Part shown: in pieces, positions 1 to 64,000 of the stretch
How the letters are laid out: every line of letters begins with the position of its first letter
Position numbering within the stretch: position 1 is the first letter of the stretch
Assembly: GCA_038064415.1 (NCBI GenBank)
Contig: JBBTTD010000002.1
Coordinates: forward strand, 8,865 to 72,864
Reading direction: 5' to 3'
Source of the DNA: Patescibacteria group bacterium
GTDB lineage: Bacteria > Patescibacteriota > Minisyncoccia > Phycocordibacterales > PALSA-1337
Length of the DNA stretch: 64,000 nucleotides
The notes under the pieces: model-generated
The model's database searches: none
What the model was told of the DNA's origin: nothing
The model's input: only the letters and a program-made list of their open reading frames with translations
Translations under genes and position numbers: made by a program

Positions 1-384
1 ATATGCTGGGAAAAGGTTGAAAAATGCGTGAGATAAATATTGCGTGGTATTATTAAAAGCTGTAATAACTTGCGATCTGCCGGATTCGTCAATCAAATAC
101 GCGTACATATTTTGGACTTCAGAATATATTTTAGCGGAGATAAAAAGCGCTGGGACAAAAATGATTATGGTAATGATTATCAAAGTTACCAGCGCGCCAA
201 AACTGCTTCGTTCTTTGTCTTTAAATAACCAGCGCACCACTAAACGATGAATTGGTCCAAAAACTACTGCTAATGCTATAGCCAAGACAATTGGCGTTAA
301 AAATGGCAAGAATATTAAAATCGCCAAGACAACAGCGGCTAGTAAAAGTCCAAAGAAGAAATGGCTTGGTGAAGCGGGAATCAT
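1..384 (-). CDS. Membrane protein, N-terminal part (AI-2E/PerM-like transporter family?); gene runs off the window start
   Basis: Minus-strand ATG at 382-384, open to position 1, not in the ORF track because it is truncated. Manual translation gives MIPASPSHFFFGLLLAAVVLAILIFLPFLTPIVLAIALAVVFGPIHRLVVRWLFKDKERSSFGALVTLIIITIIIF, i.e. successive TM helices typical of AI-2E family N-termini. Confidence 0.35.
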   Translation of the reverse strand, partial: MIPASPSHFFFGLLLAAVVLAILIFLPFLTPIVLAIALAVVFGPIHRLVVRWLFKDKERSSFGALVTLIIITIIIFVPALFISAKIYSEVQNMYAYLIDESGRSQVITAFNNTTQYLSHAFFNLFPAY

Positions 385-425
385 GACTATAGATTACCAC
401 ATGTTTTGATTTTTGTGAATTGAGT

Positions 426-695
426 TTATTTTCTTTGTCCTAGCTTATCTATTTTTTTACCAAGATCTTTTCCGAGATTACCTATTTTACTATCAAGATC
501 ATCAATTTTCATTACTAATCTTTTATCAAGACCAACTACTTTACTATCAAGCCCGTCAATTCTCATTACTAATCTCTTTTCGAGACCATCAAACTTTTCA
601 TTGATAGTATAAACTGCACTTCTCAGATTTCTTTCTGATTCATCAATTGTAACTCTTTTTTCTTGCATAATAGTATGTTGTTTATTCATAAGCAT
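426..695 (-). CDS. Hypothetical coiled-coil protein with internal ~18-aa tandem repeats
   Basis: 89-aa ORF with repeats (LEKRLVMRIDGLDSKVVG / LDKRLVMKIDDLDSKIGN) encoded by imperfect ~54-nt DNA tandem repeats at ~450-600. Confidence 0.4.
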   Translation of the reverse strand: MLMNKQHTIMQEKRVTIDESERNLRSAVYTINEKFDGLEKRLVMRIDGLDSKVVGLDKRLVMKIDDLDSKIGNLGKDLGKKIDKLGQRK

Positions 696-821
696 AATTT
701 TTATTTAATTAACTAACAATCATCACTCCCTCGCAGATAGAAGTAACTTATTACTAGAATTGTACCAACCAAAAAAAATTGCACAAGTTCACAGTGCGCA
801 AAAAATGTTTTGTAATAGTTT

Positions 822-989
822 TTAAACTAAGTCTTTATTAAAATCCTCGTATTTATTTTCTTTACCACACCAAGGACAATACCAGTCCTTTTTTTCTAAA
901 GGTATGTCGCCGACAGTCCACCATTTTTTACAAAATATACAATGAAAATGGTTTAGAATTTCGGTTGATTTTTTACTTATTTTGACCAT
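822..989 (-). CDS. Small zinc-ribbon protein (CxxC...CxxC)
   Basis: ORF in the track, with a likely start at internal Met (MVKISKK, ATG at 987-989). Motifs CIFCKK and CPWCGKE are spaced ~19 aa apart. It overlaps the last ~17 nt of secA in another frame. Confidence 0.35.
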   Translation of the reverse strand: MVKISKKSTEILNHFHCIFCKKWWTVGDIPLEKKDWYCPWCGKENKYEDFNKDLV

Positions 990-3684
990 GACACTTTTTA
1001 TATTTCTTCCCAGATCCGCACGGACACGGATCATTCCTGCCCACTTCCGCTTCTTTTTTAATTAACTGTGAATTATTTGATTCATCACCAGCGCCAATCA
1101 TTTGAGCATTTTCATGAACTTCTTTGAGATTTTTTTGTTCAGAATCAACGGGCATGCCATTTACCATCGGAACTATGTGTGGCAAAACTTTGATCACTTG
1201 CGCCTGCATTGCTCCTTGCATTTCTTTGAAAAGGCGTAAACCTTCTTTTTTATATTCAACTAATGGATCACGCTGGCCGTAAGCGCGTAAATTGACGCTA
1301 GAACGAGTATAATCCATGACTTCTAGGTGTTCCACCCAATACATATCAATGGCTTGCAGAAGCACAATCCTGACCGCATTTAGGAAATCTTCACGACCGA
1401 ATTCGGCGATTTTTTTATTGATAATTGAATTGATGTCGGGCGTGGTTGGTGAAAGCGAATCCGAAGGACGCTTCGGAGCGAGCGAAGGCGAGTGAGAACC
1501 AGACGCGGCGCGAGCACGCACCGACGGCGTGTCCTGAGGAACGCTTTCACCAACCACGTCTGTAAGTTCATTCAACTCTTCTTCTACATCATCAGCATTT
1601 CCAAGTAATAATTTTCGGCGTCGTGAATAAATACTGGTTCGCTGATGGTTGATAACATCATCAAATTCCAAAACATGTTTGCGCGAATCAAAGTTAAATC
1701 CTTCAATTTTTTCTTGAGCGCTTTCCAATGAACGAGAAATTAACTTATGCTCAATCGGAACATCATCAGCCGCGCCAAGTTTGCCCATCATGGTTTTCAA
1801 CATGTCAGAAGCAAAAACACGCATCAAAGTATCTTCAAGCGAGACGAAAAATTGCGTCTCGCCAGGATCACCTTGACGACCCGAACGACCACGCAACTGA
1901 TTGTCAATTCGGCGTGCTTCATGTCTTTCGGTTCCAAGAACAAATAATCCACCTGATTTTTTAATTTCAATATATGTTTCAGAAGTATTTGGGTTTCCGC
2001 CAAGCTTGATGTCCACTCCACGACCCGCCATGTTTGTGGCAATTGTAACCGCGCCCTTTTTACCAGCTTGAGCGATAATTTCACCTTCACGCTCATGGTT
2101 TTTGGCATTGAGCATTTGATGAGGAATACCTTCAGATTTCAAAAATTGCGAAAGTAATTCATTTTTTTCAATGGAGACCGTTCCAATCAATACTGGTTGA
2201 CCCTTGGCGTGAAGTTCTTTGACTTTGCGAGCAACAGCTTTGAATTTACCAAGTTCTGTCTGAAAAATCTGGTCATTACTGTCAATACGAATTTGCATAG
2301 CATTCGTCGGAACGACAAAAACTTCCAACCCATAGACTTTATAAAACTCTTCTGAAGAGGTTGCCGCCGTACCTGTCATTCCAGCTAATTTTGGATACAT
2401 TCTGAAAAAGTTCTGAAATGTAATTGAGGCGTAAGTCCGTGATTCTTGCTGAATACTTACTCCCTCTTTGGCTTCAATCGCCTGATGCAAACCATCAGAC
2501 CAACGACGACCTGGTTGCATGCGTCCAGTAAACTCATCAACAATGACGATTTGATTATCTTTGACAACATATTCTTTATCTTTATTGTACAAAGCTTGGG
2601 CCTTTATGGCGGTCTCCAAATGATGCGCGGATTTGATGCCTCTGTCAGTATAAATATTATCTATTCCCAAAATTTTTTCAGCTTTGGTAATTCCGACTGA
2701 TGTCAGCGAAATTGAGCGATGTTTTTCTTCAACAATGTAGTCTTCATCTTTTTTGAATGATCGGACCATTGCGGCAAACTGTTTGTAGATCGCTTCAGCA
2801 TCACGAGTTGGCGCGGAAATAATTAAAGGCGTTCGGGCTTCGTCAATCAAAATAGAGTCAATTTCATCAACAATCGCGTAGTTTGGTTCACGCTGACGCA
2901 ATTTGTCTGGACTATACTCCAAATTATCTCTCAAATAATCAAAACCAAATTCATTGTTAGTTCCATAGGTAATGTCGGCGGCGTAAGCTTCCCGGCGTGT
3001 ACAAGGTCGCAAAAATTCGTGAACAACTTTGAAAGCGCCGAGTTGGTCGCGTTCAGTATCAAGTTTGTCTTCTTTTGTATCTTTGGGGTTTTGAATTTCT
3101 GGTTTTGAATTTGTCTCGGATTTTGGATTTTGAATTTCAGTCTTATTTTTATGCGCTGGATCATACAAAAATGAAGCCTCATTATTTATCACGGCAACCG
3201 ATAAACCAAGAAAAGAATAGACCTGACCCATCCAGACCGCGTCGCGTCGTGACAAATAGTCGTTTACGGTAACGACATGAATTCCTTTTCCAGTAAGCGC
3301 GTTCAAATATGTCGGTAGAGTCGCCACTAAAGTTTTTCCTTCACCAGTTCTCATCTCTGCGATGGCCCCAGAATTCAAAACCATGCCTCCAAGAAGTTGG
3401 ACATCAAAATGTCTTTGACCCAAGGTCCTGCGCGCCGCCTCACGGACAACAGCGAATGCATCGGGAAGAATCTCATTTAAAATCGCTTCAATTTTTGGAT
3501 CATTGGCTTTCAGATCTAATCTCTTCTTGAATTCATCCGTTTTCGCCCTTAATTGATCATCAGAGAGTGCTTGGATTGTCGCTTCAAGCGCGTTGATTTG
3601 CCCGACAATTGGCTGAAACTGCTTCAAGTTTCGGGTATGTGAATTTCCCTTTAATCTATCCCAAAATGACATAATAAGAGCCAC
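973..3684 (-). CDS. secA: Preprotein translocase ATPase SecA
   Basis: 903 aa. Matches SecA throughout: Walker A (MRTGEGKT), REAYAADITYGTNNEFGFDYLRDN, GRSGRQGDPG, DMYWVEHL, and a C-terminal zinc finger (CPCGSGKKYKKCHG). It carries two unusual insertions (see findings). Confidence 0.95.
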   Translation of the reverse strand: MALIMSFWDRLKGNSHTRNLKQFQPIVGQINALEATIQALSDDQLRAKTDEFKKRLDLKANDPKIEAILNEILPDAFAVVREAARRTLGQRHFDVQLLGGMVLNSGAIAEMRTGEGKTLVATLPTYLNALTGKGIHVVTVNDYLSRRDAVWMGQVYSFLGLSVAVINNEASFLYDPAHKNKTEIQNPKSETNSKPEIQNPKDTKEDKLDTERDQLGAFKVVHEFLRPCTRREAYAADITYGTNNEFGFDYLRDNLEYSPDKLRQREPNYAIVDEIDSILIDEARTPLIISAPTRDAEAIYKQFAAMVRSFKKDEDYIVEEKHRSISLTSVGITKAEKILGIDNIYTDRGIKSAHHLETAIKAQALYNKDKEYVVKDNQIVIVDEFTGRMQPGRRWSDGLHQAIEAKEGVSIQQESRTYASITFQNFFRMYPKLAGMTGTAATSSEEFYKVYGLEVFVVPTNAMQIRIDSNDQIFQTELGKFKAVARKVKELHAKGQPVLIGTVSIEKNELLSQFLKSEGIPHQMLNAKNHEREGEIIAQAGKKGAVTIATNMAGRGVDIKLGGNPNTSETYIEIKKSGGLFVLGTERHEARRIDNQLRGRSGRQGDPGETQFFVSLEDTLMRVFASDMLKTMMGKLGAADDVPIEHKLISRSLESAQEKIEGFNFDSRKHVLEFDDVINHQRTSIYSRRRKLLLGNADDVEEELNELTDVVGESVPQDTPSVRARAASGSHSPSLAPKRPSDSLSPTTPDINSIINKKIAEFGREDFLNAVRIVLLQAIDMYWVEHLEVMDYTRSSVNLRAYGQRDPLVEYKKEGLRLFKEMQGAMQAQVIKVLPHIVPMVNGMPVDSEQKNLKEVHENAQMIGAGDESNNSQLIKKEAEVGRNDPCPCGSGKKYKKCHGQNK
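1441..1558. repeat. GC-rich palindromic element inserted in-frame within secA
   Basis: Perfect 17-bp inverted arms CGTGGTTGGTGAAAGCG (1441-1457) and CGCTTTCACCAACCACG (1542-1558) flank an 84-nt segment of ~65% GC with an inner hairpin CCGAAG-GACG-CTTCGG. It encodes an atypical Ser/Pro/Ala-rich SecA segment (VVGESVPQDTPSVRARAASGSHSPSLAPKRPSDSLSPTTP). Confidence 0.55.
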
Positions 3685-3711
3685 TTTAGCACATTTTGAG
3701 GAATTAAAAAA

Positions 3712-4791
3712 CTAATTAACCCACTCAACTTCACCCTCAATAGCAATCCCAGTTTTTTCTTTTACTCGTCCCATCAAGTTGCGCGCGAAAGCGACAACTT
3801 CTTCTGATGTCGCGCCGGATTTGGAAACTAAGACTAAAGCATGTCTTTCATAAGTCCCGACATTTCCAATAGTCAAACCTTTGGCATCGCAAATTTTATC
3901 CAAGATCCATCCAAGAGAAACTTTAATTCGTCCATCTGGTTCGGAAAAACCGGGAAGATCGGGGTATTTTTTCGTCAGTTCGGCAAACTTATCCATAGAA
4001 ATTATCGGGTTTTTGAAAAAAGATCCAGCTGTTCCCCACTTTTTCCAGTCTGGTAATTTGATTGCGCGGATTTTAATTACAGCTTGCCGTACTTGATCTA
4101 GAGTCGGCATAAGTGGTCGCTGAATATTTGCCATCCGATTGTCCACCCTTTTCAAAAGGTCATTATCTGAAGTCTGGAATTTATCAAAATATACCCGCAA
4201 ATCCTCATACTCAATATTTACGTTCCCGTTTTTGATAAGTCTAAAATCAACTCTAGTGATGATATAACGACCTTTTTGGCGTTTGAAAACACTATCACGA
4301 TATTCAAATTTACAGTCATCATTAGAAAAATCCACAAACTTCATTGTATTGGTGTCAAAAGCATGAACCGTCAAAATAGAACTGGAAACATCACAACCAT
4401 AAGCGCCGATATTTTGAACGGGTGTCGCGCCGACCGTGCCTGGAATTGAAGATAAATTTTCTATGCCATAAAACCCTTGTTTTACAGCATAATCAACAAA
4501 ATCGTCCCAAACTTCACCCGCGCCAACGGAAAGTAGCGAGGAGAGACCTCGCTGATCAATCCCCTTTATTTCCATCTTAATAACTAATCCAGCGAAACCA
4601 TAATCTCCAACTAAAATATTTGAACCACCACCCAACACAAAAATCGCTAACCTTTTACCTTCAGCAAACCGCACCGCTTCAACTAATTCTTCTTCTTTTG
4701 TAACCTGACAAAAAAAGCGGGCTGGGCCGCCTATTTTGAAAGTCGTATAAGACGCAAGTTTTATATTTTCCTCTATTTTAATCATTGTCAT
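3712..4791 (-). CDS. murB: UDP-N-acetylenolpyruvoylglucosamine reductase (MurB)
   Basis: 359 aa. FAD-binding N-terminal region (YTTFKIGGPARFF...VLGGGSNILV) and a MurB C-terminal domain. Confidence 0.85.
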   Translation of the reverse strand: MTMIKIEENIKLASYTTFKIGGPARFFCQVTKEEELVEAVRFAEGKRLAIFVLGGGSNILVGDYGFAGLVIKMEIKGIDQRGLSSLLSVGAGEVWDDFVDYAVKQGFYGIENLSSIPGTVGATPVQNIGAYGCDVSSSILTVHAFDTNTMKFVDFSNDDCKFEYRDSVFKRQKGRYIITRVDFRLIKNGNVNIEYEDLRVYFDKFQTSDNDLLKRVDNRMANIQRPLMPTLDQVRQAVIKIRAIKLPDWKKWGTAGSFFKNPIISMDKFAELTKKYPDLPGFSEPDGRIKVSLGWILDKICDAKGLTIGNVGTYERHALVLVSKSGATSEEVVAFARNLMGRVKEKTGIAIEGEVEWVN

Positions 4792-4913
4792 TATTCTCTT
4801 TGCGCCAAATGATGGCGACGGGTGCGAGCTCCAAATAAAATGTTTAAATTTATGTGAGTACAGCCGTCGCCGTCACTTGGTACAATCTTCCATTAGTATA
4901 TCGTGTCAACCTA

Positions 4914-5069
4914 AAAAAGTGAACAGGGCGTGTGGGTATTTTTCTGAGACGAGTATGCGATTGGTGCGTCAGTCTATTGTATGGCAAGGCAGACATTCTT
5001 GGCAGACCACGAAATTGGAAGACGAATACGCAGTCTCAGAAAAATACCCACACACCCTGTTCACTTTTT
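4914..5069. repeat. Long near-perfect inverted repeat (37-bp arms, 1 mismatch, 82-nt spacer); candidate structured RNA or MITE-like element
   Basis: Arm 4914-4950 (AAAAAGTGAACAGGGCGTGTGGGTATTTTTCTGAGAC) is the reverse complement of 5033-5069 except for one C/A mismatch. It lies in the GC-richer 426-nt gap between two minus-strand genes. A second hairpin (GATGGCGACGG...CCGTCGCCGTC) sits at ~4822-4880. Confidence 0.6.
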
Positions 5070-5217
5070 CCCCATCACGCAAAAGGCCGCCGAGGGCGGC
5101 ACTTTGCGAAACATTTAATATCTGGAAATGCCCACACGAGCACTCACTGAACCAGTGTATCATAATTGGACCTGACAATCAACAGGTTGTCCACAGGTTA
5201 AGGTCAGGCCTCCACAT

Positions 5218-7485
5218 CTATTTCTTCCCTGCCTGTATATCCTTTATGGCAGACTCTATCTGGGTTTTTAGTTCAGGATTGTCTTTCTCCAAGGCACGAA
5301 GTGTTTCTATAGCTGCCCAAGATTGACCGCTAGCATACTGCGTCTGCGCGAGCTTCGCTCTAAGTTGTATATTTGTTTTATCCGCCGCGACTAATTTCTG
5401 ATATATAGCTATAGCTTTGGGATACTCTTTGATGGAGACATACGCTTGAGCTATGCGTTCAGTTTCAAATAATGTCGGATCATCACCAAACAATTTTTTG
5501 GCTTCTGCTTCTTTGTCGTTAAAAATAAGGCCAATTATATAAGCTGACTTAGCTTCTTCAAATGTCGGATCTGATTCGTATGCTTGTTTCAATAAAGCGA
5601 CAGCTTCATCTTTTTTACCGACATTAATATAGACTGTGGCTAATTGAAAAGCTACTGACTGCTTTGCTGGAGTCAATTCGTGGGCCTTTACGAGTAATGG
5701 TTCTGATTGAGCAAACTGTCCAACTGAATTCATGAACGAACCTCCCAGAACATACATACGCGCGTCCTTTGGAGCGATTGCGATTTGCGCTTCAATAACT
5801 TTGTTTGCCAAATCAAAAAATGCTTGCTTCGTGGGACCCGGGTATTGGCCGCTAATAACATTACCGGCGCAAGCAAGCACTTGCTCTCTAGTTTCTTGAT
5901 TGGCCATGTAAGAGTTTATGGAGAATATTTTGTCAAATAGAGTTACATCCGCGCCCAGATTCTTACTATCATTACAAGCGGTAAGAGCTTTGATCAAACC
6001 AGTATTAGCTTGAATTGGTCGCACATTCAGAAAATACAGACTTCCAACTAGAGCAACTAAAACTATTGGAGCAACTATATACTCAACCGCATCGGTGCTG
6101 AAAGTCTTATTTTCCAGCCATACTGAAATTTTTGAGGGTGATTTTTGAGATAAGATTTGACCCCCATTCTTGACAGAAGTAATAGATTTGCGATTTGAGA
6201 TTGAAGAAGAACCCACAAAACCAAGAATAGCAAAGAAGAAAACATAACTCGCGAGGTTATCAAACACGAAAATATTGTGTATCGCATATCCAGCAATCAG
6301 TCCGGTCAAAACACTTTTTTGCGCGATGCTCAATTGTGATCGTCTCCAGATTGCAATCAGAGCCAGTACATATAAAGCAAGATATGCGATCAGACCGACG
6401 AAACCTGAAGCTACCAGCCAATCTAGAAAAACGCTGTGGGCGCGGTCAAACCATTGTTCTTGAGCCCACATCTCTGGCTCATAGTTCGCGTTAAAGATAT
6501 AGTTGAAATTCTCTTGCCCCCAACCGAAAATTGGGCGTTCTAGGGCACCAGAAATGGCCATTGGCCAAATGTAGCCTCGAGCTTGAGTCTTGGTATCATT
6601 CCAAGAAATTGTGGCTAGACGATTCAATACTTCGTTGTCTTGAATAAAAGTAGAGGTACGATTCATCCAGAAAACTACACCAATCAGTATGATCACAACT
6701 ATTACACTCCCTGAAATCCAGCGAGATTTTTTTAATTCGCCTCTGCCAAAAATTGCGTATAAAGCCAAAGACAACATAATACCACCAATCAAACCAAGAG
6801 CAGTACCACGAGTCTGGGTTTCAAAGATAATAAAACCAAATAATACAGCTAGAATCGGATATACCCATTGCAAAAATCCCGAATTAATTATTTGTTTTAC
6901 TCTTGCGACAAAGGACATGTACACCGCAATACCAATATGCATCAACATATAGACAGCCATGTATGCGGCGTTGCCGAGGGAGGCGTCAATACGGGTACTA
7001 CCCTGGTGAACAGTCGCATTACCAGTCAATTGTAGTATGCCATAAATTGAGATAACAAAAGCAATGACTAAAGAAAAATTAAACCAGCGGTGCCACATTC
7101 TTTTTCCTTCTTCTCCAAAACCAAACAAATGTGTAGCAGTCATGTAAAACATCCAGAGGTGAATCACAACCAACCATCCTTCCATTCGTTCAAAGTTTGA
7201 TACGATACTACGGATTGAGTTGACTCCTAATAGGTCAGCAACTAAAGCAATCAAAGCAAATAAACTCACGCCAATCGTAAGTGCCGTAAATTTTGGTCGA
7301 TACTTTGCATCAAGAAAAGCTAAAATAATCCAACTGGCAAAGGCTAGTTCTACTAGAATACGGAAATAAAACGCTTTACCTGTGATAAATGGAAAAAAGT
7401 ATGAATTGGCAACAATTAGTGGAAAGATTGGGATTAGAAAAATGGCAACTATCGAAATTGAGCGTAAGATTTTCTGAAGATTCAT
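5218..7485 (-). CDS. O-antigen ligase/polymerase-like polytopic membrane protein with C-terminal TPR repeats
   Basis: 755 aa. About 10-12 TM helices in the N-terminal two-thirds (Wzy/WaaL-like O-antigen ligase domain architecture). The C-terminal ~250 aa is TPR-like repeats (AQAYVSIKEYPKAIAIYQKLV...). Confidence 0.6.
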   Translation of the reverse strand: MNLQKILRSISIVAIFLIPIFPLIVANSYFFPFITGKAFYFRILVELAFASWIILAFLDAKYRPKFTALTIGVSLFALIALVADLLGVNSIRSIVSNFERMEGWLVVIHLWMFYMTATHLFGFGEEGKRMWHRWFNFSLVIAFVISIYGILQLTGNATVHQGSTRIDASLGNAAYMAVYMLMHIGIAVYMSFVARVKQIINSGFLQWVYPILAVLFGFIIFETQTRGTALGLIGGIMLSLALYAIFGRGELKKSRWISGSVIVVIILIGVVFWMNRTSTFIQDNEVLNRLATISWNDTKTQARGYIWPMAISGALERPIFGWGQENFNYIFNANYEPEMWAQEQWFDRAHSVFLDWLVASGFVGLIAYLALYVLALIAIWRRSQLSIAQKSVLTGLIAGYAIHNIFVFDNLASYVFFFAILGFVGSSSISNRKSITSVKNGGQILSQKSPSKISVWLENKTFSTDAVEYIVAPIVLVALVGSLYFLNVRPIQANTGLIKALTACNDSKNLGADVTLFDKIFSINSYMANQETREQVLACAGNVISGQYPGPTKQAFFDLANKVIEAQIAIAPKDARMYVLGGSFMNSVGQFAQSEPLLVKAHELTPAKQSVAFQLATVYINVGKKDEAVALLKQAYESDPTFEEAKSAYIIGLIFNDKEAEAKKLFGDDPTLFETERIAQAYVSIKEYPKAIAIYQKLVAADKTNIQLRAKLAQTQYASGQSWAAIETLRALEKDNPELKTQIESAIKDIQAGKK

Positions 7486-7594
7486 AGATGTTTATAATCA
7501 AATATTATTAAAGAAGTACAGCTTAATATAGCATGTAGATTTGTAAAATACCATTGTCATGAAAGATTGGCGCTAAAATTTAACTTGACACTAC

Positions 7595-7622
7595 TTGACA
7601 CCTTTTGACACTTTGATATAAT
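7595..7622 (+). promoter_or_regulatory. Sigma70-like promoter within 3 direct TTGACAC repeats (10-bp phasing), possible operator
   Basis: TTGACA occurs at 7585, 7595 and 7605. The copy at 7595-7600 is 16 nt upstream of TATAAT at 7617-7622, followed by the HTH gene ATG at 7629. Confidence 0.5.
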
Positions 7623-7628
7623 AGACAA

Positions 7629-7877
7629 ATGGTAAATGAAATCAAGCCAAATGGAATTTATACAACCAGCGAGACGCAAAGCTACTTGCGTATAAGTGAA
7701 AGCACGATCAAGAGAATGCTGAAGAAAGGTCTGATTCGTGCTAACAAGGTTGGTGGACAGTATAGAATTCTTGGAAAAGAGATCTTACGTGTCCTATCAC
7801 CTGATTTGGAAAAGGAGGCAATTAAATCATACTTGGATCTCAAGAAAAAAGTCGTAAAAAAGATAAATAGATGGTAA
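7629..7877 (+). CDS. Helix-turn-helix DNA-binding protein (excisionase/MerR-like HTH_17 type)
   Basis: 82 aa. Motif [37 protein letters not shown] is typical of excisionase-family HTH domains. It is the first gene of the glycan island. Confidence 0.6.
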
Positions 7878-8974
7878 AATCAAAAACTATGAAAAAGAAA
7901 ACGACAAGGAACGCCAAAAGAAAAAAAGCGCTTATTACAGGAATTACTGGTCAGGATGGATCATACCTTGCAGAACTTCTTATTGAAAAAGGATATGAAG
8001 TACACGGACTCATGAGACGATCGAGCTCATTTAACACTTCTCGTATTGATCATCTTTTTCAAGATCCACATACCAAAGGGAAACTATTCACTGGGAGTTT
8101 TGGCGACCTTTCCGACGCAAGCAACCTCTCGCGCCTTATTGAATCTCTAAAGCCAGACGAAATCTACAATCTTGGCGCACAGAGTCATGTGAGAGTAAGT
8201 TTTGATATCCCTGAATATACAGCTGATGTAGTTGGATTGGGAACACTTCGTCTCTTGGATGCAATTAGAGAAAGTGGGGTTAAGACAAAATTTTACCAAG
8301 CCTCGTCCTCTGAAATGTTTGGAAAAGTAACGGAAATTCCTCAAACTGAAAATACCCCTTTCCATCCTCGTTCACCATATGCAGTAGCAAAAGTATTCTC
8401 ATATTGGATCACCAGAAATTATCGTGAGTCATATAATCTTTTCGCGGTAAATGGGATTCTTTTTAATCACGAATCTCCTCGCCGAGGAAAGACATTCGTC
8501 ACTAAGAAAATTACCCGGGGATTAGCACGTATTAAGCTAGGACTTGATGAAAAATTATACCTTGGAAACCTTGATGCAAAACGCGATTGGGGACATGCAA
8601 AAGATTATGTATACGGCATGTGGTTAATGCTCCAACAAGACAAACCAGATGACTACATACTTGCGACTGGTGAAAATCATTCTGTACGTGAATTCGTTGA
8701 AGAAGTTGCAAAATACTTTGACATCGATCTGATGTGGAGAGGAAAAGGAGTAAAAGAAAAAGGAATTGACAAAAAAACTGGTAAAATAATCATTGAGATT
8801 GATCCTATATATTTTAGGCCAGCTGAAGTTGACCTGCTCATTGGTGATGCATCAAAAGCAAGAAAAAAGCTTGGATGGAAACCTAAAATTCGTTTTAAAG
8901 AATTAGTAAGATTGATGTGCGAACATGATCTGAAAGAAGAAAAATATGCAAAGCAAATTCTTGCAAATGAATAA
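7871..8974 (+). CDS. gmd: GDP-mannose 4,6-dehydratase
   Basis: Near-colinear match to Gmd: [77 protein letters not shown]. Confidence 0.95.
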
Positions 8975-9908
8975 CTATATGAATAAAGAATCAAAAATAT
9001 ATGTAGCTGGACATACTGGTCTCGTTGGAGGAGCAATTTTTAGATTACTTAAACAAAAAGGTTACAAAAATCTTATTGGCAAGACACACACCGAGCTCGA
9101 TCTTGAAAATGAATCACAAGTAAAAACATTTTTTGAAAAAGAAAAACCTGAGTATGTATTTTTATGCGCCGCAAAAGCAGGTGGAATAAAAGACAACAGC
9201 GAGAAACCTGCTGAATTTATTTTAAGAAACCTTAAAATACAGACCAATGTTATAGATACGGCATATAGAAACCAAGTAAAAAAACTTCTTTTTATGGGAA
9301 GCTCATGCATATATCCACGGATTACAGAACAGCCCATTAAAGAGGACTACTATATGACAGGAAAGCTTGAACCGACAAATGAAGCATATGCTGTCGCAAA
9401 GATTGCCGGCATATCAATGTGTCAATCATACAGAAAACAATATGGCTGTGATTTTATTTCTGTCATGCCAAACAACATTTATGGACCAGGTGATCATTTT
9501 GAAATAGAGCGTTCACATGTAATACCTGCTTTGATTCGTAGATTCCATGATGCAAAAAAAGAAAACAAGAAAGAGATCGTGCTTTGGGGTACGGGAGTCG
9601 CAATTCGAGAATTTCTCCATTGTGATGATTTGGCTAGTGCAAGCTTATTTCTAATGAAAAACTACAGAGATAAGGAAATTATTAATGTTGGTACAGGAGT
9701 CGGTATATCAATCAAAGATCTCGGAACAATGATACGGAAGATTGCTGGTTTTGAAGGCAAAATCGTATGGGATTCAACAAAACCTGATGGAATGCCGATA
9801 CGACTCCTTGATGCCTCAAAGATTCAATCGCTTGGTTGGAAAGCGAAAATTGATTTTGATAAAGGCCTAAAGGAAACATATGAATGGTTTATTGAACATG
9901 TTGTATAA
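8946..9908 (+). CDS. fcl: GDP-4-keto-6-deoxymannose 3,5-epimerase/4-reductase (Fcl / ColC-type)
   Basis: [61 protein letters not shown] are Fcl hallmarks. ColC (GDP-colitose synthase) is a close homolog and cannot be excluded. Confidence 0.9.
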
Positions 9909-9926
9909 AAAAATAAAATTAAACCA

Positions 9927-11120
9927 ATGAAAAAATCTACTGGATTTAGGGTGCCACTAGTCAAAAATGCTTTAATAAATAATAAGCAAGCACTGCAGGC
10001 GTTATCCACATTCATTTTGAAGACTGACAGATTAAGCATGGGCAACTATTGTCATGCTTTTGAGCTAGCATTTGCAAAAAAACAAAAACGAAAATATGCA
10101 ATACTTTTCAACAGTGGCGGTAGTGCAAATTTGGCGATGATTCAAACTCTAAAAAACTTGGGTAAGTTAAAAAATAAAGATAAGGTCGGTTTCTCTTCCT
10201 TGACTTGGTCTACGAATGTTATGCCTATAATCCAGTTGGGACTTGAAGCGATTCCAGTAGATTGCGATCCTACAACACTCAACAGTATGTCAAAAAATGC
10301 AATAAAAATATTAGAAAAGGAGAAGTGTTCAGCATTTTTTCTGACAAATGCACTAGGATTTGCTGGAGACATAGACATCATAGAAAAAGAGTGTAAAAAA
10401 AGAGGAATTATTGTGCTTGAAGATAACTGTGAAGCCTTGGGAACTGAACTTAATAAAGGAAAAACTGGAAATTTTGGTTTAGCTTCAAGTTTTTCTTTTT
10501 TCGTTGCCCATCATATGTCAACGATTGAGGGTGGTATGGTCTGTACAGACAACGATAATTTTGCAGAAATGCTCAAAATTGTGAGGGCTAACGGATGGGA
10601 TAGAAACATCAGTCCAGAAAGACAAATCTATTGGAGAAATAAATTTGGAATTGAATCTGATTTTCAAGCCAAATATACTTTCTATGATCTGGGTTACAAT
10701 CTTCGTCCAACTGAAATTACAGGATTCCTAGGCCTACATCAGTTGAAGTTTCTTGATAAAACAACAAAAATCCGTGAAAAGAATTTTAGACGAATTTACA
10801 AAGTTCTCAAAGAGAATGGTGACTTTCTCCCTCTTAACTGGAAACATATAAAGATAATCTCAGCATTTGCCATACCACTTATATGCAAAAATCCAAAGCT
10901 TAGAGAAAAATACATCAGGCGGTTTGAGAAGATGGGAGTAGAAGTTCGTCCAATGATTGCTGGAAATATGCAACGACAACCTTTTTATAAAAAATATTCT
11001 TCTAAAAATTATAACTTACCTGGTGCAGATATTATCCATTATAACGGATTTTATTGTGGTAACTGCCCAGATTACACGGAAGAAGAACTCAAAATAATAA
11101 TAGGCTGCATAAAAAAATGA
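9927..11120 (+). CDS. DegT/DnrJ/EryC1 family PLP enzyme with His replacing the Schiff-base Lys (ColD/E1-like sugar 3-dehydratase)
   Basis: Fold-type I aminotransferase family. At the position of the PLP lysine (FSFFGNKTITTGEGG in perosamine synthase) this protein has FSFFVAHHMSTIEGG, the His substitution characteristic of GDP-4-keto-6-deoxymannose 3-dehydratase ColD and CDP-hexulose 3-dehydrase E1. Confidence 0.65.
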   Translation: MKKSTGFRVPLVKNALINNKQALQALSTFILKTDRLSMGNYCHAFELAFAKKQKRKYAILFNSGGSANLAMIQTLKNLGKLKNKDKVGFSSLTWSTNVMPIIQLGLEAIPVDCDPTTLNSMSKNAIKILEKEKCSAFFLTNALGFAGDIDIIEKECKKRGIIVLEDNCEALGTELNKGKTGNFGLASSFSFFVAHHMSTIEGGMVCTDNDNFAEMLKIVRANGWDRNISPERQIYWRNKFGIESDFQAKYTFYDLGYNLRPTEITGFLGLHQLKFLDKTTKIREKNFRRIYKVLKENGDFLPLNWKHIKIISAFAIPLICKNPKLREKYIRRFEKMGVEVRPMIAGNMQRQPFYKKYSSKNYNLPGADIIHYNGFYCGNCPDYTEEELKIIIGCIKK

Positions 11121-11130
11121 AAGAAAAACT

Positions 11131-11955
11131 ATGAATACACTTACCACAATAATAAAACCTAAGAAAACATTTAGTTTGCGAGATTTTAGAGAACTTTGGA
11201 ATTACAGAGAACTTCTATATTTTTTTACATGGAGAGATCTAAAGGTTCGTTACAAACAAACGGTTATTGGAGCTGCTTGGGCAATTCTGCAACCATTTAT
11301 AACCATGGTAATTTTCACTCTATTTTTTGGTACGCTTGCCAAAATGCCATCCGACGGAATTCCATATCCTATCTTCGTTTACACAGGACTTCTTTTTTGG
11401 CAATTTTTTTCAAGTTCCCTTTCCGATACTAGTAATGTGCTTATCGCCAATCAATCAATCATAACTAAAGTCTACTTTCCTCGTTTAATTTTGCCGATAT
11501 CGGGTGTTATAACAAAATTTGTAGATTTCTTGATAGCATCTATTATACTAGCTGGACTAATGATATATTTTGGATTCATTCCACACATAAGTGGACTATT
11601 GATTATACCAATACTGCTTATAATAACTTTTATGGCTTCGGTTGGTACAGGATTATTCTTGGCATCAATTAATGTCAAATATCGTGATATTCGTTATGCT
11701 CTCCCATACTTTATACAAATGCTTCTATTCTTGACACCAGTCATATATCCCGCATCAATTGCAGGTAAATACTCTTGGATTCTCGCATTAAATCCGATGA
11801 CGGGAGTGATACAGTCCGCGCGCGCAGCTCTTTTGGGAACAACACCAATAAACTGGGTACTTCTGTCCATATCATTTTCAACTTGTCTTATTATCTTAAT
11901 CATTGGAATAATGTATTTCAAAAAAGTTGAGAGATATTTCGCAGATATTCTATAG
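11131..11955 (+). CDS. wzm: ABC-2 type polysaccharide export permease (Wzm)
   Basis: 274 aa with 6 TM helices. ABC-2 family pattern and placement immediately upstream of the ATPase. Confidence 0.8.
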   Translation: MNTLTTIIKPKKTFSLRDFRELWNYRELLYFFTWRDLKVRYKQTVIGAAWAILQPFITMVIFTLFFGTLAKMPSDGIPYPIFVYTGLLFWQFFSSSLSDTSNVLIANQSIITKVYFPRLILPISGVITKFVDFLIASIILAGLMIYFGFIPHISGLLIIPILLIITFMASVGTGLFLASINVKYRDIRYALPYFIQMLLFLTPVIYPASIAGKYSWILALNPMTGVIQSARAALLGTTPINWVLLSISFSTCLIILIIGIMYFKKVERYFADIL

Positions 11956-13231
11956 AAACATGAACATTGAACCAATAATAAAAGCAAGAAATATAGGAAA
12001 AAAATACAAAATTAGGCATAATCTTGGTGGTTATGTCGCCCTTAGAGATGTCATTATGACGATAATTAAGAGCCCATTTAGATTTGCTAAAGATAAAATA
12101 AAATCCATAACTGGCATAAAAACAAAAGAAGAATTCTGGGCTTTGAAAGATGTCAGTTTTGACATTTTTCCTGGAGAAGTTGTTGGGATAATTGGACGAA
12201 ATGGAGCAGGAAAATCTACACTTCTTAAAATACTAACTGGCATTACTCCACCTACGACTGGCGAAATACACCTACATGGTCGAGTTGCTTCGCTACTTGA
12301 GGTCGGTACAGGATTTCATCCAGAATTGACTGGCCGAGAAAATATTTTTCTAAACGGGGCAATACTGGGAATGACCAGAAAAGAAATTGCGAAAAATTTT
12401 GATTCCATTGTAGAATTTGCTGAAATAAGCAAATTTCTTGATACACCAGTAAAATACTATTCCAGTGGTATGTATGTTCGTCTAGCATTTTCAGTTTCTG
12501 CGCATATGGAGCCAGATATTCTACTTGTAGATGAGGTACTGGCTGTTGGTGATGCTGAATTTCAGAAAAAATGTTTAGGAAAAATGGAGGAGGTAACACG
12601 TAAACAAGGTAGAACCATTCTATTTGTCAGTCATAATATGGCGGCAATTCAAAGTCTATGTAAAAAATGTATACTGATTGAAAAAGGTAGTATAAAAAAT
12701 ATTGGAAATACAGAGGATATTGTCAATCAGTACTTGAGTGGTAATGCAAAAGAAGGAACGGAGAAGATCTGGCCAGAGGAAAAACGTCCTGGAAATGATA
12801 TAGCTTCTCTTATTTCAACTAGATTAATAAACCGAGAAGGAAAAACTATTTCATATGCTTATTCTGATAAAGAAATTGGTATAGAGATAGTCCACGAGGT
12901 CAAGAAACCTGGTTACATGCCAATACCAAATGTACATGTCTTTACCAACAAGGCAGAATATGCTTTTATCAGTCATGCTGACTATAATGAGAATCTTGAT
13001 AAAGTCGGAATATACAAATCAACTGCTTGGATACCAGCCAATATTTTAAATAATAGTACATACATAATTGGCATTGCGGTTTCTACAATGATTCCTCTAC
13101 AAGTCCATCTCTATGAGCGTGAGGCAATAATCTTTCAGGTTATAGAAGATATAGATAATGCAAAAAAATATGACTACAATCAAAAGATACCTGGAGTCGT
13201 AAGACCAAAATTGGAATGGAGTTATGAATAA
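11927..13231 (+). CDS. wzt: ABC polysaccharide export ATP-binding protein (Wzt) with extended C-terminal domain
   Basis: Walker A GRNGAGKST, signature YSSGMYVRLAFS, Walker B ILLVDEVLAVGD. An extra ~180-aa C-terminal domain resembles the glycan-terminus-binding domain of O-antigen Wzt proteins. Confidence 0.85.
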   Translation: MRDISQIFYRNMNIEPIIKARNIGKKYKIRHNLGGYVALRDVIMTIIKSPFRFAKDKIKSITGIKTKEEFWALKDVSFDIFPGEVVGIIGRNGAGKSTLLKILTGITPPTTGEIHLHGRVASLLEVGTGFHPELTGRENIFLNGAILGMTRKEIAKNFDSIVEFAEISKFLDTPVKYYSSGMYVRLAFSVSAHMEPDILLVDEVLAVGDAEFQKKCLGKMEEVTRKQGRTILFVSHNMAAIQSLCKKCILIEKGSIKNIGNTEDIVNQYLSGNAKEGTEKIWPEEKRPGNDIASLISTRLINREGKTISYAYSDKEIGIEIVHEVKKPGYMPIPNVHVFTNKAEYAFISHADYNENLDKVGIYKSTAWIPANILNNSTYIIGIAVSTMIPLQVHLYEREAIIFQVIEDIDNAKKYDYNQKIPGVVRPKLEWSYE

Positions 13232-13236
13232 CAGTA

Positions 13237-13923
13237 ATGATAATAAATTATTTTGGAAAAATTAAAACTTTGGGCAAACTACTAAAAAGAAAATTTTCAG
13301 TTACACCCGAGGATGAGAAAATAGATTATGATGGCGAAACAATATACGCTGGTCACTTTCAGATCAAATATAGAGGAGTAAATATGATTCGTTGCCCTTT
13401 TGATTATGTGATATATCAAATGATGATCAATGAAGTCAAACCAGACTTAGTAATTGAAATCGGTACAAATCATGGCGGAACCACACTCTATATAGCTGAC
13501 CTCATGGACAAAATTGATCATGGAATGGTGCACTCAATTGATATAGTGAAGAAATCAGATAGACTGGTTCAAAGTAGCCCAAGGATTAAACTTTTTAGTA
13601 ATGGTTGGGATAAATATGATTTAAATGAGACAAAAGGTTTTAATAAGATTATAGTCATAGAAGATGCTTCACATATGTATGAAGACTGTATTGGTTCACT
13701 TAATAAATTTTCTAAACTTGTCAGCATTGGATCATACTATATTGTAGAAGATGGAATTATCAGTAGCCATGGAAGAGATGAAGGGTATAATGGAGGTCCG
13801 CTTAGAGCAATCAGAGAATTTCTGAAATCAAATAGCAACTTTAATGTAGATAGAAAATATTGTGATATGTTTGGCAAAAATGCAACATTCAATGTAAATG
13901 GGTACTTAAAAAGGATAAAATAA
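13237..13923 (+). CDS. CmcI/cephalosporin-hydroxylase-family SAM-dependent O-methyltransferase (glycan chain-terminal methyltransferase candidate)
   Basis: 228 aa. Motifs PFDYVIYQMMINEVKPDLVIEIGTNHGGTTLYIA and IVIEDASH are typical of the CmcI-like methyltransferases found next to Wzm/Wzt. Confidence 0.6.
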   Translation: MIINYFGKIKTLGKLLKRKFSVTPEDEKIDYDGETIYAGHFQIKYRGVNMIRCPFDYVIYQMMINEVKPDLVIEIGTNHGGTTLYIADLMDKIDHGMVHSIDIVKKSDRLVQSSPRIKLFSNGWDKYDLNETKGFNKIIVIEDASHMYEDCIGSLNKFSKLVSIGSYYIVEDGIISSHGRDEGYNGGPLRAIREFLKSNSNFNVDRKYCDMFGKNATFNVNGYLKRIK

Positions 13924-13926
13924 TTT

Positions 13927-14829
13927 ATGGCGAAAATATTTATAGGAATGCCAGTCTATAATGGCGAGCGCTTTATAAAAAGTGCTGTTGACTCAATAGT
14001 AAATCAAACTTTTAATGACTGGAAACTATTTATCTCTGATGATGGTTCTAGTGATAACACTAGTATTATTTGTAAAGAATATTCTAATTCTGATCCAAGA
14101 ATTGAATACTACAGACAACCAAAAAATACAGGACTGTTTGAAAACTTTAAATATGTGCTTGATAAGGCGGATTCGAAATATTTTATATGGTGCGCGCAGG
14201 ATGATATTAGAGAAAAAGAATATTTTGAAATATGTATACATAAATTAGAAGAGAACAAAGACTTGAGTTTTGCTACCACCACAATGGCCGCAATTGATTC
14301 GTTTGATAGAATATTGATTGTTGAGGACCAGCTTACAAAGTTATCTGGCAAACCAAGTATGATAAATGTCGCTAAATATGTTTTACAGCCAGAAATATTA
14401 GGAAAATGTAATCTGATGTATGGACTTTTCAGAACTGAAGTTGTAAAAATGGTCTGGAAAGCATATCCACAAAGAAGTGTTTGGGGTCAGGATTATATGT
14501 TTTCATTAGCTTTAATAAGTCGCTTTGAAATATTTGTCGACAGAAAAATTCTTTTCAAAAAACGTTTAGGAGGATTTTCTAGTCCTAAGGCACTTTTAAA
14601 TGACACCGACAATATGGTAAAAAAAATTGAATACAAAAATCCAAAAAATCAAATGTTCCCATTAGGTGAATTCAAGGATTATTTTAAAGGACATATGGAA
14701 GCATTAAAAGGAACACCTTATCGTAGCTTAACTGCTATACTTCTTTTGATTCGTCTGCCAAGATCATTTGTTATATATTTAAAAGAGAGAAATATAAAGA
14801 AATATTTAAATCATATCATTAACAAATAA
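13927..14829 (+). CDS. Glycosyltransferase family 2
   Basis: IGMPVYNGERFIKSAVDSIVNQTF...ISDDGSSDNT is a GT-A DXD-type N-terminus. Confidence 0.8.
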   Translation: MAKIFIGMPVYNGERFIKSAVDSIVNQTFNDWKLFISDDGSSDNTSIICKEYSNSDPRIEYYRQPKNTGLFENFKYVLDKADSKYFIWCAQDDIREKEYFEICIHKLEENKDLSFATTTMAAIDSFDRILIVEDQLTKLSGKPSMINVAKYVLQPEILGKCNLMYGLFRTEVVKMVWKAYPQRSVWGQDYMFSLALISRFEIFVDRKILFKKRLGGFSSPKALLNDTDNMVKKIEYKNPKNQMFPLGEFKDYFKGHMEALKGTPYRSLTAILLLIRLPRSFVIYLKERNIKKYLNHIINK

Positions 14830-14830
14830 G

Positions 14831-15724
14831 ATGACGGTAATCATCAAAACAATCGGTGGCTTAGGAAACCAATTATTTCAATACGCATTTGCGCGTGGTA
14901 TATCTTCACATCTTGAGACAAGCTTCCTTTTAGATATTGACACATCGGTTGTTTATAAAAATGAAAGAGTTCATGAATTTTCACTTCAACATTTTAATGT
15001 GACCATACCTATGGCTAAATGGTATCATATGTACGGCTTTGTGTGGCTACGAAGACAGAAACGGCTCTTTAATTTTATTTATCACAAGTTACGTCTAAAA
15101 AAAATGTTTTCTTCTTTTTACTTTATTGAGAGATTATTTTGCTTTGATGAAAATGTACTTTCAAAGGGTGATGGTTCATATTTTGAAGGATTCTGGAACA
15201 CAGAAAAATATTTCAAAAATATAGAAAAAGAGATTAGAAAGGAAATCATCATCAATAAACCACTCTCTGAATACGGGCAAAAAATAAATGATGAGATTAT
15301 GAAGAAAAATTCTATATCACTACATGTAAGACGCACAGATTATGTCACTCACAAGATTTCAAATGAGTATCATGGGACATGTTCTCAAGAATATTATAAA
15401 AATGCTATTAAATATGTAGCAGAAAGAGTACCTTCACCACATTTTTTCATCTTCTCTGATGATTATGGTTGGGTAGTTGAAAATTTCAAATTCCTTCAAT
15501 ATCCTTACACTTGCATAAAAAATGGACCAGAAAAAAATTATGAGGATTTAACACTTATGTCCAAATGTAAACACCATATAATAGCAAATAGTACATTCAG
15601 TTGGTGGGGTGCATGGCTCAATCCCAAAAAAGACAAGATTGTTATTGGGCCAAAACAGTGGTTCAAAAATGCTCCGAAAGCAAATACGGTAGATCTTTTC
15701 CCAGATGGTTGGATAAAATTATAA
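14831..15724 (+). CDS. Glycosyltransferase family 11 (alpha-1,2-fucosyl/colitosyl-transferase type)
   Basis: GT11 motifs GGLGNQLFQYAFA, HVRRTDY, FIFSDD, ANSTFSWWGAWLN. Confidence 0.85.
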   Translation: MTVIIKTIGGLGNQLFQYAFARGISSHLETSFLLDIDTSVVYKNERVHEFSLQHFNVTIPMAKWYHMYGFVWLRRQKRLFNFIYHKLRLKKMFSSFYFIERLFCFDENVLSKGDGSYFEGFWNTEKYFKNIEKEIRKEIIINKPLSEYGQKINDEIMKKNSISLHVRRTDYVTHKISNEYHGTCSQEYYKNAIKYVAERVPSPHFFIFSDDYGWVVENFKFLQYPYTCIKNGPEKNYEDLTLMSKCKHHIIANSTFSWWGAWLNPKKDKIVIGPKQWFKNAPKANTVDLFPDGWIKL

Positions 15725-15731
15725 TGCTGCA

Positions 15732-17480
15732 ATGTGCGGAATAATCACTATAGTAGGAAATAATGTAGATAGCATAATTGGAGACATCAAAATAAACTCC
15801 ATGCTTTCTTCTCTTGCAAAAAGAGGACCAGACGATAGGGGTTTTTTGAAATTCAGTAATGCTATAGTCGGGCAAACTCGTCTTTCTATAGTTGATATTG
15901 CCGATGGCCATCAACCAATGAGAGATAATAGAAACCCTTTTACGATTGTATTTAACGGTGAAATCTATGGATACAAGGAGTTACGTAAAAGATTAGAGAC
16001 ATGCGGACATAAATTCAGTAGCAATTCCGATACTGAAGTTATATTGAAATCATATGCAGAATATGGAAATAGATGCCCTGAGTATTTGGATGGTATGTTC
16101 GCCTTTGCAATTTGGAATGAATCTAAACAGGAACTTTTTGTTGCTCGAGACAGATTCGGGAAAAAGCCATTTTATTATGCGTGGGTAAACGAAATGTTCT
16201 TGGGAGTTTCAGAAATAAAAGCTATCTTTGAGAGTGGACTCATAAAAGGAAAAATTGATCTTAGTGTATTAGATAATTATCTTCAGCTTATGTATATACC
16301 GCCATGGAAAACTATCTATTCTAACATTCAGACTATTTTGCCGGCTCATGCAGGGATCATCAAAGATGGGAAAATTAAAACCTGGAAATACTGGGAACTT
16401 AAGAAGAAAATTTTAAACATATCTTATGATGATGCAAAAAAAGAGATAAAAAGACTTTTTGATGAGGCAGTTAGAAAAAGAATGGTAGCGGATGTTGAAA
16501 TTGGAAGTCTTCTGTCTGGAGGTGTGGACTCTACCTTGGCTACAGCTTATGCACAAAGATATGCAACTCATCCAATCAAGACATTTTCCGTTGGTTATGA
16601 TCAATATATAAACGAGCTACCTTACGCTAAACAGGCCTCAAAAAAAATCGGTACAGATCATTATTCGCTCAATGCCGGAATCAACCTGATCAATGAACTG
16701 GAGAAAGTCGTAGAATATATGGATGAACCACATGCTGACTCCTCGGATTTTCCACAACATTTAATATCAGAGTTTGCTTCCTCAAAAGTAAAAGTGGCAT
16801 TATCCGGCGATGGTGCTGATGAACTGTTTCTAGGATATGGCTGGAATTGGAAATACTGGAATACAAGAAAAATCGTCAGACTAAAAAATATGATTTTCTC
16901 AAATCAATTCAAGGAGCATTTAAAAAATGTTGAAGTGTTTTCTAGAAAAAATCGCCTTGGTTTATGGAAAGATAAATCTCCAGTAAATTCTGAAATTGAG
17001 AAAAGGGACATCAATAATATCAATCTTTTTGATCTAACCACATATCTTCCAGGCCAGCTTCTTACAAAAATTGACAGAACAAGTATGATGCATTCCCTAG
17101 AAATACGCTCTCCTTTTCTAGATTATAAACTTGCGGAATTCGTATACAACTTACCTGAAAAATATAAAACGGACAGAAAAAGCGGTAAGATCATTTTGAA
17201 GGATATCTTGATGGAAATAATGCCCAGGGAATTTGTTTATAGGAGAAAACAGGGCTTTGGCGCGCCGATCAAGGAATGGCTTCGGACTGAAAACACTCGA
17301 CAATTTGTCCAAAAAAATTTATTAGAAAGTTCGAGTCTAGGAAATATATTCAACACACACGAAATAGTTGACCTGCTAGATAATTTTTATAAAAAAAATA
17401 ATGAGAGTGTTCAATATAAGATATGGACTTTATTGTGTCTAGCACTATGGTTCAAGTCTCACCAAAAACATCATGAATAA
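15732..17480 (+). CDS. asnB: Asparagine synthase (glutamine-hydrolysing) family amidotransferase
   Basis: N-terminal MCGI with catalytic Cys2, a GATase II domain, and the PP-loop SLLSGGVDST. In a glycan cluster it probably amidates a uronic acid or a similar substrate. Confidence 0.9.
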   Translation: MCGIITIVGNNVDSIIGDIKINSMLSSLAKRGPDDRGFLKFSNAIVGQTRLSIVDIADGHQPMRDNRNPFTIVFNGEIYGYKELRKRLETCGHKFSSNSDTEVILKSYAEYGNRCPEYLDGMFAFAIWNESKQELFVARDRFGKKPFYYAWVNEMFLGVSEIKAIFESGLIKGKIDLSVLDNYLQLMYIPPWKTIYSNIQTILPAHAGIIKDGKIKTWKYWELKKKILNISYDDAKKEIKRLFDEAVRKRMVADVEIGSLLSGGVDSTLATAYAQRYATHPIKTFSVGYDQYINELPYAKQASKKIGTDHYSLNAGINLINELEKVVEYMDEPHADSSDFPQHLISEFASSKVKVALSGDGADELFLGYGWNWKYWNTRKIVRLKNMIFSNQFKEHLKNVEVFSRKNRLGLWKDKSPVNSEIEKRDINNINLFDLTTYLPGQLLTKIDRTSMMHSLEIRSPFLDYKLAEFVYNLPEKYKTDRKSGKIILKDILMEIMPREFVYRRKQGFGAPIKEWLRTENTRQFVQKNLLESSSLGNIFNTHEIVDLLDNFYKKNNESVQYKIWTLLCLALWFKSHQKHHE

Positions 17481-18621
17481 AATTAGAAAAATATATTGGG
17501 CATATAGAAACAAAATTTCAAATAAACTTTTTGGTAAAGTGAGAATGCCTGCTTTGGGCAAAAAGAAAGGTGAAGTGTTAGTCTCATATATTACTGAACC
17601 ATTTACTATTGCACCTTGGGAAAAATTTTCAAATTTCCACACTATGTACTGGGAATGCTTTGAGATTGCGAGATTATTTTCAGAACGAGGATACGCCTGT
17701 GACATAATCGGCACAAATAATACAAAGTTCATTCCACTCAAACCCTATGTTGCTTGTATAGACGCCGAAGGACTTGAAAGACTAGTAAAATATTTACCGA
17801 CAAACTGCAAAAAGGTGTTCCATATATTGATTTCACATTGGGATGCATATAATAAAGCGGAAGAAGACAGATTGGAACAATTAAAAAAAAGAAGAGGTGT
17901 TAGGCTTTTGCCTAGAAGAAAGATGAGACCATCAAGAGATGCTGAGTTGGCTGACTATTTGGAGGGTTTTGGAAATAAAACAATCTTTGAGACATTTAAG
18001 GGATTCGGGAAGCCAGTATTTTTTATTCCTATTTCAGCAGTACTCAAATTTGATTTTCCAAAAAACAAAAACTTTGAAAGTGTTCGGAGAAGTTTTCTGT
18101 GGCTAGGCGGCGGGGGATCAGTCTTGAAAGGTCTTGATCTGACTTTGGAAGCTTTCGCAATAACACCACAACTGCATCTGCATGTTTGTGGTCCCGTTGG
18201 GGCTGAAAAGGATTTCGTGGAGGAATATAAAAATGAACTGTATAATACTCCAAATATTCACTTTCATGGTCGAATTGATATTGGAGGAGAAAAATTTGCT
18301 GAAATAGTAAATAAATGCGGAGCTGTCGTATACCCTTCCGGTGGTGAAGGTTCTTCAGGAGCAATAGTACAAGCAATGCATGCTGGATTAGTCCCAATTA
18401 TAACCCATGAAACTGGTATTCAAGAAGATTCCAAATATATTGCACTGATTGAACCAACTCCAGAATCAGTATCAGAAGCGGTAATTAATTTTTCAAACCT
18501 AACACCGGAAAGAATTAAAGATAAATCATACTCTATATGGAAATATGCTCAGACACACTATACTAGAGAAGAGTTCTCCAAGGCTTATGCGAAGTTTATT
18601 GATTCTGTCTTAAAATTATAG
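17473..18621 (+). CDS. Glycosyltransferase, GT-B fold (GT4-like)
   Basis: C-terminal region (GGEGSSGAIVQAMHAGLVPIITH) matches the GT1/GT4 nucleotide-sugar binding motif. Confidence 0.55.
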   Translation: MNKIRKIYWAYRNKISNKLFGKVRMPALGKKKGEVLVSYITEPFTIAPWEKFSNFHTMYWECFEIARLFSERGYACDIIGTNNTKFIPLKPYVACIDAEGLERLVKYLPTNCKKVFHILISHWDAYNKAEEDRLEQLKKRRGVRLLPRRKMRPSRDAELADYLEGFGNKTIFETFKGFGKPVFFIPISAVLKFDFPKNKNFESVRRSFLWLGGGGSVLKGLDLTLEAFAITPQLHLHVCGPVGAEKDFVEEYKNELYNTPNIHFHGRIDIGGEKFAEIVNKCGAVVYPSGGEGSSGAIVQAMHAGLVPIITHETGIQEDSKYIALIEPTPESVSEAVINFSNLTPERIKDKSYSIWKYAQTHYTREEFSKAYAKFIDSVLKL

Positions 18622-18625
18622 TTTT

Positions 18626-19465
18626 ATGAAACCTCTCATAAGTGTGATAATTCCAGTATATAACTGCGAAAAAACAGTAGAGACAGCAGTCGGTTCAATA
18701 TTAAATCAAACATATCAAAATATTGAAATAATCGTAGTTGATGACAATAGTACAGATAACACAAAAAATGTCGTCAGAAAAATTGCTGAGTCAAATCCAA
18801 AAGTAAAATTGCTTGATGGAGAAAATGATCCAAACAGATTTGACAAAAAACTAAACAGGAATATCAACGCTGGTTATTCTGCTCGAAATGTTGGATTTGA
18901 GCATGCAAGTGGCGAGCTGATCACCTTCCAAGATGCCGACGATGCCAGTTTTTTGAATAGAATTGAAGTTCAATATGAACTGCTTACAAAGTACAAATCA
19001 AGCCATCTTACTCTAGATTGGGTAAGATTTAATGAGAGATATCTGAGTAAAAAACTTGATATAATAAAATATAGCAAAAATGTGGAACTGATTGGTCCAG
19101 TAGATCTTTATAGAATGTCGCAAAGATCAAAAGGTTTCATCGCAAAATTTTCCCAAAATATCAACCGAATAATTCCCTTTCATCTCAAAAGAAAAAGAAT
19201 CATAAACAAATTATTCTTTGGATCCATGGAAAATTATCCTGGTGCTGGAAATTCTCCACTTTTTAGACGTGAGGTAATAAAGAAAATCAAGTTTAGAAAA
19301 CTATCAGAAAGAGTGTGGCCTTCGTTTATGGGACGAGGGGCAGACAAGGACTTCAATTTTCAAGTCGCTGAAACATTCAAAAATAGCTATGTTTGCCTTG
19401 TCCCTTTATACATGTGGCGTGTACCGACCGAAAATCCAAGATATGTAAATGGGTTGCAAGTTTAA
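18626..19465 (+). CDS. Glycosyltransferase family 2
   Basis: ISVIIPVYNCEKTVETAVGSILNQTYQNIEIIVVDDNSTDNT and a QDADD motif. Confidence 0.8.
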   Translation: MKPLISVIIPVYNCEKTVETAVGSILNQTYQNIEIIVVDDNSTDNTKNVVRKIAESNPKVKLLDGENDPNRFDKKLNRNINAGYSARNVGFEHASGELITFQDADDASFLNRIEVQYELLTKYKSSHLTLDWVRFNERYLSKKLDIIKYSKNVELIGPVDLYRMSQRSKGFIAKFSQNINRIIPFHLKRKRIINKLFFGSMENYPGAGNSPLFRREVIKKIKFRKLSERVWPSFMGRGADKDFNFQVAETFKNSYVCLVPLYMWRVPTENPRYVNGLQV

Positions 19466-19536
19466 ACTTATGGAGTATAGTTGTGCTGGATTTGTACACT
19501 GAAATAAACAATATAACCTAGAAAGGAAACCATCAA

Positions 19537-21348
19537 ATGCACAAGCATGAGATTTTTTCTGAGCGGAATGATCCGGTATTGCTGAAGAAAATAACTCGAA
19601 AAATAAGGGGCCTTTTTTCTGGACCATGTGAGCGTATTCTCCTCATAAACATACCACAGGTAGCCGAAGCAGATTTCGATCTTCCCACAGCCAAACTTGC
19701 TCGGTACCCTTGTTTCCCTCCTTGTGGTGCGGGCTTGCTATCACGCGATTTACGAGATGTGGGATATCAGACTAAACTTCTTGATCTGAACTTCGAGATA
19801 CTCTCTCGAGTAAAAGAGTCGGATTTCCATTATAATCTGTGGCAAAATTCAGTAGATCAAGTGATCAAAATTTTTGTCCCGAATCTGATTGGAATAAGTT
19901 GTATGTTTTCCATGACGCACGCTTCAATGCGGGCAGTTGTAGATTATATAAAAAGACACCATCCTCATATACCAATCATAGCTGGAGGTGTACATGTATC
20001 CGGTAATGCAGCGATGGTCTTGAATGAGATTAAAGGAGTAGATCTTGCTCTCCGTTATGAAGCAGATATTGCCTTAGTCACAGTAGTTGATTTTATAAAT
20101 GGCAAGACAACAGAAAATCAACTGACTCAAATAGCGACATCAGTAGAAGGAGAATATCTAGAAATAACGGAAAGAAGCATTCCAGACGGTAATAAAGTAA
20201 ATTATTCTCCAGAATACGATGACCTGCCAATCGGTAATTACAGTTTAACTGGAAGTATCGGTGCTTATCATTGGCTTCGTACTGATCATCCGCCCGTAGG
20301 CACCATCCTTGCAAATAGAGGGTGTAGGGCTGCTTGCACTTTCTGTTCTGTCCATAGTTTTAATGGCGCGGGAGTCCGAAGTAGGACTGCAACTACTGTA
20401 GTAGATGAAATGGAGAGAATGGTCCAAAAATATGGCATCAAGCATTTTATGTGGCTTGATGACGACCTTTTTAGACCAGACTCTGCGGTGGAACTCTTTC
20501 CTGAAATCACTAGGAGAAGACTGGGTATAACATGGGATGCTTCAAACGGCGTGATTGCAAGAGCTTCTACTCCAGAAATGATACATGCGGCTTCGGAATC
20601 CGGATGTATCGGTCTGAGTTTTGGAATAGAATCTGGCAATCCAAAAATACTGAGGGACGTAAAAAAACCCAGTACCGTTGAACATTTCAAAGATGTAAGT
20701 CAAACTCTGAAAAACTATCCAAGAATGTTTTCCAAGGGTTTCCTAATGGTAGGATTTCCTGACGAAAACATCGGTCAAATTCGAGACACTGTAAATCTTG
20801 CTGTAGACATGGCTCTGGATTGGTATCCTATCCAAATTCTTTCCCCTTTTGGTGGGACAATAATGGCAAAGGCACTAGTCAAGAAAGGAGTAGTGGACGA
20901 ACATTCAGTCCTATCTTCAAATATGTTTGTCGGTGTTACCGGCAAGCAGAGAGTGAAGGAAAGACTTGAAACTACCTCTAGCGTCTTTAATCACGAAATT
21001 CTGGATGCTGATCAAGATCAGATGCGTGTTCCATCTAAGGAAGAAATGGCGGATATCTGGTTCCTTATGGATTACAGAGTCAACTACGAGCAGATTCCAA
21101 ACCAGATCAATCCAATCAAATTGGCTATGAAACGCCTCATGCTTCGTGATGTTCGGGACAGAGTCCCTAAACATATTCCAATGGCAAGTCTCTTCCTTGG
21201 GATCATTAACCAAAAGCTTGGTAATCATGAAGAAGCTAAAGAAAACTTCATGGAGACAGAGCAATATCTTAAGGAATCAGTCTTTTGGCAAGTGCGTTTT
21301 AAGAAGCTTGGCTTAATCAATCTTCTCAGAAAACTTAGCAATGACTAG
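19537..21348 (+). CDS. B12-binding domain radical SAM protein (class B radical SAM family)
   Basis: N-terminal cobalamin-binding-like domain, then the CxxxCxxC cluster motif CRAACTFC at ~aa 265, and a long C-terminal extension. Confidence 0.8.
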   Translation: MHKHEIFSERNDPVLLKKITRKIRGLFSGPCERILLINIPQVAEADFDLPTAKLARYPCFPPCGAGLLSRDLRDVGYQTKLLDLNFEILSRVKESDFHYNLWQNSVDQVIKIFVPNLIGISCMFSMTHASMRAVVDYIKRHHPHIPIIAGGVHVSGNAAMVLNEIKGVDLALRYEADIALVTVVDFINGKTTENQLTQIATSVEGEYLEITERSIPDGNKVNYSPEYDDLPIGNYSLTGSIGAYHWLRTDHPPVGTILANRGCRAACTFCSVHSFNGAGVRSRTATTVVDEMERMVQKYGIKHFMWLDDDLFRPDSAVELFPEITRRRLGITWDASNGVIARASTPEMIHAASESGCIGLSFGIESGNPKILRDVKKPSTVEHFKDVSQTLKNYPRMFSKGFLMVGFPDENIGQIRDTVNLAVDMALDWYPIQILSPFGGTIMAKALVKKGVVDEHSVLSSNMFVGVTGKQRVKERLETTSSVFNHEILDADQDQMRVPSKEEMADIWFLMDYRVNYEQIPNQINPIKLAMKRLMLRDVRDRVPKHIPMASLFLGIINQKLGNHEEAKENFMETEQYLKESVFWQVRFKKLGLINLLRKLSND

Positions 21349-21378
21349 AAGACATTTGTTTGTTTTATTTAATCACAC

Positions 21379-21413
21379 GACCTCACCGCATTATGTGTGT
21401 GGGGTCTTTTTTT
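21379..21413 (+). terminator. Rho-independent terminator after the radical SAM gene
   Basis: Stem GACCTCAC (21379-21386) pairs with GTGGGGTC (21399-21406) with one G-U, a 12-nt loop, then TTTTTTT at 21407-21413. It lies between convergent genes. Confidence 0.45.
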
Positions 21414-22437
21414 ATTTTATCTGTTCACGTGCCCACTCAATTGTCCTCTCCAAACCTTTGTCAAAAGTAGTAAAATTGAACCTTTTCATTTCCTTTATTA
21501 TCTTGCTAAGATCGAGTCTGACAACTACTGGGTCTTTTCCAATATGTGAAATTGTTGATCTTGTTTTTGGAATTTTACATGACGCTTTTGTATATTTTGA
21601 AATCTTTTTCGCAAGCTCATATATTGAAATACTGTCTTGACCACCCACATTGTAAACCATATCTTTTCCTTTAAAAGCAGTGAAAAATATCATGGAAATA
21701 ACATCAGTAATATAGCCATAGGTCTTAACTGCCCTTCCTTCATCCAAGAGAATTATATTCTTTTCAACAAGCGCTTTTCTGATAAAATCGCTCATAACTC
21801 GCGTGTCACTGATTGGAAGCCCTGGACCATAGATATGTGATATTCTGACTATTTTTACATTAGTTCCATTCTTCATCTTATATGCCGAGCAAAGCGCTTC
21901 TCCAAGTCGCTTTGATTCACCATACACAGATCGTGGTTTGTGAAGAGGGTGATTTCCATTGTAATCTTCTTTTGTTGGAATAAATTCAGAAAGAACCTCC
22001 CCATAAATTTCCGCGGAGCTAAAATAAATAAAAGTACTTTTAGGCGACCACTTGAGAAGCTCAGATGTAGCATTTACATTTATTTTTACAAGCGAAAGGG
22101 GGTCATCAATAAATTTTGCAGGCTGACCATATCCAGCAGCATGAAAAATATAGTCAAATCCTTTAAGATTAAACTCTCCAGATAAATCTACCTTCTTAAA
22201 TTTCACCATAGGATCACCCTCAAGTATTGAAGAGAATGATCTCTTTGGACTAGAAAATCCAACAGCATAAATTAACGCGTTAAGCTTCAATTCATTATTC
22301 GCTAAGGATAGTGCAGCAACAACATATTGACCCAAAAAACCAGTCGCACCAGTCACGAGTATTTTTTTCCCTTTTATTTTTGTGAAATCAACCCTTGAAA
22401 GGATCTCCCGACAATCCTGCTCAATAATCTTATTCAT
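21412..22437 (-). CDS. NAD-dependent epimerase/dehydratase (extended SDR)
   Basis: The ORF is trimmed to the internal Met (MNKIIEQ, ATG at 22437) to avoid overlap. Rossmann motif ILVTGATGFLGQYVV and catalytic YGESK (YxxxK). Confidence 0.8.
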   Translation of the reverse strand: MNKIIEQDCREILSRVDFTKIKGKKILVTGATGFLGQYVVAALSLANNELKLNALIYAVGFSSPKRSFSSILEGDPMVKFKKVDLSGEFNLKGFDYIFHAAGYGQPAKFIDDPLSLVKINVNATSELLKWSPKSTFIYFSSAEIYGEVLSEFIPTKEDYNGNHPLHKPRSVYGESKRLGEALCSAYKMKNGTNVKIVRISHIYGPGLPISDTRVMSDFIRKALVEKNIILLDEGRAVKTYGYITDVISMIFFTAFKGKDMVYNVGGQDSISIYELAKKISKYTKASCKIPKTRSTISHIGKDPVVVRLDLSKIIKEMKRFNFTTFDKGLERTIEWAREQIK

Positions 22438-24271
22438 GACTTTCAACCTTTTTGACCTTTGGACCACCCCCAGGAAGAGGAGGATTCTCCCAACCCTCAA
22501 CAGGCTCAATAATCATGTTTTTTTTGAATTCCTCTCTTGGCAAATATGGGTACATATCTTCAATGGGAGTGTTCCATCCAAAAACTCTAGGTTCGTACGC
22601 ATACCAATCCCCACAATCAACATCACAGATAATTGGCCCGTTGAAAGAAAGTACCTCCCTGATCATTTTTCGAGAATCTTGGTTTTTGGAGATTTTCTTT
22701 GTTGCGACTCCATATGCATCAGTAATTTTTATAAAATCTGGCGGGACATAACCTTTTGGACCAGACGCTTCGTGTCTAGATTCAACATTTGTATCTTGAA
22801 AAGCTTTGATAATTCCATAGAAATGATTGTTGATGATAAAGGTTTTGATCTTGATACCATATGTAATGAGAGTTTGAATCTCCTGAATATTCATATTAAA
22901 ACCTCCATCACCGATGATACATACTACACTTCTTTTTTTATCAGCGGCAAACCACGAACCCATTGCTCCACAAAAAGAGAACCCCATCGGTGAGTTACCA
23001 TTATTTGTAATATAGTTCTGACCATTTTTTGTCTCAAACGCGTGATTGCTTGTTACAATGTTCCCCCCACAATCAGCCACAAGCACATCTCCTTTCTTCA
23101 TTTCTTCTGATAAGATACGCATAAAAGAGTACGGATTGACCTTGCCTTTGGCTTTAATAAATTCTTGACGAACGGGATCGTATTTATTCTTCCATGTCAT
23201 GACCTGTTTTGTCCAAGAGGAGACATCTGGAAGATTTATCTTTTCAAGCTTAATCATTAGTCTTTCAAGAAAGATCTTCGCGTCAGAATATATGCTGACA
23301 TCAAAAGGAACTTGCTGAAGTTTTTTTTGAAGTAGGGCGGGATCAACATCCACAACATACTTTTTCGCGCCCCTGGCAAATGTTTTCAAATTTCCACCAG
23401 TTATGCGTCCAGATATTCTACTTCCAATTGCTATAAGTAGATCACTATTTTGCAAACCAAAATTTCTTCCTCTACCACCGTATGTTCCAACTCGTCCACC
23501 ATAATATTCATAATCAGAAGGCACGACTTCTAGGGCATTCCATGTTGGAAACATTGGAATTTTTAGTATTCTACCGACTTTCTGTAAAAATGCTGTGCCT
23601 TTTGCAATGCCAACACCACCCCCAATAAGCATTACAGGTCTTTCTGATTTTATTAAATCCTTGAGCAATTGGTCTATTTGTTTATCAATAACATCAATGT
23701 CGTAATTTACACGATGTGCTTTCTCGTCAAAGCCGATCAGCTTTGTAGGATCTATCTCTGTTTTCTGCAGATTCATGGGGATATCCAGAAGAACTGGCCC
23801 AGGTCTTCCGTCTGTCGCAAGAAATAAGGCCTTTTCAAGTTCATATTTAATGTCTTCTGCTTTTCTTATCAATTTGGAATATTTTGTAATTGGGGATGTA
23901 ATAGCAACAATATCAGTCTCTTGAAATCCAACTTGTCTTATTGTAGGATCTGCACGCAAAAAATCAGAATTTATCTGCCCTGTTATAAAAAGTGCCGGTA
24001 CGGAATCGTAAAAGCAATTACCAATAGGAGTGACTAAATTCATGCCGCCTGGACCACTAGTCGCAATAGCAACACCGGAAATACCTTTAACTTTTGCATA
24101 CCCCTCTGCCGCAAAACCAGCTGCCTGTTCGTGCATCATGGCCACATATTTGGTCTTTTTCGTACGCGTAAAAGCATCAATCAGATATGCATTAGCGGCA
24201 CCTGAAACAACAAACATTCTGTCAATCCCCTTATCAGCGAGGTAATTTATGACGAAATCAGATAATTTCAT
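22430..24271 (-). CDS. Thiamine-pyrophosphate-dependent enzyme, acetolactate-synthase-like (YerE-like candidate)
   Basis: 613 aa with the three ALS-type domains: TPP_N (VVSGAANAYLIDAF), a central domain, and TPP_C (IIGDGGFNMNIQE with GDG). The ~50-aa C-terminal tail is unusual. Its location in a sugar cluster argues against a branched-chain amino acid role. Confidence 0.8.
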   Translation of the reverse strand: MKLSDFVINYLADKGIDRMFVVSGAANAYLIDAFTRTKKTKYVAMMHEQAAGFAAEGYAKVKGISGVAIATSGPGGMNLVTPIGNCFYDSVPALFITGQINSDFLRADPTIRQVGFQETDIVAITSPITKYSKLIRKAEDIKYELEKALFLATDGRPGPVLLDIPMNLQKTEIDPTKLIGFDEKAHRVNYDIDVIDKQIDQLLKDLIKSERPVMLIGGGVGIAKGTAFLQKVGRILKIPMFPTWNALEVVPSDYEYYGGRVGTYGGRGRNFGLQNSDLLIAIGSRISGRITGGNLKTFARGAKKYVVDVDPALLQKKLQQVPFDVSIYSDAKIFLERLMIKLEKINLPDVSSWTKQVMTWKNKYDPVRQEFIKAKGKVNPYSFMRILSEEMKKGDVLVADCGGNIVTSNHAFETKNGQNYITNNGNSPMGFSFCGAMGSWFAADKKRSVVCIIGDGGFNMNIQEIQTLITYGIKIKTFIINNHFYGIIKAFQDTNVESRHEASGPKGYVPPDFIKITDAYGVATKKISKNQDSRKMIREVLSFNGPIICDVDCGDWYAYEPRVFGWNTPIEDMYPYLPREEFKKNMIIEPVEGWENPPLPGGGPKVKKVESHE

Positions 24272-24360
24272 ATATTAAAAAATACTATAACAGATTGCTT
24301 ATTTATGCAACACGAACATTTCAGCTGGTGTCCGAACCACTGAACCTACTTGATTGTCTC

Positions 24361-25599
24361 TTATTTTTTAATTACACTTTCTACTGCTCTATTCAATCTT
24401 CTACAGCCCTCCCGAAGTTTTTCTTCAGTATTTGCATAACATACCCGTACATAATTTTTTCCTCCTGGACCAAATCCTGAACCTGGACACACGACAACTC
24501 CTTCTGTCTCCATGGCATGTTTAGTAAATTCATCTCCATTCATGCCGGTCTTAGTAACGTCAATCATCAAATAAAAAGCTCCGCGAGGCTTTGAAAATTC
24601 AAATTCGGAAATTTTTCCTAATTCTTCGCATACGATATCTCTAAGCTTTCTGTATTCATGTAGATATCTTTCAGAAAATTCATTTCGGCACTCTATAGCT
24701 GTGACGCAAGCGTCCTGTAAAAATGGTGGCACACAAGACACTATTGTTTGAGATAGTAAGGCAATTTTTTGAATAATCTTTTCAGGGCCAACGGCGTAAC
24801 CAACTCGCCATCCTGTCATCGCGAATGGTTTAGAGAAGCCATTGGTAACTATAACTCGCTCACGACATTCATCTAGAGTACCGACACAAAAATGTTTCCC
24901 TTCATATACCATTCTAGCGTATATTTCATCACTTAATATCAATATATTATGCTTCTTGGCTAATTTATATATCTTTATAAGATCGTCTTTTGTATAAACT
25001 GCTCCCGTTGGATTGGATGGAGAGTTAATGACTATAATGCGTGTTTTGGGAGTAATACAATCTTCAATTGATGACGGATTCATGCGAAAACCGTCTTTAT
25101 GGGTAACTGGGATATGGATACCTTTTATATTCAACATATTTATCACAGCATTGTATGTAACGAAAGATGGGTCAGCTAAAATCACTTCTTCGCCCTCGTT
25201 AACAAGTATTGAAAAAATATAAAATATAAGAGGATTAGCTCCAGAAGTAACAACTATTTGAGAGAGGTCTGGTTCAAAAGAAAAATCTTCAGAAATAGAT
25301 TTCTGAATAGCGACCCTCAATGTATGCTCACCATAAGAACTACCATAATGGGTATTCCCAGCGTTAATAGAAGAAATAGCTACATCTTTAACTTTTTGTG
25401 GCATTTCAAGATGCGTATCGCCAATTTCAAAATGAATTAATTTTTTTCCATGCCTTTCTAATTCCTTTGCCTTTTCCAACACTTGAAACATTGATTGACC
25501 GACTATCTTATCAGCAAATTCTGAAAGTCTGATTCCAGAGTCCGTTATATTGATTTTATTCATAACGGATAGTATATGCCCCTTTAATATAGCGGTCAA
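24361..25599 (-). CDS. Class I/II pyridoxal-phosphate-dependent aminotransferase
   Basis: 412 aa aspartate-aminotransferase-fold enzyme (NPSNPTGAVYTKDDL, SKPFAMTGWRVGY with the PLP-Lys). Confidence 0.85.
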   Translation of the reverse strand: MTAILKGHILSVMNKINITDSGIRLSEFADKIVGQSMFQVLEKAKELERHGKKLIHFEIGDTHLEMPQKVKDVAISSINAGNTHYGSSYGEHTLRVAIQKSISEDFSFEPDLSQIVVTSGANPLIFYIFSILVNEGEEVILADPSFVTYNAVINMLNIKGIHIPVTHKDGFRMNPSSIEDCITPKTRIIVINSPSNPTGAVYTKDDLIKIYKLAKKHNILILSDEIYARMVYEGKHFCVGTLDECRERVIVTNGFSKPFAMTGWRVGYAVGPEKIIQKIALLSQTIVSCVPPFLQDACVTAIECRNEFSERYLHEYRKLRDIVCEELGKISEFEFSKPRGAFYLMIDVTKTGMNGDEFTKHAMETEGVVVCPGSGFGPGGKNYVRVCYANTEEKLREGCRRLNRAVESVIKK

Positions 25600-25601
25600 T
25601 C

Positions 25602-26435
25602 ATGTATTTTTATGATTTACAATTCACTATAGGTATGTATAATATTGGTATGCTTTATAAAATTTTTCTGCTTTCTTTAAATACTTCTTTTATCAAGAGA
25701 GTATTACGCAAATTTGGTATAAGAAAATTAAGCCCTCGCAAAGAAGATTTGGAAAATGCTCCTCTAATTAAAAAATACATCAGTGGAAAATCATTCGCGG
25801 ACATTGGATGTATGTGGGGAGTCAATGGACTAAATTCTTTCATCGCAGAAGAAAACGGAGCGACGAAAGTTACCGCTGTTGATGTCTATCCAGAAAGTAA
25901 AGAATTTTTGGAAAAGAAAAACAATAATAATTCAAAAATTCAATATGTAAAAGGAGATATTAATTTATTAAGTACCACACAAAAAATAGGCATCGCTGAT
26001 GTCGTCCTGTGTGCTGGAGTGCTATACCATACACCTGACCCTGTCCATTTACTCACACAATTACGTTCAATTTGTGGTGAAATTTTAATTTTAAGTACTT
26101 CTATTGTGCCGGAATCTCCTGGCATAAGAAATACTGCGGTTTTTTATCCTTTTTTAGACGCAAATCAACGAAAAATCTGGAATAGGGGCGTGGGCACACA
26201 AAAAGCCATTACAGGTCCATACGAGCCGGAAAGTGGCTATGGAAACTGGTTCTGGGGCTTCAGCCCTAGTTGTGTAGAGTCCATGCTTCAATGTTCTGGG
26301 TTTGAGGTTATAGAAAAATATATTTTCCCATTCAATTCTACTTTTGTATGCAGGGTTGTATCTTCAAAATTCATTGCGAAATCTGGAGAATGGACGACTC
26401 CACAAGATGCGGATTTCGCAAAATTTAAGCGTTAG
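25602..26435 (+). CDS. Class I SAM-dependent methyltransferase
   Basis: Motif I FADIGCMWG, with an acidic residue following the beta2 strand (TAVDVY). Confidence 0.55.
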   Translation: MYFYDLQFTIGMYNIGMLYKIFLLSLNTSFIKRVLRKFGIRKLSPRKEDLENAPLIKKYISGKSFADIGCMWGVNGLNSFIAEENGATKVTAVDVYPESKEFLEKKNNNNSKIQYVKGDINLLSTTQKIGIADVVLCAGVLYHTPDPVHLLTQLRSICGEILILSTSIVPESPGIRNTAVFYPFLDANQRKIWNRGVGTQKAITGPYEPESGYGNWFWGFSPSCVESMLQCSGFEVIEKYIFPFNSTFVCRVVSSKFIAKSGEWTTPQDADFAKFKR

Positions 26436-26441
26436 GATTTT

Positions 26442-27353
26442 ATGATCACAAATAACATTCAACTTTCCTATCTCGTAATAACAAAAAATAAACTTCCCTA
26501 TCTCAAGAACAGATTGGAAAGATTGTTTTCTGAAAAACTAGGTGACGAAGAGGTTCTAGTAGCTGACGGTCACAGCACAGATGGGACAAAAGAATATATA
26601 GATCAATTAAAAAAAGATGGTAAAATATCTTATTGTATTTCAGAAAATGATGTCGGGATCGCTCAAGCACTGAATAAACTAGCTCTAGTAGCAAGAGGGA
26701 CATTGATCACATCTATAACTGACGACGATGTTTTCCATTATCCAACAATACTAGACTGCAAAAATTTCATGCTCCAACATCCTCAAACTGATGTTGTTTT
26801 CACAAATGGTGGCATAAAAAATCGAGACATTGAAAAATCAGTGAGACCACTAATTTATCACCCATATTACGAAAGATGGCAAAAGGATAGAACCCCTTTC
26901 ACGGCAACTGATCTTGGAATGATGTTTCGTCGAGCCTCTATCTCACTCATCGGTCTATGGAACACATCCTTTCCAGCACCTGACGCAGAGTTTGTCTTCA
27001 GAATCATGACAAGTAAGGCAAATGTTGCATGGTGTAAAGGTTTCTCATTTATCAATGTCAGTAATGCGCATGCAGTAAGTCTATCGCACATGAAACAGAT
27101 AAAGCTTGATATGGATAAACTAAACAAATACTATCTAGATAAAAATCCAGATCCATTCATTATTGAAAAACTGAAAATCATCCGAAACAAGTGGCGAAGC
27201 AAATCATTATTCCAAAGAACAAAAGATAGGGTAAATAAAAAAATAAATAATGAAAATCCAGATGAATGGCTAAAACTTATCAGTGTCGCTGAAAAATGGC
27301 TAGATCAGAAATACCTAGAAAATAAACCTGCATTTCTTTGGAACAAAATATGA
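26442..27353 (+). CDS. Glycosyltransferase family 2
   Basis: LSYLVITKNKLPYL...VLVADGHSTDGT is a GT2 N-terminus. DDD occurs in ITSITDDDVF. Confidence 0.7.
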   Translation: MITNNIQLSYLVITKNKLPYLKNRLERLFSEKLGDEEVLVADGHSTDGTKEYIDQLKKDGKISYCISENDVGIAQALNKLALVARGTLITSITDDDVFHYPTILDCKNFMLQHPQTDVVFTNGGIKNRDIEKSVRPLIYHPYYERWQKDRTPFTATDLGMMFRRASISLIGLWNTSFPAPDAEFVFRIMTSKANVAWCKGFSFINVSNAHAVSLSHMKQIKLDMDKLNKYYLDKNPDPFIIEKLKIIRNKWRSKSLFQRTKDRVNKKINNENPDEWLKLISVAEKWLDQKYLENKPAFLWNKI

Positions 27354-28117
27354 AAGAATATTTAAAATCTATTTCATTTTTCAAAATCATAGTCATAACT
27401 TTCAAAACTATGAGGTGTAGACATGGATTTTTTTTGAAAATTAAAAATTTAATAGCATTCTATATTGGTTATGTTAAATACAAAAAACTCAGAAAAAATA
27501 ACAAATTTATACTTAATACTAAAGACTTGTTTCCTAGAATTTACGACAAAACATCTTTGACTGCCCTGGATCCTGTTTATTTTTATCAAGACACATGGTG
27601 CGCAAAAAAAATATTTGAATCTATGCCAGAACATCATTATGATATAGGATCAAAAGCTGATATGGTAGGGATTATTTCCCAGTTTGTACCGACAACAATG
27701 GTTGACATAAGACCGTTGACTGTAAAACTTTTTAATTTGACATTTATGGAGGGAAATATCTTATCGCTTCCATTTGAAGATAACTCAATCCATTCGCTAA
27801 GTTCTATTTGCGTCATTGAGCACATTGGTTTGGGGCGTTATGGTGATCCGCTTGATCAGTTTGGCTCAGAAAAAGCGGTCTTGGAGCTTTTTCGTGTACT
27901 TGCGCCTTTGGGAAATTTGTATATTTCTGTTCCCATTGATAAAGAAAACAAAATCTATTTTAATGCTCACCGCGCTTTCACGAGAGAATATATTTTGGAT
28001 ATTTTCAAACCCCTGGAACTTATTGAAGAAAAATACATCTTTGGTAATAATTTAATTGACGTCTGCAAAAAAGAAAACGGGTTTGGGACAGGTTTATACC
28101 ATTTTAGAAAAAAATGA
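27338..28117 (+). CDS. Putative SAM-dependent methyltransferase (DUF268-like fold)
   Basis: 259 aa with conserved HYDIGSKADMVG...VDIRPL...LPFEDNSIHSLSSICVIEHIGLGRYGDPLD, reminiscent of class I MTases. Low certainty. Confidence 0.4.
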   Translation: MEQNMKEYLKSISFFKIIVITFKTMRCRHGFFLKIKNLIAFYIGYVKYKKLRKNNKFILNTKDLFPRIYDKTSLTALDPVYFYQDTWCAKKIFESMPEHHYDIGSKADMVGIISQFVPTTMVDIRPLTVKLFNLTFMEGNILSLPFEDNSIHSLSSICVIEHIGLGRYGDPLDQFGSEKAVLELFRVLAPLGNLYISVPIDKENKIYFNAHRAFTREYILDIFKPLELIEEKYIFGNNLIDVCKKENGFGTGLYHFRKK

Positions 28118-28968
28118 CTAATACATTCACCATAGTAACCCCATCATACAATCAGGGTTCTGTCTTGGAAGAAACGATCCTTAGCGTCCTTTCTCAACAA
28201 GGAAATTTTCATATTGAATACATAATAGCTGATGGTGGTTCAACAGATCAAAGTGTAGAAATAATAAAAAAATATGATAAATTATTAAAGAAAAATGGAT
28301 TTCCTATAAAGTGTAGAGGTATAGAATTTCGATGGTGGTCAAAAAAGGACAATGGAGAGGCAGCAGCCGTTAATGAAGGATTCAGAAACGCAAGAGGTGA
28401 TATTTTGGCATGGATTTCTTCTGATGATTTCTATGAATCAAATGCTTTAAATATTGTTTTGAAAAGGTTTCAAGAAGATAATACTGTCATTCTAGTACAT
28501 GGAGATGCCTACCATTATTACTCTAAAAATAAAAAAATATTGGCACGCTCAATCGAAACTAACTTTGACGATTTATTAAATAAAGGAAATGTAATCTCTG
28601 TACCTTCGGTTTTTTTTACAAAAAAAGCACTAACTGAAGCTGGTCCTTTAGATGAAAATCTACATATCACAGATCTAGATTTATGGCTTAGGCTTGCAAA
28701 AATTGGAAAAATATCCTATGTGCCCCACATATTAGGTAATTTTAGAGTTTGGAAAAATTCTAGATCTATTTATCTTCATGATAAATTTGGTACAAAAGAA
28801 AGGAAGAAGCTACTTAAAAGATACGGCGGCAGAAGAATTGATCCAAAACATATTTATAAAATAAAATCAAAAATCAAATTAATTGGCTACATAAAAAGTA
28901 GTGCACCAGGATTATACATCTTTATAAAGAAAATTTTCTATAAAGTCCTCGATGCTTTCCGTTATTAA
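28114..28968 (+). CDS. Glycosyltransferase family 2
   Basis: FTIVTPSYNQGSVLEETILSVLSQ...YIIADGGSTD and SSDDFY. Confidence 0.8.
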   Translation: MTNTFTIVTPSYNQGSVLEETILSVLSQQGNFHIEYIIADGGSTDQSVEIIKKYDKLLKKNGFPIKCRGIEFRWWSKKDNGEAAAVNEGFRNARGDILAWISSDDFYESNALNIVLKRFQEDNTVILVHGDAYHYYSKNKKILARSIETNFDDLLNKGNVISVPSVFFTKKALTEAGPLDENLHITDLDLWLRLAKIGKISYVPHILGNFRVWKNSRSIYLHDKFGTKERKKLLKRYGGRRIDPKHIYKIKSKIKLIGYIKSSAPGLYIFIKKIFYKVLDAFRY

Positions 28969-29954
28969 TGTATAATTCAAGAATGATATCTATGGATAAT
29001 ACCATTAAAACTCCAATTGCTTTCTTTGTTTTTAATAGACCAAATATAACCCAGAAGGTTTTTAATGAAATAAGAAAAGCGAAACCCGAAAAACTTTTCC
29101 TCGTTGCCGACGGACCTCGAAATCAGGCAGAAAAACAAAAGTGTGATGACGTTAAAAAAATAATTGGAAATGTAGATTGGAAATGCGAAGTCTATAAAAA
29201 TTATTCAGTTATCAATATGGGGTGTGATCCGCGAATTGCTTCTGGCATAAATTGGGTATTTCAAAATACAGACAGAGCAATATTCCTTGAAGATGATTGC
29301 TTTCCCAATCAATCGTTTTTTCGATTTTGTGATGAATTGCTAGAAAAATATAAGGACGACAAAGAAATTATGCACATAAGCGGAGATAATTTCCAGACTG
29401 GAAACAAGAAATTCAAATGTAAAGAAGATTATTATTTCTCAACGATATCGCAAAGTTGGGGGTGGGCGACATGGAAAAGGTCTTGGAATCTTTATGATAA
29501 AGATTTAAAAAGATGGCCTGAAGCAAAAAAATCCAACTTATTAGGTAAAATCTTTGACGACAAGGCATATGCAGATTATTGGGAAAATTTACTTCAGAAA
29601 TTCTACGAGAGACAGAGAGTAAACTGGGATGGACGGTGGACATTCGCCTGTTTTGTTAATAGAGGATTATGTATAATGCCGAAAGTAAACCTTATCTCAA
29701 ACATCGGCTTTGGTGAAAGTGCTACTCATACGAAACAACAAAAACACAAATCTGCTAATCTTCCAACATATCCTATTGAGTTTCCGCTGACACATCCGGA
29801 TAAGAAAACAACTAACCAGATAGCCGACGATTATACTATGAAACAATTTTTTGGGGTAAACGAAAACTTAAAACAGACAATAAAATGGTGGCTTAAATCA
29901 ATGTTCCCTGCGCCATATCGGTATTTAAAAAATCTCCATTATAGAAATATATGA
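28968..29954 (+). CDS. Putative GT-A-fold glycosyltransferase / nucleotide-diphospho-sugar transferase-like protein
   Basis: 328 aa. The N-terminus IAFFVFNRPNITQKVFNEI...LFLVADGPR resembles GT-A-like transferases. Weak. Confidence 0.35.
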   Translation: MYNSRMISMDNTIKTPIAFFVFNRPNITQKVFNEIRKAKPEKLFLVADGPRNQAEKQKCDDVKKIIGNVDWKCEVYKNYSVINMGCDPRIASGINWVFQNTDRAIFLEDDCFPNQSFFRFCDELLEKYKDDKEIMHISGDNFQTGNKKFKCKEDYYFSTISQSWGWATWKRSWNLYDKDLKRWPEAKKSNLLGKIFDDKAYADYWENLLQKFYERQRVNWDGRWTFACFVNRGLCIMPKVNLISNIGFGESATHTKQQKHKSANLPTYPIEFPLTHPDKKTTNQIADDYTMKQFFGVNENLKQTIKWWLKSMFPAPYRYLKNLHYRNI

Positions 29955-30880
29955 AAAAAATAATTATCATCAGAAGCTCCGGCAATGAACTCGCAAATCA
30001 ATTATGGAACTATGCGAGCATATATGCTTATTCTCTTGAGAAAAAATATTCAATAGTTAATTCATCATTTTTTGAATATGGAGAATATTTTAATTTTAAA
30101 TCCGCGCCAAATTTATTATTCAGAATCATGTTTTTTAGACCATTTAGAAATTACACAAAAAGAAAAACCGCGATTAAAAGGAGGGTTTGGAGAAAAATGT
30201 ATTCTTGGTATTCTATGATTGTGTTATTTTTAAATAAAAAAAATACTGTCACAACTGCGAATGAAGTATGCTATTTACCACCGACAAAGCAACCAGATTT
30301 TAAATTGAAAATGTTGGAAAATTCTAATGATGACATATACCTTGATGGTTGGCTTTTCAGAAATCCAATCGGTCTCGAAAAATTTAGAAAAGAAATTAAA
30401 AAAACTTTTATACCTAGAAAGGATGTGCGGATCACGGTAGAATCAACGATTGGAAAAATTAGATCTGATTATAATAAAATTGTCGGATTACACATTCGCC
30501 AAGGAGATTATATGACATGGAGAAATGGTGATTATTTTATTGAACAAAAAAGAGTTCGAGAAATAATTGACGAATTCATCTCAAATTTTAATATAGATAA
30601 AAACAAAACTTGTTTTTTGATAGCCTCGGATGGTCCGATTGATAAAGAAATATTCTTTGATCTGAACATTTTTATAAGCAAAAACAATGCGGTAACTGAT
30701 CTTTATCTGCTTTCATGTACAGATGCGATAATAGGGTCAAATAGCACCTTTGGTGCCTTTGCTTCATATTATGGCAATGTCCCACTTATAGTTATGCAAA
30801 AAGATCCTATGGATTGGCAATATTATAGTGGTAGGCAGAAGTATTTTGAAAATAAATACTCTACCTTCGTTCAATATTAG
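29951..30880 (+). CDS. Divergent glycosyltransferase family 11-like (second fucosyl/colitosyl-transferase-type)
   Basis: Parallels the GT11 motifs: SSGNELANQLWNYASIYAYS (vs GGLGNQLFQYAFA), HIRQGDY (vs HVRRTDY), LIASDGP, IIGSNSTFGAFASYYG. Confidence 0.55.
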   Translation: MKKIIIIRSSGNELANQLWNYASIYAYSLEKKYSIVNSSFFEYGEYFNFKSAPNLLFRIMFFRPFRNYTKRKTAIKRRVWRKMYSWYSMIVLFLNKKNTVTTANEVCYLPPTKQPDFKLKMLENSNDDIYLDGWLFRNPIGLEKFRKEIKKTFIPRKDVRITVESTIGKIRSDYNKIVGLHIRQGDYMTWRNGDYFIEQKRVREIIDEFISNFNIDKNKTCFLIASDGPIDKEIFFDLNIFISKNNAVTDLYLLSCTDAIIGSNSTFGAFASYYGNVPLIVMQKDPMDWQYYSGRQKYFENKYSTFVQY

Positions 30881-30884
30881 CTCT

Positions 30885-31640
30885 CTATTTCCTTATTGCA
30901 AGAAAATTAGTAGTAAATAAGAGCTTATTTATCTTGTCCTCACTTTCTATTCTATATAAACCATCTTTCAGAATTCTATAGATCTTATATTCAAAAAGAA
31001 AGTTAAAAATGTCTCTGAAATAAGTCCGCGAATCCCTGTTTGATATGCTAATTTCAAATTGGATATATTTTATATTTTGAAGCATTTTTTTTGCTCCCCG
31101 AAGACAAGCGAGCTCATTACCTTCTACATCAAGTTTAAGAAATGTTATCACGCTTATTCCCTGCTCATGACAAAAAGAGTCAATGGTCTGAACTTTTACA
31201 TCTTCTGAAGTTACAGATTTTTTAGTCCCTATATGCAAAGAAGCTACACCTCTAACATTATCTGGATAGTAGAGCTTGCCTTCCCCATTATAATCACTCA
31301 AAGCTTTATTTATGATTGTAGCTTTTTTACCAAAAGCCTCCTCTAGAGGCCTATAATCCCTTAGGCAGGGTTCAAAGGCATAGATACGTGCCTTGCCTTT
31401 ACCCTGCGTAGCTTTGATTACTTCTTCGAGGTAATATCCACCTTGCGCGCCAACATCAAATACGATAGGTTCAATTTCCTTATCTAATACATGGTGAATA
31501 GCAAACAATTCGCCTGTTTTTTCAAGACCCTGTCCTCCTGTTCCTATATTCATACCTTCAATGGAAAGAAAGAAAAGTTTTTGAAAAAACTTTTGACAGA
31601 ATTTTTTGCCAAAGAATAGTTTTTTGAAAATTTTGTTCAT
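30885..31640 (-). CDS. FkbM-family methyltransferase
   Basis: 251 aa. FDVGAQGGYY...ARIYAFEP and FLKLDVEGNE are typical of FkbM-domain methyltransferases. Confidence 0.75.
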   Translation of the reverse strand: MNKIFKKLFFGKKFCQKFFQKLFFLSIEGMNIGTGGQGLEKTGELFAIHHVLDKEIEPIVFDVGAQGGYYLEEVIKATQGKGKARIYAFEPCLRDYRPLEEAFGKKATIINKALSDYNGEGKLYYPDNVRGVASLHIGTKKSVTSEDVKVQTIDSFCHEQGISVITFLKLDVEGNELACLRGAKKMLQNIKYIQFEISISNRDSRTYFRDIFNFLFEYKIYRILKDGLYRIESEDKINKLLFTTNFLAIRK

Positions 31641-31651
31641 TATAGAATATA

Positions 31652-33214
31652 CTAATTACCCTTCTTCCTCCCCAAAATATACAAATGAGTTGCAACTACT
31701 TCCGATCCTGGAATATATATGAAAAGATAATCAAGGTATTTGATTGGCCCCAGAACTAACATGAATACATGCGCTAAAAATGGAGCAGTTTTCCTTGAGT
31801 TAAAAGAGAAAATGACTCCAAGCCAATAAGCCATGAACATCAACAATGTAGACCATGGGCCGGAACGCACACCAGATTCAACGATTTTAAGGTCTCTGAA
31901 CATATATTTTAGCCCGCTCATAGTCCAACGATTGAAATCGTCAGGCGAGGCGTGATATGGATGCATGAACGGTGCACTTACATAAATATAACCACCTGGC
32001 TTAACTATCCTCACCATTTCCCTAGCTACCTTATGCGCATCTGGAACATGCTCAAATAGTGATTCTGAAACTGTAGCATCAACTGTATTATCTTTGAATG
32101 GTAGCTGTGTCGCATCGGATACAATATCAACTTCGGGAAAAGGAAAAATATCTACATTGATAAATTCTTTTCCGAGACGCTCTGGACCAGATCCAATATC
32201 AATAATGATCGATCCTTTGGGAACTTTTCTAAGAATCATCCTTGGACCATTTACAAGCATCATAACAGGACAAAAAATGTGCCAAATAGAATAGTACAAT
32301 CTTGGAAACTGCTTTAGGAAAGATTTGAGCCAGTTCACGCCAGACTCATGCTGAGTTCTATTTTTTTCATAAACTTGTTTTTCAATCAAGATCGGCCTTT
32401 GAGATTCGTCAGTAATGAAAAATCCGTGCTGTCTGCATTGATAGACATTTTTAATCTTTAAAAAAGATTCTTTGCAAAAGGGGCAGCAAACTATTCGTGA
32501 ATAGTCCCCCACAACACGAATTTTAGGCTTTTTTATATTTATAAGCTTATCAGCAATAAGAAGTTGTATCGCTCTGAAACCATCACGATAGCGGATCTTC
32601 TTGCCATGCTTGGCATCACGAGGTGTATGAGAGATTGGCACTTCACAAATAGTGAAACCTCCACGCAAAACAGCGGCGGTAAATAGTAATTCCGCTTCAA
32701 ATCTGCCCGACACAAAATATTTTTTCGCTTCCTGGGGAAAAAACTTGTAGCAAGTCCATACATCAGTAAGATTTGTCCCATAAAGAATATTTATTAGTTT
32801 TGTGATCATCCAGACGCCTAAACGCTGGAAATAGAAATTTTCTCTTTTTGCATGATATATATTTCGTGAACCATATACAACAATTCCCTTTCTTTCTTCT
32901 AAAGCTTCTATGAAGATGGGAAACTCATTCGGATTGTATTCTAGATCTGCGTCTTGAATGATGATGTAGTCTCCCGTGGCTTGTTCTAAACCCATCTTAA
33001 CTGCGGAACCCTTACCACTATTTCTTTCTAGTCGAAAAACTTTCAGTCTGTTTCCATATTGCTTCAAAATATCTTGAGTGTCATCGGTAGAAGCATCATC
33101 AACTACAATTATCTCCTTATCCCAGGGAGTTATCTTAACACCTATAACGCAGTCTATAAGCTCTTGAAGGGTGTATGCCTCGTTATAACATGGAATTATT
33201 ATTGAAAGCTTCAT
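31652..33214 (-). CDS. Fusion protein: N-terminal GT2 (DPM1/GtrB-like polyprenyl-phosphate glycosyltransferase) plus C-terminal class I SAM methyltransferase domain
   Basis: N-terminus LSIIIPCYNEAYTLQELIDCV...VVDDASTDDT...IQDADLEY. C-terminal ~200 aa contain IIDIGSGPERLG...VDATVSESLFEHVPD (methyltransferase type 11) followed by a hydrophobic C-terminal segment. Confidence 0.75.
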   Translation of the reverse strand: MKLSIIIPCYNEAYTLQELIDCVIGVKITPWDKEIIVVDDASTDDTQDILKQYGNRLKVFRLERNSGKGSAVKMGLEQATGDYIIIQDADLEYNPNEFPIFIEALEERKGIVVYGSRNIYHAKRENFYFQRLGVWMITKLINILYGTNLTDVWTCYKFFPQEAKKYFVSGRFEAELLFTAAVLRGGFTICEVPISHTPRDAKHGKKIRYRDGFRAIQLLIADKLINIKKPKIRVVGDYSRIVCCPFCKESFLKIKNVYQCRQHGFFITDESQRPILIEKQVYEKNRTQHESGVNWLKSFLKQFPRLYYSIWHIFCPVMMLVNGPRMILRKVPKGSIIIDIGSGPERLGKEFINVDIFPFPEVDIVSDATQLPFKDNTVDATVSESLFEHVPDAHKVAREMVRIVKPGGYIYVSAPFMHPYHASPDDFNRWTMSGLKYMFRDLKIVESGVRSGPWSTLLMFMAYWLGVIFSFNSRKTAPFLAHVFMLVLGPIKYLDYLFIYIPGSEVVATHLYILGRKKGN

Positions 33215-34601
33215 TTTTTTTCAATTTACTGAGTATAGACGACGACAGGCCTAAAAGTCCATAGACTGCAAAAGCAAATATAAAAACTTCTACTGGTATC
33301 TTGAATCTAGCATTCACGCCAAAACCATTTATGGCAGTAGTAGCGGCAAAGTATCCCACCACAGCTATACTAAAAAGTATCTCTGTTTTTAGCCAACCTC
33401 GTCTACATAGAGAACGAAATACCCCTATAAACGCCAAAATAGCTATAATAAACCAAGCTATTCTCGCAAAAACAATAAGAATAATTGGACTTCCAAATGA
33501 GGAGCGAATAAAAGATATGAACCCGGCCGGATCGGCAATTATCATCCCAAGTGCTGGTTTTTGAAAAGTATTTACCAATGGAACGCCAGCATATCCAAAT
33601 ATGTTCAGCAAACCATCGTGAGTAAAAAATGTAACAACAGTTGTAAATAGCGAAATTAAAAGTTCTTTTGGATGTTTTTTCAAGACCGCTAGTGCAAGTC
33701 TGGTAATTTCCTTGGAGTTTGAAAGATTGATAGTACTTTCATCAAAACCATCCTTTCTCACGAATGCTAACCATTCCGTTTTAAAATCAGTCTTATTTTC
33801 TATTGCCAAAACTGTTGGCACAAGATAAACGTAAAGATTGAAAGCTGGCTGCGCACTCATACCCCACACTCCAAATTCTGACTTATTTCTATAAAGCCAA
33901 GAAGATATGATTAAACAGAATAGAATAATAAATATTCCCGTATGAACAAAAACTTTTTTTGAAAGATTTCGCCTTGAGTGAAATATAAGTAATGCTACAA
34001 CAACAACTGGTAAATATTGAATTGTTGGTTTGATAAGTGTCGCTAATCCAAAAAATACCGAAAACCAAACTATATTCCTCATTGTTGCATCTTTAAAATA
34101 CTTAAGGAGAAAAATAATTGAGATAAGAAAAAAGAAAGTAAAAGATGTCTCTGTATAAAATATAAATGACAGAAATATTGCATACGGTTCAATTGCCATA
34201 AGAACACCTGTTGCTGTGATAACGCGTCTATCACCAAAAATAAAACGTACGATTTTCATACCAATAATTGGTATGAAACTACCCATGATAATCTCAAAAA
34301 ATGCCACAGCCCAATAGCTCTTGAACAATAATAGTATTCCCGCGATTAGAAATGGCCATACAGGTGGACGTAGAGGATTAGGAGCAAAGACACCTTGTGT
34401 ATTTATTGAACCGAAACCGTTTCCATCAACAAGACTTTTGCTAATTTCGTAATAACCATCATCACCTCTGATCGTTGGCACAATATCAAAATTATTGTGA
34501 GTGAAATTAATTGAAAATAAGACTATGCGTAAAACAAGAGCAAGGAGAAATATTATACACTCCGCTTTGTGGTTTTTTAAAAAAATCTTGAAGTTAGTCA
34601 T
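33183..34601 (-). CDS. GT-C fold membrane glycosyltransferase (GT39/GT83 ArnT/PMT-like)
   Basis: 472 aa with ~11 TM helices. The N-terminal lumenal-loop motif RGDDGYY after TM1 is typical of the PMT/ArnT family. Confidence 0.55.
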   Translation of the reverse strand: MTNFKIFLKNHKAECIIFLLALVLRIVLFSINFTHNNFDIVPTIRGDDGYYEISKSLVDGNGFGSINTQGVFAPNPLRPPVWPFLIAGILLLFKSYWAVAFFEIIMGSFIPIIGMKIVRFIFGDRRVITATGVLMAIEPYAIFLSFIFYTETSFTFFFLISIIFLLKYFKDATMRNIVWFSVFFGLATLIKPTIQYLPVVVVALLIFHSRRNLSKKVFVHTGIFIILFCLIISSWLYRNKSEFGVWGMSAQPAFNLYVYLVPTVLAIENKTDFKTEWLAFVRKDGFDESTINLSNSKEITRLALAVLKKHPKELLISLFTTVVTFFTHDGLLNIFGYAGVPLVNTFQKPALGMIIADPAGFISFIRSSFGSPIILIVFARIAWFIIAILAFIGVFRSLCRRGWLKTEILFSIAVVGYFAATTAINGFGVNARFKIPVEVFIFAFAVYGLLGLSSSILSKLKKNEAFNNNSML

Positions 34602-35734
34602 GAAATAAAAGAAAGTATTGATCTAGCTCTGGATGCCCAAGTAAAACTTTGTACGACTTGTAGTGCCCGCCGTGAAAGACTATCACTAACAGTACTATCC
34701 ATACAAATTCTACTAATTGCGTCTGCCAAAATTTTTGGACTATCTGGCTCCACCAACACTACACATGAATCATCAACAATTTCCATAATTGAGGGAATTC
34801 TTGAGGCAATTATAGGTCTTGAGCTTGCCATATATTCAAAAAGCTTCATCGGGGAAGTATAAAAAGTGGAAATATTTTCCTTTGCTGTATTTGGAATAAT
34901 CAAAACATCACCCGCTTTTTGCCAAACTGGGATTTCATCGTGCTTCCTATACCCTGCTATCATTACTTTTTTATCATTACCAAACTTATCTTTAAACAAT
35001 TTTATATCTTTCTCCGTTCCACCAACGAATACTATCAAAAAATCATTCGGGAGAAGCAAAGCGGCTTCAGCCAATATATCAACACCTTTCCAACCATAAA
35101 GATGACCAGTATACACTACGATGTGTTTGTCGATCGGCAATCCAAGTTGCTTACGAGCCTCAATCTTCGTCAACTGAATATCAAACTTTTTTATATCAAC
35201 AGCATTAGGAATTGAAATTATTTTTTTAGAAGAAACACTAAAATCAGTCTCTAGTTTATCTTTCTTCCACTTATTATGAGCAAGGATATACTTGACTCTT
35301 GAGAAAAATTTTATATAAAACCAGTACGCACTTTCTGGAAAATCATGTAATTCATAAAATGTTCTAGGAAATAAGAAAGTGGCAAAGAAAATCGGCATCC
35401 ATTCATTGGAATATATGATGTCGTCCTTTTTTGCTTTAAAAATAATAAAAACCAAAGAAAAAAACGAGAATGAAAGAAAACTCACAAAAAATGCAAGTTT
35501 TGAAAGCAGTGGAATAAAAAAAATGTCAATTATTGGAACATAAGTAATTTTGAAATTACTTTTAACTCCGTAAAATTCATATGCATTTTCCTTTTTTCTC
35601 CCAATTCTCCTCGGGACTATCAAAGTCACATCCACACCTTCATCAGCAAAAGACTCAGCGCTTTTCGCAGCAAACAAGGAAGCGGCCTTTTCACTTGGAA
35701 ACCTGCCGTGAAATAATAAGAATAGTCTGGTCAT
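34598..35734 (-). CDS. Glycosyltransferase family 4 (GT-B)
   Basis: Trimmed to Met36 (MTRLFLLFHGRFPSEKAAS, ATG at 35734). C-terminal E-x7-E-type GT4 region, with N-terminal hydrophobic stretches. Confidence 0.7.
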   Translation of the reverse strand: MTRLFLLFHGRFPSEKAASLFAAKSAESFADEGVDVTLIVPRRIGRKKENAYEFYGVKSNFKITYVPIIDIFFIPLLSKLAFFVSFLSFSFFSLVFIIFKAKKDDIIYSNEWMPIFFATFLFPRTFYELHDFPESAYWFYIKFFSRVKYILAHNKWKKDKLETDFSVSSKKIISIPNAVDIKKFDIQLTKIEARKQLGLPIDKHIVVYTGHLYGWKGVDILAEAALLLPNDFLIVFVGGTEKDIKLFKDKFGNDKKVMIAGYRKHDEIPVWQKAGDVLIIPNTAKENISTFYTSPMKLFEYMASSRPIIASRIPSIMEIVDDSCVVLVEPDSPKILADAISRICMDSTVSDSLSRRALQVVQSFTWASRARSILSFIS

Positions 35735-35788
35735 GGTTAGGCAATTGGGGTATAGTGTAGCAAATTTGATGATATAATTGAAGCCAAA

Positions 35789-36835
35789 ATGAAATTCGCA
35801 TATGTAAATACTCAAAATATTTTTCCGCATGATATCCATCTAATTGATGGTTTGAGACAGTTGGGACATGAGGTCAATGAAATATGTGAAAAGGGCACAG
35901 GGATCAAAAAGTATCTAAACTTAGCCAGAAAAATCCGTACATACAATAAATCAGTAAATGCCATCTTTGTTGGGTACACATCTCCTCTTTTTGTGCCAAT
36001 TGTCAAACTAATGTCACAGCATCCAATTATTTTCAACGCGGCTTCATCTCAATATGAAGCAAATGTAGTCTCAAGAGAAGAAGAATCATTTGGAATATTC
36101 AAGACAATAAAATGGCTAGCTATAGATTTTTTTTCATTTCATTTTTCTGACAAAATTTTACTTGAAAGCAATGAGCAAATAAAATATATTAAAAAAACTT
36201 TTTTTGTCTCAAAAAAGAAACTTATTAGATCATGGACTGGGCTTAATGAAAGTGAGTTCTTCTTTGATTCTAGTATTACTAAAAGGGTTGACTTCACCGT
36301 ACTATTCAGAGGAAGATTCTTGCCAGAATCAGGTATTCTCACAGTTATACAGGCCGCGAAAATACTTGAAAACCAAGACATTAAATTTTTGATAATTGGT
36401 CATGGTTATTTATATAGAAAAGTAAATGCAATGATGGCGGAACTCTCTCCGAAAAATCTGCAGATGCTGAACAATAAATTATCAATTCAAGAATTGCGAA
36501 ATCTTATGCTCTCCTGTCATATAAGTTTGGGCCAACTTGCAAACCACCCAAGACTTGATCGTACACTCCCCTGTAAACTTTTTGAAAGTCTGGCACTCAA
36601 GCTTCCATATTTGACTGGAAGAAATAAGGCAGCACTGAAACTTCTAACTGAGAATAAATCTTGTATATGTGTGAACCCCGGTGATGAGCAAGATTTAGCT
36701 AAAAAAATTTTAGAAATGAGAAACAACCCAATTAGATTAGAGACTATTGGAAATAGTGGATATGAATTATATAAAAATGAACTAACATCAAAAAAACTAG
36801 CAGAAAAAATCATTGCTGAATGTTTTAAAAAATAA
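35789..36835 (+). CDS. Glycosyltransferase family 4 (GT-B)
   Basis: 348 aa with a GT1/GT4 C-terminal domain (FLIIGHGYLYRKV...CKLFESLALKLP). Confidence 0.7.
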   Translation: MKFAYVNTQNIFPHDIHLIDGLRQLGHEVNEICEKGTGIKKYLNLARKIRTYNKSVNAIFVGYTSPLFVPIVKLMSQHPIIFNAASSQYEANVVSREEESFGIFKTIKWLAIDFFSFHFSDKILLESNEQIKYIKKTFFVSKKKLIRSWTGLNESEFFFDSSITKRVDFTVLFRGRFLPESGILTVIQAAKILENQDIKFLIIGHGYLYRKVNAMMAELSPKNLQMLNNKLSIQELRNLMLSCHISLGQLANHPRLDRTLPCKLFESLALKLPYLTGRNKAALKLLTENKSCICVNPGDEQDLAKKILEMRNNPIRLETIGNSGYELYKNELTSKKLAEKIIAECFKK

Positions 36836-36837
36836 AA

Positions 36838-38004
36838 ATGAAAATATTAGTCATTGGAACAATAGATAATAAAGGCGGTGCGGCCCAGATATCATGGGAG
36901 CTTCGGAATAGACTAAAAACTGATGGGCATACAGTAAATACTTTTGTTAGATACAAATATTCAAACGAACCTGATGTATTTGTTATACCGAGAAAACGCT
37001 ATCAGGATTGGTTGGTAAAAATTTTCGCCAATGACCTTATTTTTGCGGGATCAAGTTTTATTTTAAACTCAAAAGAATACAAAGGGGCAGACATTATCCA
37101 TTGTCACAACCTTCACAGTAATTTTTTTAACCTCAAAGACCTTATTAGAATGTCTAAGGAAAAACCAATTATTTGGACACTTCACGATATATGGGCAATT
37201 ACTGGATTTGCCAGTGATAGCACAACACTGAAAAAACCAAACAAAAAAAGATTTCTTTTGTATTTCTGGGACAATACAAGACATCTTTTGAAAGCAAAGA
37301 AAAAGATTTACGACAAGATAAAGATACACATTGTCGCAGTCTCTGAGTGGTTAAAAAATGAATTGGAAAACAGTATATTAAAGAACCAGAATATTTCAAG
37401 AATATATAATGGCGTAGACGTAGAAATATTCAAGCCAAGTGATAAAAATTTCGTAAGAAGAGAATTAGGACTACCTATTAATAAAAAGATAATTGCTTTA
37501 GGTATAAAGGGTTGGTTAGATTCTAGATCAATAATTGAAAGTTATAAAGACCAAAATGATATTTTCTTTTTAGCGATAGGCCATTCAAACATTGATACTA
37601 GCAATAAAAATTATGTATCTATAGGCTATATAGAAAAAAGGGAGCTTTTATCTAAATATCTTTCAGCTAGCGACATTTTCCTTTACCCAACTCAAGGTGA
37701 TACCTTTGGACTTATTTGCGCTCAATCGTCAGCGTGCGGTACACCAGTGGTAACTTATGATACTGATGCGTTACCTGAAATAATCTCTCATACTCAAACT
37801 GGTTATGTCGCTAAACGCGGAGATCTTGAGGATATTAGAGTCGGTATAGAGTATATACTAAATTTACCCTTAAATGACTATACAGCAATGTGTAGTAAGG
37901 TACGCCAAGTCGCAATAGAAAAATTTTCAAAAGAAAAGATGTATGCACAATATCTCAAGCTTTACAAAAAAATATTAGCTTCTAGAAAAATCAATATTTT
38001 GTAA
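36838..38004 (+). CDS. Glycosyltransferase family 4 (GT-B)
   Basis: 388 aa. N-terminus KILVIGTIDNKGGAAQ and C-terminus FLYPTQGDTFGLICAQSSACGTPVVTYD. Confidence 0.75.
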   Translation: MKILVIGTIDNKGGAAQISWELRNRLKTDGHTVNTFVRYKYSNEPDVFVIPRKRYQDWLVKIFANDLIFAGSSFILNSKEYKGADIIHCHNLHSNFFNLKDLIRMSKEKPIIWTLHDIWAITGFASDSTTLKKPNKKRFLLYFWDNTRHLLKAKKKIYDKIKIHIVAVSEWLKNELENSILKNQNISRIYNGVDVEIFKPSDKNFVRRELGLPINKKIIALGIKGWLDSRSIIESYKDQNDIFFLAIGHSNIDTSNKNYVSIGYIEKRELLSKYLSASDIFLYPTQGDTFGLICAQSSACGTPVVTYDTDALPEIISHTQTGYVAKRGDLEDIRVGIEYILNLPLNDYTAMCSKVRQVAIEKFSKEKMYAQYLKLYKKILASRKINIL

Positions 38005-38632
38005 TTTTGACCACAAATGACAAACTAAAAAGATTTGGCATGATTTTTGCAAAAAATTTCATCAAATATGAAATGACCGGTAATGATTCTAGAAAAGTGT
38101 TTGATCTAAAATCCGTGAATTTCACTTGAGAATGTAAACACATCAATTTGAGAACATTATAATTGAACCAATATACATGTCCTTTTTTTGGTCGATTATT
38201 TTCGGGAACTTTTCCAAATAATACTTGCAACCTTGATGGTAGAGAACTAAAGTTTGGTATACCAACAATAAGACTTTGCTTTGATACACGAACCGCTTCT
38301 TTAAACAGAGTTTCAGGATCATACAAATGCTCTAGTAAATCAAGCATAACAACAACATCAAAAGTATCATCTGAAAAAGGTAATTTATTACTAAAATCAA
38401 AAACGGAAGCGTTAATCCCTCTTGCACGAGCTTTGGATACGCCCTCTTCTGAAATATCCAGACCTTCACCTATTATTCCCTTGTCTTTAAGCATTGAAAG
38501 AAGCAATCCGTCACCACAACCGAGATCTAAAACTTTCCCAAAACCAATCATCTCAAGTGTGGCTCTGTGTCTAAATTCAAGTTTTTGATCATTATCAGAC
38601 CACCTTTTATTTTCAAAATTTTTTACACTCAT
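37991..38632 (-). CDS. Class I SAM-dependent methyltransferase
   Basis: Motif I VLDLGCGDGLL and motif II VVMLDLLEHLYDP. Confidence 0.7.
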   Translation of the reverse strand: MSVKNFENKRWSDNDQKLEFRHRATLEMIGFGKVLDLGCGDGLLLSMLKDKGIIGEGLDISEEGVSKARARGINASVFDFSNKLPFSDDTFDVVVMLDLLEHLYDPETLFKEAVRVSKQSLIVGIPNFSSLPSRLQVLFGKVPENNRPKKGHVYWFNYNVLKLMCLHSQVKFTDFRSNTFLESLPVISYLMKFFAKIMPNLFSLSFVVKITKY

Positions 38633-38634
38633 AT

Positions 38635-39051
38635 TTATTTTATTATTTCATCATTTTGTCTGAAAATAAAGTATCTGTATACAAAAAAACTTATTCCGGC
38701 AATAATTCCAATAGTCATTACCTGGGCAATGAGATACCAGATATGCAACAAACCGATAAATATATAAAGGAAAAAGGTCGTCATAATCATGCTTGAGGCA
38801 TATAGCATGCTATACATGATTATCTGCTTATGGACATTCAAACCACGATCTTTGAAGGCAAAAACTTTTTGGAGATAAAACCTCGCAAAAAATGAAACGG
38901 TGACGGATATTGCCGCAGATGGGATGTAATGTAAGCCAAACATTTGTATCATAAGCGAAAAAAGCAGTATGTCTATTGCGGAAGATAGACCTCCTGATAT
39001 TAAATATCTGATAACAAGATGCTTATCTAAAAATAACATAATCTTTTTCAT
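38635..39051 (-). CDS. gtrA: GtrA-family polysaccharide biosynthesis membrane protein (flippase-associated)
   Basis: 138 aa with 4 TM helices. LVIRYLISGGLSSAIDILLFSL is a GtrA-like signature. Confidence 0.75.
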   Translation of the reverse strand: MKKIMLFLDKHLVIRYLISGGLSSAIDILLFSLMIQMFGLHYIPSAAISVTVSFFARFYLQKVFAFKDRGLNVHKQIIMYSMLYASSMIMTTFFLYIFIGLLHIWYLIAQVMTIGIIAGISFFVYRYFIFRQNDEIIK

Positions 39052-40140
39052 TTAATTAATATTTTTGGACAAAGAATCCGCTAAATGACTGAGGCTGTGT
39101 TTTTTGACAAATCGCCCCAAAGAAACCTGCGCTGTTTTTCTATTTTCTTCACTGTAGTCCAGGAGTTTCTTGATTTTTTCTGTAAGCTCATCAATATCAC
39201 ATTGTTTGAATATAAAATCATCACTAATCTGTCCGACAAGATTATCATTTGACGCGACAATAAGACAGCCGCAAGCAATTGATTCAAATATGGTCTTATC
39301 ATACATCCCACTTGCTGATAGATTTACAAATATCTCATGCGCCGAGTATATTTCAGGAGTTTTATAGTTTGGCACTCCATTGAAAAATTTCACATCTAGA
39401 GCATATTTTAGTACATGCTCTTTTATTGATTGATAATATTCCCTATCTGACTCTATAGGATCTCCATACATTGACGCAGTATATTCTATACCCTGATCAG
39501 TAATTTTTTTAAGGGCCTCAACGAGAAAATCTGGGCGTTTGGATGGAGAAAAACGAGCCAGAAAAAGTATTGATCTTTTCCCTCTAGCTATTTCAGTTTT
39601 TGGCTTAAAATTTTCCAGATCCACTCCTACTGGCATCAGCACAGTTTTCTTATATCTAGCGGTATATGAAAACCTTGAAGTACAGAATATTTTATTACAA
39701 AAAAATGATGCAAAGTCCGTTAAAAATGACCCCGCGTAGTGATTTCTCCACATGGTCACTTTTTTACCAATTAACCTCCAGATTCCGCCACCCATGATCA
39801 AATACTCCTGATTCATATGCACAAACACAACATCATAATTTTTCCGCTCCTGCCAAATATATTTATAAAATCTCAAAATATATTGAATCCTAGACTTTCT
39901 ATTTTCCTTACCGAGCGACAATACTTTTACATTTGAAGGTAATTCATAGGCACCTTTTTCCAAGCAAATAACCACAATAGACTCAAAATGCTTGGCAAAT
40001 TCAATTATCCATCTATGAAAAAAGCCAAGGATTGGGTCATTTTTATCAACTTTCTGGGTAACAATTAATAAACGCATGAAGTTAGTATAAGTCACAAAGC
40101 GCAAGTTGCAAGCGTACCCGAAATCACAATAACTGTTCAA
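39052..40140 (-). CDS. Glycosyltransferase family 4 (GT-B)
   Basis: 362 aa with a GT4 C-terminal domain (ILFLARFSPSKRPDFLVEAL...FESIACGCLIVASN). Confidence 0.75.
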   Translation of the reverse strand: MNSYCDFGYACNLRFVTYTNFMRLLIVTQKVDKNDPILGFFHRWIIEFAKHFESIVVICLEKGAYELPSNVKVLSLGKENRKSRIQYILRFYKYIWQERKNYDVVFVHMNQEYLIMGGGIWRLIGKKVTMWRNHYAGSFLTDFASFFCNKIFCTSRFSYTARYKKTVLMPVGVDLENFKPKTEIARGKRSILFLARFSPSKRPDFLVEALKKITDQGIEYTASMYGDPIESDREYYQSIKEHVLKYALDVKFFNGVPNYKTPEIYSAHEIFVNLSASGMYDKTIFESIACGCLIVASNDNLVGQISDDFIFKQCDIDELTEKIKKLLDYSEENRKTAQVSLGRFVKKHSLSHLADSLSKNIN

Positions 40141-41209
40141 TTACTTTCTTAGCAACTTCTTCCGGGCTATATCCCACAACTTTAGCCCCAACCTCCATTG
40201 CTACTCCAACATCCGTTGAAACAATTTCACAACCAGCTGCCTTGGCCTCTACAAGTGTCATACCATAACCTTCATATAGTGAGGTGTTTAGAAACAGATC
40301 CGCGGTCTTATAATAAGAAACTAGGACATTTTTATCCGCCCACTGTTCAAAAATAACATTCTCATTTAAGCTAAGTCTTGAGACTAGAGATTTGAGATTA
40401 GAAATTTGAGATCCATTACCAACAATAATTAACCCAGTTTTGGGAATCTCTTCAACCACTTTTTTCCAAGATTGAATTGCCAATGCAATGTTTTTTTCTT
40501 TTTCAATCCTTGAGGCCATTAAGACTATCTGACTAAACTGTGGGTATTTTTTGTGGAGATCAGCACCATCAATAATTGGCGCAGACTTTATCCAATCAGT
40601 ATTAACTGCAATTGGTCGTACTTCAATTTTTGAATCTTCTATCTTCAAAACATCCTTTAGATAATTCTTAATTCTTTGAGAAACTACACGAATTCTATCA
40701 GCTTTAAAAATATAGTTTGTGGCCATAAATTTCCTAATCTTATTACTAAAAGAATAAGTGAAGTATGGACTTCCGATATCAGTGTGAATTTGAATTTCAA
40801 GAGGTAAATCAAACTTATTTTTCAAAGAAACTCCGGCCATGGCAGTGAGGAAAGGATCCTGACAAGTAATATTTGTTATCCTCCTTCCTTGAACAATAAA
40901 TCGCCCTAATCGAATGGCGTCAAATGGATACAGAAACTTTGATCGTGATTGTGTTGAATATGCCCAGCAATTGGAAGACACGACAACTTCTTTACTCCTA
41001 AAATCCCTCTTTGAAAAAGATGGTGCCAAAGGTGAAGAATCTTTATCAAAAACAATTATGTGAACTTCTGCCCAATCTTTTGCATACTCAACCTGACGCG
41101 CCCGAACAGTACTTTCTTTTTCAAAGATCTTCCTATCAGTTGAAATCATTAATAATTTTCTTGATTGCACAATGATAATATAGTTACAACTTTTTCCACA
41201 CTTCCACAA
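40124..41209 (-). CDS. Glycosyltransferase family 4 (GT-B)
   Basis: 361 aa. VLMASRIEKEKNIALAI...SLYEGYGMTLVEAKAAGCEIVSTDVG. Confidence 0.75.
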   Translation of the reverse strand: MWKCGKSCNYIIIVQSRKLLMISTDRKIFEKESTVRARQVEYAKDWAEVHIIVFDKDSSPLAPSFSKRDFRSKEVVVSSNCWAYSTQSRSKFLYPFDAIRLGRFIVQGRRITNITCQDPFLTAMAGVSLKNKFDLPLEIQIHTDIGSPYFTYSFSNKIRKFMATNYIFKADRIRVVSQRIKNYLKDVLKIEDSKIEVRPIAVNTDWIKSAPIIDGADLHKKYPQFSQIVLMASRIEKEKNIALAIQSWKKVVEEIPKTGLIIVGNGSQISNLKSLVSRLSLNENVIFEQWADKNVLVSYYKTADLFLNTSLYEGYGMTLVEAKAAGCEIVSTDVGVAMEVGAKVVGYSPEEVAKKVIEQLL

Positions 41210-42203
41210 TCTCCCCCGCTATCTCCCTCCACGAATGCTTAAACTCTATCTTGGATACCTTTTCCGCTTGCAACGCTCTATTTTTCGGATCAGCCATCCA
41301 AACTATCTTTTCTATAATGTCCTTCTTATTTAGTGGATCAATGATAACGCCTGCATTGTTAATTCGATGAGCTATGCCAGTCTCTTTTGTAACAATAAAT
41401 GGCACGCCGACTCTTATAGAATCAAATATCATATTGGGGCTTATATCGCCGATTGAAGCCAATATCACGCAATATGACCTGCGCATCTTTTCTAGAAAAC
41501 TATCGTAAACTGCCTTACCTGTATCTAACTTAATGTCAGGAAAACCACATCTTTTTACTTCCTTTCTTGCTTCTTCAAAAGCCACTTTTAAAAAATCAGT
41601 ATTCTTCCACTTCAAAGATCTCGTCGCGGCGATAAAATTTCTATTTTCGGGTTTAATCTGAATCAATCTGTCTTCGCAATAATTTTCAATCACGCAAGTT
41701 TTTTCTTTTTTAAGTTCATAAGTATCAGTAAATATTTCGCGTTGCCATTCTGTGCTAAATATTACTTTTGAAGCACCACGCAAAGCGTTGCCTCCAAACA
41801 CAAAAACTGTTCTCTCTTTTTTGGTCAATTTATTGATACTTGTCCTATAAAAATTTTTAAACGGCACCATGTCTCCAGTCCGTTCAATGTAAGTTTCCCA
41901 GAGAAAGTCACCTCCAGTGCGAATCATGTATTTTTTATGCATCATTCTGCAAGCCCACATCGTCGGGACAGCCGCGCTCCAAGTGTCTAAAACCAAAACT
42001 AAATCCGCATTCCAGCCCTTTCTAATAATCTTTGTAAAATACAGAACATGCCTCAAAAACGCTGGAAATGCTCTTTCCCAGCGGTATGCGGCGACTTTTA
42101 CCTCATGACCCTGTGATTTCCAGGTTTCATACAGATTTCTGGCATATTGGGCCGGTCCCCCTATATCAGGTGGGTATATACCTGAAGCGATTAAAATCTT
42201 CAT
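41184..42203 (-). CDS. Glycosyltransferase, GT-B fold (GT4-like)
   Basis: 339 aa. N-terminus KILIASGIYPPDIGGPAQYARNL is typical of GT4. Confidence 0.6.
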   Translation of the reverse strand: MKILIASGIYPPDIGGPAQYARNLYETWKSQGHEVKVAAYRWERAFPAFLRHVLYFTKIIRKGWNADLVLVLDTWSAAVPTMWACRMMHKKYMIRTGGDFLWETYIERTGDMVPFKNFYRTSINKLTKKERTVFVFGGNALRGASKVIFSTEWQREIFTDTYELKKEKTCVIENYCEDRLIQIKPENRNFIAATRSLKWKNTDFLKVAFEEARKEVKRCGFPDIKLDTGKAVYDSFLEKMRRSYCVILASIGDISPNMIFDSIRVGVPFIVTKETGIAHRINNAGVIIDPLNKKDIIEKIVWMADPKNRALQAEKVSKIEFKHSWREIAGEIVEVWKKL

Positions 42204-42245
42204 ATATTAAGTCTACCATTATTTTTACTTCTATAAAATAAAAAA

Positions 42246-43364
42246 TTAAAGAACTTCTCTCATGTACGGCTCTATCTTCACCGTTCCTTTAACATTCTTA
42301 AAAGCATTATCACGATCTTTCTGTGTTTTGAAAATATATAGACCATAGCCACCAAAGCCCGCTCCGACATATTTTTTGCCTATTGATTTATTTATCGTCG
42401 GCAATTTTTCCATACCCTCTTTAATTTGCGCTTTGTAACTCAAGTTTACGGCTTGGGCAAGTTTAAGTATATTTTTCTTGTATGCCGCGTCTCTAGCAAT
42501 TTTTCCAGCTTTTTCAATCAAATTATAATCCCTCTTATTATCAAGATGGTCAGTAGATAGATGCCTCTTACCCGTCCAATAAATAAGCATCTTTCCGAGT
42601 AGCCAATCAGAATTAAAGTGAGCGTCAAGTATGGGTCTGCTACCTGATTTCCAGACGCAAAATCCTGTATGAAACATAATGGCGGGATCTTGCCATCCAA
42701 CACCCATATCTAGCTCTGACTTCACTCCGCTTTTTATCTGAAGTAACGCATACGCCGCGGACCCGCCAAGACCAGCGCCTTTTTCATAGGGCCATTCTCC
42801 TAGAGAAACAAGTGGGGAAATCGCGCAGTTAACAATATAAGCGCCAGGTCGAGCCAAACTAGGGACATCGAGCCAACCTCCACCAAAATCCACACGAAGT
42901 GGAACTTTCTGCGCGTCTTTAATTGAAGCAAGGACTGAAGTCGTGGATACGCGTTTCACAATATTTCTTTTAGGTAAAACCACAAGCGTCATGCCATATC
43001 TATCACAAAATTCTTTTTTCAATTTAACATTTTTATCATCATCAGTGACAGCAAGAATATCTGGATGCAATTCTTTTATGTGACCCTCAAAATCAAAGAC
43101 TGGGTGAAGGTCTGAACTTGTAACGACACGATCAATACATCTTATGGAGCTTAGGATAATTTGTTTATTGTCTTGCGGAATTGAAGGCGGGCGTTTCTTC
43201 GCAAGCAATAACACTTCATCACTCGCAAAACAAACAGTAAGGTGGTCACCGAGAGCTTTGGCATCTTCAAAAAATTGCACATGTCCGGCATGTAAAATAT
43301 CATAACAGCCAGAGACAAAGACCTTCTTGCCGCTCTTTTGTCTTGTTTTCTTACTTTTTCTCAT
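42246..43364 (-). CDS. Bifunctional protein: N-terminal HIGH-family nucleotidyltransferase (cytidylyltransferase/RfaE-domain-II-like) plus C-terminal GHMP sugar kinase
   Basis: N-terminal ~140 aa contain KVFVSGCYDILHAGHVQFF (the HxGH nucleotidyltransferase motif). The C-terminal ~230 aa carry the GHMP motif GAGLGGSAAYA. Confidence 0.65.
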   Translation of the reverse strand: MRKSKKTRQKSGKKVFVSGCYDILHAGHVQFFEDAKALGDHLTVCFASDEVLLLAKKRPPSIPQDNKQIILSSIRCIDRVVTSSDLHPVFDFEGHIKELHPDILAVTDDDKNVKLKKEFCDRYGMTLVVLPKRNIVKRVSTTSVLASIKDAQKVPLRVDFGGGWLDVPSLARPGAYIVNCAISPLVSLGEWPYEKGAGLGGSAAYALLQIKSGVKSELDMGVGWQDPAIMFHTGFCVWKSGSRPILDAHFNSDWLLGKMLIYWTGKRHLSTDHLDNKRDYNLIEKAGKIARDAAYKKNILKLAQAVNLSYKAQIKEGMEKLPTINKSIGKKYVGAGFGGYGLYIFKTQKDRDNAFKNVKGTVKIEPYMREVL

Positions 43365-43394
43365 TTTCCTAATTTAACACTTTTTTCTCACTTG

Positions 43395-44597
43395 TCAAAA
43401 GTGAGTCCCCTCAAACACCCCCCTCATCTCCTCAACCACTCTTTCCCACCCATATTTCTCTTTTACCATCTTCCTGGCGTTTTCAACTATATAATTCCTA
43501 GATTCCTTGTCTTTAATCAACTTTTCAACTTTTCTCGCGATACTTTTTGGATTATTAATTTCACAAAACAATCCAGTCTGTCCGTCAACCAAAAAATCAG
43601 GAATACCACCAATGGGCGTGGCAATCACTGGAATGCCAGCGGCCATGGCTTCTAAAAATGAATTGCCCAAGCCTTCTGATAAAGAAGGGCGAACGAATAT
43701 ATCGGAAATATGTAAATATCTAGGCATTTCCGCGTGCGAAACAAAACCAAGAAATTTAACTCGCTCGGTCAACTTGAGCATTGAACATTGATCTTTGAGA
43801 ATTTTCTCTTGGTATCCTTGACCTAGAATGATAAACTTAACATTGGTCGGTAAATATTGAAGTGCTGAAATAATGTCACCAACCGCATTTTTTGTCACCA
43901 ATCTAGAAGTGGTAATAAGAAAAATATCTCCTTCTTTTTTGACAAGTCTATCTTTCAAATTATCGCTATCACTATTAGAAATTTTTTTGCTAAATAATTC
44001 AATATCAACTCCATTTGGCACGACCACAATTGGACATACTGCTCCCATTTTCTTTGACCAATCCGCGAGAAAATTTGAAATAGCTTGAATATAGTCCGCG
44101 CAGGCAAATATTTTTCTAAACAGAAAATTAAACATGCCGTCGCGGATTTCAAAATTGTCTCCCTCTTGAATTGTTAAGACCACTGGAATTTTTGGATTTT
44201 TTTTCTTGAATAGAAACGCCGCAAAACCTGCGTAACTTGCCATAATTGGCCAAACTAGATCATAATGATTTTTCTTATGTAATTTTACAGCTTTGAGATA
44301 TGCAAAAAATGGAAAAAGTAATTTAGAAAGTGGAAAGATTCTTGAACTTTTTGTATTGCTTCCAAGCCAAGGCAAACCTACTCTATATACATTAACATTC
44401 CCAATCCTTTCAAATTCGGGAGCATGTTTGCGTAAAGTAATCATATCAAACTCAATTTCTCGCGGAGAAATCCTATCAGTAATTTCCTTGACCGCAACTT
44501 CAGCCCCGCCGATAAAACGGGGGTAATAAACTAGAGAAAAAATAAGGATTCGGCGCATGGTTCTATTCAAATAGGTTAGCGTGATTGCCGATATCAA
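43395..44597 (-). CDS. Glycosyltransferase family 4 (GT-B)
   Basis: 400 aa. RILIFSLVYYPRFIGGAEVAVKEI...PSLSEGLGNSFLEAMAAGIPVIATPIGG. Confidence 0.8.
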   Translation of the reverse strand: MISAITLTYLNRTMRRILIFSLVYYPRFIGGAEVAVKEITDRISPREIEFDMITLRKHAPEFERIGNVNVYRVGLPWLGSNTKSSRIFPLSKLLFPFFAYLKAVKLHKKNHYDLVWPIMASYAGFAAFLFKKKNPKIPVVLTIQEGDNFEIRDGMFNFLFRKIFACADYIQAISNFLADWSKKMGAVCPIVVVPNGVDIELFSKKISNSDSDNLKDRLVKKEGDIFLITTSRLVTKNAVGDIISALQYLPTNVKFIILGQGYQEKILKDQCSMLKLTERVKFLGFVSHAEMPRYLHISDIFVRPSLSEGLGNSFLEAMAAGIPVIATPIGGIPDFLVDGQTGLFCEINNPKSIARKVEKLIKDKESRNYIVENARKMVKEKYGWERVVEEMRGVFEGTHF

Positions 44598-44879
44598 TTA
44601 ACTATTCAAATCTGCCATAAGTGCTTCAACTGTTTTAAAAGTTCTTTCCCGTCCATTCTTCATCGCCTTAAGTTCATCCAAAATCATTGCTTCATATTCA
44701 GGAGTATAACCATTAACAGTTCTTGCTATAAATGGAATGGATTTGGTTCTAATCACTTGTGTCAAAAAAAGTTTCACCGCAGACGACAAATCAGTACCTA
44801 GTTTCTTGAGAACAGCTTGTGCTTGGGATTTGGTCTTACTATCTATGCGAAGTTGAATTGTTGTTTGTATTGTAGACAT
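44598..44879 (-). CDS. RelB/DinJ-family type II antitoxin (orphan; no cognate toxin adjacent)
   Basis: 93 aa. IQLRIDSKTKSQAQAVLKKLGTDLSSAVKLFLTQVIRTKSIPF matches the DinJ/RelB ribbon-helix-helix antitoxin pattern. Confidence 0.75.
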   Translation of the reverse strand: MSTIQTTIQLRIDSKTKSQAQAVLKKLGTDLSSAVKLFLTQVIRTKSIPFIARTVNGYTPEYEAMILDELKAMKNGRERTFKTVEALMADLNS

Positions 44880-44936
44880 AATAGACTATGATAGCAAATG
44901 TAATGACATTGTCAATACACAAAATAACCCTATAAT

Positions 44937-46949
44937 TCAATCATCCTTCAACACCCGCTTCAACACCTCCTCCGGCACTTCTTTTGGAGGCCGTGAAAAA
45001 TTTCCCTTTTGATCATCCTCTACTACTTTAGGTATTTTGGGAATCACCTTCAAATTTTTTAAGGAATTGAGTGGCTGAAAATCATCATTATTCTGTCTGC
45101 CTGGAATATTTTGAGCTAGAGACGCTTTCGGACTGTCAGCTTGAGTTGTCGTGGGTGATTTTTCTTGAACCCCGATTTCAGACTTTGGTTGAGAAAAATT
45201 TCGCGCCACGCCGAAATTTGACTGACTCTTCTGCAGCGCGGCCGCTAGAGCACTCTTTAAGTCGCCGAGATTTTTCTGTGTCGGAACTTTCGGATCATTT
45301 TTTGGAGAAATTGGCTTTGATGCAAGTGATGATAAGGAAACGGGTTTAATCGGTTGAGCAGAAGTCTGAGCTGGACGAGGCGCAACAGGCACAGAATGAT
45401 CTGACCTCTTCGCAGGCGCCATGGAGACATTGTCTGCCTGTTGCGCTGAGGAATTGCTAGGTTTTGCATCAACAGGCGAATTTTTAATACTTGAAGATGG
45501 TGTTGAATTTGAGACTGGTTTTGGTGCTGGTGGTTGCGCTGATTTTGGAACATTTGCCAATACTGGCGCGGGTGCAGGTGTAGCAGATTTTTGGACATTT
45601 GTGGCAACAGATGCAGGGGCAGGGGCAGCCACCTTCTTTGGAATCACGATCGGCTCATGGAACTTTATAACTTGCGCCTCAACTTCAGCCCTTGGTCTTG
45701 AGAATTGTTCTCGTGAGGACGCGATAATTTCATTCATGTACGAAGTATCTGGATGCGGAATCGGCGGCAAAGTTTTCGCGGAAAATGGCGACGAGCTCAA
45801 ACCGTCAATCATTAACTTTAGGTAAATTTGCGCGAAGCCAAGATTTACCAGATCCTCAATCGTAAAAGCTGGAGCAAATTCTTGTTCCAAAGCTTCGGCG
45901 TCAGTCGCGCCGACTCGAAAAGCAATCATTGTCCCGACGTTACCAAAAACCGCTGGACGAACCATTTCATCCATCTGTTCAATGTATTGATGGGCAATCG
46001 TCAAATTGAGTTTGTATTTTCTGGCTTCAGAAAGAATGTCGGCAAAAGAGGCATTGGCGAAGTTCTGAAATTCGTCAACAAAAAGATAAAAGTTCGGCAA
46101 CATCTGCATGACACGATCTGACACATCGGCACGCGACATGGCGGCCAGATAAATTTTGGTGACTAAAAGTCCACCGAGAAGCTTCATATTCTCATCACCA
46201 ATTCTCCCTTTTGAAAGGTTGATGATGATGATTTTTCTACTATCCATTGCTTCACGAAAATCAAAAGATGAGACGGGTTGGCCAATCATATTGCGAATCA
46301 ATGGATTGGCGGTAAATTGACCAACTTTGTTTTGAATTGCCGGAACCGCCTCTGCCGCCTGACGTTCGGTATAACTGGCAAATTCTTTAGTCCAAAATGC
46401 TTTAACCGACGGATCTTGAATGTGAGATATGATTTCTTTGCGATATTCTTTATCAGAAAGCATGCGATTGACGCCCAACAGAGTCGTGCCGGGCGCTTCG
46501 AGTAGAGCCAGCAAAGTGTTGGTCAGAATATATTCCATGCGAGCCGACCATGCGTCAACCCAAATCTTTTTGAAAGTACTCATCAATCCTGAAACCACAA
46601 GGTGGCGTTTTGTTTGATCCACGCTTTCAAGGACATTAAAAGAAATCGGATAGTCAACATCAAACGGCGCGATGTAAATGACATCTTTGATACGCTCCTT
46701 TGGAACATATTCAAGCATCAGATCGGCAGTTTTGCCGTGCGGATCAATAAAACACATACCTTCGCCATTTTGGATATCTTGGACGGCCATATTCTCCAGC
46801 ATGGTTGATTTTCCCATGCCGGTTTTACCAATCACATAGACATGTTTGGTACGATCTTTGGCTTTAATGCCAAATCTTACGCGTTTGTTGCGAGCGTCAG
46901 TTTCGGCAAAATAAGTTATGCGATTTTCGTCAATAGGTACAGGGGCCAT
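44937..46949 (-). CDS. Soluble VirD4/TraD/TraG-like (type IV coupling protein family) P-loop ATPase with a ~250-aa disordered Pro/Ala/Ser-rich C-terminal tail
   Basis: Walker A VIGKTGMGKST, FIDPHG (the DPxG coupling-protein motif), and Walker B LFVDEFQNF. No N-terminal TM helices. The C-terminal low-complexity tail is PKKVAAPAPASVATNV... Confidence 0.55.
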   Translation of the reverse strand: MAPVPIDENRITYFAETDARNKRVRFGIKAKDRTKHVYVIGKTGMGKSTMLENMAVQDIQNGEGMCFIDPHGKTADLMLEYVPKERIKDVIYIAPFDVDYPISFNVLESVDQTKRHLVVSGLMSTFKKIWVDAWSARMEYILTNTLLALLEAPGTTLLGVNRMLSDKEYRKEIISHIQDPSVKAFWTKEFASYTERQAAEAVPAIQNKVGQFTANPLIRNMIGQPVSSFDFREAMDSRKIIIINLSKGRIGDENMKLLGGLLVTKIYLAAMSRADVSDRVMQMLPNFYLFVDEFQNFANASFADILSEARKYKLNLTIAHQYIEQMDEMVRPAVFGNVGTMIAFRVGATDAEALEQEFAPAFTIEDLVNLGFAQIYLKLMIDGLSSSPFSAKTLPPIPHPDTSYMNEIIASSREQFSRPRAEVEAQVIKFHEPIVIPKKVAAPAPASVATNVQKSATPAPAPVLANVPKSAQPPAPKPVSNSTPSSSIKNSPVDAKPSNSSAQQADNVSMAPAKRSDHSVPVAPRPAQTSAQPIKPVSLSSLASKPISPKNDPKVPTQKNLGDLKSALAAALQKSQSNFGVARNFSQPKSEIGVQEKSPTTTQADSPKASLAQNIPGRQNNDDFQPLNSLKNLKVIPKIPKVVEDDQKGNFSRPPKEVPEEVLKRVLKDD

Positions 46950-46969
46950 ATGAGGACATTATACCACTT

Positions 46970-48259
46970 TCAATTCTCCACCTCCAACGCCGCTTTATCA
47001 TAAACACTTCCCGCGTTCCAGAGCATCCAACTAGTCAGGCCAGAATCATAAGTCGCTTGAATTTGGGAACGAATCATTTCTGGAGTGTAAATCGCGCCCA
47101 GATCAAAAGCTTGTAACCAAGGCCTTAATTTATTCTTGTCATATATTTCTCTTGTATACGATTGGGATGTCGTGGACGCGATCGGATCTAAGGCGAAATA
47201 AAGCAAGCGCGTGGTCGTCGCCTCGGCTTTACTAATGGCTTTATCCATTGAATATTTAACCACTTCATAAGGATATTGAGCCGGCTTGGCATGACCATTA
47301 AATCCATAACCAAAATGAGATGGGTAGACCATTGGCGAAACATAGTCAAAATATTTCAAGGCATATTCCAGAATTTGACCAATACCCAAATCTCCTTCCG
47401 CGCTAGTAGTTAAACCAAATAAATCAGCTGAAATTGGGATGCTGGTAGAAGCAAACTGGTCGTGAATATACACAAAAAATTCTTTCATTATTTCAGATCT
47501 TGATTTTCCGTCACTCCAAGAGTACGAAATATTGTCAAGATTTCCATCCGACGGAAAACGAACATAATCAAAATTCAGTTCGTCAAAACCTATGGCATAT
47601 GATTCATTACCAATTGCCGCTAAATAATCCCAAACGGGTTTTGCTCCAGGATCTAGCCATCTCACGCCTTTGTAATCTTTCCAAATCTCTCCAGTTTTCG
47701 TCTTGACCGCCCATTCTGGATGGATATTTATCAGATATGAATCCTGAAATGCCGAAATGCGCGCGATAACATAAACGCCTTTTTTATGGAGTGCGCCGAT
47801 AAATTGTCTGACATCTGGAATTCGCGATTCCGCCGCGCCAGTCGCGATCAATTCAGGACTGCTAACTGAAAAACTAATACGACCAGTGTAATCTTTAACA
47901 TCAATTACCACGGCATTAATTTCAGTATTATCAACTAAATCAAACAAATGATCTCTAGACTTCTTGCTACCACTCGCCCAACTGGTCATATAAACTCCTT
48001 TAAGTGGATTTGGCGTGGGTAAATGCGTAACGACAAATATCGGCGTTGATGACGCGCCGATTAAATCCGTGGAAGTCGCTTGATTGATCATCATAACCGA
48101 AGTCGTAGCGAGACTAATATTTGTCCCAATATTGGAATAAGTGATTTGACCGACGGGAAAAAACCACGCTAGAGAAAAAGTAATCGCGATAATGAAAAAC
48201 GCGCCGATGATAACCGTCGCCGTACGTGTGGCTCCAAAGTCGCGCCAAAATCTCATCAT
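46970..48259 (-). CDS. Putative membrane-anchored glycoside hydrolase-like protein (GHL/TIM-barrel family)
   Basis: 429 aa with an N-terminal TM anchor. Motifs AVVIDVKDYTGRISF, GVYVIARISAFQD, WLDPGAKPVWDY, GFDELNFDYVRFPSDGN resemble the GHL (hypothetical glycosyl hydrolase) families. Confidence 0.45.
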   Translation of the reverse strand: MMRFWRDFGATRTATVIIGAFFIIAITFSLAWFFPVGQITYSNIGTNISLATTSVMMINQATSTDLIGASSTPIFVVTHLPTPNPLKGVYMTSWASGSKKSRDHLFDLVDNTEINAVVIDVKDYTGRISFSVSSPELIATGAAESRIPDVRQFIGALHKKGVYVIARISAFQDSYLINIHPEWAVKTKTGEIWKDYKGVRWLDPGAKPVWDYLAAIGNESYAIGFDELNFDYVRFPSDGNLDNISYSWSDGKSRSEIMKEFFVYIHDQFASTSIPISADLFGLTTSAEGDLGIGQILEYALKYFDYVSPMVYPSHFGYGFNGHAKPAQYPYEVVKYSMDKAISKAEATTTRLLYFALDPIASTTSQSYTREIYDKNKLRPWLQAFDLGAIYTPEMIRSQIQATYDSGLTSWMLWNAGSVYDKAALEVEN

Positions 48260-48468
48260 GGATTCATTGATGAATTATTTTTATGCTCAACATAAGGGAC
48301 CTGACTTAGAGAATTTTGTCTGGCTGGGGGTTTGAGTCTAAACGCGATAATCAATATTATGGCGCCAAAAACCAAAGCCAAAATTTTATCCAACGCCAAA
48401 GGAAAACCAACATACAGAAAAGCCATAATCGCGATTCCGATGATGATTAGAACTTGTCTTTTTGACAT
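48256..48468 (-). CDS. Small membrane protein (2 TM), translationally coupled to the downstream hydrolase-like gene
   Basis: Only the 3-prime portion of the 238-aa track ORF is plausible: MSKRQVLIIIGIAIMAFLYVGFPLALDKILALVFGAIILIIAFRLKPP... (ATG at 48468). There is a 4-nt overlap with the next gene's start. Confidence 0.4.
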   Translation of the reverse strand: MSKRQVLIIIGIAIMAFLYVGFPLALDKILALVFGAIILIIAFRLKPPARQNSLSQVPYVEHKNNSSMNP

Positions 48469-48537
48469 GTTGATATTATAGCCCAAAGTGATACGATAAC
48501 ACCAGAAATCTGTTGGCAACAACAGTGGAAAGGTACT

Positions 48538-48942
48538 ATGAAAGAAATGGTTAGAACATTGGAAATGGCGCTTAAAGATTTCAGTCCTGGTCCGCAAAAA
48601 CGAGTAATCATCTGGATTCATGCTCATCCAAAAAATAAACAAGACGGGGAGCATTGGGTCGGAGAAATGGAAAATTCTGATCTTAGTGAAAATGAATGCC
48701 AGCTCGTCATCAGATGCAAATGGACAATCCGTGTAGAGCCAACTAAACAGGAAAATATCTCCAGATGGAGAGTGGTGCCTGGAAGCAGAACTGAAAATCC
48801 GATTACAATAGATTGGCCAACCATGAGATCCGTCAATCATGACAAGATTGAGGTCTTTGAGCAGGATGGTGATACGGTAAATATGTATATCTCGGCAGAC
48901 CGTGTTATTGAGGCAGACGAACTCTTGAAGCAATACTCGTGA
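48538..48942 (+). CDS. Hypothetical protein
   Basis: 134-aa ORF of non-repetitive, balanced composition, followed by a good terminator. No recognisable family. Confidence 0.45.
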   Translation: MKEMVRTLEMALKDFSPGPQKRVIIWIHAHPKNKQDGEHWVGEMENSDLSENECQLVIRCKWTIRVEPTKQENISRWRVVPGSRTENPITIDWPTMRSVNHDKIEVFEQDGDTVNMYISADRVIEADELLKQYS

Positions 48943-48962
48943 GTGGATCGCAGGCCCAAGCA

Positions 48963-48998
48963 AAGCCGCCATATGAAAATATGCGTGGCTTCTTTTTT
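48963..48998 (+). terminator. Rho-independent terminator
   Basis: AAGCCGCCATAT-GAAAAT-ATATGCGTGGCTT is a hairpin with a 12-bp stem (one bulge, one G-U), followed by CTTTTTT at 48992-48998. Confidence 0.5.
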
Positions 48999-49092
48999 AA
49001 AAGAAAAAATTCTAAACCCGAAATCAATACTAGTTGTGTCATCCACGCGAAAGCGAGAATGACAAGTTTGTTTATTCGTTGATTCGTGTTTT

Positions 49093-49806
49093 TTATTTCA
49101 CTGAAACAATCACCACAAATTCACCTTTGATTTTGTCTTGATGTTCTTCAAAATAATTTTTCACTTCTTTCGGAGTCCCTTGCACGACCTGCTCAAAAAT
49201 TTTCGTAAGTTCACGACAAATGGTTATTTTTTTCGGTAAAAAATCAGAGCAACCATTCAAGTGTTCCTCAAGACTGGTTAAAGATTTAAGAATTCTATGC
49301 GGTGATTCATAAAAAATCATCGTTCGTTCTGACAATGCGATTTCCTTAAACAAGGTCTCTCTACCCTTTTTGTGCGGCAAAAATCCTAAAAAAGTAAAAT
49401 CCGCGCAATGCACGCCCGCAATTGAAATCGCGGCGGTAAGCGCGGATGGTCCGGGAATAGTTTCAATTTTCACTTCGCCATTTTTTATCTCATTCTCCAA
49501 TTCTTGTCTAATAATTCTCACTAACTCTGAACCTGGATCTGAAATACCGGGCGTACCAGCATCTGAAACCAAAGCGATATTTTTCCCTTTTTTTAATAGT
49601 CCAATAACTTCATTGGTTCGCGAAATTTTACTGTGGGTATGATACGACATTGTCGGCCTTGAAATAGAATGCCGTGCCATCAATTTTTTTGTGACGCGAG
49701 TATCTTCGCAGAGAATTAGATCAGCTGATGAGAGGGTCTTCAAAGCTCGAAGCGTGATGTCTTCAAGATTGCCGATCGAAGTAGCGATAACGGAGAATGT
49801 GGACAT
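49093..49806 (-). CDS. rsmI: 16S rRNA (cytidine1402-2'-O)-methyltransferase RsmI
   Basis: Tetrapyrrole-methylase-fold protein. SADLILCEDTRVTKKL and DAGTPGISDPG are RsmI signatures. Confidence 0.85.
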   Translation of the reverse strand: MSTFSVIATSIGNLEDITLRALKTLSSADLILCEDTRVTKKLMARHSISRPTMSYHTHSKISRTNEVIGLLKKGKNIALVSDAGTPGISDPGSELVRIIRQELENEIKNGEVKIETIPGPSALTAAISIAGVHCADFTFLGFLPHKKGRETLFKEIALSERTMIFYESPHRILKSLTSLEEHLNGCSDFLPKKITICRELTKIFEQVVQGTPKEVKNYFEEHQDKIKGEFVVIVSVK

Positions 49807-49859
49807 AAATGTACATTACTACTGTTAAGACAGAAAGACAATGACTGCTCTATATTATA

Positions 49860-49961
49860 CGAGGTATGGTACATGAATTTCATAGGAGTTGTGCTGTATC
49901 ATCAACGAAAGTAATGTGATGGAACAACACAATTCCTATGAAATTCATGTACCATACCTCG
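49860..49961. repeat. Long inverted repeat (34-bp arms, one G-U position, 34-nt loop) in a divergent intergenic region
   Basis: Arm CGAGGTATGGTACATGAATTTCATAGGAGTTGTG (49860-49893) pairs with CACAATTCCTATGAAATTCATGTACCATACCTCG (49928-49961). One position pairs only as G-U, which hints at RNA-level structure. Confidence 0.6.
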
Positions 49962-50008
49962 TATTAAGATGCTTGCGTACTTTCATTCTACAGATTAGAC
50001 TGTTTTGC

Positions 50009-51220
50009 ATGCAACCAGAAGCTAAAATCTACTATATAACCCGTGACATAGAACGCGCCGTAGGAATGACCCCGGGGCCTAATTACCACATCATCTCTAA
50101 CAAAACCCCATATGGTGAATCTATCAAACAACAGTACCCTGATTTTGTAACCTTACTCAATAGTCCAGACGGAAGATCCTTAGGCACCGGCGCCTTAATG
50201 GAACATCCAGAAACCGTCACAATAGTGCCAAGTGGTTCAAGTGTCTTAGTTTTCAAAAATACCGCTAGAATTGAGCCAATCGTCGCGGCAAAAGGTTGGA
50301 AAATGATAAATCCAAAAGCTACCCTATCAGAAACGGTTGAAAATAAAATCAGTCAGGTTGAATGGCTAGGCGAACTGGGTAAAAAATATCTACCAACGCA
50401 TAACATCATAGTCGCTAGACGTTTGACTTGGACCGGTGAACCATTTGTCTTGCAATGGGCGCACGGACATACGGGTGGCGGAACTATTTTGGTCCGTTCT
50501 GAAGCTGAATTGAAATCTCTTCAGCAAAAATTTCCAGAAAGAATGACTAGGCGAACGACATATATTCAAGGGCCGTCTTTTACCATAAACGCGATCGTAG
50601 CCGCGGACAAAATCTTGGTTGGCAACATCAGTTACCAAATCACTGGCTTGGCGCCATTCACGGACAATGCGTTCAGTACTGTCGGTAATGATTGGGCTGT
50701 GCCAAATACCTTACTAAATACCGATGAAATTGAATATATAGAGACGATGGTCAGTGACATTGGAAAAAAATTAAATATTTCCGGTTGGCGTGGTCTTTAT
50801 GGTGTTGATGTGATCAAGGATGACAAGCGCGACACTATTCATTTGATTGAAATCAACGCTAGACAACCAGCTTCAACAAGCTTTGAATCATTTCTGCAAA
50901 ATGAGAATCGCGTAAAAGGTGACGATGGATTTACCACTTTTGAGACTCATCTAAAAGCCATGTTGGGAGAAAAAATTGATAAGCCATTAATTCCGGTAAA
51001 TGACGGAGCACAGATAATCCAACGAATCACGAGATTGAAAAGAGATGTCAATCATAAAATAAAAAATTCACTTGAACTTTCTGGATACCAAGCTGTTATT
51101 TATCAAAACACAGAATACAACACTGATCTGATTAGGATTCAGAGTTTAAAAAATATCACGGAGGGAAATGGAAAACTTAATGAGAATGGCAGAAAGATAG
51201 TTAGTATAATTTCTGATTAA
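50009..51220 (+). CDS. ATP-grasp domain protein
   Basis: The track ORF starts at 49889 inside the inverted repeat, so it is trimmed to Met41 (MQPEAK, ATG at 50009-50011). The C-terminal GLYGVDVIKDDKRDTIHLIEINARQ is an ATP-grasp signature. Confidence 0.6.
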   Translation: MQPEAKIYYITRDIERAVGMTPGPNYHIISNKTPYGESIKQQYPDFVTLLNSPDGRSLGTGALMEHPETVTIVPSGSSVLVFKNTARIEPIVAAKGWKMINPKATLSETVENKISQVEWLGELGKKYLPTHNIIVARRLTWTGEPFVLQWAHGHTGGGTILVRSEAELKSLQQKFPERMTRRTTYIQGPSFTINAIVAADKILVGNISYQITGLAPFTDNAFSTVGNDWAVPNTLLNTDEIEYIETMVSDIGKKLNISGWRGLYGVDVIKDDKRDTIHLIEINARQPASTSFESFLQNENRVKGDDGFTTFETHLKAMLGEKIDKPLIPVNDGAQIIQRITRLKRDVNHKIKNSLELSGYQAVIYQNTEYNTDLIRIQSLKNITEGNGKLNENGRKIVSIISD

Positions 51221-51326
51221 CCCAATTATCTAATTTCTAAAAGACATCCAAGTCTCAACCAACAACACTGTAAAAAATTGGGGCGCTGTTTTCATTAATC
51301 ATTGAAAACTAGATATTAAAAGAACC

Positions 51327-51356
51327 CCCCGAAACTTTTTTCAAAGTTTCAGAGGG
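51327..51356. terminator. Candidate bidirectional terminator hairpin between convergent genes
   Basis: CCCC-GAAACTTT-TTTC-AAAGTTTC-AGAGGG. On the minus strand it is followed by TTCTTTTAA. The plus-strand T-tract is weak. Confidence 0.35.
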
Positions 51357-51403
51357 TTTGAGATTCAAAGGATCAAAACACAGAGTGTCAAAATCCTAAA
51401 GAA

Positions 51404-52042
51404 TCAGCGGGAGAAGACCTGGCGACCAGCATCCCAGCCGTCCGAGCACCCGACAGAATCGGCACCGAGGTACCAACCACCGTCGTACCAGCGGGCGTGC
51501 ACGGCCCAGAGGTTACCATCTATGCCTCGGATATAGAAGATGTTTGCGTATCCATTTGTCAACAGGACACCTTTTTCACCATTACCTTGGAGTGTGAGTA
51601 GATGGTGGAGGTGTGCGAGTTTCGTCTCTTCCTTGTCTTCACCAATCTCGGTACGAATACCGAGATCTTTTGAGTTTTGGAGGAGTTTGTGGACTTGGAG
51701 GTCCACTGCTTGCACATCTCCTTCAATCTTAGGCAAGAAGTGGAGGTTGAAGTTGTCGCCAAAGGAAGAGTGGTACTTTACTCCATCAATGGTTTGACCC
51801 GCTTTGAAGCGATCGGCGGTGATGAACTGCTTGACGGCATCCACTCTAACCTGTGTCACAAACTCCAGAAGTTTGTTGATAATAATTCTTGCACGATTTT
51901 TCACAGCACTCACAAAGAGCGCGACTGTGTCGTGACCGTTCTTGATCGCCCAATCAACATCTTCAGTAGAGAGGGCGGCGAATCCGGATTGGTGTTCAGT
52001 AATGATTCCAGCGAGCTTGGGTATCTGTTTTTCGGTAGCCAT
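51404..52042 (-). CDS. Hypothetical protein, compositionally atypical (high GC)
   Basis: Trimmed to MATEKQ (ATG at 52042). The CDS is ~50-60% GC, against ~35% for its neighbours. No recognisable family. The C-terminus is WYDGGWYLGADSVGCSDGW. Confidence 0.5.
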   Translation of the reverse strand: MATEKQIPKLAGIITEHQSGFAALSTEDVDWAIKNGHDTVALFVSAVKNRARIIINKLLEFVTQVRVDAVKQFITADRFKAGQTIDGVKYHSSFGDNFNLHFLPKIEGDVQAVDLQVHKLLQNSKDLGIRTEIGEDKEETKLAHLHHLLTLQGNGEKGVLLTNGYANIFYIRGIDGNLWAVHARWYDGGWYLGADSVGCSDGWDAGRQVFSR

Positions 52043-52266
52043 AATGATGTCCGTTTTTACAGTTGTTTTTGTTGTGCTGTATTGGCTCGGTCTCATAACT
52101 TCGCCACAGCATTGGATGCGCTATAATATTCAAGAAACTCAATGTCAGAGTAAAATCATGTAACCTGTCAATGAGCCCTTAAATTTCTACTTACAATATT
52201 ACATCCAAACACAGTAGTTGTCAAGTATCACAAAGCCCTTATTTTAAGGTACATTTATGGATACAA

Positions 52267-53037
52267 ATGAACACCAAAACTCTCTCAAACCGCGCACTTT
52301 CAACTATTAATCAGTATCTTAATTTTAGAGTTGGGACTGCTGTTTGTTCTATTCCCTATTTCAATAACAAAACAATAAAAGCCCGAGCCACTTTGCGTGC
52401 CTATGGTGGAAAAGGTAGTCCAAAAGATATCTTTGAAGAAATTCAAACAATCGCGGTAAAATCTCACGTGAATATTGAATCTCTGACCAATGAGTCACTA
52501 AAAAAAATACTCACGGACAATAATATCGGAATTGATTGTTCGGGTTTTGTCTATTATATACTCAATGCTCAAAGTGAAGAATTGAAAAACGAGACTTTAG
52601 ATAGACGCCTATCATTCGTAAATTGTCACGGACTTATCGGTAAAATCAGATGCTCACTTCGCCCAATTGAAAATTGTGATGTTGGAACTCTAGCTCATGA
52701 CAAAAATAGTCTGACTGTTCCAATTAAAGAAATCTCACCTAGCGATATAATTACGATGATTGGTGATAGTGAAGAAAACGAACACGATCACATTCTCGTC
52801 ATACACCAAGTTGAATACCAAAATTTTATTCCTTGCAAAATTCATTACTCACACGCTGTCGCATATCCTGAAGATGGTATTTATGGTACAGGGATCAGAC
52901 AAGGTACAATTGAAATAGTTGACCCAGATAAATCAATTTCGGAAGCGCGTTGGATTGAAAATAATAAAGAAGGAGTTGCCAATAGGATCTTTATCAGAGC
53001 AACAAAATCGAAAACAGAGATGAGGAGGTTGAGGTAA
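52267..53037 (+). CDS. NlpC/P60-like (papain-fold) cysteine peptidase/amidase family protein, no signal peptide
   Basis: GIDCSGFVYYIL (a catalytic-Cys motif like DCSGLV) and a downstream SDIITMIGDSEENEHDHILVIH (a His partner in the position of GDLVFF...HVGIY). Confidence 0.45.
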   Translation: MNTKTLSNRALSTINQYLNFRVGTAVCSIPYFNNKTIKARATLRAYGGKGSPKDIFEEIQTIAVKSHVNIESLTNESLKKILTDNNIGIDCSGFVYYILNAQSEELKNETLDRRLSFVNCHGLIGKIRCSLRPIENCDVGTLAHDKNSLTVPIKEISPSDIITMIGDSEENEHDHILVIHQVEYQNFIPCKIHYSHAVAYPEDGIYGTGIRQGTIEIVDPDKSISEARWIENNKEGVANRIFIRATKSKTEMRRLR

Positions 53038-53040
53038 TCA

Positions 53041-53197
53041 GGAAGCATGGAATAGTTTGTATTTTTATTGCCGAGGACTGTTTGAACGACTATAAATTGC
53101 TTGATAAAATGCGAATGACGTTTCTAGAGTATTTTATCAAGCAATTTAAGAAGTGAGTTCCGCAGGCACATAAAAATACAAACTATTCCATGCTTCC
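53041..53197 (+). ncRNA. Candidate structured RNA / palindromic element, copy A (nested perfect inverted repeats plus conserved blocks shared with copy B)
   Basis: Outer 28-bp perfect arms at 53041-53068 and 53170-53197. Inner 16-bp perfect arms at 53095-53110 and 53131-53146. Conserved blocks TGCCGAGGACTGTTTGAACGACTA, GCGAATGACG and GAGTTCCGCAGGCAC are shared with 60570-60735 (opposite strand), with compensatory changes in the inner stem. Confidence 0.45.
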
Positions 53198-53235
53198 AAT
53201 CGTAACATTGCCGCACTTCATATTTTCGTGATATC

Positions 53236-54372
53236 GTGTACTTCATGATAACAATCCTAGAAGGTACCGCTGATTTGGCCTATATCATGGGTTTTGCGCT
53301 TATTGGCACGGTAGCGGCATATTTATGGGCGCCACTTTTGATTAAATTCCTGTATCATTTTCACATCATAAAAGGACCAAAAAGTGAGCTCACTATGCTC
53401 GGTTCACATGCATATAAAGCCACTACACCAGTCATGGGCGGACTTCTGGTTGTGATCACTGTCGCGGTAATTACCTATTTTTTCAATTGGTCCAGATCAT
53501 TCACTTATGTGCCAATCGGCGTGATGATCATATCAGCCGCTTTGGGCGCGATTGATGACATCATGAATATTTACGGTAGCGAAAGACGCTCTAGAAAACT
53601 TGGACATATCGTCAATCTGATTAAGATTCACAGAGAACTGAAGATGCGCGTTTGGTACATTATCACTTTTCCTTGGAGCGCGTTCAAACGCATGTCAGTT
53701 TGGTTTGGTTCGCGGACAAATAAAGGAGTTTTTGTCCATGAAAAATTGATTCTGCAATTTATCGCCGGTTCAATCACTGCTTGGTGGATTTATACCAAAC
53801 TCGGACCGGCATGGCATTATATTTATCTTCCTTTTGAAACTGGATTTGACCTTGGTTGGATCATTATCCCAGTTGTTATTTTTATAGTGATGTTCACGGC
53901 AAACGCGGTTAATATCGCCGATGGGATGGATGGCTTGGCTGGTGGAATGTTGATTACGACTTTCAGCGCGCTGACTATTTTGTCTTGGATTAACGGTTTT
54001 GGTGAAATCGCTATTTTAAATGCCACAACCGTCGGAGCATTGGTTTCTTATACTTATTTCAATATCAAACCGGCTAGATTTATGATGGGAGATATCGGAT
54101 CTCTCGGTCTCGGCGCGCTTTTAGCGGTCAACGCCATGGCTATTGGCGAAACTATTTCTCTGTTCTTCCTCGGTTTTATGTTTTATGTTGAAGCCTTATC
54201 GGTGGTCATCCAAGTTGCTTCTAGATATATTTTTGGTCGTAAAGTCTTCAAAATGGCGCCATTACATCATCATTTTGAATTAAAAGGTTGGAGTGAAGAA
54301 AAAACCGTGATGCGATTCTGGGTGGTACATTTTATCTTTGTGGTATCTGGATTTTGGCTGGCGTTGCACTAG
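53236..54372 (+). CDS. mraY: Phospho-N-acetylmuramoyl-pentapeptide transferase (MraY)
   Basis: MraY signatures: DDIMNIYG, NAVNIADGMDGLAGG, GDIGSLGLGA, APLHHHFE. There is an extra cytoplasmic loop insertion relative to typical MraY. Confidence 0.9.
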   Translation: MYFMITILEGTADLAYIMGFALIGTVAAYLWAPLLIKFLYHFHIIKGPKSELTMLGSHAYKATTPVMGGLLVVITVAVITYFFNWSRSFTYVPIGVMIISAALGAIDDIMNIYGSERRSRKLGHIVNLIKIHRELKMRVWYIITFPWSAFKRMSVWFGSRTNKGVFVHEKLILQFIAGSITAWWIYTKLGPAWHYIYLPFETGFDLGWIIIPVVIFIVMFTANAVNIADGMDGLAGGMLITTFSALTILSWINGFGEIAILNATTVGALVSYTYFNIKPARFMMGDIGSLGLGALLAVNAMAIGETISLFFLGFMFYVEALSVVIQVASRYIFGRKVFKMAPLHHHFELKGWSEEKTVMRFWVVHFIFVVSGFWLALH

Positions 54373-54451
54373 TCCCTGCGTCATTTCCGATCCCGATCGG
54401 AATTGAGGGCAGACTCCAGTGGGAATCAATGCTTGGCCTAAAGACTAACAC

Positions 54452-55162
54452 ATGGATCACAATTTTCACGGAGATGACAAGAATAAATTCGTATTACATA
54501 TTATGAACTACCTCCACTGGGACAAAAAAACAATAACTGATTTCTCTGGAAAAAATATCACCAATCTTTATAATCAAGGTTATGTTTTTACTCGTCTTGG
54601 TAAGGGAGTAATGCATCAGACGCGATCTGTAAGAATAAATCTTGCAAAATTTGAACCGACCAGTGAAAACAAAAGAATTCTCAAAAAAGTTGATGACATC
54701 GCCATGCAAGAAGTGACATTACCTTACGGAGAATATCACTGGTCCCTAGGAAAACTCGCCCAAGATTTTTATGAGGCAAAATTTGGCTCGGGAATTATGA
54801 GTACGCAAAAAGTAAAAGAAATGCTCACTGATAAAGAAAAAAGTAATTTTAATATTCTACTTATATTCTCAAACCCACAAGACATAATTGGATATGTGAT
54901 CTGTTATTTAGACTCTGAAATTATTCATTATAGTTATCCATTTTATGATCTAGGGAAATCATCAAAAGATATGGGTTTGGGAATGATGACAAAAACAATC
55001 CAGTATGCCAAAGGAAAGGGTCTGAAATATGCTTATTTGGGTTCCCTTCAACGGTCAGGAGATACTTATAAAATTCAGTTTGATGGTCTAGAATGGTTTG
55101 ATGGAAAAAGTTGGCAGACTGATATTAAAGAAGTGAAGAAAATCCTGGCAGCAATTATATAA
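54452..55162 (+). CDS. Bpt/ATE-like aminoacyl-tRNA--protein transferase family protein (ATE_N-like without Cys cluster, plus ATE_C)
   Basis: YNQGYVFTRLGKGVMHQTRSVRINLAKFEPTSENKRILKK resembles the ATE_N GWRRSG...R region. The C-terminal YAYLGSLQRSGDTYKIQFDGLEWFDG matches the ATE_C consensus (YLGYWI...M.YK..F.P.E). Confidence 0.5.
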   Translation: MDHNFHGDDKNKFVLHIMNYLHWDKKTITDFSGKNITNLYNQGYVFTRLGKGVMHQTRSVRINLAKFEPTSENKRILKKVDDIAMQEVTLPYGEYHWSLGKLAQDFYEAKFGSGIMSTQKVKEMLTDKEKSNFNILLIFSNPQDIIGYVICYLDSEIIHYSYPFYDLGKSSKDMGLGMMTKTIQYAKGKGLKYAYLGSLQRSGDTYKIQFDGLEWFDGKSWQTDIKEVKKILAAII

Positions 55163-55170
55163 AATTTGAT

Positions 55171-56634
55171 ATGACAAAAAATTCTGTTCAAAAAATACCC
55201 GCGCACCTCCACATCATCGGCATCTGCGGTGTCGCTACTAGTGCCTTGGCAATTGCTTTTCACAAGAAGGGCGTAAAAGTGACCGGAAGCGATAAGGGAT
55301 TTTTTCCTCCAGTTTCAATTGAATTAGAGAAACAAAAAATTGAGTTCTACGCTGGTTGGCATCCAGAAAAGATGGTCGCGAATGGTAGACCGGATACTAT
55401 TATAATCGGCGGTGGCGGAACTAGTCCTTCAAATCCCGAAATTATTTACGCCAAAGAACATAACATTTCTGTTTATTCATACGCGGAAATTCTACAAAAA
55501 TATTTCATCAAAAAAAATTCAATCGTTGTGACAGGAACCTGGGGAAAAACAACCATTTCCGCCATGCTTTCATTCGTTCTTTTGAGAGCCAAAATGGATC
55601 CAAGTTATTTTACCGGCGGACTTTCACTTTCTCATGATACCGGCGCGTTGTCCGATTCAAATTGGAGTGTGGTTGAAGGCGATGAATATCAAGTTTCAAT
55701 TTCTGATCATAGACCAAAATTTGTCTACTATTCCCCTACTTATCTAATTTTGACTTCAGTGTCTTGGGATCATGCTGATTTATATCCAACAGAAAAGGCA
55801 TATTTTGATGAATTCAGAAATTTAGTCAATAAAATTCCAGAAAATGGAAAAATCGTTGCTTGTATTGATAATGATGGAGTGAAAAAAATTATTGGAGACA
55901 AATTAGAATCTGGCGAAAGAATCATTACTTATGGAAAAACTGCCGGTACAAATTATCAATATGATTCAGTCATTCCGACAAAAAATGGCTTGGATTTCAT
56001 AATTGAATCAGCGCGGGGTAGACCAGCGCACGCGTCATTCAAGATTCACTCGCCAATGCTCGGTCGCTTCAATGCTGAAAATATCACCGCAGTATTCGCT
56101 ATGGCTAGTGAAGTTGGGATCAAACCGGAAAAAATAATCAAAGCTATTGCTGAATTCAAAGGAATAAAACGCCGATTTGAGAAACGGTTTGAAGGTGAAA
56201 TAACCGTCATGGATTGTCACGCTCCAACTCCCGAAAAAGCAGCATCGGTGTTGGAAAATATCAAAGAAGTATATAAAAATAAAATAATCGCGGTTTATGA
56301 ACCGAATATCGGCGGACGACAAAGAAGTTCCGCAGGAATGTATGATGGCGCCTTTAAAGATGCTGATATCGTGATTGTCCCGCGATTAACAAAACTAAAG
56401 ATTGAGCGAGGTCCGACCTCGCTAGCGAGGTCCGACCTCGCTCAAAAACCTCTGGAGGGCGATGAATTGGCGCGAATTATTGGTAAAACACACACCAATG
56501 TCCACTATTTAGCAAATGATGAGGATCTAGTCACATTTTTGAAGTCAGAAGCAAAAAGAGGTGATATGATCGCCTTTCTCGGCTCACATGGCTTCAGGGG
56601 AATGATTGAGGAGACAGTAAAAAAATTCCAATAA
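55171..56634 (+). CDS. Mur ligase family: UDP-N-acetylmuramate--L-alanine ligase (MurC) or Mpl-type ligase
   Basis: N-terminus HIIGICGVATSALAIAF...VTGSD is MurC/Mpl-type. P-loop VVTGTWGKTT. The C-terminal domain carries the inserted palindrome. Confidence 0.75.
   Translation: MTKNSVQKIPAHLHIIGICGVATSALAIAFHKKGVKVTGSDKGFFPPVSIELEKQKIEFYAGWHPEKMVANGRPDTIIIGGGGTSPSNPEIIYAKEHNISVYSYAEILQKYFIKKNSIVVTGTWGKTTISAMLSFVLLRAKMDPSYFTGGLSLSHDTGALSDSNWSVVEGDEYQVSISDHRPKFVYYSPTYLILTSVSWDHADLYPTEKAYFDEFRNLVNKIPENGKIVACIDNDGVKKIIGDKLESGERIITYGKTAGTNYQYDSVIPTKNGLDFIIESARGRPAHASFKIHSPMLGRFNAENITAVFAMASEVGIKPEKIIKAIAEFKGIKRRFEKRFEGEITVMDCHAPTPEKAASVLENIKEVYKNKIIAVYEPNIGGRQRSSAGMYDGAFKDADIVIVPRLTKLKIERGPTSLARSDLAQKPLEGDELARIIGKTHTNVHYLANDEDLVTFLKSEAKRGDMIAFLGSHGFRGMIEETVKKFQ
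56402..56445. repeat. 44-bp GC-rich near-perfect palindrome (tandem 20-bp units) inserted in-frame in the Mur ligase gene
   Basis: TTGAGCGAGGTCCGACCTCGCTAGCGAGGTCCGACCTCGCTCAA matches its own reverse complement at 42 of 44 positions. ~60% GC against a ~35% background. It encodes ERGPTSLARSDLAQ. Confidence 0.6.
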
Positions 56635-56655
56635 TCAAAAAGATTGATCATTAAT

Positions 56656-56829
56656 CTACTTCCCTTCGTCAACAATATCCGTCTCAACCGCGCCATCAGA
56701 AGCAATTTCCTTAACAAGTAAAGTCATGCCACAATGGTTACATTCTATAACCATGCCCATTGAGAGATTCGGGTAACGAGACAAATCAATAGTATTTTTA
56801 CATTCAGGGCACACACAAAGCATATTCAT
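56656..56829 (-). CDS. LysW-like zinc-ribbon protein (amino-group carrier protein-like)
   Basis: From the internal Met (MNMLCVCPECKNTIDLSRYPNLSMGMVIECNHCGMTLLVKEIASDGAVETDIVDEGK). It parallels LysW (CPECGAEI.L......GEIIECPDCGAELEV) with an acidic C-terminal tail, but ends in DEGK rather than the Glu-terminal EDWGE. Confidence 0.45.
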   Translation of the reverse strand: MNMLCVCPECKNTIDLSRYPNLSMGMVIECNHCGMTLLVKEIASDGAVETDIVDEGK

Positions 56830-56925
56830 AGTTTTAAGGTTTTGATGAAACATTATCCAGTAAAGTACGATTATAATCGCGCTTTCCATAGTAACCGAAA
56901 AAGTGTAATATGGCAATTGTAATTT

Positions 56926-57801
56926 ATGATTACCCCATTAGAAAAATTCAATGGTTTGGCTAAAGTTCTAAAGACTAAAGAGCTTTATTTCAAGCGCGAA
57001 GACCTACATCCATACGGCTCTCACAAGGGTCGTTCTATCCCTATAATGATTGACCACTATTACCAGAATGGTGATCGTACTTTTGCCATTTCAAGTTCAG
57101 GAAATGCGGCATTAGCGGCGGCAATACACGCTCAAAAATTAAATAACATTAAGCTGGATATCTTCGTCGGAAATCATGTATCGCCAGAAAAGTTGAAAAA
57201 AATTCGCGCGATTGCCGAAAAAAGTATTGGGAATATTCGCGTTTTGGTAAAAGAACGGCCACTTCAAGCTCTGATTCAAGCGACACAAGAAGGCGTTCGA
57301 AGCTTGCGCCAATCTACTGATGACCAGGCTTTGATGGGTTATCAATCATTAGCTGAAGAACTGACGCAAACCTATAATGCGCAAAAAATCGGCGCTATTT
57401 TTATTGGCACTTCTTCAGGCACGACTGCCCAAGCGCTCGCTCAATATTTTTTGGATAAAAAAATTCCAATTCAAGTCCATATCATCCAAACATCTTCATG
57501 TCATCCAATTTCAGAACAATTTGAACCATATGACGGGCCAGATGAACGATCAATTGCCGATGCCATCACAGACATTACCGGACACAGAAAATCAGCGCTT
57601 ATGCCTTTAATAGAAAAAACCGGCGGAAAAGGTTGGATTGCCACAAATGAAGATATTAAAACCGCGCAAAAATTGGTCAGTGAACATACTAAATTAAATA
57701 TTTCCACGAATAGCGCGCTCTCAATTGTTGGGATAATGAAGGCAAATTATGTCGGACACAAAATAGACGGCGCGATAGTTTGCATGATTTGTGGAGAATG
57801 A
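56926..57801 (+). CDS. Fold-type II PLP-dependent enzyme (cysteine synthase/CysK-like, PALP family)
   Basis: KREDLHPYGSHKGRSIPIMID matches K.E..NP.GS.KDR..L.MI, so the PLP-Lys is present. SSGNAALAAAIHAQKL matches TSGNTG.ALA..AA. 291 aa. Confidence 0.65.
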   Translation: MITPLEKFNGLAKVLKTKELYFKREDLHPYGSHKGRSIPIMIDHYYQNGDRTFAISSSGNAALAAAIHAQKLNNIKLDIFVGNHVSPEKLKKIRAIAEKSIGNIRVLVKERPLQALIQATQEGVRSLRQSTDDQALMGYQSLAEELTQTYNAQKIGAIFIGTSSGTTAQALAQYFLDKKIPIQVHIIQTSSCHPISEQFEPYDGPDERSIADAITDITGHRKSALMPLIEKTGGKGWIATNEDIKTAQKLVSEHTKLNISTNSALSIVGIMKANYVGHKIDGAIVCMICGE

Positions 57802-57809
57802 CAGTGAGA

Positions 57810-57921
57810 AACAAAGCAAGAAGCGGGTGTGAATTTTATGAAAGACTGCAATCTCTTTGCGTGGAACGCGAGACAATTATAACGGTCTTTCATAAAATTC
57901 ACACCCGCTTCTTGCTTTGTT
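57810..57921. repeat. 37-bp perfect inverted repeat (38-nt loop) exactly between convergent stop codons; candidate bidirectional terminator or structured element
   Basis: Arm 57810-57846 (AACAAAGCAAGAAGCGGGTGTGAATTTTATGAAAGAC) is the perfect reverse complement of 57885-57921. It is flanked by the PALP gene stop at 57799-57801 and the murD stop at 57930. Confidence 0.6.
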
Positions 57922-57929
57922 ACTATTTC

Positions 57930-59348
57930 TTAAATCCCCCTAACCGCCCTGACAAATCTCTCGCCTCTCTCAATTTTAGAACCATCAGCCCCACCAGCGC
58001 CAAAGCCGGGACTAAAAAGCACTCGATCACCTTTTTTCGCGTGATCCAAAGCTGACCTCACCGCTTCTTCAATGTTTGGCGCGGAATAAATCGTCAGTCC
58101 GCCAACTTCTTGCAGAATGGCGCGTTGCCTCAATGTTCCACTACCTGGAATGTTTATCAGCGTATGGACATATCTAGGCAACTCAATATAAAGAGTCCGA
58201 TAATCATGACCAACATCCGCGCCGCCAAAAATTAAAACAATATTTCTGTCTTTAGATAAAGCCATGATTCCAACTAAAGTAGCGTCAGGAGTAATGGACA
58301 TCGTATCATTATAAAACTCAATACCTTTGACTTTTTTAACTAATTCCAACCTACCTTTCAAAGATCTCCATTTGCTAAAAACATTTCGCGCGGTGTCTTC
58401 ATCGGCTTTAAAAATCTGAGCCGTCTGGAGTGCCAAAGCGGCATTTGAACGATCGTGTATACCACTACCAGAAAAACCCCAATCCGCTGGTATAAGTGAA
58501 GACTTGGTGCGCAACATTTTGGCCTTGGGCTGAAATTTCATCGCTCTAGTGGCGTCAATAATCTCGTCGGATGCCACAATATAATTGTTATATGTTTGAT
58601 ACGCTAATATTTCAAAAGGTGATGAAATGTACGAATTTTTTGAAGGTATGCTGGTAAATATCGCCACATGAGGACTGATTCGTAATGTATTTAATTCCGG
58701 CAAAATCAAATCAACTATTCGCATCAAAACAATATCGCCGCTTTTGACTTTTCTTAGATGCGCGAGAATCCCATCTGATGATTCTGGATCGAGAATAAAG
58801 AGATCCTGTGTTTCATATTCTTTACAGACTTTTTCTAAAATCGGTCCAAGAATTGAAATAACCGTGGATTTACCACAACAACCAATCACTCCGATCAGAG
58901 TTATGGGTGGCGCCAATCTAAAGAAAAGGGTTTCGGGATATTCAACGACAATAACTTTATTTCTTTCTTTATCCACGACTTTAATTTCACTTTCAGATTT
59001 TTCCGTGCTTAATTGATCACTGATATTTGATGCTTGATTATTACCATAAACCTCCTTTAAGAATGAGGAATCGCGCGGATATTCATGTGAAAGAATTATC
59101 ATATCCATGTCCAAAAGGTCTTCAGCTGGAATAGAACCGCAAACATAATTGGCCAAACCAATAGAACGAAGAAAAATCAGATGATTTTTCAAACGCGCCT
59201 CACTTTTCAAATCATATATTGAGACCCAAGCTCCGGCTTTGATCAAATATTTAACATCCTCAACCATTTCTCCATGAATACCAAGACCAATAACCGCGAT
59301 GCGTTTGCCTTTGAAATAATCACGGGAAGCCATGTAACTATTATACAA
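57930..59348 (-). CDS. murD: UDP-N-acetylmuramoylalanine--D-glutamate ligase (MurD)
   Basis: N-terminal Rossmann motif KRIAVIGLGIHG, Mur ligase P-loop LIGVIGCCGKST, and a C-terminal domain. Confidence 0.85.
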   Translation of the reverse strand: MYNSYMASRDYFKGKRIAVIGLGIHGEMVEDVKYLIKAGAWVSIYDLKSEARLKNHLIFLRSIGLANYVCGSIPAEDLLDMDMIILSHEYPRDSSFLKEVYGNNQASNISDQLSTEKSESEIKVVDKERNKVIVVEYPETLFFRLAPPITLIGVIGCCGKSTVISILGPILEKVCKEYETQDLFILDPESSDGILAHLRKVKSGDIVLMRIVDLILPELNTLRISPHVAIFTSIPSKNSYISSPFEILAYQTYNNYIVASDEIIDATRAMKFQPKAKMLRTKSSLIPADWGFSGSGIHDRSNAALALQTAQIFKADEDTARNVFSKWRSLKGRLELVKKVKGIEFYNDTMSITPDATLVGIMALSKDRNIVLIFGGADVGHDYRTLYIELPRYVHTLINIPGSGTLRQRAILQEVGGLTIYSAPNIEEAVRSALDHAKKGDRVLFSPGFGAGGADGSKIERGERFVRAVRGI

Positions 59349-59699
59349 TCAATTTTGTTTTGTTGTAAATTTTTTGATCTTAATCATTTCTTGAAGCATG
59401 GCTTGAAGCGTAACCGTATCATCAGGTCTCGGTTCTGGCTCAACGATGAAATGTGAAAGTTTTTTCATAAACACGCCATAAACATCATTGAAGTATTGTT
59501 CAATGACTTTATGGTCTTGTTCAGAACATAATGCTTCTCTATGTTCATTAATAATAGATGAATCTTTTTTATTACCTTTAGCATTTGGACCGTCTAATAT
59601 TCTTAATATTTCAGCCGGACGGTGAATCCCCTCATAAACGACAGAGTCGTGATAAAGGATGCCATCAAGCGATGGTGAAACAAGTTGATAATCGCGCAT
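59349..59699 (-). CDS. Hypothetical protein, translationally coupled upstream of murD
   Basis: 116-aa ORF whose stop abuts the murD start. No recognisable family. Confidence 0.4.
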   Translation of the reverse strand: MRDYQLVSPSLDGILYHDSVVYEGIHRPAEILRILDGPNAKGNKKDSSIINEHREALCSEQDHKVIEQYFNDVYGVFMKKLSHFIVEPEPRPDDTVTLQAMLQEMIKIKKFTTKQN

Positions 59700-59786
59700 G
59701 AGATTAAATAGAAAGTTAAAAAGTCCTTAAAGTTAAAAAGTTAACGCGACTACTTTTAGACTTCCAGACTTTGACTTCTGACTTGG

Positions 59787-60521
59787 TTAATAGTCCGCAC
59801 TTATACTTACAAATGCGTCTTTGGTGATGATGACATGATCTAAAACACGAATGCCCAGGATCTTCCCTGCCTGAACAAGCTGTCTGGTAATTTGAATATC
59901 TTCGGCACTTGGAGTAACTTCACCCGAAGGATGATTGTGAGCTAAAATAACTGCGACAGCATTGCGTTCAATGGCTGGACGAAAGACTTCGCGAGCATGA
60001 ATAACATTGGCATTGACTGTCCCAATTGAAATAACTTCGTCAGCAATCACGCGGTTGTGACTATTGAGATACAATCCACGAAGATGTTCTTTGGGTAAAT
60101 TGCGCATATCAACGAGATAGTCATACGCGTCTTTGGCGTTACGAATTGTCTTGAATCCCGAATCAGAGCGCTGATATAAACGCCTTCCTAGTTCACCTAC
60201 GGCAACAATAGAACACGCCTTGACGATCGGTATGTTTAACTCTTTGGATAATTTCTCGGGATTACATTCGGCGAAAACGCTTTTCTCGCCATATTCACGA
60301 ACAATGCGCGTGGACATCTCCAAGACATCTTCTTTGGTAGTCCCAGTTACAAGCAGAAGGGTTGTAAGCTCCGCAATAGAAAGCGACTCTGGACCGTGAG
60401 TCAAGAGTTTTTCTCGTGGCTTCTCGCTCGAAGGCAGGTCCCGAAACATGAGTGGGTACTCACGCGGGCTCCGATCAAGAATGAGCGTGGTATCGGGTAT
60501 GATGTACATGCTCTTCTGCAT
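59787..60521 (-). CDS. radC: RadC-family JAB/MPN domain protein
   Basis: JAMM motif ILAHNHPSGEVTPSAEDIQIT, an HhH-like N-terminus, and a C-terminal LDHVII. Confidence 0.85.
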   Translation of the reverse strand: MQKSMYIIPDTTLILDRSPREYPLMFRDLPSSEKPREKLLTHGPESLSIAELTTLLLVTGTTKEDVLEMSTRIVREYGEKSVFAECNPEKLSKELNIPIVKACSIVAVGELGRRLYQRSDSGFKTIRNAKDAYDYLVDMRNLPKEHLRGLYLNSHNRVIADEVISIGTVNANVIHAREVFRPAIERNAVAVILAHNHPSGEVTPSAEDIQITRQLVQAGKILGIRVLDHVIITKDAFVSISADY

Positions 60522-60569
60522 GAAAACAATTATAACATAGTGAGAGAAAAATCAAGAAAAAGAAACCTG

Positions 60570-60735
60570 ACAAGGTATGCATTTTTATGTGCCTGCGGAA
60601 CTCGCTCCTGAAATTTCTAGGTAAAAGGCTCAGGAATTACTCAAATCTTCGACTTGGTAATTCCAACGCCATTCGCCTTTTACCAAGAAATTTCTAGTCG
60701 CTCAAACAGTCCTCGGCAATAAAAATGCATACCTT
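60570..60735 (-). ncRNA. Candidate structured RNA / palindromic element, copy B (opposite strand to copy A)
   Basis: Outer 18-bp perfect arms at 60570-60587 and 60718-60735. Inner 19-bp arms have one mismatch. An extra internal hairpin GGAATTAC...GTAATTCC is present. In minus orientation it shares TGCCGAGGACTGTTTGAGCGACTA, CGAATGGCG and GAGTTCCGCAGGCAC with copy A. Confidence 0.45.
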
Positions 60736-60757
60736 GCCGAGTTTCTTTAGCTTTTTA

Positions 60758-62191
60758 CTACAACGTCTCCACTAAAATAAAGTTTGTCTCACTAGATGTC
60801 CCAAACGGCATTCCTGCGACTATCACCACCTTATCCCCTTTTTTGACTATTTCATTATCAAGAGTAACTTTGCGCACAATCTCCATAATTTCTTCAACTG
60901 TCTTAAATGTTGGCGCAACTATCGGATAGCAACCATAAGTCAACATCAATTTATTGACATTCTCTTGAGCGTCAGAAAGCGCCAGAACATGCTCAGCGGG
61001 CCTATAACGAGCAATCATACGAGCGCTCCTACCCGTTCGCGTCAGAGCCACGATTAGAGCCGCACCGACGTTGTGGGCGGCTCTAACGGCAGATTGGGAA
61101 ACGACATCTGTAACACCGTGAGATCCCTCATATTCGGCAATTGTGTCCCGTGTATAAACTTCTTTTTCCACGCGACATGCAATACGCGTCATAACCTTGA
61201 CTGCCTCTACAGGAAAATCACCCAAAGTCGTCTCTTCGGAAAGCATGATCGCGTCCGTGCCGTCAATGATCGCGTTGGCAATATCCGAGACTTCAGCTCT
61301 TGTCGGTACTGGATTTTTTATCATTGACTCAAGCATTTGAGTGGCAGTTATTACCGGCTTGCCAATAGCATTGCATTTACTGATAATCATTTTCTGAACC
61401 AACGGGACTTCTTCAGCGGGAATTTCAATAGCTAGATCACCACGAGCAATCATTATCCCATCAGCCACCGAAATAATTTCATCAATGCATTTCAGAGCTT
61501 CGGGTGTTTCAATCTTTGCGATAATGTGTGCATTGGATCCGGCTTTATTAAGAATCTTTCTAAGATCATCAACATCAGAAGCGCGACGGACAAAAGACAA
61601 TGCGACAAAATCAACTTTATTTTTAATTCCAAACTCAACATCTTCTTTATCTTTGTCAGTCAGGGCTGAAATAGAAAGATTCGCCCCTGGCACATTGACT
61701 CCTTTGCGTCCAGATAGACGACCACCAATCATGACTTTGGTAATGATGTCGTTGCCTTTGATTTCCACGACTTCCAACCGTTTGGTGCCATCTTGGAGCA
61801 TAATGATAGTTCCTGGTTTCACTTCATACGGTAGTCGTGGATAATTTATATGCACTTTATCTTCAGTCCCCTCAATTTCATCGGTCGTTAATGTGAAGGT
61901 CTGACCTTCATGCAACATGATCATATTATCTCTGAAAGTCCCGATGCGGATTTTCGGTCCGCAAAGATCTTGTAAAATCGCCACGGTCTTGCCAGATTTT
62001 TTCATAATCTCGTGAATTGACTCCACGCGTTTCTGGTGTTCAGAAAAATCACCGTGCGAAAAATTCAATCTGACCACATTCATGCCCGCATCAACCATTT
62101 CGGCCATCTTTTCTTTGGTCTCTGTATTTGGGCCAATAGTACAAACGATTTTTGTTTTTTTGCCGAGATTCATGATAAAAGTGTGTGGCAA
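60758..62191 (-). CDS. pyk: Pyruvate kinase
   Basis: KIVCTIGPNTETKE, VVRLNFSHG, and MIARGDLAIEIP..V..QK.II..C. 477 aa. Confidence 0.9.
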   Translation of the reverse strand: MPHTFIMNLGKKTKIVCTIGPNTETKEKMAEMVDAGMNVVRLNFSHGDFSEHQKRVESIHEIMKKSGKTVAILQDLCGPKIRIGTFRDNMIMLHEGQTFTLTTDEIEGTEDKVHINYPRLPYEVKPGTIIMLQDGTKRLEVVEIKGNDIITKVMIGGRLSGRKGVNVPGANLSISALTDKDKEDVEFGIKNKVDFVALSFVRRASDVDDLRKILNKAGSNAHIIAKIETPEALKCIDEIISVADGIMIARGDLAIEIPAEEVPLVQKMIISKCNAIGKPVITATQMLESMIKNPVPTRAEVSDIANAIIDGTDAIMLSEETTLGDFPVEAVKVMTRIACRVEKEVYTRDTIAEYEGSHGVTDVVSQSAVRAAHNVGAALIVALTRTGRSARMIARYRPAEHVLALSDAQENVNKLMLTYGCYPIVAPTFKTVEEIMEIVRKVTLDNEIVKKGDKVVIVAGMPFGTSSETNFILVETL

Positions 62192-62208
62192 GACCTACCC
62201 TTGCCAAG

Positions 62209-63177
62209 TTAATTTGGTACTTGTAATTTTGGCGTTACGGGATATTTATCAGGATCAATTGCGCGCTTAAAGCAAGTTCTCTCTGCTTTATGATTCCAAT
62301 TATCTTCTGTGCCTTTGATTGAAACTGACATGTCGTATGCTGGATATGATATACCGCCACCATAATACGAACCTCTCCCTTGATTGTCCGACGAAACCTC
62401 GGAGAATGTGGCGCACAATTCAAACGAGGTCTTACCGCCTAGAGAATATTCATACGAAACCTCGGTATCTGGATCAGTTGGCAAGATAAAACCTGAAATC
62501 GGATCTGTAAGGTCGGTCAATGCAACCGGTAATCTTCCTTTTTGTTGCCAATAATTTACGATCTGCCACTGAATATTAGTAAGATCACTAACGCGTTGAT
62601 TGTCAAAACGAATTGCGCGTTGTTTTGCTGGTGAACCAATTGCGATAAATCCGATGATGACAGCCGCTAAAACCAAAACGATACCAAACCAAGCATTGGC
62701 AGTCCGTATCATTTTTGACCATTTGTGACTTGTATATATACTGAAAGAATAATATTTACCAACCGAGCCGGCGATAAATAACACCACGATAATCTTATAA
62801 ATAAAGCGTGAAGTTATTTCTCCATTCAAATATACATTGATCAAAGCTATCAAATCTCCGCCAAAGAGCACTACCGCTAAAAAGATTGTCAGATAGATAC
62901 GCCACCTACGAATCCATAAGTCAGATTTTCCAGGGTTTTTTGTAATATCGCGAGCGATTAGCCATTCTAAAATATAAAGTATTGGCACCAACACAATCAA
63001 CATTGAAATCGGCCAAGCCACCGAATTGCCATAAAAATATCCCGCTAACGCATCTGGCAGGAAGTAGTTAATAACACTAAACGATAGGTTAATGAGAGCG
63101 CCCGCGGCTACATATAGAGTTACGGTTGCGCCGAGGTGAAGAAAAAAATCTTTGGGACTGGTTTTTGTAGTGTTCAT
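62209..63177 (-). CDS. Hypothetical polytopic membrane protein with C-terminal extracytoplasmic domain
   Basis: 322 aa with ~6 TM helices in the first 200 aa, then a Gly/Tyr-rich soluble domain. Confidence 0.5.
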   Translation of the reverse strand: MNTTKTSPKDFFLHLGATVTLYVAAGALINLSFSVINYFLPDALAGYFYGNSVAWPISMLIVLVPILYILEWLIARDITKNPGKSDLWIRRWRIYLTIFLAVVLFGGDLIALINVYLNGEITSRFIYKIIVVLFIAGSVGKYYSFSIYTSHKWSKMIRTANAWFGIVLVLAAVIIGFIAIGSPAKQRAIRFDNQRVSDLTNIQWQIVNYWQQKGRLPVALTDLTDPISGFILPTDPDTEVSYEYSLGGKTSFELCATFSEVSSDNQGRGSYYGGGISYPAYDMSVSIKGTEDNWNHKAERTCFKRAIDPDKYPVTPKLQVPN

Positions 63178-63264
63178 GATAGTTATAGTTTAAATTATAA
63201 ACATTTTATATTATACAACAAAAGTTCACTATGCGCATTACTAGATTTCTGTCGAGGGTAGGCA

Positions 63265-63864
63265 TCAAACTTTCTTTCTACAACCGTAAATAAACGCGGG
63301 TGGTAAATTTCGACACTCATAGCCGATGATTTTGGCGTCAAAGAGTTTCTTAACTGAAATCAGACTAGATAAAAAATATTGAAATTGAATGAATAAACCA
63401 GTATCACTCAAAGATCCATGAATTGCCATCAGTAACGAATTTCTCATTGACTTGGAAAAATTACCAATCGGTATTCCAGAAATTATATAGTCCGGCTTGG
63501 TCAAATTGAGATTTCTCAAATGGCCAGCTATGTCCACGGCATCGGCCTCAATTATTATCACGCGTGAATCAATTATACTGTCGCGAAGATGCTTGACTAG
63601 AATCGGATTTATTTCAAAAATTACAAGTTTACCAGTTTTGGGCATTTCGGAAAGAATCATATTGGTGAAAGCACCAGTGCCAGCGCCAAGCTCAACAATA
63701 AATATTCCTTCCCTCATTTCCACTTGCTTTAATATTTTCCTGCTCAAATATCTTGAACTTGGCAATAATGAGCCATGGACCTTGAACCTTTTGATTCCTT
63801 CTCTGAAAAACAATCCTAGAGCATGTGGTTTTTTTGAGAACTTTGTGGTCATTTGTACGAACAA
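63265..63864 (-). CDS. Class I SAM-dependent methyltransferase (rRNA adenine dimethylase KsgA/Erm-like N-terminal fold)
   Basis: VELGAGTGAFTNMIL...LVIFEINPILVKHL...IIEADAVD parallels the KsgA motifs (LEIGPGLGALT...VEID..L...L......I.GDAL). Confidence 0.5.
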   Translation of the reverse strand: MFVQMTTKFSKKPHALGLFFREGIKRFKVHGSLLPSSRYLSRKILKQVEMREGIFIVELGAGTGAFTNMILSEMPKTGKLVIFEINPILVKHLRDSIIDSRVIIIEADAVDIAGHLRNLNLTKPDYIISGIPIGNFSKSMRNSLLMAIHGSLSDTGLFIQFQYFLSSLISVKKLFDAKIIGYECRNLPPAFIYGCRKKV

Positions 63865-63892
63865 GAATACTTTAAAAAATATTAAAGTTTTG

Positions 63893-63965
63893 TGCGCGCA
63901 CTAGGATTCGAACCTAGGACCCCACCAGTATCAGTGGTGTGCTCTACCAACTGAGCTATGCGCGC
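63893..63965 (-). tRNA. tRNA-Ile (anticodon GAT)
   Basis: The reverse complement folds as a cloverleaf: acceptor GCGCGCA/TGCGCGC, D-arm GCTC-AGTTGGTA-GAGC, anticodon arm CACCA-CTGATAC-TGGTG (anticodon GAT, A37), variable loop GGGTC, T-arm CTAGG-TTCGAAT-CCTAG, discriminator A. No CCA is encoded. Confidence 0.85.
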
Positions 63966-64000
63966 AGATTAAATATTCTGACCTACCTTCGCATATCTGC

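Follow-up and report, generated by a model that had tools for sequence, protein, structure and literature searches.

What is a GC-rich palindrome doing inside secA, one of the most essential of genes? We examined this question in a 64-kb window, the whole stretch of DNA that was analysed, where a preliminary description had noted a segment of about 118 bp with 17-bp inverted repeats and an inner hairpin. The segment proved to be as described. It occupies 1441..1558 on the minus strand, in the same sense as its host gene secA (973..3684, minus strand), and consists of a perfect 17-nt inverted repeat around 84 nt. On the forward strand, CGTGGTTGGTGAAAGCG spans 1441-1457 and is matched exactly by its reverse complement at 1542-1558; read in the sense of secA, CGTGGTTGGTGAAAGCG is the 5′ arm (1542..1558, minus strand), which encodes (D)VVGES, and CGCTTTCACCAACCACG is the 3′ arm (1441..1457, minus strand), which encodes (S)LSPTT. 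The GC content is 0.64 over 1451-1550, compared with about 0.36-0.44 in the flanks, and the folding of 1441-1558 stands out against shuffled sequence on the mRNA-sense strand (z = -5.2) and on the + strand (z = -6.8).

The secA ORF encodes 903 aa (P0001) and is 100 % identical to an 899-aa SecA filed at NCBI under 'Patescibacteria group bacterium', whose start lies four codons downstream. Within it, the element is translated as DVVGESVPQDTPSVRARAASGSHSPSLAPKRPSDSLSPTTP, a Ser/Pro/Ala-rich stretch of about 40 residues (705-745), with AASGSHSPSLAPK and RPSDSLSPTTPDINSIINK among its predicted tryptic peptides. Read-through of an in-frame insertion had been proposed, and it holds, although 118 nt is not itself a multiple of 3: the net insert relative to insertion-free relatives is about 105 nt, or 35 codons, and the reading frame survives since about 13 of the 17 nt in the 5′ arm belong to native secA codons. 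The 3′ arm is without counterpart in empty sites. In an AlphaFold2 model of SecA, pLDDT falls below 50 at residues 709-743, between helices 693-705 and 747-758, and the element peptide models as a low-confidence coil or loop between two helices in the C-terminal helical region, in line with the proposal. The window copy would simply be read through, adding a flexible loop between these helices.

The site itself is variable, as expected from the earlier account. The insert site is hypervariable in length among SecA homologues, and relatives are polymorphic for the insert at exactly the same site, with many close relatives lacking the element there. One such genome (L094) carries the element in tgt and comF and is without it in secA, and the insertion-free relatives L093, L094 and L095 retain V-G-(A/V)-(E/G/D) at the insert site. 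Carriers are scattered over the SecA tree, where the carrier state requires 8 changes for 10 carriers, nearly the 9.7 of shuffles; on this weakly resolved neighbour-joining tree, repeated gain is not separable from repeated loss. Recurrence at an identical codon position in diverged lineages could reflect either ancient orthology or site-specific targeting.

Whether the element exists beyond secA could not be learned from its arms. The two 17-nt arms are the sole matches to each other in the 64-kb window at ≤3 mismatches (chance expectation 0.06), so that further arm copies, which the preliminary description had looked to as a sign of dispersal, are absent from the window. The conserved interior, in turn, does recur at unrelated Patescibacteria loci. 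The repeated unit is the 84-nt core (1458..1541, minus strand), which is found with other arms in about 40 copies; because the arms are site-specific, a search for arm copies is uninformative, and a rejection based on their absence would misfire. The copies collected are 114-159 bp long and lie at unrelated loci. A covariance model of the family (R1) has only one true match in the window, at 1439-1561 on the minus strand (131.9 bits, E = 2.6e-32). A 21-nt core pattern, run over 185,579 species genomes, placed true copies in Patescibacteria only. It returned 71 loci, 22 of which hold the whole element (23 copies, all in low-GC Patescibacteria MAGs), while by the covariance model 48 contain no element; the remaining locus, L024, was rejected by inspection and covariance-model search. 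Copies occur on two or three different contigs in six genomes, one of which (CAZRRZ01) also has two within L035. A search with an independent 5′ pattern yielded 16 loci in metagenomes, and a single 856-kb contig (Ga0265338_10000002) holds two of these copies. No copy was found in the viral contigs, plasmids and phages searched. At the protein level, a 43-aa profile of the element peptide had no match at E ≤ 1 among 5.8 billion proteins, and phmmer with the 41-aa window peptide gave 0 matches among 1.84 billion representatives, null results attributable to a peptide that is too short and low in complexity.

This distribution bears on the simplest alternative, namely that the segment is a lineage-specific, low-complexity SecA loop under protein-level selection with an incidental palindrome, or else an assembly artefact. 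The hypervariable length of the site and the Ser/Pro/Ala-rich peptide fit such a loop. However, the core is common to more than 12 unrelated proteins and to spacers, and in L003, L036 and the tgt copies the same nucleotides, again conserved, are read in reverse complement as a wholly different peptide. The loop explanation is already refuted by these reverse-orientation and non-secA copies. The genomes carrying copies are Paceibacteria-type CPR bacteria from many independent assemblies, and recovery of the same element from these means that it is not an assembly artefact. We give this pair of explanations almost no credence.

The arms behave differently from the core. Each core is clamped by a perfect or near-perfect inverted repeat of 12-33 bp (typically 17-22 bp), and the arms differ at every insertion site while each remains 0-1 mismatch from perfect; they were measured by direct comparison, since the outer helix of MFE folds with flanks is unreliable owing to spurious flank pairing. 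Two copies within one secA gene (L001) have cores identical at 83 of 84 positions and unrelated arms. The arms follow the site: at the tgt and dnaE sites the outer bases are common, and the inner differences are compensated changes. At secA site 2, the 5′ arm overlaps the native V-G-A/V-E codons of empty sites, and nothing in those sites corresponds to the 3′ arm, from which we infer that the 3′ arm may be an inverted copy of the 5′ flank; this reading of a native arm plus inverted copy draws on four filled and four empty secA sites, and L003 and L009 are not clear.

Such arms are hard to reconcile with a classical MITE, that is, a non-autonomous transposon, its terminal inverted repeats serving as the recognition sequence for a transposase from another locus, whose insertion leaves a target-site duplication. 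Like MITEs, the element is small and multi-copy, ends in inverted repeats and is scattered over genes and spacers. Against this, its terminal repeats are unlike at every site, so there is no common recognition sequence for a transposase, and direct duplications are at chance level, with flank matches of 0-1 nt in 33 of 35 copies and of 2 nt in the other two. Furthermore, about 750 kb of loci examined contained no half or split cores, no longer versions with an ORF and no autonomous parent. We therefore regard a MITE as very unlikely.

As a single strand, the core forms a three-way junction of helix P1b and two hairpins, P2 and P3. In the window copy, all on the minus strand, the 5′ strand of P1b (TCCTCAGGAC, 1531..1540) extends the arm stem into the core and pairs with its 3′ strand (GTCCTTCGGA, 1460..1469). 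P2 (1504..1526) is made up of a CGTC head, a variable stem of 6-7 bp, a 4-nt loop and GCG; its stem and loop read GGTGCG-TGCT-CGCGCC in the sense direction. P3 (1470..1500) is an irregular stem of the form G.UUC..CN..GC-CUUC-GC..NG..GAA.C. Covariation strongly supports this fold. Paired cells make up 82.8 %, compared with 63.5 % in shuffles and about 43 % with slid partners; double changes occur in 37 of 44 pairs, and the covariation score is 0.51 versus 0.17. P1b covaries at columns 38:116, 39:115 and 42:112. Pairing in P2 holds for 99.3 % of cells, and in 8 of its 9 pairs both sides vary among 31 copies. The lower pairs of P3 also covary (84:99 as CG18/GC7/AU3, 85:98 as UA11/CG10/GC7), and the copies of Ga0172379 (L078, L079, L081) have a perfect P3 stem, GGCCGC/GCGGCC, which is GGCTGC/GCAGCC in L077. 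The P2 head is near-invariant in alignment A1, where its G and T are invariant and each C is present in at least 90 % of rows; L003, L020, L042 and L044 carry the variant TGTC, and the GCG after the P2 stem is a possible pairing partner for the C, G and C of the head. A structure selected for a function would also be expected to have perfect arms, strong covariation and a highly conserved core.

A structure selected for host benefit could act as a DNA hairpin or cruciform, as a protein-binding site in replication, recombination or supercoiling, or as an RNA structure in translation or mRNA decay. All helices covary, the junction sequences are highly conserved across copies, the arms stay perfect despite divergence between orthologous copies, and the hosts are enriched for DNA replication and repair genes, as for intragenic REPs (PMC3733652). 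In addition, A.C mismatches exceed G.U mismatches in the core-sense strand (53 versus 29), which hints that one particular strand folds. In the mRNA sense, however, the two are equal (G.U 41, A.C 41), and this lack of a G.U excess counts against a role at the mRNA level. The core stands in both orientations relative to host mRNA at five of six recurrent sites, some copies are intergenic, many close relatives are empty at the same site (L094, with its tgt and comF copies, among them), and the copy number looks low and patchy. Nor does Rfam 15 recognise the structure: its only window match at the gathering threshold is one tRNA, and 1400-1600 has no match even at E ≤ 10. A functional structure thus appears unlikely to us.

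The coding context separates further readings. Long ORFs contain 34 of 41 copies, 22 in the orientation of the host gene and 12 in the opposite one, and about seven copies are intergenic. The host genes are secA (two sites), dnaE, dnaG, polA, topA, uvrB, recG, ligA, leuS, tgt and others; by Pfam, the host proteins include DnaE, DnaG, PolA, TopA, UvrB, RecG, LigA, LeuRS, Tgt and TypA, together with an ABC ATPase, a SAM methyltransferase and a ComF-like phosphoribosyltransferase (PRTase). In all genic copies the host frame runs through without a stop, with one benign frame per core orientation, which yields either a Ser/Pro/Ala-rich peptide of the type '..DTPS..GSPSPSLSPKRPS..' or one of the type '..GRFGLSEGEGEPAA..VDGVSR..'. 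All 13 independent same-orientation sites use frame S0, though S1 is open in 25 of 31 copies. An intein, an intron, a ribozyme and translational bypass were also considered, and are rejected in view of the stop-free genic copies, the absence of splicing motifs and the occurrence of both orientations.

Six sites recur across genomes, and five of these hold the core in both orientations; L027 and L035, for example, have homologous arms and an inverted core. This pattern invites the idea of a programmed DNA switch, in which the arms would serve as recombination sites and a flip of the core would toggle between protein loop isoforms or an off state. A flip preserves the frame because the core is 84 nt long, and it interconverts exactly the two frames that hosts use. 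Even so, the window copy contains an in-frame TGA when flipped, a flip leaves the frame open in only about 6 of 15 same-orientation copies, no invertase or recombinase gene adjoins secA, and each assembly shows one fixed orientation, leaving a programmed switch highly improbable.

Taken together, the element is one copy of a dispersed, Patescibacteria-specific family of GC-rich palindromes, and is probably a selfish element of RPE/REP type that is translated as a disordered loop. The proposal of an RPE-like palindrome that enters ORFs and is read through is thus supported, by the polymorphic SecA site and by the copies at unrelated loci. It is the distribution that suggests the words selfish and mobile. 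No transposition event, no insertion polymorphic within a population and no candidate mobilising enzyme was seen, which counts against this explanation. So does the state of the window's own 75-kb contig as regards activity in its own genome: it has one element copy and an empty tgt site, where a solo-arm hairpin was sought and the fold was no better than shuffles.

In the mechanism that we propose, the element would be selfish or neutral DNA that has spread in the form of a hairpin at the DNA level, and what is copied or converted would be the core. Copies would survive only in the benign frame, and where some 35-40 extra residues are tolerated as a disordered surface loop. The core may occasionally be flipped in place by recombination between the arms, and cores within one genome may be homogenised by gene conversion; core identity averages 0.894 between different sites within a genome and 0.816 at the same site in different genomes. 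The arms would derive partly from neighbouring host sequence, duplicated in inverted form when the hairpin folds back or the template is switched there, and the same hairpin-templated correction, rather than selection for host function, would keep them perfect. A bolder version, which we advance tentatively and with more doubt than belief, is that the 84-nt core is a cassette that is copied, converted, flipped, replaced or deleted while the hairpin clamps around it stay fixed in essential genes. These clamps would be hairpin-corrected inverted duplicates of host coding sequence, and the whole would be a mode of selfish-DNA persistence undescribed for REPs, RPEs or MITEs. With clamps built and corrected in this way, the host gene would supply half of the terminal structure, and decay of the element would be prevented. 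In an equivalent view, a putative ssDNA-hairpin enzyme of CPR bacteria could use the core as its recognition module.

Patescibacteria genomes are tiny and streamlined. Here a GC-rich hairpin repeat is carried inside the most essential genes: secA and those for the replicative polymerase, primase, ligase, topoisomerase and a tRNA synthetase. The family shows the RPE phenomenon a second time, in a phylogenetically remote group and in many independent natural replicates, and the same sites are found filled, empty, flipped or holding other repeat families. Comparative genomics can thus test how palindromes enter ORFs, why they are tolerated and what keeps coding palindromes perfect. On the practical side, the inserts inflate and scramble marker-gene protein alignments for CPR phylogeny, creating spurious 'lineage-specific insertions', and they are potential hot spots of assembly error and recombination.

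Several known systems resemble this family in part. Fungal mitochondria harbor GC clusters, double-hairpin elements and 'byp' elements (the last cited in PMC6649704), GC-rich hairpins that invade protein-coding genes of AT-rich genomes, as the Patescibacteria element does. Ribosomes skip byps, for which no in-frame position is required. In contrast, the Patescibacteria genic copies are all stop-free in the host frame, implying ordinary translation. The mitochondria of Nematomorpha carry perfect palindromes in coding sequence, for which conversion or template switching has been proposed (Mikhailov et al. 2019, PMC6649704). Both systems have perfect inverted repeats in translated sequence, gain and loss between species, a possibly parasitic nature, and a binary arm perfection suggestive of conversion or template switching (PMC6649704). 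However, nematomorph arms encode conserved native protein and have no common mobile core (PMC6649704), whereas in Patescibacteria all copies share a conserved core and the arms encode dispensable loop residues.

The CGTC-tagged REPs comprise CGTC-1 to CGTC-4, of which CGTC-1 corresponds to RPE-6 and CGTC-4 to RPE-4 (Di Nocera et al. 2013, PMC3733652). Like these, whose head may also be TGTC or CCTC and whose loop is 4-5 nt (PMC3733652), P2 begins with a near-invariant CGTC, or TGTC in a subfamily, and its loop is 4 nt long; in both, copies sit within genes for replication and repair, and no transposase is associated. The P2 stem is 6-7 bp and hypervariable, whereas the REP stem is 8-9 bp and begins with two A/T pairs (PMC3733652); only some copies have A/T as the first P2 pairs, and GCG(G) stands in place of a CCA tail. 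Overall, the element, a three-way junction of 118 bp in which a long outer clamp encloses two different inner hairpins, is unlike a REP, which is a 20-40 bp unit or its inverted dimer. Genuine CGTC-1 REPs co-occur in the same Patescibacteria, even at secA site 1, and the true CGTC-1 dimers of L009 and L034 look different from the core element. The family is a member neither of the CGTC-REPs nor of the classical MITEs.

The closest likeness is to the Rickettsia palindromic elements, RPE-1 to RPE-10 (Ogata et al. 2000, following the summaries in PMC10969869 and PMC3733652). RPEs are likewise palindromic repeats of about 100-150 bp, dispersed in a small genome, with no transposase known, and they often lie in frame in unrelated essential genes, where they are read through as a family-specific peptide thought to occupy a surface loop. 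The same sources describe REPs and RPEs that lie within genes for replication and repair, and the host genes overlap with ours in dnaE, uvrB, polA and tRNA-modifying enzymes. The literature that could be searched gave no description of this family, in keeping with the earlier statement that none existed for such lineages. The element is not a member of the RPE families, being set apart by description and host rather than by RPE consensus sequences: its host phylum is Patescibacteria, and no relation in sequence was detected, the core pattern matching no Rickettsia genome. In RPEs the whole palindrome is the repeated unit, with arms reported to lose their identity (PMC6649704). The pattern first recognised in secA thus works like an RPE, but with the core alone as the repeat, flipped as well at the same site, and with site-specific, partly host-derived arms that are actively or selectively kept perfect.

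The segment at window positions 1441-1558 consists of CGTGGTTGGTGAAAGCG, an 84-nt core and CGCTTTCACCAACCACG, the two 17-mers being exactly reverse-complementary. Its GC content reaches 0.64, against ~0.36-0.44 in both flanks, and it folds far better than dinucleotide shuffles both as the mRNA-sense strand (z = -5.2) and as the G-rich plus strand (z = -6.8), the latter giving the better fold (-72.9 vs -61.8 kcal/mol). The host frame, 973..3684 on the minus strand, encodes 903 aa and is 100 % identical to a SecA of 899 aa from an NCBI MAG named 'Patescibacteria group bacterium', whose start lies four codons downstream; the source is a 75-kb contig from Hainich groundwater. The element is read in the secA frame as DVVGESVPQDTPSVRARAASGSHSPSLAPKRPSDSLSPTTP (residues 705-745); its length of 118 nt is not divisible by three. 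The arm search, GC content, folding and ORF match thus bear out the preliminary description of a GC-rich segment with perfect 17-bp inverted repeats that is read through inside secA. An AlphaFold2 model of this SecA (mean pLDDT 68) places the insert in a probable loop: helices 693-705 and 747-758 enclose residues 709-743, which have pLDDT < 50. Residues 176-201, the model's other low-confidence loop, coincide with a second insertion point, secA site 1.

In an alignment of 120 SecA homologues with 69-78 % identity, the stretch between '..EL.....VG..' and '..IINKKIAEFGRE' is hypervariable. At this position the segment is present in some close relatives and absent from many, as the idea of an insertion implies: many have no additional peptide, several have the homologous ..DTPS..AAGSPSPSLSPKRPSDS.., and others have unlike ones, e.g. 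..RFGASEGE... At the DNA level, relatives share the ~84-nt interior at the same site, flanked by arms that are wholly different and again perfectly complementary (GGAGCGGAGGCGGACATGG in L001, GGCGCGGCGGATGGGGCAG in L005 and AGCGTCAGGTGATGTTG in L009; L numbers denote loci from other genomes or metagenomes). L003 carries the interior reverse-complemented, and this accounts for the '..FGLSEGEGE..' peptides. In L001, secA carries two copies at two different sites, with cores differing at 1 of 84 positions and unrelated arms.

At secA site 2, the insertion point of the window copy, filled versions (window, L001, L005) were set codon by codon against empty versions (L093, L094, L095, L033). In the filled sites the 5' arm starts within native V-G-(A/V)-(E/G) codons, and the 3' arm (SPTT, SASA, PSAA) has no counterpart in the empty sites; the net insert in the window is AGCG plus 84 nt plus 17 nt, that is, 105 nt or 35 codons. 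Judging from this codon comparison, most of one arm appears to be host sequence, with the other arm an inverted copy of it. In L033 (3591-3689) the 'empty' site holds a mini-hairpin, GGTTCTG-CGGAGC-CAGAAC, with a 6-bp stem and a 6-nt loop. It matches the outer portions of the arms of another, longer hairpin insert that occupies site 2 in L036 and L086, and looks like the footprint of a collapsed or deleted element. On a SecA neighbour-joining tree, which is weak, site-2 carriers are scattered (8 changes for 10 carriers vs 9.7 in shuffles); subject to that weakness, elements have therefore been repeatedly gained, lost or exchanged at this site.

Other inserts were also seen at the two secA sites. 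Longer GC-rich hairpins with long arms and a different interior, undetected by the family's covariance model, occupy site 2 at L004:5915-6142 and at L036:2683-2928 (= L086:5770-6015); one encodes ..SRGLSERAEIVRPEDSS.. and the other ..SEPSSERHGLVLKQ.., which points to further families, related or unrelated, at this site. At site 1, the window itself (3070-3147; SecA residues ~176-201) has a second variable insert, of pLDDT < 50: an AT-rich tandem repeat whose peptide is ..TEIQNPKSETNSKPEIQNPKDTK... Elsewhere site 1 holds a copy of the present family (L001, L033, L036, L090, L091) or a CGTC-1 REP dimer (L009).

The 17-mer arm has no further match in the 64-kb window at <=3 mismatches (0.06 expected by chance). 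Within the window the covariance model found one true copy (131.9 bits), the remaining matches being unrelated hairpins that score equally on either strand, and it found no further copy elsewhere on the contig. The proposal that the arms would recur in the genome thus shifts to the core: the arms are specific to their site, and it is the core that recurs at unrelated loci. Scanning 185,579 species, one genome each, with a 21-nt core pattern (TCNCCTTCGCTCNNTCCGAAG) yielded 71 loci. Full cores with long site-specific arms were present at 22 of these (23 copies), all in low-GC Patescibacteria MAGs labelled Paceibacterota, Taylorbacteria, Nomurabacteria, 'Saccharibacteria' or uncultured. Another 48, mostly from GC-rich phyla, have the bare pattern and no element by the covariance model; L024 was rejected as a copy by inspection and model search. 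In six carrier genomes the copies are spread over two or three contigs; CAZRRZ01, which is among these six, additionally has two copies in a single locus (L035). An independent 5' pattern added 16 loci from JGI metagenomes, including two copies on a single 856-kb contig, while searches of viral contigs, plasmids and phages returned zero copies. The palindromic element therefore recurs well beyond secA. In the window's own genome, the tgt site filled in four other genomes lacks the element (L096:19918-21111); it reads ..HKRKGVVAESDALPALFG.. and folds no better than shuffles.

Additionally, the window contains several other inverted repeats. Positions 53041-53197 and 60554-60753 are two oppositely oriented copies of one AT-rich intergenic palindromic element (~160-200 bp, 28-35 nt arms) with TATTTTTATTGCCGAGGACTGTTTGARCGACTA and GAGTTCCGCAGGCACATAAAAAT in common, neither spanned by an open frame. 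Long inverted repeats at 49857-49964, 57807-57924 and 4914-5069 (arms 48, 40 and 37 nt, 92-98 % complementary, GC 0.36-0.45) are mostly intergenic, the last lying between murB and a Wzy_C/TPR membrane-protein gene, and have only generic-hairpin scores with the covariance model. A 44-nt near-perfect palindrome at 56402-56445 (TTGAGCGAGGTCCGACCTCGCT/AGCGAGGTCCGACCTCGCTCAA, GC 0.64) is translated as ..ERGPTSLARSDLAQ.. within a 487-aa ORF (55171-56634, plus strand), Mur ligase-like by sequence motifs only, and may be an arms-only, core-less hairpin. Finally, an inverted repeat with 19-nt arms (45380-45446, GC 0.58) falls within the C-terminal, low-complexity region of a P-loop protein of 670 aa, encoded by ORF 44937-46949 on the minus strand.

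The core has a conserved architecture. A MAFFT alignment of 31 distinct copies, not fitted to structure, shows near-invariant blocks (GGACACGCCGTC, CTGGTTCTC, CGCCTTCGC, TCCGAAGCGTCC) separated by variable segments, and RNAalifold together with an explicit pair count supports a three-way junction. The outer arm stem (P1) continues into the core as P1b (TCCTCRGGAC / GTCCYTCGGA); P2 is a hairpin with a CGTC head, a variable stem of 6-7 bp and a 4-nt loop, and P3 is an irregular hairpin. Cells predicted to pair do so in 82.8 % of cases, vs 63.5 % in column shuffles and 39-45 % with slid partners, and 37 of 44 pairs have changes on both sides; in P2 99.3 % are paired and 8 of 9 pairs are doubly changed. 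Part of P3 is a perfect GGCCGC/GCGGCC in the Ga0172379 copies (L078, L079, L081) and GGCTGC/GCAGCC in L077, where others have an imperfect CTTCGC/GCTCAG. L003, L020, L042 and L044 form a TGTC-headed subfamily with an extra hairpin. No Rfam family matches the element. Across all aligned copies, stem mismatches in the core-sense strand are more often A.C (53) than G.U (29), which means that the complementary G-rich strand would tolerate more wobble pairs. Together with the better fold of that strand, this may be a clue to the single strand that folds, or may simply follow from composition.

Most copies (34 of 41) lie inside long open frames, with ~7 in spacers or short spurious ORFs. Host proteins, named by Pfam, act in DNA replication and repair (DNA polymerase III alpha, primase in two genomes, DNA polymerase I, topoisomerase I, UvrB, RecG, NAD-dependent DNA ligase), in translation and RNA modification (leucyl-tRNA synthetase, Tgt, TypA/BipA, a SAM methyltransferase) or elsewhere (an ABC ATPase, a ComF-like phosphoribosyltransferase, SecA at two sites). 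The core runs in the sense of the host gene in 22 copies, in a single frame throughout (..P[QR]DTPS....A[AS]GSPSPSL.PKRPS..), and antisense in 12, the canonical ones reading ..GRFG[LAP]SEGE[GR]EPAA..VDGVSR... A flip of the 84-nt core within its arms converts each of these two frames precisely into the other. There is a second sense frame, rich in Arg and Leu; 25 of 31 copies have no stop in it, and 0 of 13 independent sites use it. Such avoidance of an open frame speaks for filtering at the level of the peptide, and hence for translation. Some arms carry small symmetric 3-nt bubbles (TCA opposite TGA, TTC opposite GAA), which in our reading look like avoidance of in-frame stops. A role as an mRNA element is ruled out because copies occur in both orientations relative to transcription and between genes, and mismatches in the mRNA sense are equally G.U (41) and A.C (41).

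Six sites recur across genomes (secA-1, secA-2, dnaE, tgt, comF-like and methyltransferase), five of them with both core orientations. Arms of one site are homologous between genomes, with many differences that are compensated in the partner arm, as at tgt (AAGGCGGGTGAGGC.., AAGGCGGACGTGCGAGAC, AAGGCAGGTACGGGTAAC, AAGGCGGGTTTAGGAAGC) and dnaE. At the comF-like site, L027 and L035 have homologous arms and inverted cores, which recombination between arms would produce. Cores follow the genome, not the site: mean identity is 0.894 between sites within a genome, 0.816 between genomes at a shared site and 0.777 among the remaining pairs. Cores thus evolve in concert within genomes and arms are bound to their site, in a multi-copy DNA family that conserves its structure and whose genic copies are constrained to be translatable. 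The main rival reading, in which the hairpin is under selection because it serves the host, would account equally well for covariation and perfect arms; the patchy presence among close relatives speaks against necessity, as does patchiness within one MAG, where secA is empty while tgt and comF are filled (L094). We consider such a function unlikely, and regard the element as probably selfish or neutral DNA acting at the DNA level.

As selfish or neutral DNA, the element may spread through its core as the unit copied or converted, for which the conserved P1b ends would supply ~20 nt of homology per side. Most simply, the arms would be built by fold-back or template switching at the hairpin, copying adjacent host sequence in inverted form, and hairpin-templated correction would then remove arm mismatches; such a process has been proposed for perfect coding palindromes of nematomorph mitochondria (PMC6649704). 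Selection would keep only insertions in permissive loops and in a benign frame.

No direct target-site duplication was found beside the arms, and the element is not a MITE because copies lack both such duplications and shared terminal repeats. Short GTAG- or CGTC-tagged REPs also occur within genes, notably dnaE, uvrABC, polA, ligase and tRNA synthetase genes (Di Nocera et al., PMC3733652). P2 shares the CGTC/TGTC head and 4-nt loop of the CGTC superfamily, but lacks its 8-9 bp stem starting with A/T pairs and its CCA tail, and the element as a whole fits neither a REP unit nor a dimer of such units. Genuine CGTC-1 REPs (TGTCATTCCCGCGAAAGCGGGAATCCA) are present in these Patescibacteria (L034:3261-3346, 672-690 and 7649-7739; L009:1688-1772) and encode VIPAKAGIQ...DSRFRGND; both peptides, VIPAKAGIQ and DSRFRGND, are listed for R. 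conorii CGTC-1/RPE-6 in Additional file 3 of PMC3733652. Inverted CGTC-1 dimers lie in frame in leucyl-tRNA synthetase (L034) and at secA site 1 (L009); the lineage therefore hosts several palindromic families exploiting the same permissive sites. The literature searched in full text, with incomplete coverage and hence as absence of evidence only, gave no account of in-frame elements of palindromic, REP or MITE-like type from Patescibacteria/CPR.

Rickettsia palindromic elements (RPEs) are ~150-bp palindromic repeats that lie in frame within numerous unrelated Rickettsia genes, and the peptide they encode is conserved in each family (PMC10969869). Two of the families, RPE-4 and RPE-6, are CGTC REPs for which no transposase is known (PMC3733652). 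The RPE-like interpretation in the preliminary description is supported in substance, since the element functionally reproduces the RPE phenomenon, but the repeat unit is the core rather than the arms, and by sequence the element is no RPE and stands outside the RPE families. What sets it apart is the combination of apparently host-derived, site-specific arms that are kept perfect, a covarying three-way-junction core, and in-place core flipping with concerted core evolution within a genome.

Follow-up and report, generated by a model that had tools for sequence, protein, structure and literature searches.

The gap upstream of murB in this Patescibacteria genome contains a 156-bp palindromic element, referred to here as T, which we interpret with moderate confidence as an orphan foldback insertion of MITE-like type, sitting in a spacer that is permissive and has been colonised repeatedly; the searches described below found no second copy, target-site duplication or transposase. 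T is real, non-coding and lineage-restricted. It is located between two conserved small transcription units, a small RNA gene (A) and a murB leader hairpin (B), neither of which was recognised in the original prediction. Throughout, the window denotes the whole 64-kb (64,000-nt) stretch of DNA that was analysed. The features of the locus are:

3712..4791, minus strand: murB, with FAD_binding_4 and MurB_C domains; secA is the next gene
4798..4887, minus strand: hairpin B, ~90 nt, directly 5' of murB and with its own promoter
4895..4923, minus strand: promoter-like site of B/murB (-35 TTCACT, 17-nt spacer, -10 TATACT)
4914..4950, no strand assigned: left arm of T, 37 nt (the 3' arm on the minus strand)
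4951..5032, no strand assigned: interior of T, 82 nt, partly self-complementary
5033..5069, no strand assigned: right arm of T, starting 8 nt past the end of the A terminator stem
5078..5147, minus strand: small RNA gene A, placed by a profile of six relatives, alignment, terminator scan, covariation and fold
5218..7485, minus strand: gene upstream of murB (wzy), encoding a Wzy_C (O-antigen ligase-like) and TPR protein according to its Pfam domains

The arms of T lie 82 nt apart and pair at 36 of 37 positions (97% complementary), confirming the coordinates predicted for an inverted repeat with one mismatch. This single mismatch is C/A on the plus strand and becomes a G.U wobble on the minus strand. 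The arm sequence occurs at only two sites in the window, and no match was obtained in 100 shuffles. Predicted RNA folds are strong for both the plus strand (-79.2 kcal/mol, z -9.9) and the minus strand (-79.5 kcal/mol, z -9.6), as is the fold of the DNA (-49.8 kcal/mol, z -12.6). Because the interior is itself partly self-complementary, the entire element is rod-like, and the whole of T folds to one long rod. A TACAAT box is found within the interior (4981-4976, minus strand), while the stem is bordered by A5 on one side and T6 on the other (a U6 tract on the minus strand). Of the features by which MITEs are defined, T has terminal inverted repeats, a small size and no coding capacity and lacks a target-site duplication; its membership of that class is not established.

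The gap that contains T (4792-5217, 426 nt) runs, as originally described, from the stop of the O-antigen-ligase-like gene to the start of murB, with both flanking genes on the minus strand. Its GC content of 0.462 exceeds the background, as had been claimed, compared with 0.375 for the window and 0.351 for other gaps. It had further been described as the largest intergenic region. A rough ORF map contains no bigger gene-free gap, and as its two larger gap entries contain small called genes, the description is plausible but not rigorously demonstrated. The open reading frame across the gap (4877..5326) had been judged implausible as a protein, and indeed it is not one: there is no Pfam match, the sole relative returned by a search against 5.8 billion proteins is the counterpart of this spurious ORF in a sister strain, and a no-index search of 1.84 billion representatives with the T-spanning 68-aa part (4877-5080) again yielded that sister-strain call only. 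The relatives of MurB itself fall in Patescibacteria (Parcubacteria/Paceibacteria-like), the next-best MurB matches being 58-63% identical.

The sequence upstream of murB was compared across about 40 Patescibacteria loci, nine taken from representative genomes and 31 recovered by scanning metagenomes for the hairpin core. A second hairpin had been proposed at ~4822-4880; it exists, with arms at 4800-4824 and 4861-4885 that are 80% complementary (-36.7 kcal/mol, z -6.5), and it is the conserved RNA of the gap, B. Wherever enough sequence is present, B is found directly 5' of murB in these loci, and in the window the ribosome-binding region immediately follows it. In the B stem pairing reaches 90%, and three pairs carry changes in both partners. 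Further compensated changes were seen by eye in locus L007, where A and B have been inverted together as one block. The -10 box of B lies 7-8 nt ahead of GAUUGYACC in the relatives compared, and in the window TATACT is positioned about 7 nt before GAUUGUACC. The corresponding -35-like TTCACT (4923-4918) is located inside the left arm of T.

The small RNA A is ~68 nt long and consists of a 5' hairpin and, after it, a terminator whose long stem-loop is conserved (CGCAAAG-nGCCGCC-CUC-GGCGGCn-CUUUUGCG). Its extended -10 box, TGATACACT (hexamer at 5159-5154), lies just upstream and precedes GUGAGUAC by 6-7 nt. When six relatives, and not the window itself, were used to build a profile, it matched A of the window with an E value of 1.8e-13. 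In the alignment of relatives, the A terminator shows 99.7% pairing, with five pairs changed on both sides. Neither A nor B matches a family in Rfam, and a literature search for a murB sRNA returned nothing relevant.

The apical ~40 nt of B are complementary to A in two blocks, pairing A 5' GUGAGUAC with B GUACUCAC and A CUCCAAA..AUGUCU with B AGACAU..UUUGGAG. The A/B pair was followed in the window together with L001-L008 and L039-L069. Two position pairs covary between the genes, the first being G:C in 26 cases and A:U in 4, and the second C:G in 22 and U:A in 10, with no discordant case for either. The variant present in the window is AUGUUU:AAACAU, and other single changes in A or B yield G.U wobbles. 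Predicted A:B duplexes range from -16 to -18 kcal/mol (z about -2.8), and pairing across the two variant classes weakens the duplex by 2.2 kcal/mol. Each covarying pair may represent a single evolutionary event, and instead of selection for A:B pairing, gene conversion between the two neighbouring complementary segments could be responsible. From these sequence comparisons, A and B are a candidate for trans-acting sRNA control of murB-secA, and so of peptidoglycan synthesis, in CPR bacteria.

T starts 8 nt past the A terminator stem and ends 13 nt before the B -10 box, and it thus fills the terminator-to-promoter spacer. This spacer is the hypervariable part of a locus that is otherwise highly conserved (wzy - sRNA A - leader B - murB - secA). 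It measures 39 nt in L069, 44 in L006, 46 in L051, 66 in L064 and 72 in L060, and T is missing from it in every other species-level relative compared. Unrelated long hairpins occupy the A-B spacer of other loci, with a 46-bp stem in L039, a 168-nt rod in L048/L056, a 22-bp stem in L050 and a 19-bp stem in L043; in L046 a long hairpin is found between B and murB instead. None of these hairpins is similar to T in sequence. The occurrence of different hairpins in the same spacer of several genomes suggests that the gap has been colonised repeatedly and independently.

Among close strains T is invariant. Groundwater from Hainich has yielded several assemblies of the same genome; one contig (L036; 14.2 kb fetched) shows 100% identity with the window and the others about 98.9%, and all of these strains (98.9-100%) carry T unchanged. 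The gap is 100% identical in four loci (L031-L034, from ENA and Logan assemblies), and the other four hairpins of the window are likewise invariant between strains. As strain divergence is patchy, with long zero-difference stretches, the identity of the gap is uninformative on constraint. A comparison of the window with the 98.9%-identical sister strain (L031) gives 52 mismatches at 3500-4000 (the 3' end of murB) and 35 at 7000-7500, with multi-kb difference-free stretches between the tracts. Such clustering (3697-3997 and 7000-7500) suggests recombination tracts.

About 83 kb of this genome contains six long hairpins including T (~one per 14 kb), all of them intergenic. Those other than T, together with related elements from other genomes, are:

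49857-49964: E49, 48-nt arms, 92% complementary, between divergent genes; an orphan
53041-53197: E53, intergenic; E60 family
57807-57924: E57, 40-nt arms with 1 mismatch, 6 nt from the stops of two convergent genes; an orphan
60554-60753: E60, intergenic; E60 family
L031:20227-20422: L031c, third E60-family copy, just outside the window
L048:1459-1626: E60-family element of another genome, at the same A-B site as T
L050:906-989: L050 element, with a reduced E60 core (by eye only)

E60, E53 and L031c constitute a dispersed family with three copies in this genome. Identity in their interiors is about 90%. The outer and inner stems differ in sequence between copies yet remain paired, 10 of 38 pairs having both partners changed, and the core helix does not vary. 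Family members are 84-200 nt long and have an invariant internal-loop core (5' CCUGCGGAACUCGC, 3' GCUCAAACAGUCCUCGG). A motif scan for this core between variable stems (5' CCUGCGGAACUCGC with 3' GUCCUCGG) recovered only E60, E53, L031c and L048/L056. The family is undescribed: it has no Rfam match, no target-site duplication and no transposase nearby, and a literature search for MITEs or hairpin ncRNAs of Patescibacteria returned nothing relevant. No consistent target-site duplication was found among E53, E57, E60 and L031c. These four elements start within a few nt of a gene stop codon or overlap it. The lack of a consistent orientation of the elements relative to flanking transcription fits a DNA-level element. 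Scanning a further 10 kb of the contig revealed no new element.

Many unrelated long near-perfect intergenic hairpins, with arms of 19-48 nt, occur in related Patescibacteria (L039:154-272, L043:666-712, L046:2367-2485, L048:4082-4189, L059:1390-1573, L069:5771-5932 and L001:7599-7774). Several of them lie in A-B or B-murB spacers, and each is an orphan within the small samples available. Two Logan short-read contigs, L037 and L038, end inside E60 (window 60620) and E57 (57892), and the palindromes of these elements appear to break assemblies. A palindromic core, AGGTC(C/G/T)GACCT, recurs within larger hairpins at window 56402-56445, at L031:17765-17805 and just past the A terminator in L003; the first of these is a 44-nt palindrome made of two tandem GCGAGGTCCGACCTCGC units. 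Another palindromic unit, TGTCATTCCCGCGAAGGCGGGAATCCAG, is repeated in L029/L030:846-937, L040:687-778 and L043:2479-2564, and spans very different organisms, a Rhizobiaceae MAG as well as Patescibacteria contigs. The E60-family profile gave a weak match (E 0.022) to CTGCGGTGGAACTCTTTCCTGAAATCAC at window 20483-20516 (plus strand), within a radical-SAM gene (19537..21348), which is probably due to chance. Past the 3' end of the window and near a contig end, an ORF for a LAGLIDADG homing endonuclease (L035:813-1391) may lie inside an rRNA intron; rRNA introns with such endonucleases are common in CPR bacteria.

The original prediction had proposed that the arms be searched for genomic copies. 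No second copy of T was found in the window plus about 19 kb of extra sequence, a total of ~83 kb that corresponds to about 8% of a roughly 1-Mb genome. Exact scans with words from the arms (a 32-mer and a 21-mer) gave 0 matches across GTDB representative genomes, JGI/ENA metagenome contigs and IMG/VR, the genome of this species being apparently absent from the representative set scanned. BLASTN against phages and plasmids found no copy, and searches of protein databases with ORF-derived peptides led to the same locus only. At neither plausible boundary of T is there a target-site duplication (plus-strand flanks ...CAACCTA and CCCCATC...), and no transposase or site-specific recombinase is encoded in the 64-kb window or its flanks.

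We also asked how T relates to the other hairpins. The E60 family shares both the genome and the rod architecture with T, its L048 copy sits at the A-B site that T occupies, and the purine-rich arms are similar, with ...GGTRTG..ATTTTTnTG..CTGCG at the junction of arm and interior. In contrast to the family, T is without the core (5' CCUGCGGAACUCGC, 3' GCUCAAACAGUCCUCGG). An nhmmer profile of the family did not match T, its covariance model reached 13.1 bits (E 0.91) on the opposite strand, a level expected of generic hairpins, and a leave-one-out arm profile did not recover T. Assignment of T to the E60 family was rejected on these grounds and retained only as a possible distant relationship. 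When the arm and junction of T (47 nt) were compared by anchored alignment, z scores of 5.9, 6.9 and 3.8 were obtained for E57, E60 and E53, respectively, and of below 1 for the control hairpins E49, L039 and L046. Three of the six best matches in a window-wide scan with the T arm are the arms of E57, E60 and E53, with scores equal to background maxima. By sequence resemblance T is therefore a probable, albeit unproven, distant relative of the E57/E60/E53 hairpins, and in practice an orphan. A derivation of T from sRNA A was likewise considered and rejected: a 12/13-nt match (GTGTGGGTATTT vs GTGTGGGCATTT) is within chance, and the A profile matches nothing in T.

Several known classes of bacterial repeat offer a comparison. 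The Correia elements of Neisseria (CREE/NEMIS) are intergenic, non-coding and about 100-155 bp in length, and their long terminal inverted repeats form hairpins; they often lie beside genes, where they donate promoter elements, terminate transcription or act as RNase III substrates. They number in the hundreds, nearly identical to one another, and carry a TA duplication and conserved terminal inverted repeats of 26 bp. T resembles them in being intergenic and non-coding with long terminal inverted repeats that fold as a hairpin, and differs in being single-copy in the data examined, with no target-site duplication and no shared sequence. The enterobacterial ERIC/IRU and REP/BIME repeats and the pneumococcal RUP/BOX repeats are imperfect palindromes in transcribed or intergenic DNA, usually with no known mobility genes nearby, and affect mRNA stability and termination. 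These are defined by a conserved consensus and a high copy number within a genome, whereas the perfect stem of T is far longer, at 37 bp, and no copies of T were found. The MITE-like candidacy originally put forward for T is the best fit to the absence of T from the relatives' spacer, the presence of other hairpins there and the dispersed family in the same genome, although the copies, target-site duplications and transposase expected of such an element were not found.

A different possibility is that T never moved and belongs to no family, the local palindrome having arisen when a template switch during replication duplicated one side of the spacer as its reverse complement, and having been perfected by further switches. 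Template switching is documented to create perfect stems and to maintain their perfection (PMC8794818). The orphan status of T in every search and the lack of a target-site duplication are in line with such an origin, as is the spacer of L045, the nearest other relative and the one with the most similar A and B sequences. L045 is without a hairpin and has in common with the window the block CC.TGTTCACTTTTTT...TTGACACG.TATACT (z 5.3). The shared block comprises the last 13-15 nt of the promoter-side arm of T and the B promoter; the outer part of one arm thus equals native promoter sequence of a hairpin-less locus. Either a T-like element was ancestral and has decayed in L045, except for the end retained as the -35, or the palindrome of the window grew into native promoter sequence. 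Without any selection on RNA, template switching would provide a mechanism for either history and could likewise explain the compensated changes in the stems of E60-family members. Homology of the left arm of T to the L045 spacer was tested and rejected, as the alignment is not significant and the rest of the spacers is unalignable; L045 is too diverged to provide an exact empty site. A purely local origin has to contend with the fact that E57, E60 and E53 have arms resembling the T arm and junction at equivalent positions, with the occupation of the same site in L048 by a clearly dispersed family, and with a remaining L045 spacer that does not align to T. We consider it unlikely.

T could alternatively be a hairpin selected as RNA or DNA, acting as a backstop bidirectional terminator or insulator, or as an RNase III site, that parts wzy/A from B-murB-secA. 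Read in the direction of the flanking genes, the sole mismatch forms a G.U wobble; the stem is bordered by A5 and T6; strong hairpins occur independently at the same spot in several lineages; and the placement of E57, E60, E53 and L031c at or within a few nt of stop codons would suit such a function. However, the wobble is a single observation, and the many relatives with hairpin-less spacers of 39-72 nt indicate that a hairpin is not required. The position of T after a canonical terminator and before the next promoter implies that little transcription is expected, and for the same reason the RNase III-processed UTR that had been suggested is unlikely. Intrinsic terminators typically have stems of 5-15 bp and loops of 3-8 nt. 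T is similar to intrinsic bidirectional terminators in that a stem-loop is placed between an A-tract and a T-tract and between transcription units, but its 37-bp stem far exceeds the needs of termination, its interior is 82 nt, and it directly follows a conventional terminator. With a stem and loop so far outside the usual range, a terminator scan makes no call at T itself; it does call the A terminator 8 nt upstream. Overall, we regard selection for a hairpin function as improbable.

We consider it very improbable that T is an independent structured sRNA gene, with the arms forming a processing stem around the 82-nt interior. The strong fold and the interior TACAAT box speak for such a gene, but no Rfam family matches T, the element is conserved only among near-identical strains, a promoter in the interior would transcribe one arm only, and T has no terminator of its own. 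In the Rfam scan that the original prediction had called for, no family reached its gathering threshold: the best matches of T in Rfam 15 are plant and animal miRNA hairpin models, at 31 bits versus thresholds of 82-500, and the whole window yields one tRNA only. The proposal of a structured ncRNA is not supported in the case of the 37-bp repeat, given also its location between a terminator and the next promoter. An invertible promoter switch, with the 82-bp interior flipping between the 37-bp repeats, is hardly credible: inverted repeats do surround a short segment with a -10-like box upstream of an essential operon, but one orientation only is seen in all independent assemblies fetched and no recombinase gene lies within the 64-kb window, so that neither hallmark of an inverton (both orientations and a site-specific recombinase) was observed, and the interior is hairpin-like, as in foldback repeats.

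Under the preferred reading of T as a foldback insertion, we infer that it was mobile and entered the short, unstable spacer between the A terminator and the B promoter as rod-like foldback DNA. It would probably be a diverged member of the heterogeneous long-hairpin repeats of this genome, which include E57 and E60/E53/L031c. The near-perfect arms would most likely be kept so by template switching or conversion within the element, as opposed to selection on an RNA. The promoter-proximal end of T is predicted to supply the -35 hexamer, TTCACT, of the B/murB promoter. The 37-bp stem with its A5 and T6 borders would also block read-through from wzy/A in either direction, which would insulate the B/murB promoter, and T may in this way serve as a backstop terminator.

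A broader interpretation, which we put forward as speculative and doubtful, is that the long hairpins (T, E57, the E60 family and those of L039, L048, L050 and L043) are undescribed Patescibacterial modules that keep their pairing and not their sequence, either as insulators, RNase III sites or protein sites that tune A/B control, or through hairpin-targeted spread that leaves no target-site duplication. If so, the pairing of the E60 family would surround an invariant internal-loop core, and hairpins would have been recruited repeatedly to the stretch that separates the sRNA A terminator from the promoter of leader B. T alone is a modest finding, one more palindromic intergenic insertion. Taken with its neighbours, it indicates that the reduced genomes of Patescibacteria still hold dense long-hairpin repeats, at about one per 14 kb here, and that such repeats yield spurious ORF calls (P0121, for example) and appear to break assemblies. 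At the murB locus, T marks a hypervariable spacer within a conserved arrangement of genes, and would provide part of the promoter of leader B.

Follow-up and report, generated by a model that had tools for sequence, protein, structure and literature searches.

Cells of the CPR have no outer membrane and carry a periodic surface layer (PMC7906910), and lipid A genes are absent from a Parcubacterium (PMC5220378). Since CPR cells lack an outer membrane, the closest analogue of the locus considered here is the Gram-positive S-layer glycosylation cluster. The slg clusters (PMC2943079) and the present locus have in common Wzm/Wzt, a methyl cap (here that of a candidate enzyme), a Wzy_C(+TPR) transferase and an AsnB homolog, and also TagD and a polyprenyl-P-Glc branch. 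The Wzy_C plus TPR architecture described for WsfB and PglL (PMC2943079) is that of a protein encoded next to our block, and the carbohydrate-binding domain (CBD) of A. aeolicus Wzt binds 3-O-methyl-Man/Rha caps (PMC9445017). Built from well-known pathway types, the block probably serves a Paceibacterota (CPR) bacterium as its principal, vertically inherited locus for surface glycoconjugates, in which an ABC-exported capped polymer and a three-component extracytoplasmic glycosylation are combined, with Wzy_C ligation.

The window, which is the whole 64-kb stretch of DNA analysed, comes from an ultra-small Patescibacteria/CPR (Paceibacterota) bacterium of Hainich groundwater. An uninterrupted glycan locus was confirmed at positions 7629-44597. 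Both ends fall exactly on gene starts, that of the HTH_17 gene at 7629 and, on the minus strand, that of the last GT4 gene at 44597. The G+C content is 32-37% within the block, against 38-43% in its flanks. Pfam and NCBIfam matches bear out the parts list of the earlier note, with Wzm/Wzt, AsnB, GtrA, a GT-C enzyme, glycosyltransferases and methyltransferases (Table 1). Sixteen glycosyltransferases are Pfam-backed (four GT2, two GT11, eight GT4, one GT2-methyltransferase fusion and one PMT_2 GT-C), all assignments scoring below the NCBIfam equivalog cutoffs; a putative 328-aa enzyme with an 'EDD' motif and no Pfam or PDB match brings the number to about 17. Six SAM-dependent methyltransferase domains (CmcI-type, FkbM, DUF268-like, MetW-like, one further class-I enzyme and the GT2-fused domain) together with the B12-radical-SAM enzyme make about seven. 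The Wzy_C+TPR gene adjoins the block outside the coordinates of the earlier note, where it had been overlooked.

Table 1. Features of the glycan locus and its immediate flanks (window coordinates)
Feature	Position	Strand	Evidence
Membrane protein of 755 aa, Wzy_C (O-antigen-ligase family) and C-terminal TPR domain	5218-7485	-	Pfam
HTH_17 DNA-binding protein of 82 aa, heading the gmd...wzm-wzt operon	7629-7877	+	Pfam, 43.8 bits
Gmd	7871-8974	+	NCBIfam TIGR01472, 578 bits vs cutoff 415
GDP-L-fucose synthase-like epimerase/reductase (Fcl/ColC type)	8979-9908	+	NCBIfam GDPFucSynFcl, 455.6 bits
ColD-type GDP-4-keto-6-deoxymannose 3-dehydratase, DegT family	9927-11120	+	PDB matches
Wzm, ABC-2 permease	11131-11955	+	Pfam ABC2_membrane, 58 bits; NCBIfam Wzm/RfbD
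Wzt, nucleotide-binding domain (NBD) and C-terminal CBD (~residues 265-423)	11960-13231	+	Pfam, model, Foldseek
CmcI/rhamnosyl-O-methyltransferase family MT	13237-13923	+	Pfam RMNT_CmcI, 117 bits
GT2 (GT2_a, after CmcI)	13927-14829	+	Pfam
GT11 fucosyl/colitosyl-type transferase	14831-15724	+	Pfam
AsnB-type glutamine amidotransferase	15732-17480	+	Pfam/NCBIfam
GT4	17473-18621	+	Pfam
GT2	18626-19465	+	Pfam
B12-binding radical-SAM enzyme, PhpK/HpnJ-like	19537-21348	+	Pfam and NCBIfam, all below equivalog cutoffs
SDR, sugar-modification cassette	21412-22437	-	Pfam/NCBIfam
YerE/JanthE-like (ALS-like) ThDP carboligase, sugar-modification cassette	22430-24271	-	PDB match
Class I/II aminotransferase, sugar-modification cassette	24361-25599	-	Pfam/NCBIfam
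Class-I MT	25602-26435	+	Pfam
GT2	26442-27353	+	Pfam
DUF268-like MT	27338-28117	+	Pfam
GT2	28114-28968	+	Pfam
Putative GT-A, 328 aa	28968-29954	+	'EDD' motif
GT11-like protein (GT11_b)	29951-30880	+	Pfam, weak: 35.7 bits vs cutoff 23.9
FkbM-family methyltransferase	30885-31640	-	Pfam, 68 bits; NCBIfam TIGR01444, 77 bits vs cutoff 37.7
Fusion of DPM1/ArnC/GtrB-like polyprenyl-phosphate sugar synthase and class-I SAM MT, 520 aa	31652-33214	-	PDB, NCBIfam
Minimal GT-C glycosyltransferase, PMT_2 type, 472 aa	33183-34601	-	Pfam PMT_2, 57 bits
GT4	34598-35839	-	Pfam
GT4	35789-36835	+	Pfam
GT4	36838-38004	+	Pfam
MetW-like class-I methyltransferase	37991-38632	-	Pfam MetW, 92.5 bits
GtrA-family small membrane protein	38635-39051	-	Pfam GtrA_DPMS_TM, 64 bits vs cutoff 26
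GT4	39052-40140	-	Pfam
GT4	40124-41209	-	Pfam
GT4, N-terminal GT4 domain only	41184-42203	-	Pfam
Cytidylyltransferase and GHMP-kinase-like fusion	42246-43364	-	Pfam/NCBIfam
GT4	43395-44597	-	Pfam
VirD4/TraD-like DUF87 P-loop ATPase	44937-46949	-	Weak Pfam and NCBIfam matches

Among the nucleotide-sugar enzymes of the left-end operon, the Fcl-like protein, whose start is that of the gene call, scores slightly below the model cutoff of 500. The best PDB match of the DegT-family protein is ColD (2gms/3gr9, E 6.6e-55, vs 1.7e-21 for perosamine synthase), and 'HH' stands in the alignment where the catalytic Lys would be; its assignment as an aminotransferase was therefore rejected. A methylated, deoxyhexose-containing glycan, as previously proposed, is a reasonable reading, and the ColD-type sequence points to a more specific sugar, colitose (a 3,6-dideoxyhexose). 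In the sugar-modification cassette, which is kept in a collinear relative, the best PDB match of the ThDP enzyme is JanthE (8rph, E 1.2e-92), described as YerE-like, and this similarity suggests a branched sugar. The B12-binding radical-SAM enzyme, possibly a C-methyltransferase, is missing from the collinear relative, and the cytidylyltransferase fusion was found in the present genome only among the related loci compared.

The start of Wzt was corrected from an upstream TTG at 11927, which was rejected, and the resulting protein has 423 aa. Pfam Wzt_C scores 21 bits in this copy, below the gathering threshold, and the domain is detected in most homologs. In the structure model the C-terminal domain is all-beta (pLDDT 82-95), and the top Foldseek matches are full-length A. 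aeolicus Wzt chains (~423 columns, E 8e-36). The CmcI-type gene begins 5 nt past the wzt stop codon, and the same adjacency occurs in five other loci (L036, L050, L063, L068 and L070), making its product a candidate chain-terminating cap enzyme. The suggestion that the extended Wzt C-terminus and this methyltransferase fit cap-dependent export is thus upheld by a genuine CBD, a directly downstream CmcI gene and the recurrence of the pair. Where relatives share 73-76% identity in Wzm, CBD similarity is retained only if CmcI follows wzt (167-185 bits, vs 103, 0 and 0 without it). This matched comparison covers only 3 vs 3 loci, and the association between CBD and CmcI is confounded by relatedness, NBD identity also being higher in the loci with CmcI (p=4e-4). 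In the collinear relative an unrelated 328-aa protein takes the place of CmcI and GT2_a, and Wzt is still 71% identical.

The earlier note also proposed an extracytoplasmic glycosylation set of GtrA, a DPM1/GtrB-like GT2 and a GT-C enzyme, and suggested looking for an acidic loop-1 motif in the latter. The GT-C fold is confirmed by an AlphaFold model (pLDDT 88.5, pTM 0.89) with Foldseek matches to STT3, PglB, ArnT, ALG3 and Pmt4 (each prob 1.0), and the motif 'GDDGYYE' follows TM1, with D48, G49 and E52 invariant. A cutoff of E<=1e-30 gives a family of 825 representatives; the enzyme has no MIR or PMT_4TMC domain and was rejected as a true PMT. The DPM1/ArnC/GtrB-like assignment of the GT2 stands, but for only the N-terminal half of a methyltransferase fusion: GT2 occupies residues 1-220, the SAM methyltransferase ~330-440 and a hydrophobic C-terminal region ~460-510. 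The GT2 half matches DPMS (5mlz, 1.4e-17), ArnC (9hwj, 4.4e-14) and GtrB (5ekp, 1.2e-9) in the PDB, and AglJ, ArnC, PgfS and PpgS lead its NCBIfam matches. DxD and SAM motifs are invariant across 24 homologs; the family (55-80% identity) has taxonomically informative source names that are all Patescibacteria. Linkage is conserved as well: the GT-C and GT2-MT genes overlap by 32 nt, GT2-MT lies directly downstream of GT-C in 27 of the 45 loci where this could be assessed, and fusion proteins GT-C+MT and GT-C+GT2-MT occur. GtrA, a candidate flippase for polyprenyl-P-sugar, does not adjoin this pair, being 4 kb away; of 49 GT-C loci, 30 contain it, and in 11 it is directly upstream of GT-C.

Gene content, folds, motifs, linkage and conservation are compatible with the following order of steps. 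Gmd, the Fcl-like enzyme and the ColD-type dehydratase would supply GDP-L-fucose and/or GDP-L-colitose, while the YerE-like enzyme, SDR, aminotransferase, AsnB and B12-radical-SAM enzyme may yield further modified sugars. Chains would be assembled on a polyprenyl carrier by cytoplasmic GT2, GT4 and GT11 enzymes and methylated at the non-reducing end by the CmcI-type enzyme; the Wzt CBD would recognise this cap, and Wzm/Wzt would export the chain. The fusion GT2 half would load a hexose onto polyprenyl phosphate, the fused methyltransferase possibly methylating the lipid-linked sugar; GtrA would flip it across the membrane, and the minimal GT-C would pass it on to the exported glycan or to some other acceptor at the surface. 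The Wzy_C+TPR protein (Wzy_C 86 bits and many TPR matches in Pfam, no PglL-specific Pfam domains) is a candidate ligase or O-oligosaccharyl transferase that would join the finished glycan to its acceptor; its gene is divergently linked to the HTH_17-...-wzm-wzt operon in three genomes. No initiating phosphoglycosyl transferase is encoded inside the block (within the window, PF00953 matches MraY alone, at 53236), and the window as a whole holds no such transferase, S-layer gene, pilin gene or LCP ligase. With neither an outer membrane nor lipid A in these cells, a surface protein (S-layer-type or pilin), as in the Gram-positive slg clusters, would be the most likely acceptor.

In some genomes the GT4/GT-C block has no Wzm/Wzt close by (in L007, none within 10 kb), and each half may thus have a product of its own. 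The full 37 kb, together with the SecA-MurB-Wzy_C/TPR flank, is collinear in one relative at ~70% identity, and in strain variants the locus is identical or collinear. In the left half, HTH_17 homologs (51-76% identity) head the matching operon in L063, L064, L072, L082 and L097, and an HTH_17 gene likewise opens the operon on a JGI contig. The GT2 and GT11 genes at 13927-15724 are kept after CmcI in L063 and L050, and the AsnB-GT4-GT2 trio (15732-19465) in L063, the JGI contig and several L0xx loci. GT11_b and the DUF268-like gene occur at matching relative positions in 33 and 22 related loci. Right-half gene order is repeated in dozens of Paceibacterota species: of the 43 loci with GT4_b, most have it directly upstream of GT-C, the order GT4_h, g, f, e is kept in 22-42 loci, and the MetW-like gene holds its position in 13 loci and the collinear relative. 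The block is thus a conserved locus, probably vertically inherited, rather than an island acquired recently. The earlier note's reading, an accessory island with mobile-element-like genes at its ends, does not agree with this synteny, which the note itself had named as an argument for a core locus, nor with the boundaries, where HTH_17 heads its operon in every context inspected. VirD4-like homologs (53-69% identity) stand in the same orientation upstream of GT4_h in 12 loci, and the gene, whose product has no TM helices, was rejected as a mobile-element scar. The only boundary gene specific to the present genome is that for RelB/DinJ.

The glycan locus occupies positions 7629 to 44597 of the window, and the ORF listing, together with Pfam and NCBIfam scans, showed that all of the genes in this interval are glycan-related. 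They are organised as six or more transcription units that alternate between the strands and are listed with the other features of the window in the table below. The parts list drawn up in the earlier note was borne out by these scans: its approximately 17 glycosyltransferases correspond to 16 supported enzymes and one putative one, and its approximately seven methyltransferases to six SAM methyltransferase domains and a radical-SAM enzyme. The functional reading given there was also largely supported. For the GT4, GT11 and GT2 enzymes no NCBIfam equivalog-level assignment was obtained, and hence no donor or acceptor is named for them.

Positions, strands and contents of the features discussed (window coordinates)
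Feature	Position	Strand	Description
Intergenic hairpin	4914-5069
Wzy_C+TPR gene	5218-7485		Candidate oligosaccharyl transferase
Glycan locus	7629-44597		Units 1 to 6
Unit 1		+	HTH_17, Gmd, Fcl-like, DegT-family, Wzm, Wzt, CmcI-type methyltransferase, GT2, GT11, AsnB, GT4, GT2, B12-radical-SAM
Wzm	11131-11955	+	Unit 1
Wzt	11960-13231	+	Unit 1
CmcI-type methyltransferase	13237-13923	+	Unit 1
B12-binding radical-SAM enzyme	19537-21348	+	Unit 1
Unit 2		-	SDR, acetolactate-synthase-like ThDP enzyme, class I/II aminotransferase
Unit 3		+	Methyltransferase, GT2, DUF268-like methyltransferase, GT2, 328-aa protein without family match, GT11-like
328-aa protein	28968-29954	+	Unit 3
Unit 4		-	FkbM, GT2-methyltransferase fusion, PMT_2 GT-C enzyme, GT4
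GT2-methyltransferase fusion	31652-33214	-	Unit 4
GT-C enzyme	33183-34601	-	Unit 4
Unit 5		+	Two GT4
Unit 6		-	MetW-like methyltransferase, GtrA, three GT4-type proteins, cytidylyltransferase-like protein, GT4
GtrA	38635-39051	-	Unit 6
372-aa cytidylyltransferase fusion	42246-43364	-	Unit 6
RelB/DinJ antitoxin	44598-44879	-	Orphan
VirD4/TraD-like DUF87 ATPase	44937-46949	-
Genes listed with the VirD4-like ATPase	46970-48259; 49093-49806	-
Intergenic hairpin	49857-49964
Palindromic element, first copy	53041-53197
MraY	53236-54372	+
Gene between MraY and Mur ligase	54452-55162	+	Weak ATE_C match
Intergenic hairpin	57807-57924
Palindromic element, second copy	60554-60753
tRNA	63892

Several genes bear on the sugars that the locus supplies. 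Gmd scored above its own NCBIfam equivalog cutoff and the Fcl-like enzyme slightly below its own. The closest solved relative of the DegT-family protein is ColD, the GDP-4-keto-6-deoxymannose 3-dehydratase (E 6.6e-55). A perosamine-type aminotransferase was also considered for this gene and was ruled out: perosamine synthase matched at only 1.7e-21, and His-His is found at the aligned active-site position where aminotransferases have lysine. The ColD-like enzyme, taken with the two GT11-family enzymes, predicts L-fucose and/or L-colitose as sugars of the glycan. Of the solved structures, JanthE (8rph, E 1.2e-92), an enzyme described as YerE-like, is closest to the ThDP enzyme. YerE itself introduces a two-carbon branch during the synthesis of yersiniose. 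Together with the neighbouring SDR and aminotransferase, this enzyme suggests a cassette that would yield a branched or otherwise modified sugar. The B12-binding radical-SAM enzyme is PhpK/HpnJ-like, at scores far under the equivalog cutoffs, and C-methylation of a sugar is a possible activity; four homologous loci of other genomes have similar enzymes close to wzm/wzt or the GT-C gene. The 372-aa protein of unit 6 is a fusion whose N-terminal cytidylyl/adenylyl-transferase part matched ethanolamine-phosphate and glycerol-3-phosphate cytidylyltransferases in the PDB, and in whose C-terminal part a GHMP-kinase-like GAGLGGSAA motif was spotted by eye. A possible role for this protein is that of a kinase/nucleotidyltransferase in sugar salvage, and no homolog of it was found in the related loci.

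The Wzm and Wzt genes are adjacent (Pfam ABC2_membrane, 58 bits, and ABC_tran, 81 bits, respectively), and the best PDB matches of Wzt were the Wzt chains 8dku and 7k2t (E ~1e-67). The gene calls and homologs placed the start of wzt at 11960, for a product of 423 aa; a start at an upstream TTG gave no exact-protein match and was rejected. The extended C-terminal domain remarked on earlier scored 21 bits against Pfam Wzt_C, below the cutoff of 30.4; most full-length Wzt homologs (60-84% identity) carry that domain. In an alignment-based model the domain is all-beta, with pLDDT of 82-95, and the top Foldseek matches of the model were full-length A. aeolicus Wzt chains, aligned over ~423 columns that include both the nucleotide-binding domain (NBD) and the carbohydrate-binding domain (CBD), at E 8e-36 as compared with 6e-27 for NBD-only chains. 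A. aeolicus Wzt is 34% identical and the best structural match across both domains; the sequence alignment ends at residue 326, and the CBD can be aligned by fold, not reliably by sequence. The all-beta model and the fold match thus identify the extension as a CBD. In A. aeolicus the CBD binds a 3-O-methyl-mannose/rhamnose cap (PMC9445017).

The CmcI-type methyltransferase gene begins 5 nt past the wzt stop codon, as close as had been claimed, and the same adjacency recurs in five other loci. A metagenome scan with a Wzt profile returned, among the matches listed, mostly distant Wzt homologs with 43-65% identity. In the CPR relatives with Wzm 73-76% identical, again among the matches listed, CBD similarity was kept in those with CmcI after wzt (167-185 bits) and not in the others (103, 0 and 0). 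Across all loci among the matches listed, CBD similarity differed between those with and without CmcI (p=2e-4), but NBD identity differed also (p=4e-4), so the association is confounded by relatedness. The methyl-cap model for Wzt and CmcI is well supported by analogy and linkage, short of proof, and the function of the CBD is a predicted one. Export in E. coli O8/O9a and A. aeolicus (7k2t/8dku; PMC9445017) likewise uses Wzm and a Wzt with an NBD and a C-terminal CBD, and in cap-dependent O-antigen export a methyltransferase gene likewise adjoins wzt. The present host differs in having no outer membrane and no LPS, and its candidate for chain termination, a small enzyme of the CmcI family, is unlike the WbdD-type kinase/methyltransferase with its coiled-coil ruler. 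In the 64-kb window no WecA/WbaP-type initiating phosphoglycosyl transferase was found, the sole PF00953 protein being MraY (184.6 bits, TIGR00445); one homologous operon has a Bac_transf gene nearby, and the initiating enzyme may be encoded elsewhere.

The 328-aa protein of unit 3 had no match in Pfam, NCBIfam or the PDB, and is a putative GT-A on the strength of an EDD motif. In two other loci, the gene that comes right after wzt encodes a homolog with 41% identity. In the close relative represented by a 102.7-kb JGI contig (3300071325), CmcI and the following glycosyltransferase GT2_a are replaced by another 328-aa protein without a Pfam match. The 328-aa protein could be an alternative chain terminator.

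Ultrasmall groundwater cells that are likely CPR lack an outer membrane in cryo-TEM and carry a periodic surface layer (PMC7906910), and a Parcubacterium genome lacks the lipid A genes lpxC and kdsA, its authors calling the CPR envelope unclear (PMC5220378). Since the host would have no outer membrane, the locus is best compared with the Gram-positive S-layer glycosylation (slg) cluster, as in G. stearothermophilus NRS 2004/3a and P. alvei (PMC2943079). Like the locus, these clusters belong to monoderm cells and use Wzm/Wzt to export a polyprenyl-linked glycan; further parallels are a terminal O-methyl cap (predicted here, and proposed there as the termination and export signal), an AsnB homolog (WsfA), a TagD-type cytidylyltransferase, a polyprenyl-P-glucose branch, and low G+C with tightly packed, overlapping genes. 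They also encode a Wzy_C-domain oligosaccharyl:protein transferase, which bears TPR motifs in WsfB (C-terminal) and PglL. Compared by description, the Wzy_C+TPR protein encoded just outside the interval of the earlier note, and linked to the operon in three genomes, fits this role by its domain architecture and would be the candidate oligosaccharyl transferase for the glycan. Pfam detected no PglL_A or Wzy_C_2 domain in it. The locus also differs from slg clusters: the window has neither an S-layer structural gene nor a WbaP-type initiating enzyme; GDP-fucose/colitose genes stand in place of dTDP-rhamnose genes; GT4 enzymes and methyltransferases are far more numerous; and CmcI stands alone, whereas their methyltransferase is part of a WsaE-like multidomain glycosyltransferase.

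The same machinery might instead make a product that is not protein-linked, either a secondary polymer of the cell wall or a lipoglycan anchored in the membrane (teichoic-acid-like or LM/LAM-like). On this reading, the conserved GT4 block and the GT-C enzyme would build on a lipid anchor, with the GT-C enzyme extending or decorating it outside by means of a polyprenyl-P-sugar. The combination of GT4, GT2 and GT-C enzymes resembles the logic of mycobacterial PIM/LM assembly. The locus has no phosphoglycosyl transferase, and GT4 enzymes can glycosylate lipids directly; those of the locus have a weak NCBIfam likeness, in all cases far under cutoff, to diacylglycerol and phosphatidylglycerol glycosyltransferases. 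After Wzt itself, the closest relatives of the Wzt NBD are TagH/TarH; no S-layer or pilin gene is present in the window; and in locus L007 of another genome the GT4/GT-C block occurs without nearby Wzm/Wzt. On the other hand, the linked candidate transferase is of the Wzy_C+TPR type and not an LCP ligase, surface-type proteins with LTD or PKD domains border the locus in three other genomes, and CPR bacteria are described as lacking de novo fatty acid synthesis. We consider a product of this kind possible, though somewhat unlikely.

The GT-C enzyme (472 aa, almost all membrane helices) had no PDB relative by sequence or profile search. Its model (pLDDT 88.5, pTM 0.89) matched STT3/PglB, ArnT, ALG3, Pmt4, DPY19 and Emb at a Foldseek probability of 1.0; Pmt1, Pmt2 and Pmt4 were all among the matches, and were outscored by STT3/PglB and ArnT. 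Pfam matches over residues 78-233 were to PMT_2 (57 bits, cutoff 26.1) and PMT (30.3 bits, cutoff 22.7), and homologs are annotated at source as 'glycosyltransferase family 39'. Directly after TM1 is the sequence GDDGYYE, in which D48, G49 and E52 are the same in all of 27 sequences and D47 varies. An acidic loop-1 motif, the check proposed for this protein, is therefore present, but not the canonical adjacent D-E of the PMTs; the fold and the invariant acidic residues uphold its assignment as a GT-C enzyme. The MIR and PMT_4TMC domains were not detected by Pfam at E<=1e-3, which points to a separate minimal GT-C family, of 825 cluster representatives (E<=1e-30).

The gene for the GT2-methyltransferase fusion (GT2-MT, 520 aa) overlaps that of the GT-C enzyme by 32 nt. 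Its N-terminal 220 aa matched DPMS (5mlz, 1.4e-17), ArnC (9hwj, 4.4e-14) and GtrB (5ekp, 1.2e-9), and its top NCBIfam matches were AglJ, ArnC, PgfS and PpgS, all below the equivalog cutoffs. On this similarity the GT2 half is a predicted polyprenyl-phosphate sugar synthase of the GtrB/DPM1/ArnC type. A class-I SAM methyltransferase and then a hydrophobic tail follow. The catalytic motifs of both domains, including DxD, are invariant in 24 homologs, and the fusion family extends across Patescibacteria at 55-80% identity; in some relatives it is the GT-C enzyme that carries the methyltransferase, and one protein combines GT-C with GT2-MT. GtrA, a candidate flippase of 138 aa with hydrophobic segments (Pfam GtrA_DPMS_TM, 64 bits, cutoff 26), is encoded 4 kb from the pair. 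It is present in 30 of 49 GT-C loci, in 11 of them directly upstream of the GT-C gene; GT2-MT is directly downstream of the GT-C gene in 27 of 45 loci, and both GT2-MT and GtrA occur in 21.

Homology, fold and gene linkage thus support the proposal that these three proteins form an extracytoplasmic glycosylation system of the three-component type (PMC11127046). As in the Shigella/Salmonella GtrA/GtrB/Gtr* systems, ArnC/ArnT, CsbB-GtcA-YfhO and GT136 (PMC11127046), genes for a GT2 synthase, a GT-C enzyme and a small protein that may act as flippase occur together, and an invariant acidic residue lies in the loop after TM1. Unlike in those systems, the GT-C enzyme is minimal, with no large extracytoplasmic domain and no sequence-level PDB relative, and the synthase (or, in some relatives, the GT-C enzyme) is fused to a SAM methyltransferase, an unusual addition for which we can only infer a role. 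To our knowledge, no characterised three-component system has a methyltransferase fusion. The PMT/GT39 and Ppm1 pairs of Actinobacteria and eukaryotes are similar in their PMT_2/PMT matches, GT-C fold and DPM1-like partner synthase, and differ in the MIR and PMT_4TMC domains, absent here, and in the canonical DE motif, which is DD...E in the present enzyme.

It may be asked whether the locus is in fact two independent neighbouring systems, the left half (7.6-25.6 kb) making an ABC-exported polymer and the right half (25.6-44.6 kb) a different glycoconjugate through the GT-C trio. Genomes exist in which the halves are separate: within +-10 kb, L007 shows just the right half, and in L063 other genes come after the left half. 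Conservation is also unequal, at 60-84% identity for Wzt and 42-53% for GT-C. However, the Wzm-Wzt-CmcI-GT2-ColD block directly abuts GtrA and GT-C in two loci (L036 and L050); the left-half genes GT2_b, GT4_a, AsnB and GT11_a are contiguous after right-half genes in many loci, among them L010, L016, L017, L048 and L051; and both halves are collinear in the relative with ~70% protein identity. Two unconnected systems therefore seem unlikely, although the idea retains some force.

More speculative, and rather doubtful in our judgment, is that the right half (the GT4 series, GtrA, the minimal GT-C enzyme and the GT2-methyltransferase fusion) would be a lineage-specific, Paceibacterota-wide machine for the major envelope glycoconjugate of these episymbionts without an outer membrane, in which the fused methyltransferase would O-methylate the polyprenyl-phosphate sugar donor on the cytoplasmic face, with GtrA-type flipping afterwards. 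A pre-methylated sugar would thereby be delivered to the outside, where SAM is unavailable. In what is apparently one pair of genomes, the GT-C proteins are 49% identical and their GT2-MT partners 80%, which suggests that the GT-C enzyme, on the acceptor side, is diverging much faster than the donor synthase.

A scan with a GT-C profile, at one genome per species, yielded 54 loci. Their informative titles are those of Patescibacteria groups, with several discordant automated labels ('Gammaproteobacteria', 'archaeon'). By best-hit mapping, a recurring order was found: VirD4-like, GT4_h, GT4N_g, GT4_f, GtrA, GT4_e, (MetW-MT), (two GT4 on the other strand), GT4_b, GT-C, GT2-MT and then, on the opposite strand, GT11_b, (FkbM), DUF268, GT2, GT4_a, AsnB. 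In the JGI contig, with proteins ~70% identical to those of the window, the whole locus is collinear, from SecA-MurB-Wzy_C/TPR-HTH_17-Gmd to the GT4 block, with single-gene exchanges only. Homologs of GT-C, Wzt and GT2-MT with informative names were from Patescibacteria, Paceibacterota, Parcubacteria, Sung-, Taylor- and Campbellbacteria, the exception being one Wzt from Ginsengibacter sp. The CmcI protein was identical on 18 metagenome contigs, those with a name all deriving from Hainich groundwater 0.1-um filter fractions. Four of these contigs match the window at 100% identity, and a second strain variant matches it at 99.43%, with no rearrangement.

These findings bear directly on the framing of the locus in the earlier note as an accessory island, horizontally acquired and bounded by mobile-element-type genes (DinJ and VirD4-like at one end, HTH at the other). 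G+C is 32-37% inside and 38-43% in the flanks, some 5 points lower, but low G+C is usual in glycan clusters (PMC2943079) and base composition is thus weak evidence. Single genes have been swapped among relatives (CmcI with GT2_a, the radical-SAM gene, which is missing from the JGI contig, FkbM, and the cytidylyltransferase fusion), and the RelB/DinJ orphan at the right edge is missing from all 56 related loci; it and the cytidylyltransferase fusion are the only genes unique to this genome. Against this, gene order is kept in dozens of species-level genomes, and the block with its SecA-MurB-Wzy_C flank is collinear at ~70% protein identity, the wide conservation and synteny in the Paceibacterota loci compared being what that note had named as evidence against an island. 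Of the supposed boundary genes RelB/DinJ alone is genome-specific: the VirD4-like gene lies directly upstream of the locus in 12 Paceibacterota genomes at 53-69% identity, and HTH_17 is the operon head in all contexts inspected, including one in Falkowbacteria. No integrase or transposase and no bordering tRNA was found; the only tRNA in an Rfam scan of the window is near its far end, and a repeat scan showed no direct or other repeats flanking the locus. From the recurrent order, the collinear relative, the conserved neighbours and the lack of mobility features, we conclude that the locus is core with cassette-level diversification. The accessory-island reading is not supported and is largely refuted; an acquired island is very improbable. 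A classical LPS O-antigen locus, in which the Wzy_C protein as a WaaL-type ligase would join the Wzm/Wzt-exported O-polysaccharide to lipid A-core in a diderm cell, is suggested by the Gram-negative look of the parts (Wzm, Wzt-CBD, methyl cap, Wzy_C protein and Gtr-type trio) but can be dismissed almost entirely, given the cells without an outer membrane (PMC7906910), the genome without lpxC and kdsA (PMC5220378), the lack of Lpx, Kds or Lpt genes in the window, and the TPR domain shared with the protein-targeting WsfB and PglL.

The surface of CPR/Patescibacteria episymbionts is their contact with hosts and phages, and the envelope is poorly understood in this lineage, for which the locus is a conserved candidate for envelope glycan machinery. 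We found no earlier account of it in CPR in the literature, only general remarks on glycosyltransferases, pili and phage-encoded nucleotide-sugar genes. Testable predictions are a methyl-capped, fucose- or colitose-containing glycan exported by an ABC transporter, a side residue that a dedicated family of minimal GT-C enzymes adds from a lipid-linked donor, and a conserved synthase-methyltransferase fusion; the locus gives handles for lectin or antibody probes, enrichment glycomics and heterologous biochemistry. For annotation, low-G+C glycan blocks with VirD4-like neighbours in CPR genomes should not be read as islands.

The locus is flanked on the left by SecA and MurB and on the right by MraY, Mur ligases and a DUF5671 protein. 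The VirD4-like ATPase has a long Pro/Ala/Ser-rich C-terminal tail and none of the TM helices typical of coupling proteins. Several of the genomes that share it have, further out, genes for a putative glycoside hydrolase (DUF4015) and a TP_methylase. The RelB/DinJ antitoxin has no toxin partner. At the same junction, between the VirD4-like gene and the first GT4, L007 and L008 hold an LTD+PKD surface-type protein, which marks the junction as a variable insertion spot. Lamin-tail-domain (LTD) proteins lie beside the homologous locus in L007 (2621-4099), L008 (325-1872) and L063 (1224-4337), two of them also with PKD; these are candidate surface or glycosylation-target proteins, and none was found in the window.

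A palindromic intergenic element of ~155-200 nt occurs in two inverted copies, each itself a hairpin, with arms of 81 and 75 nt that are 76-83% complementary; the copies bracket a 7.4-kb segment from MraY to RadC. Three further long intergenic hairpins were found, and none of the hairpins is within the glycan locus. MraY matches its family model over residues 159-372 only, its N-terminal 160 aa being divergent. The gene between MraY and the Mur ligase encodes a possible Fem-type peptidyl transferase, with a weak ATE_C match (E 1.7e-4).
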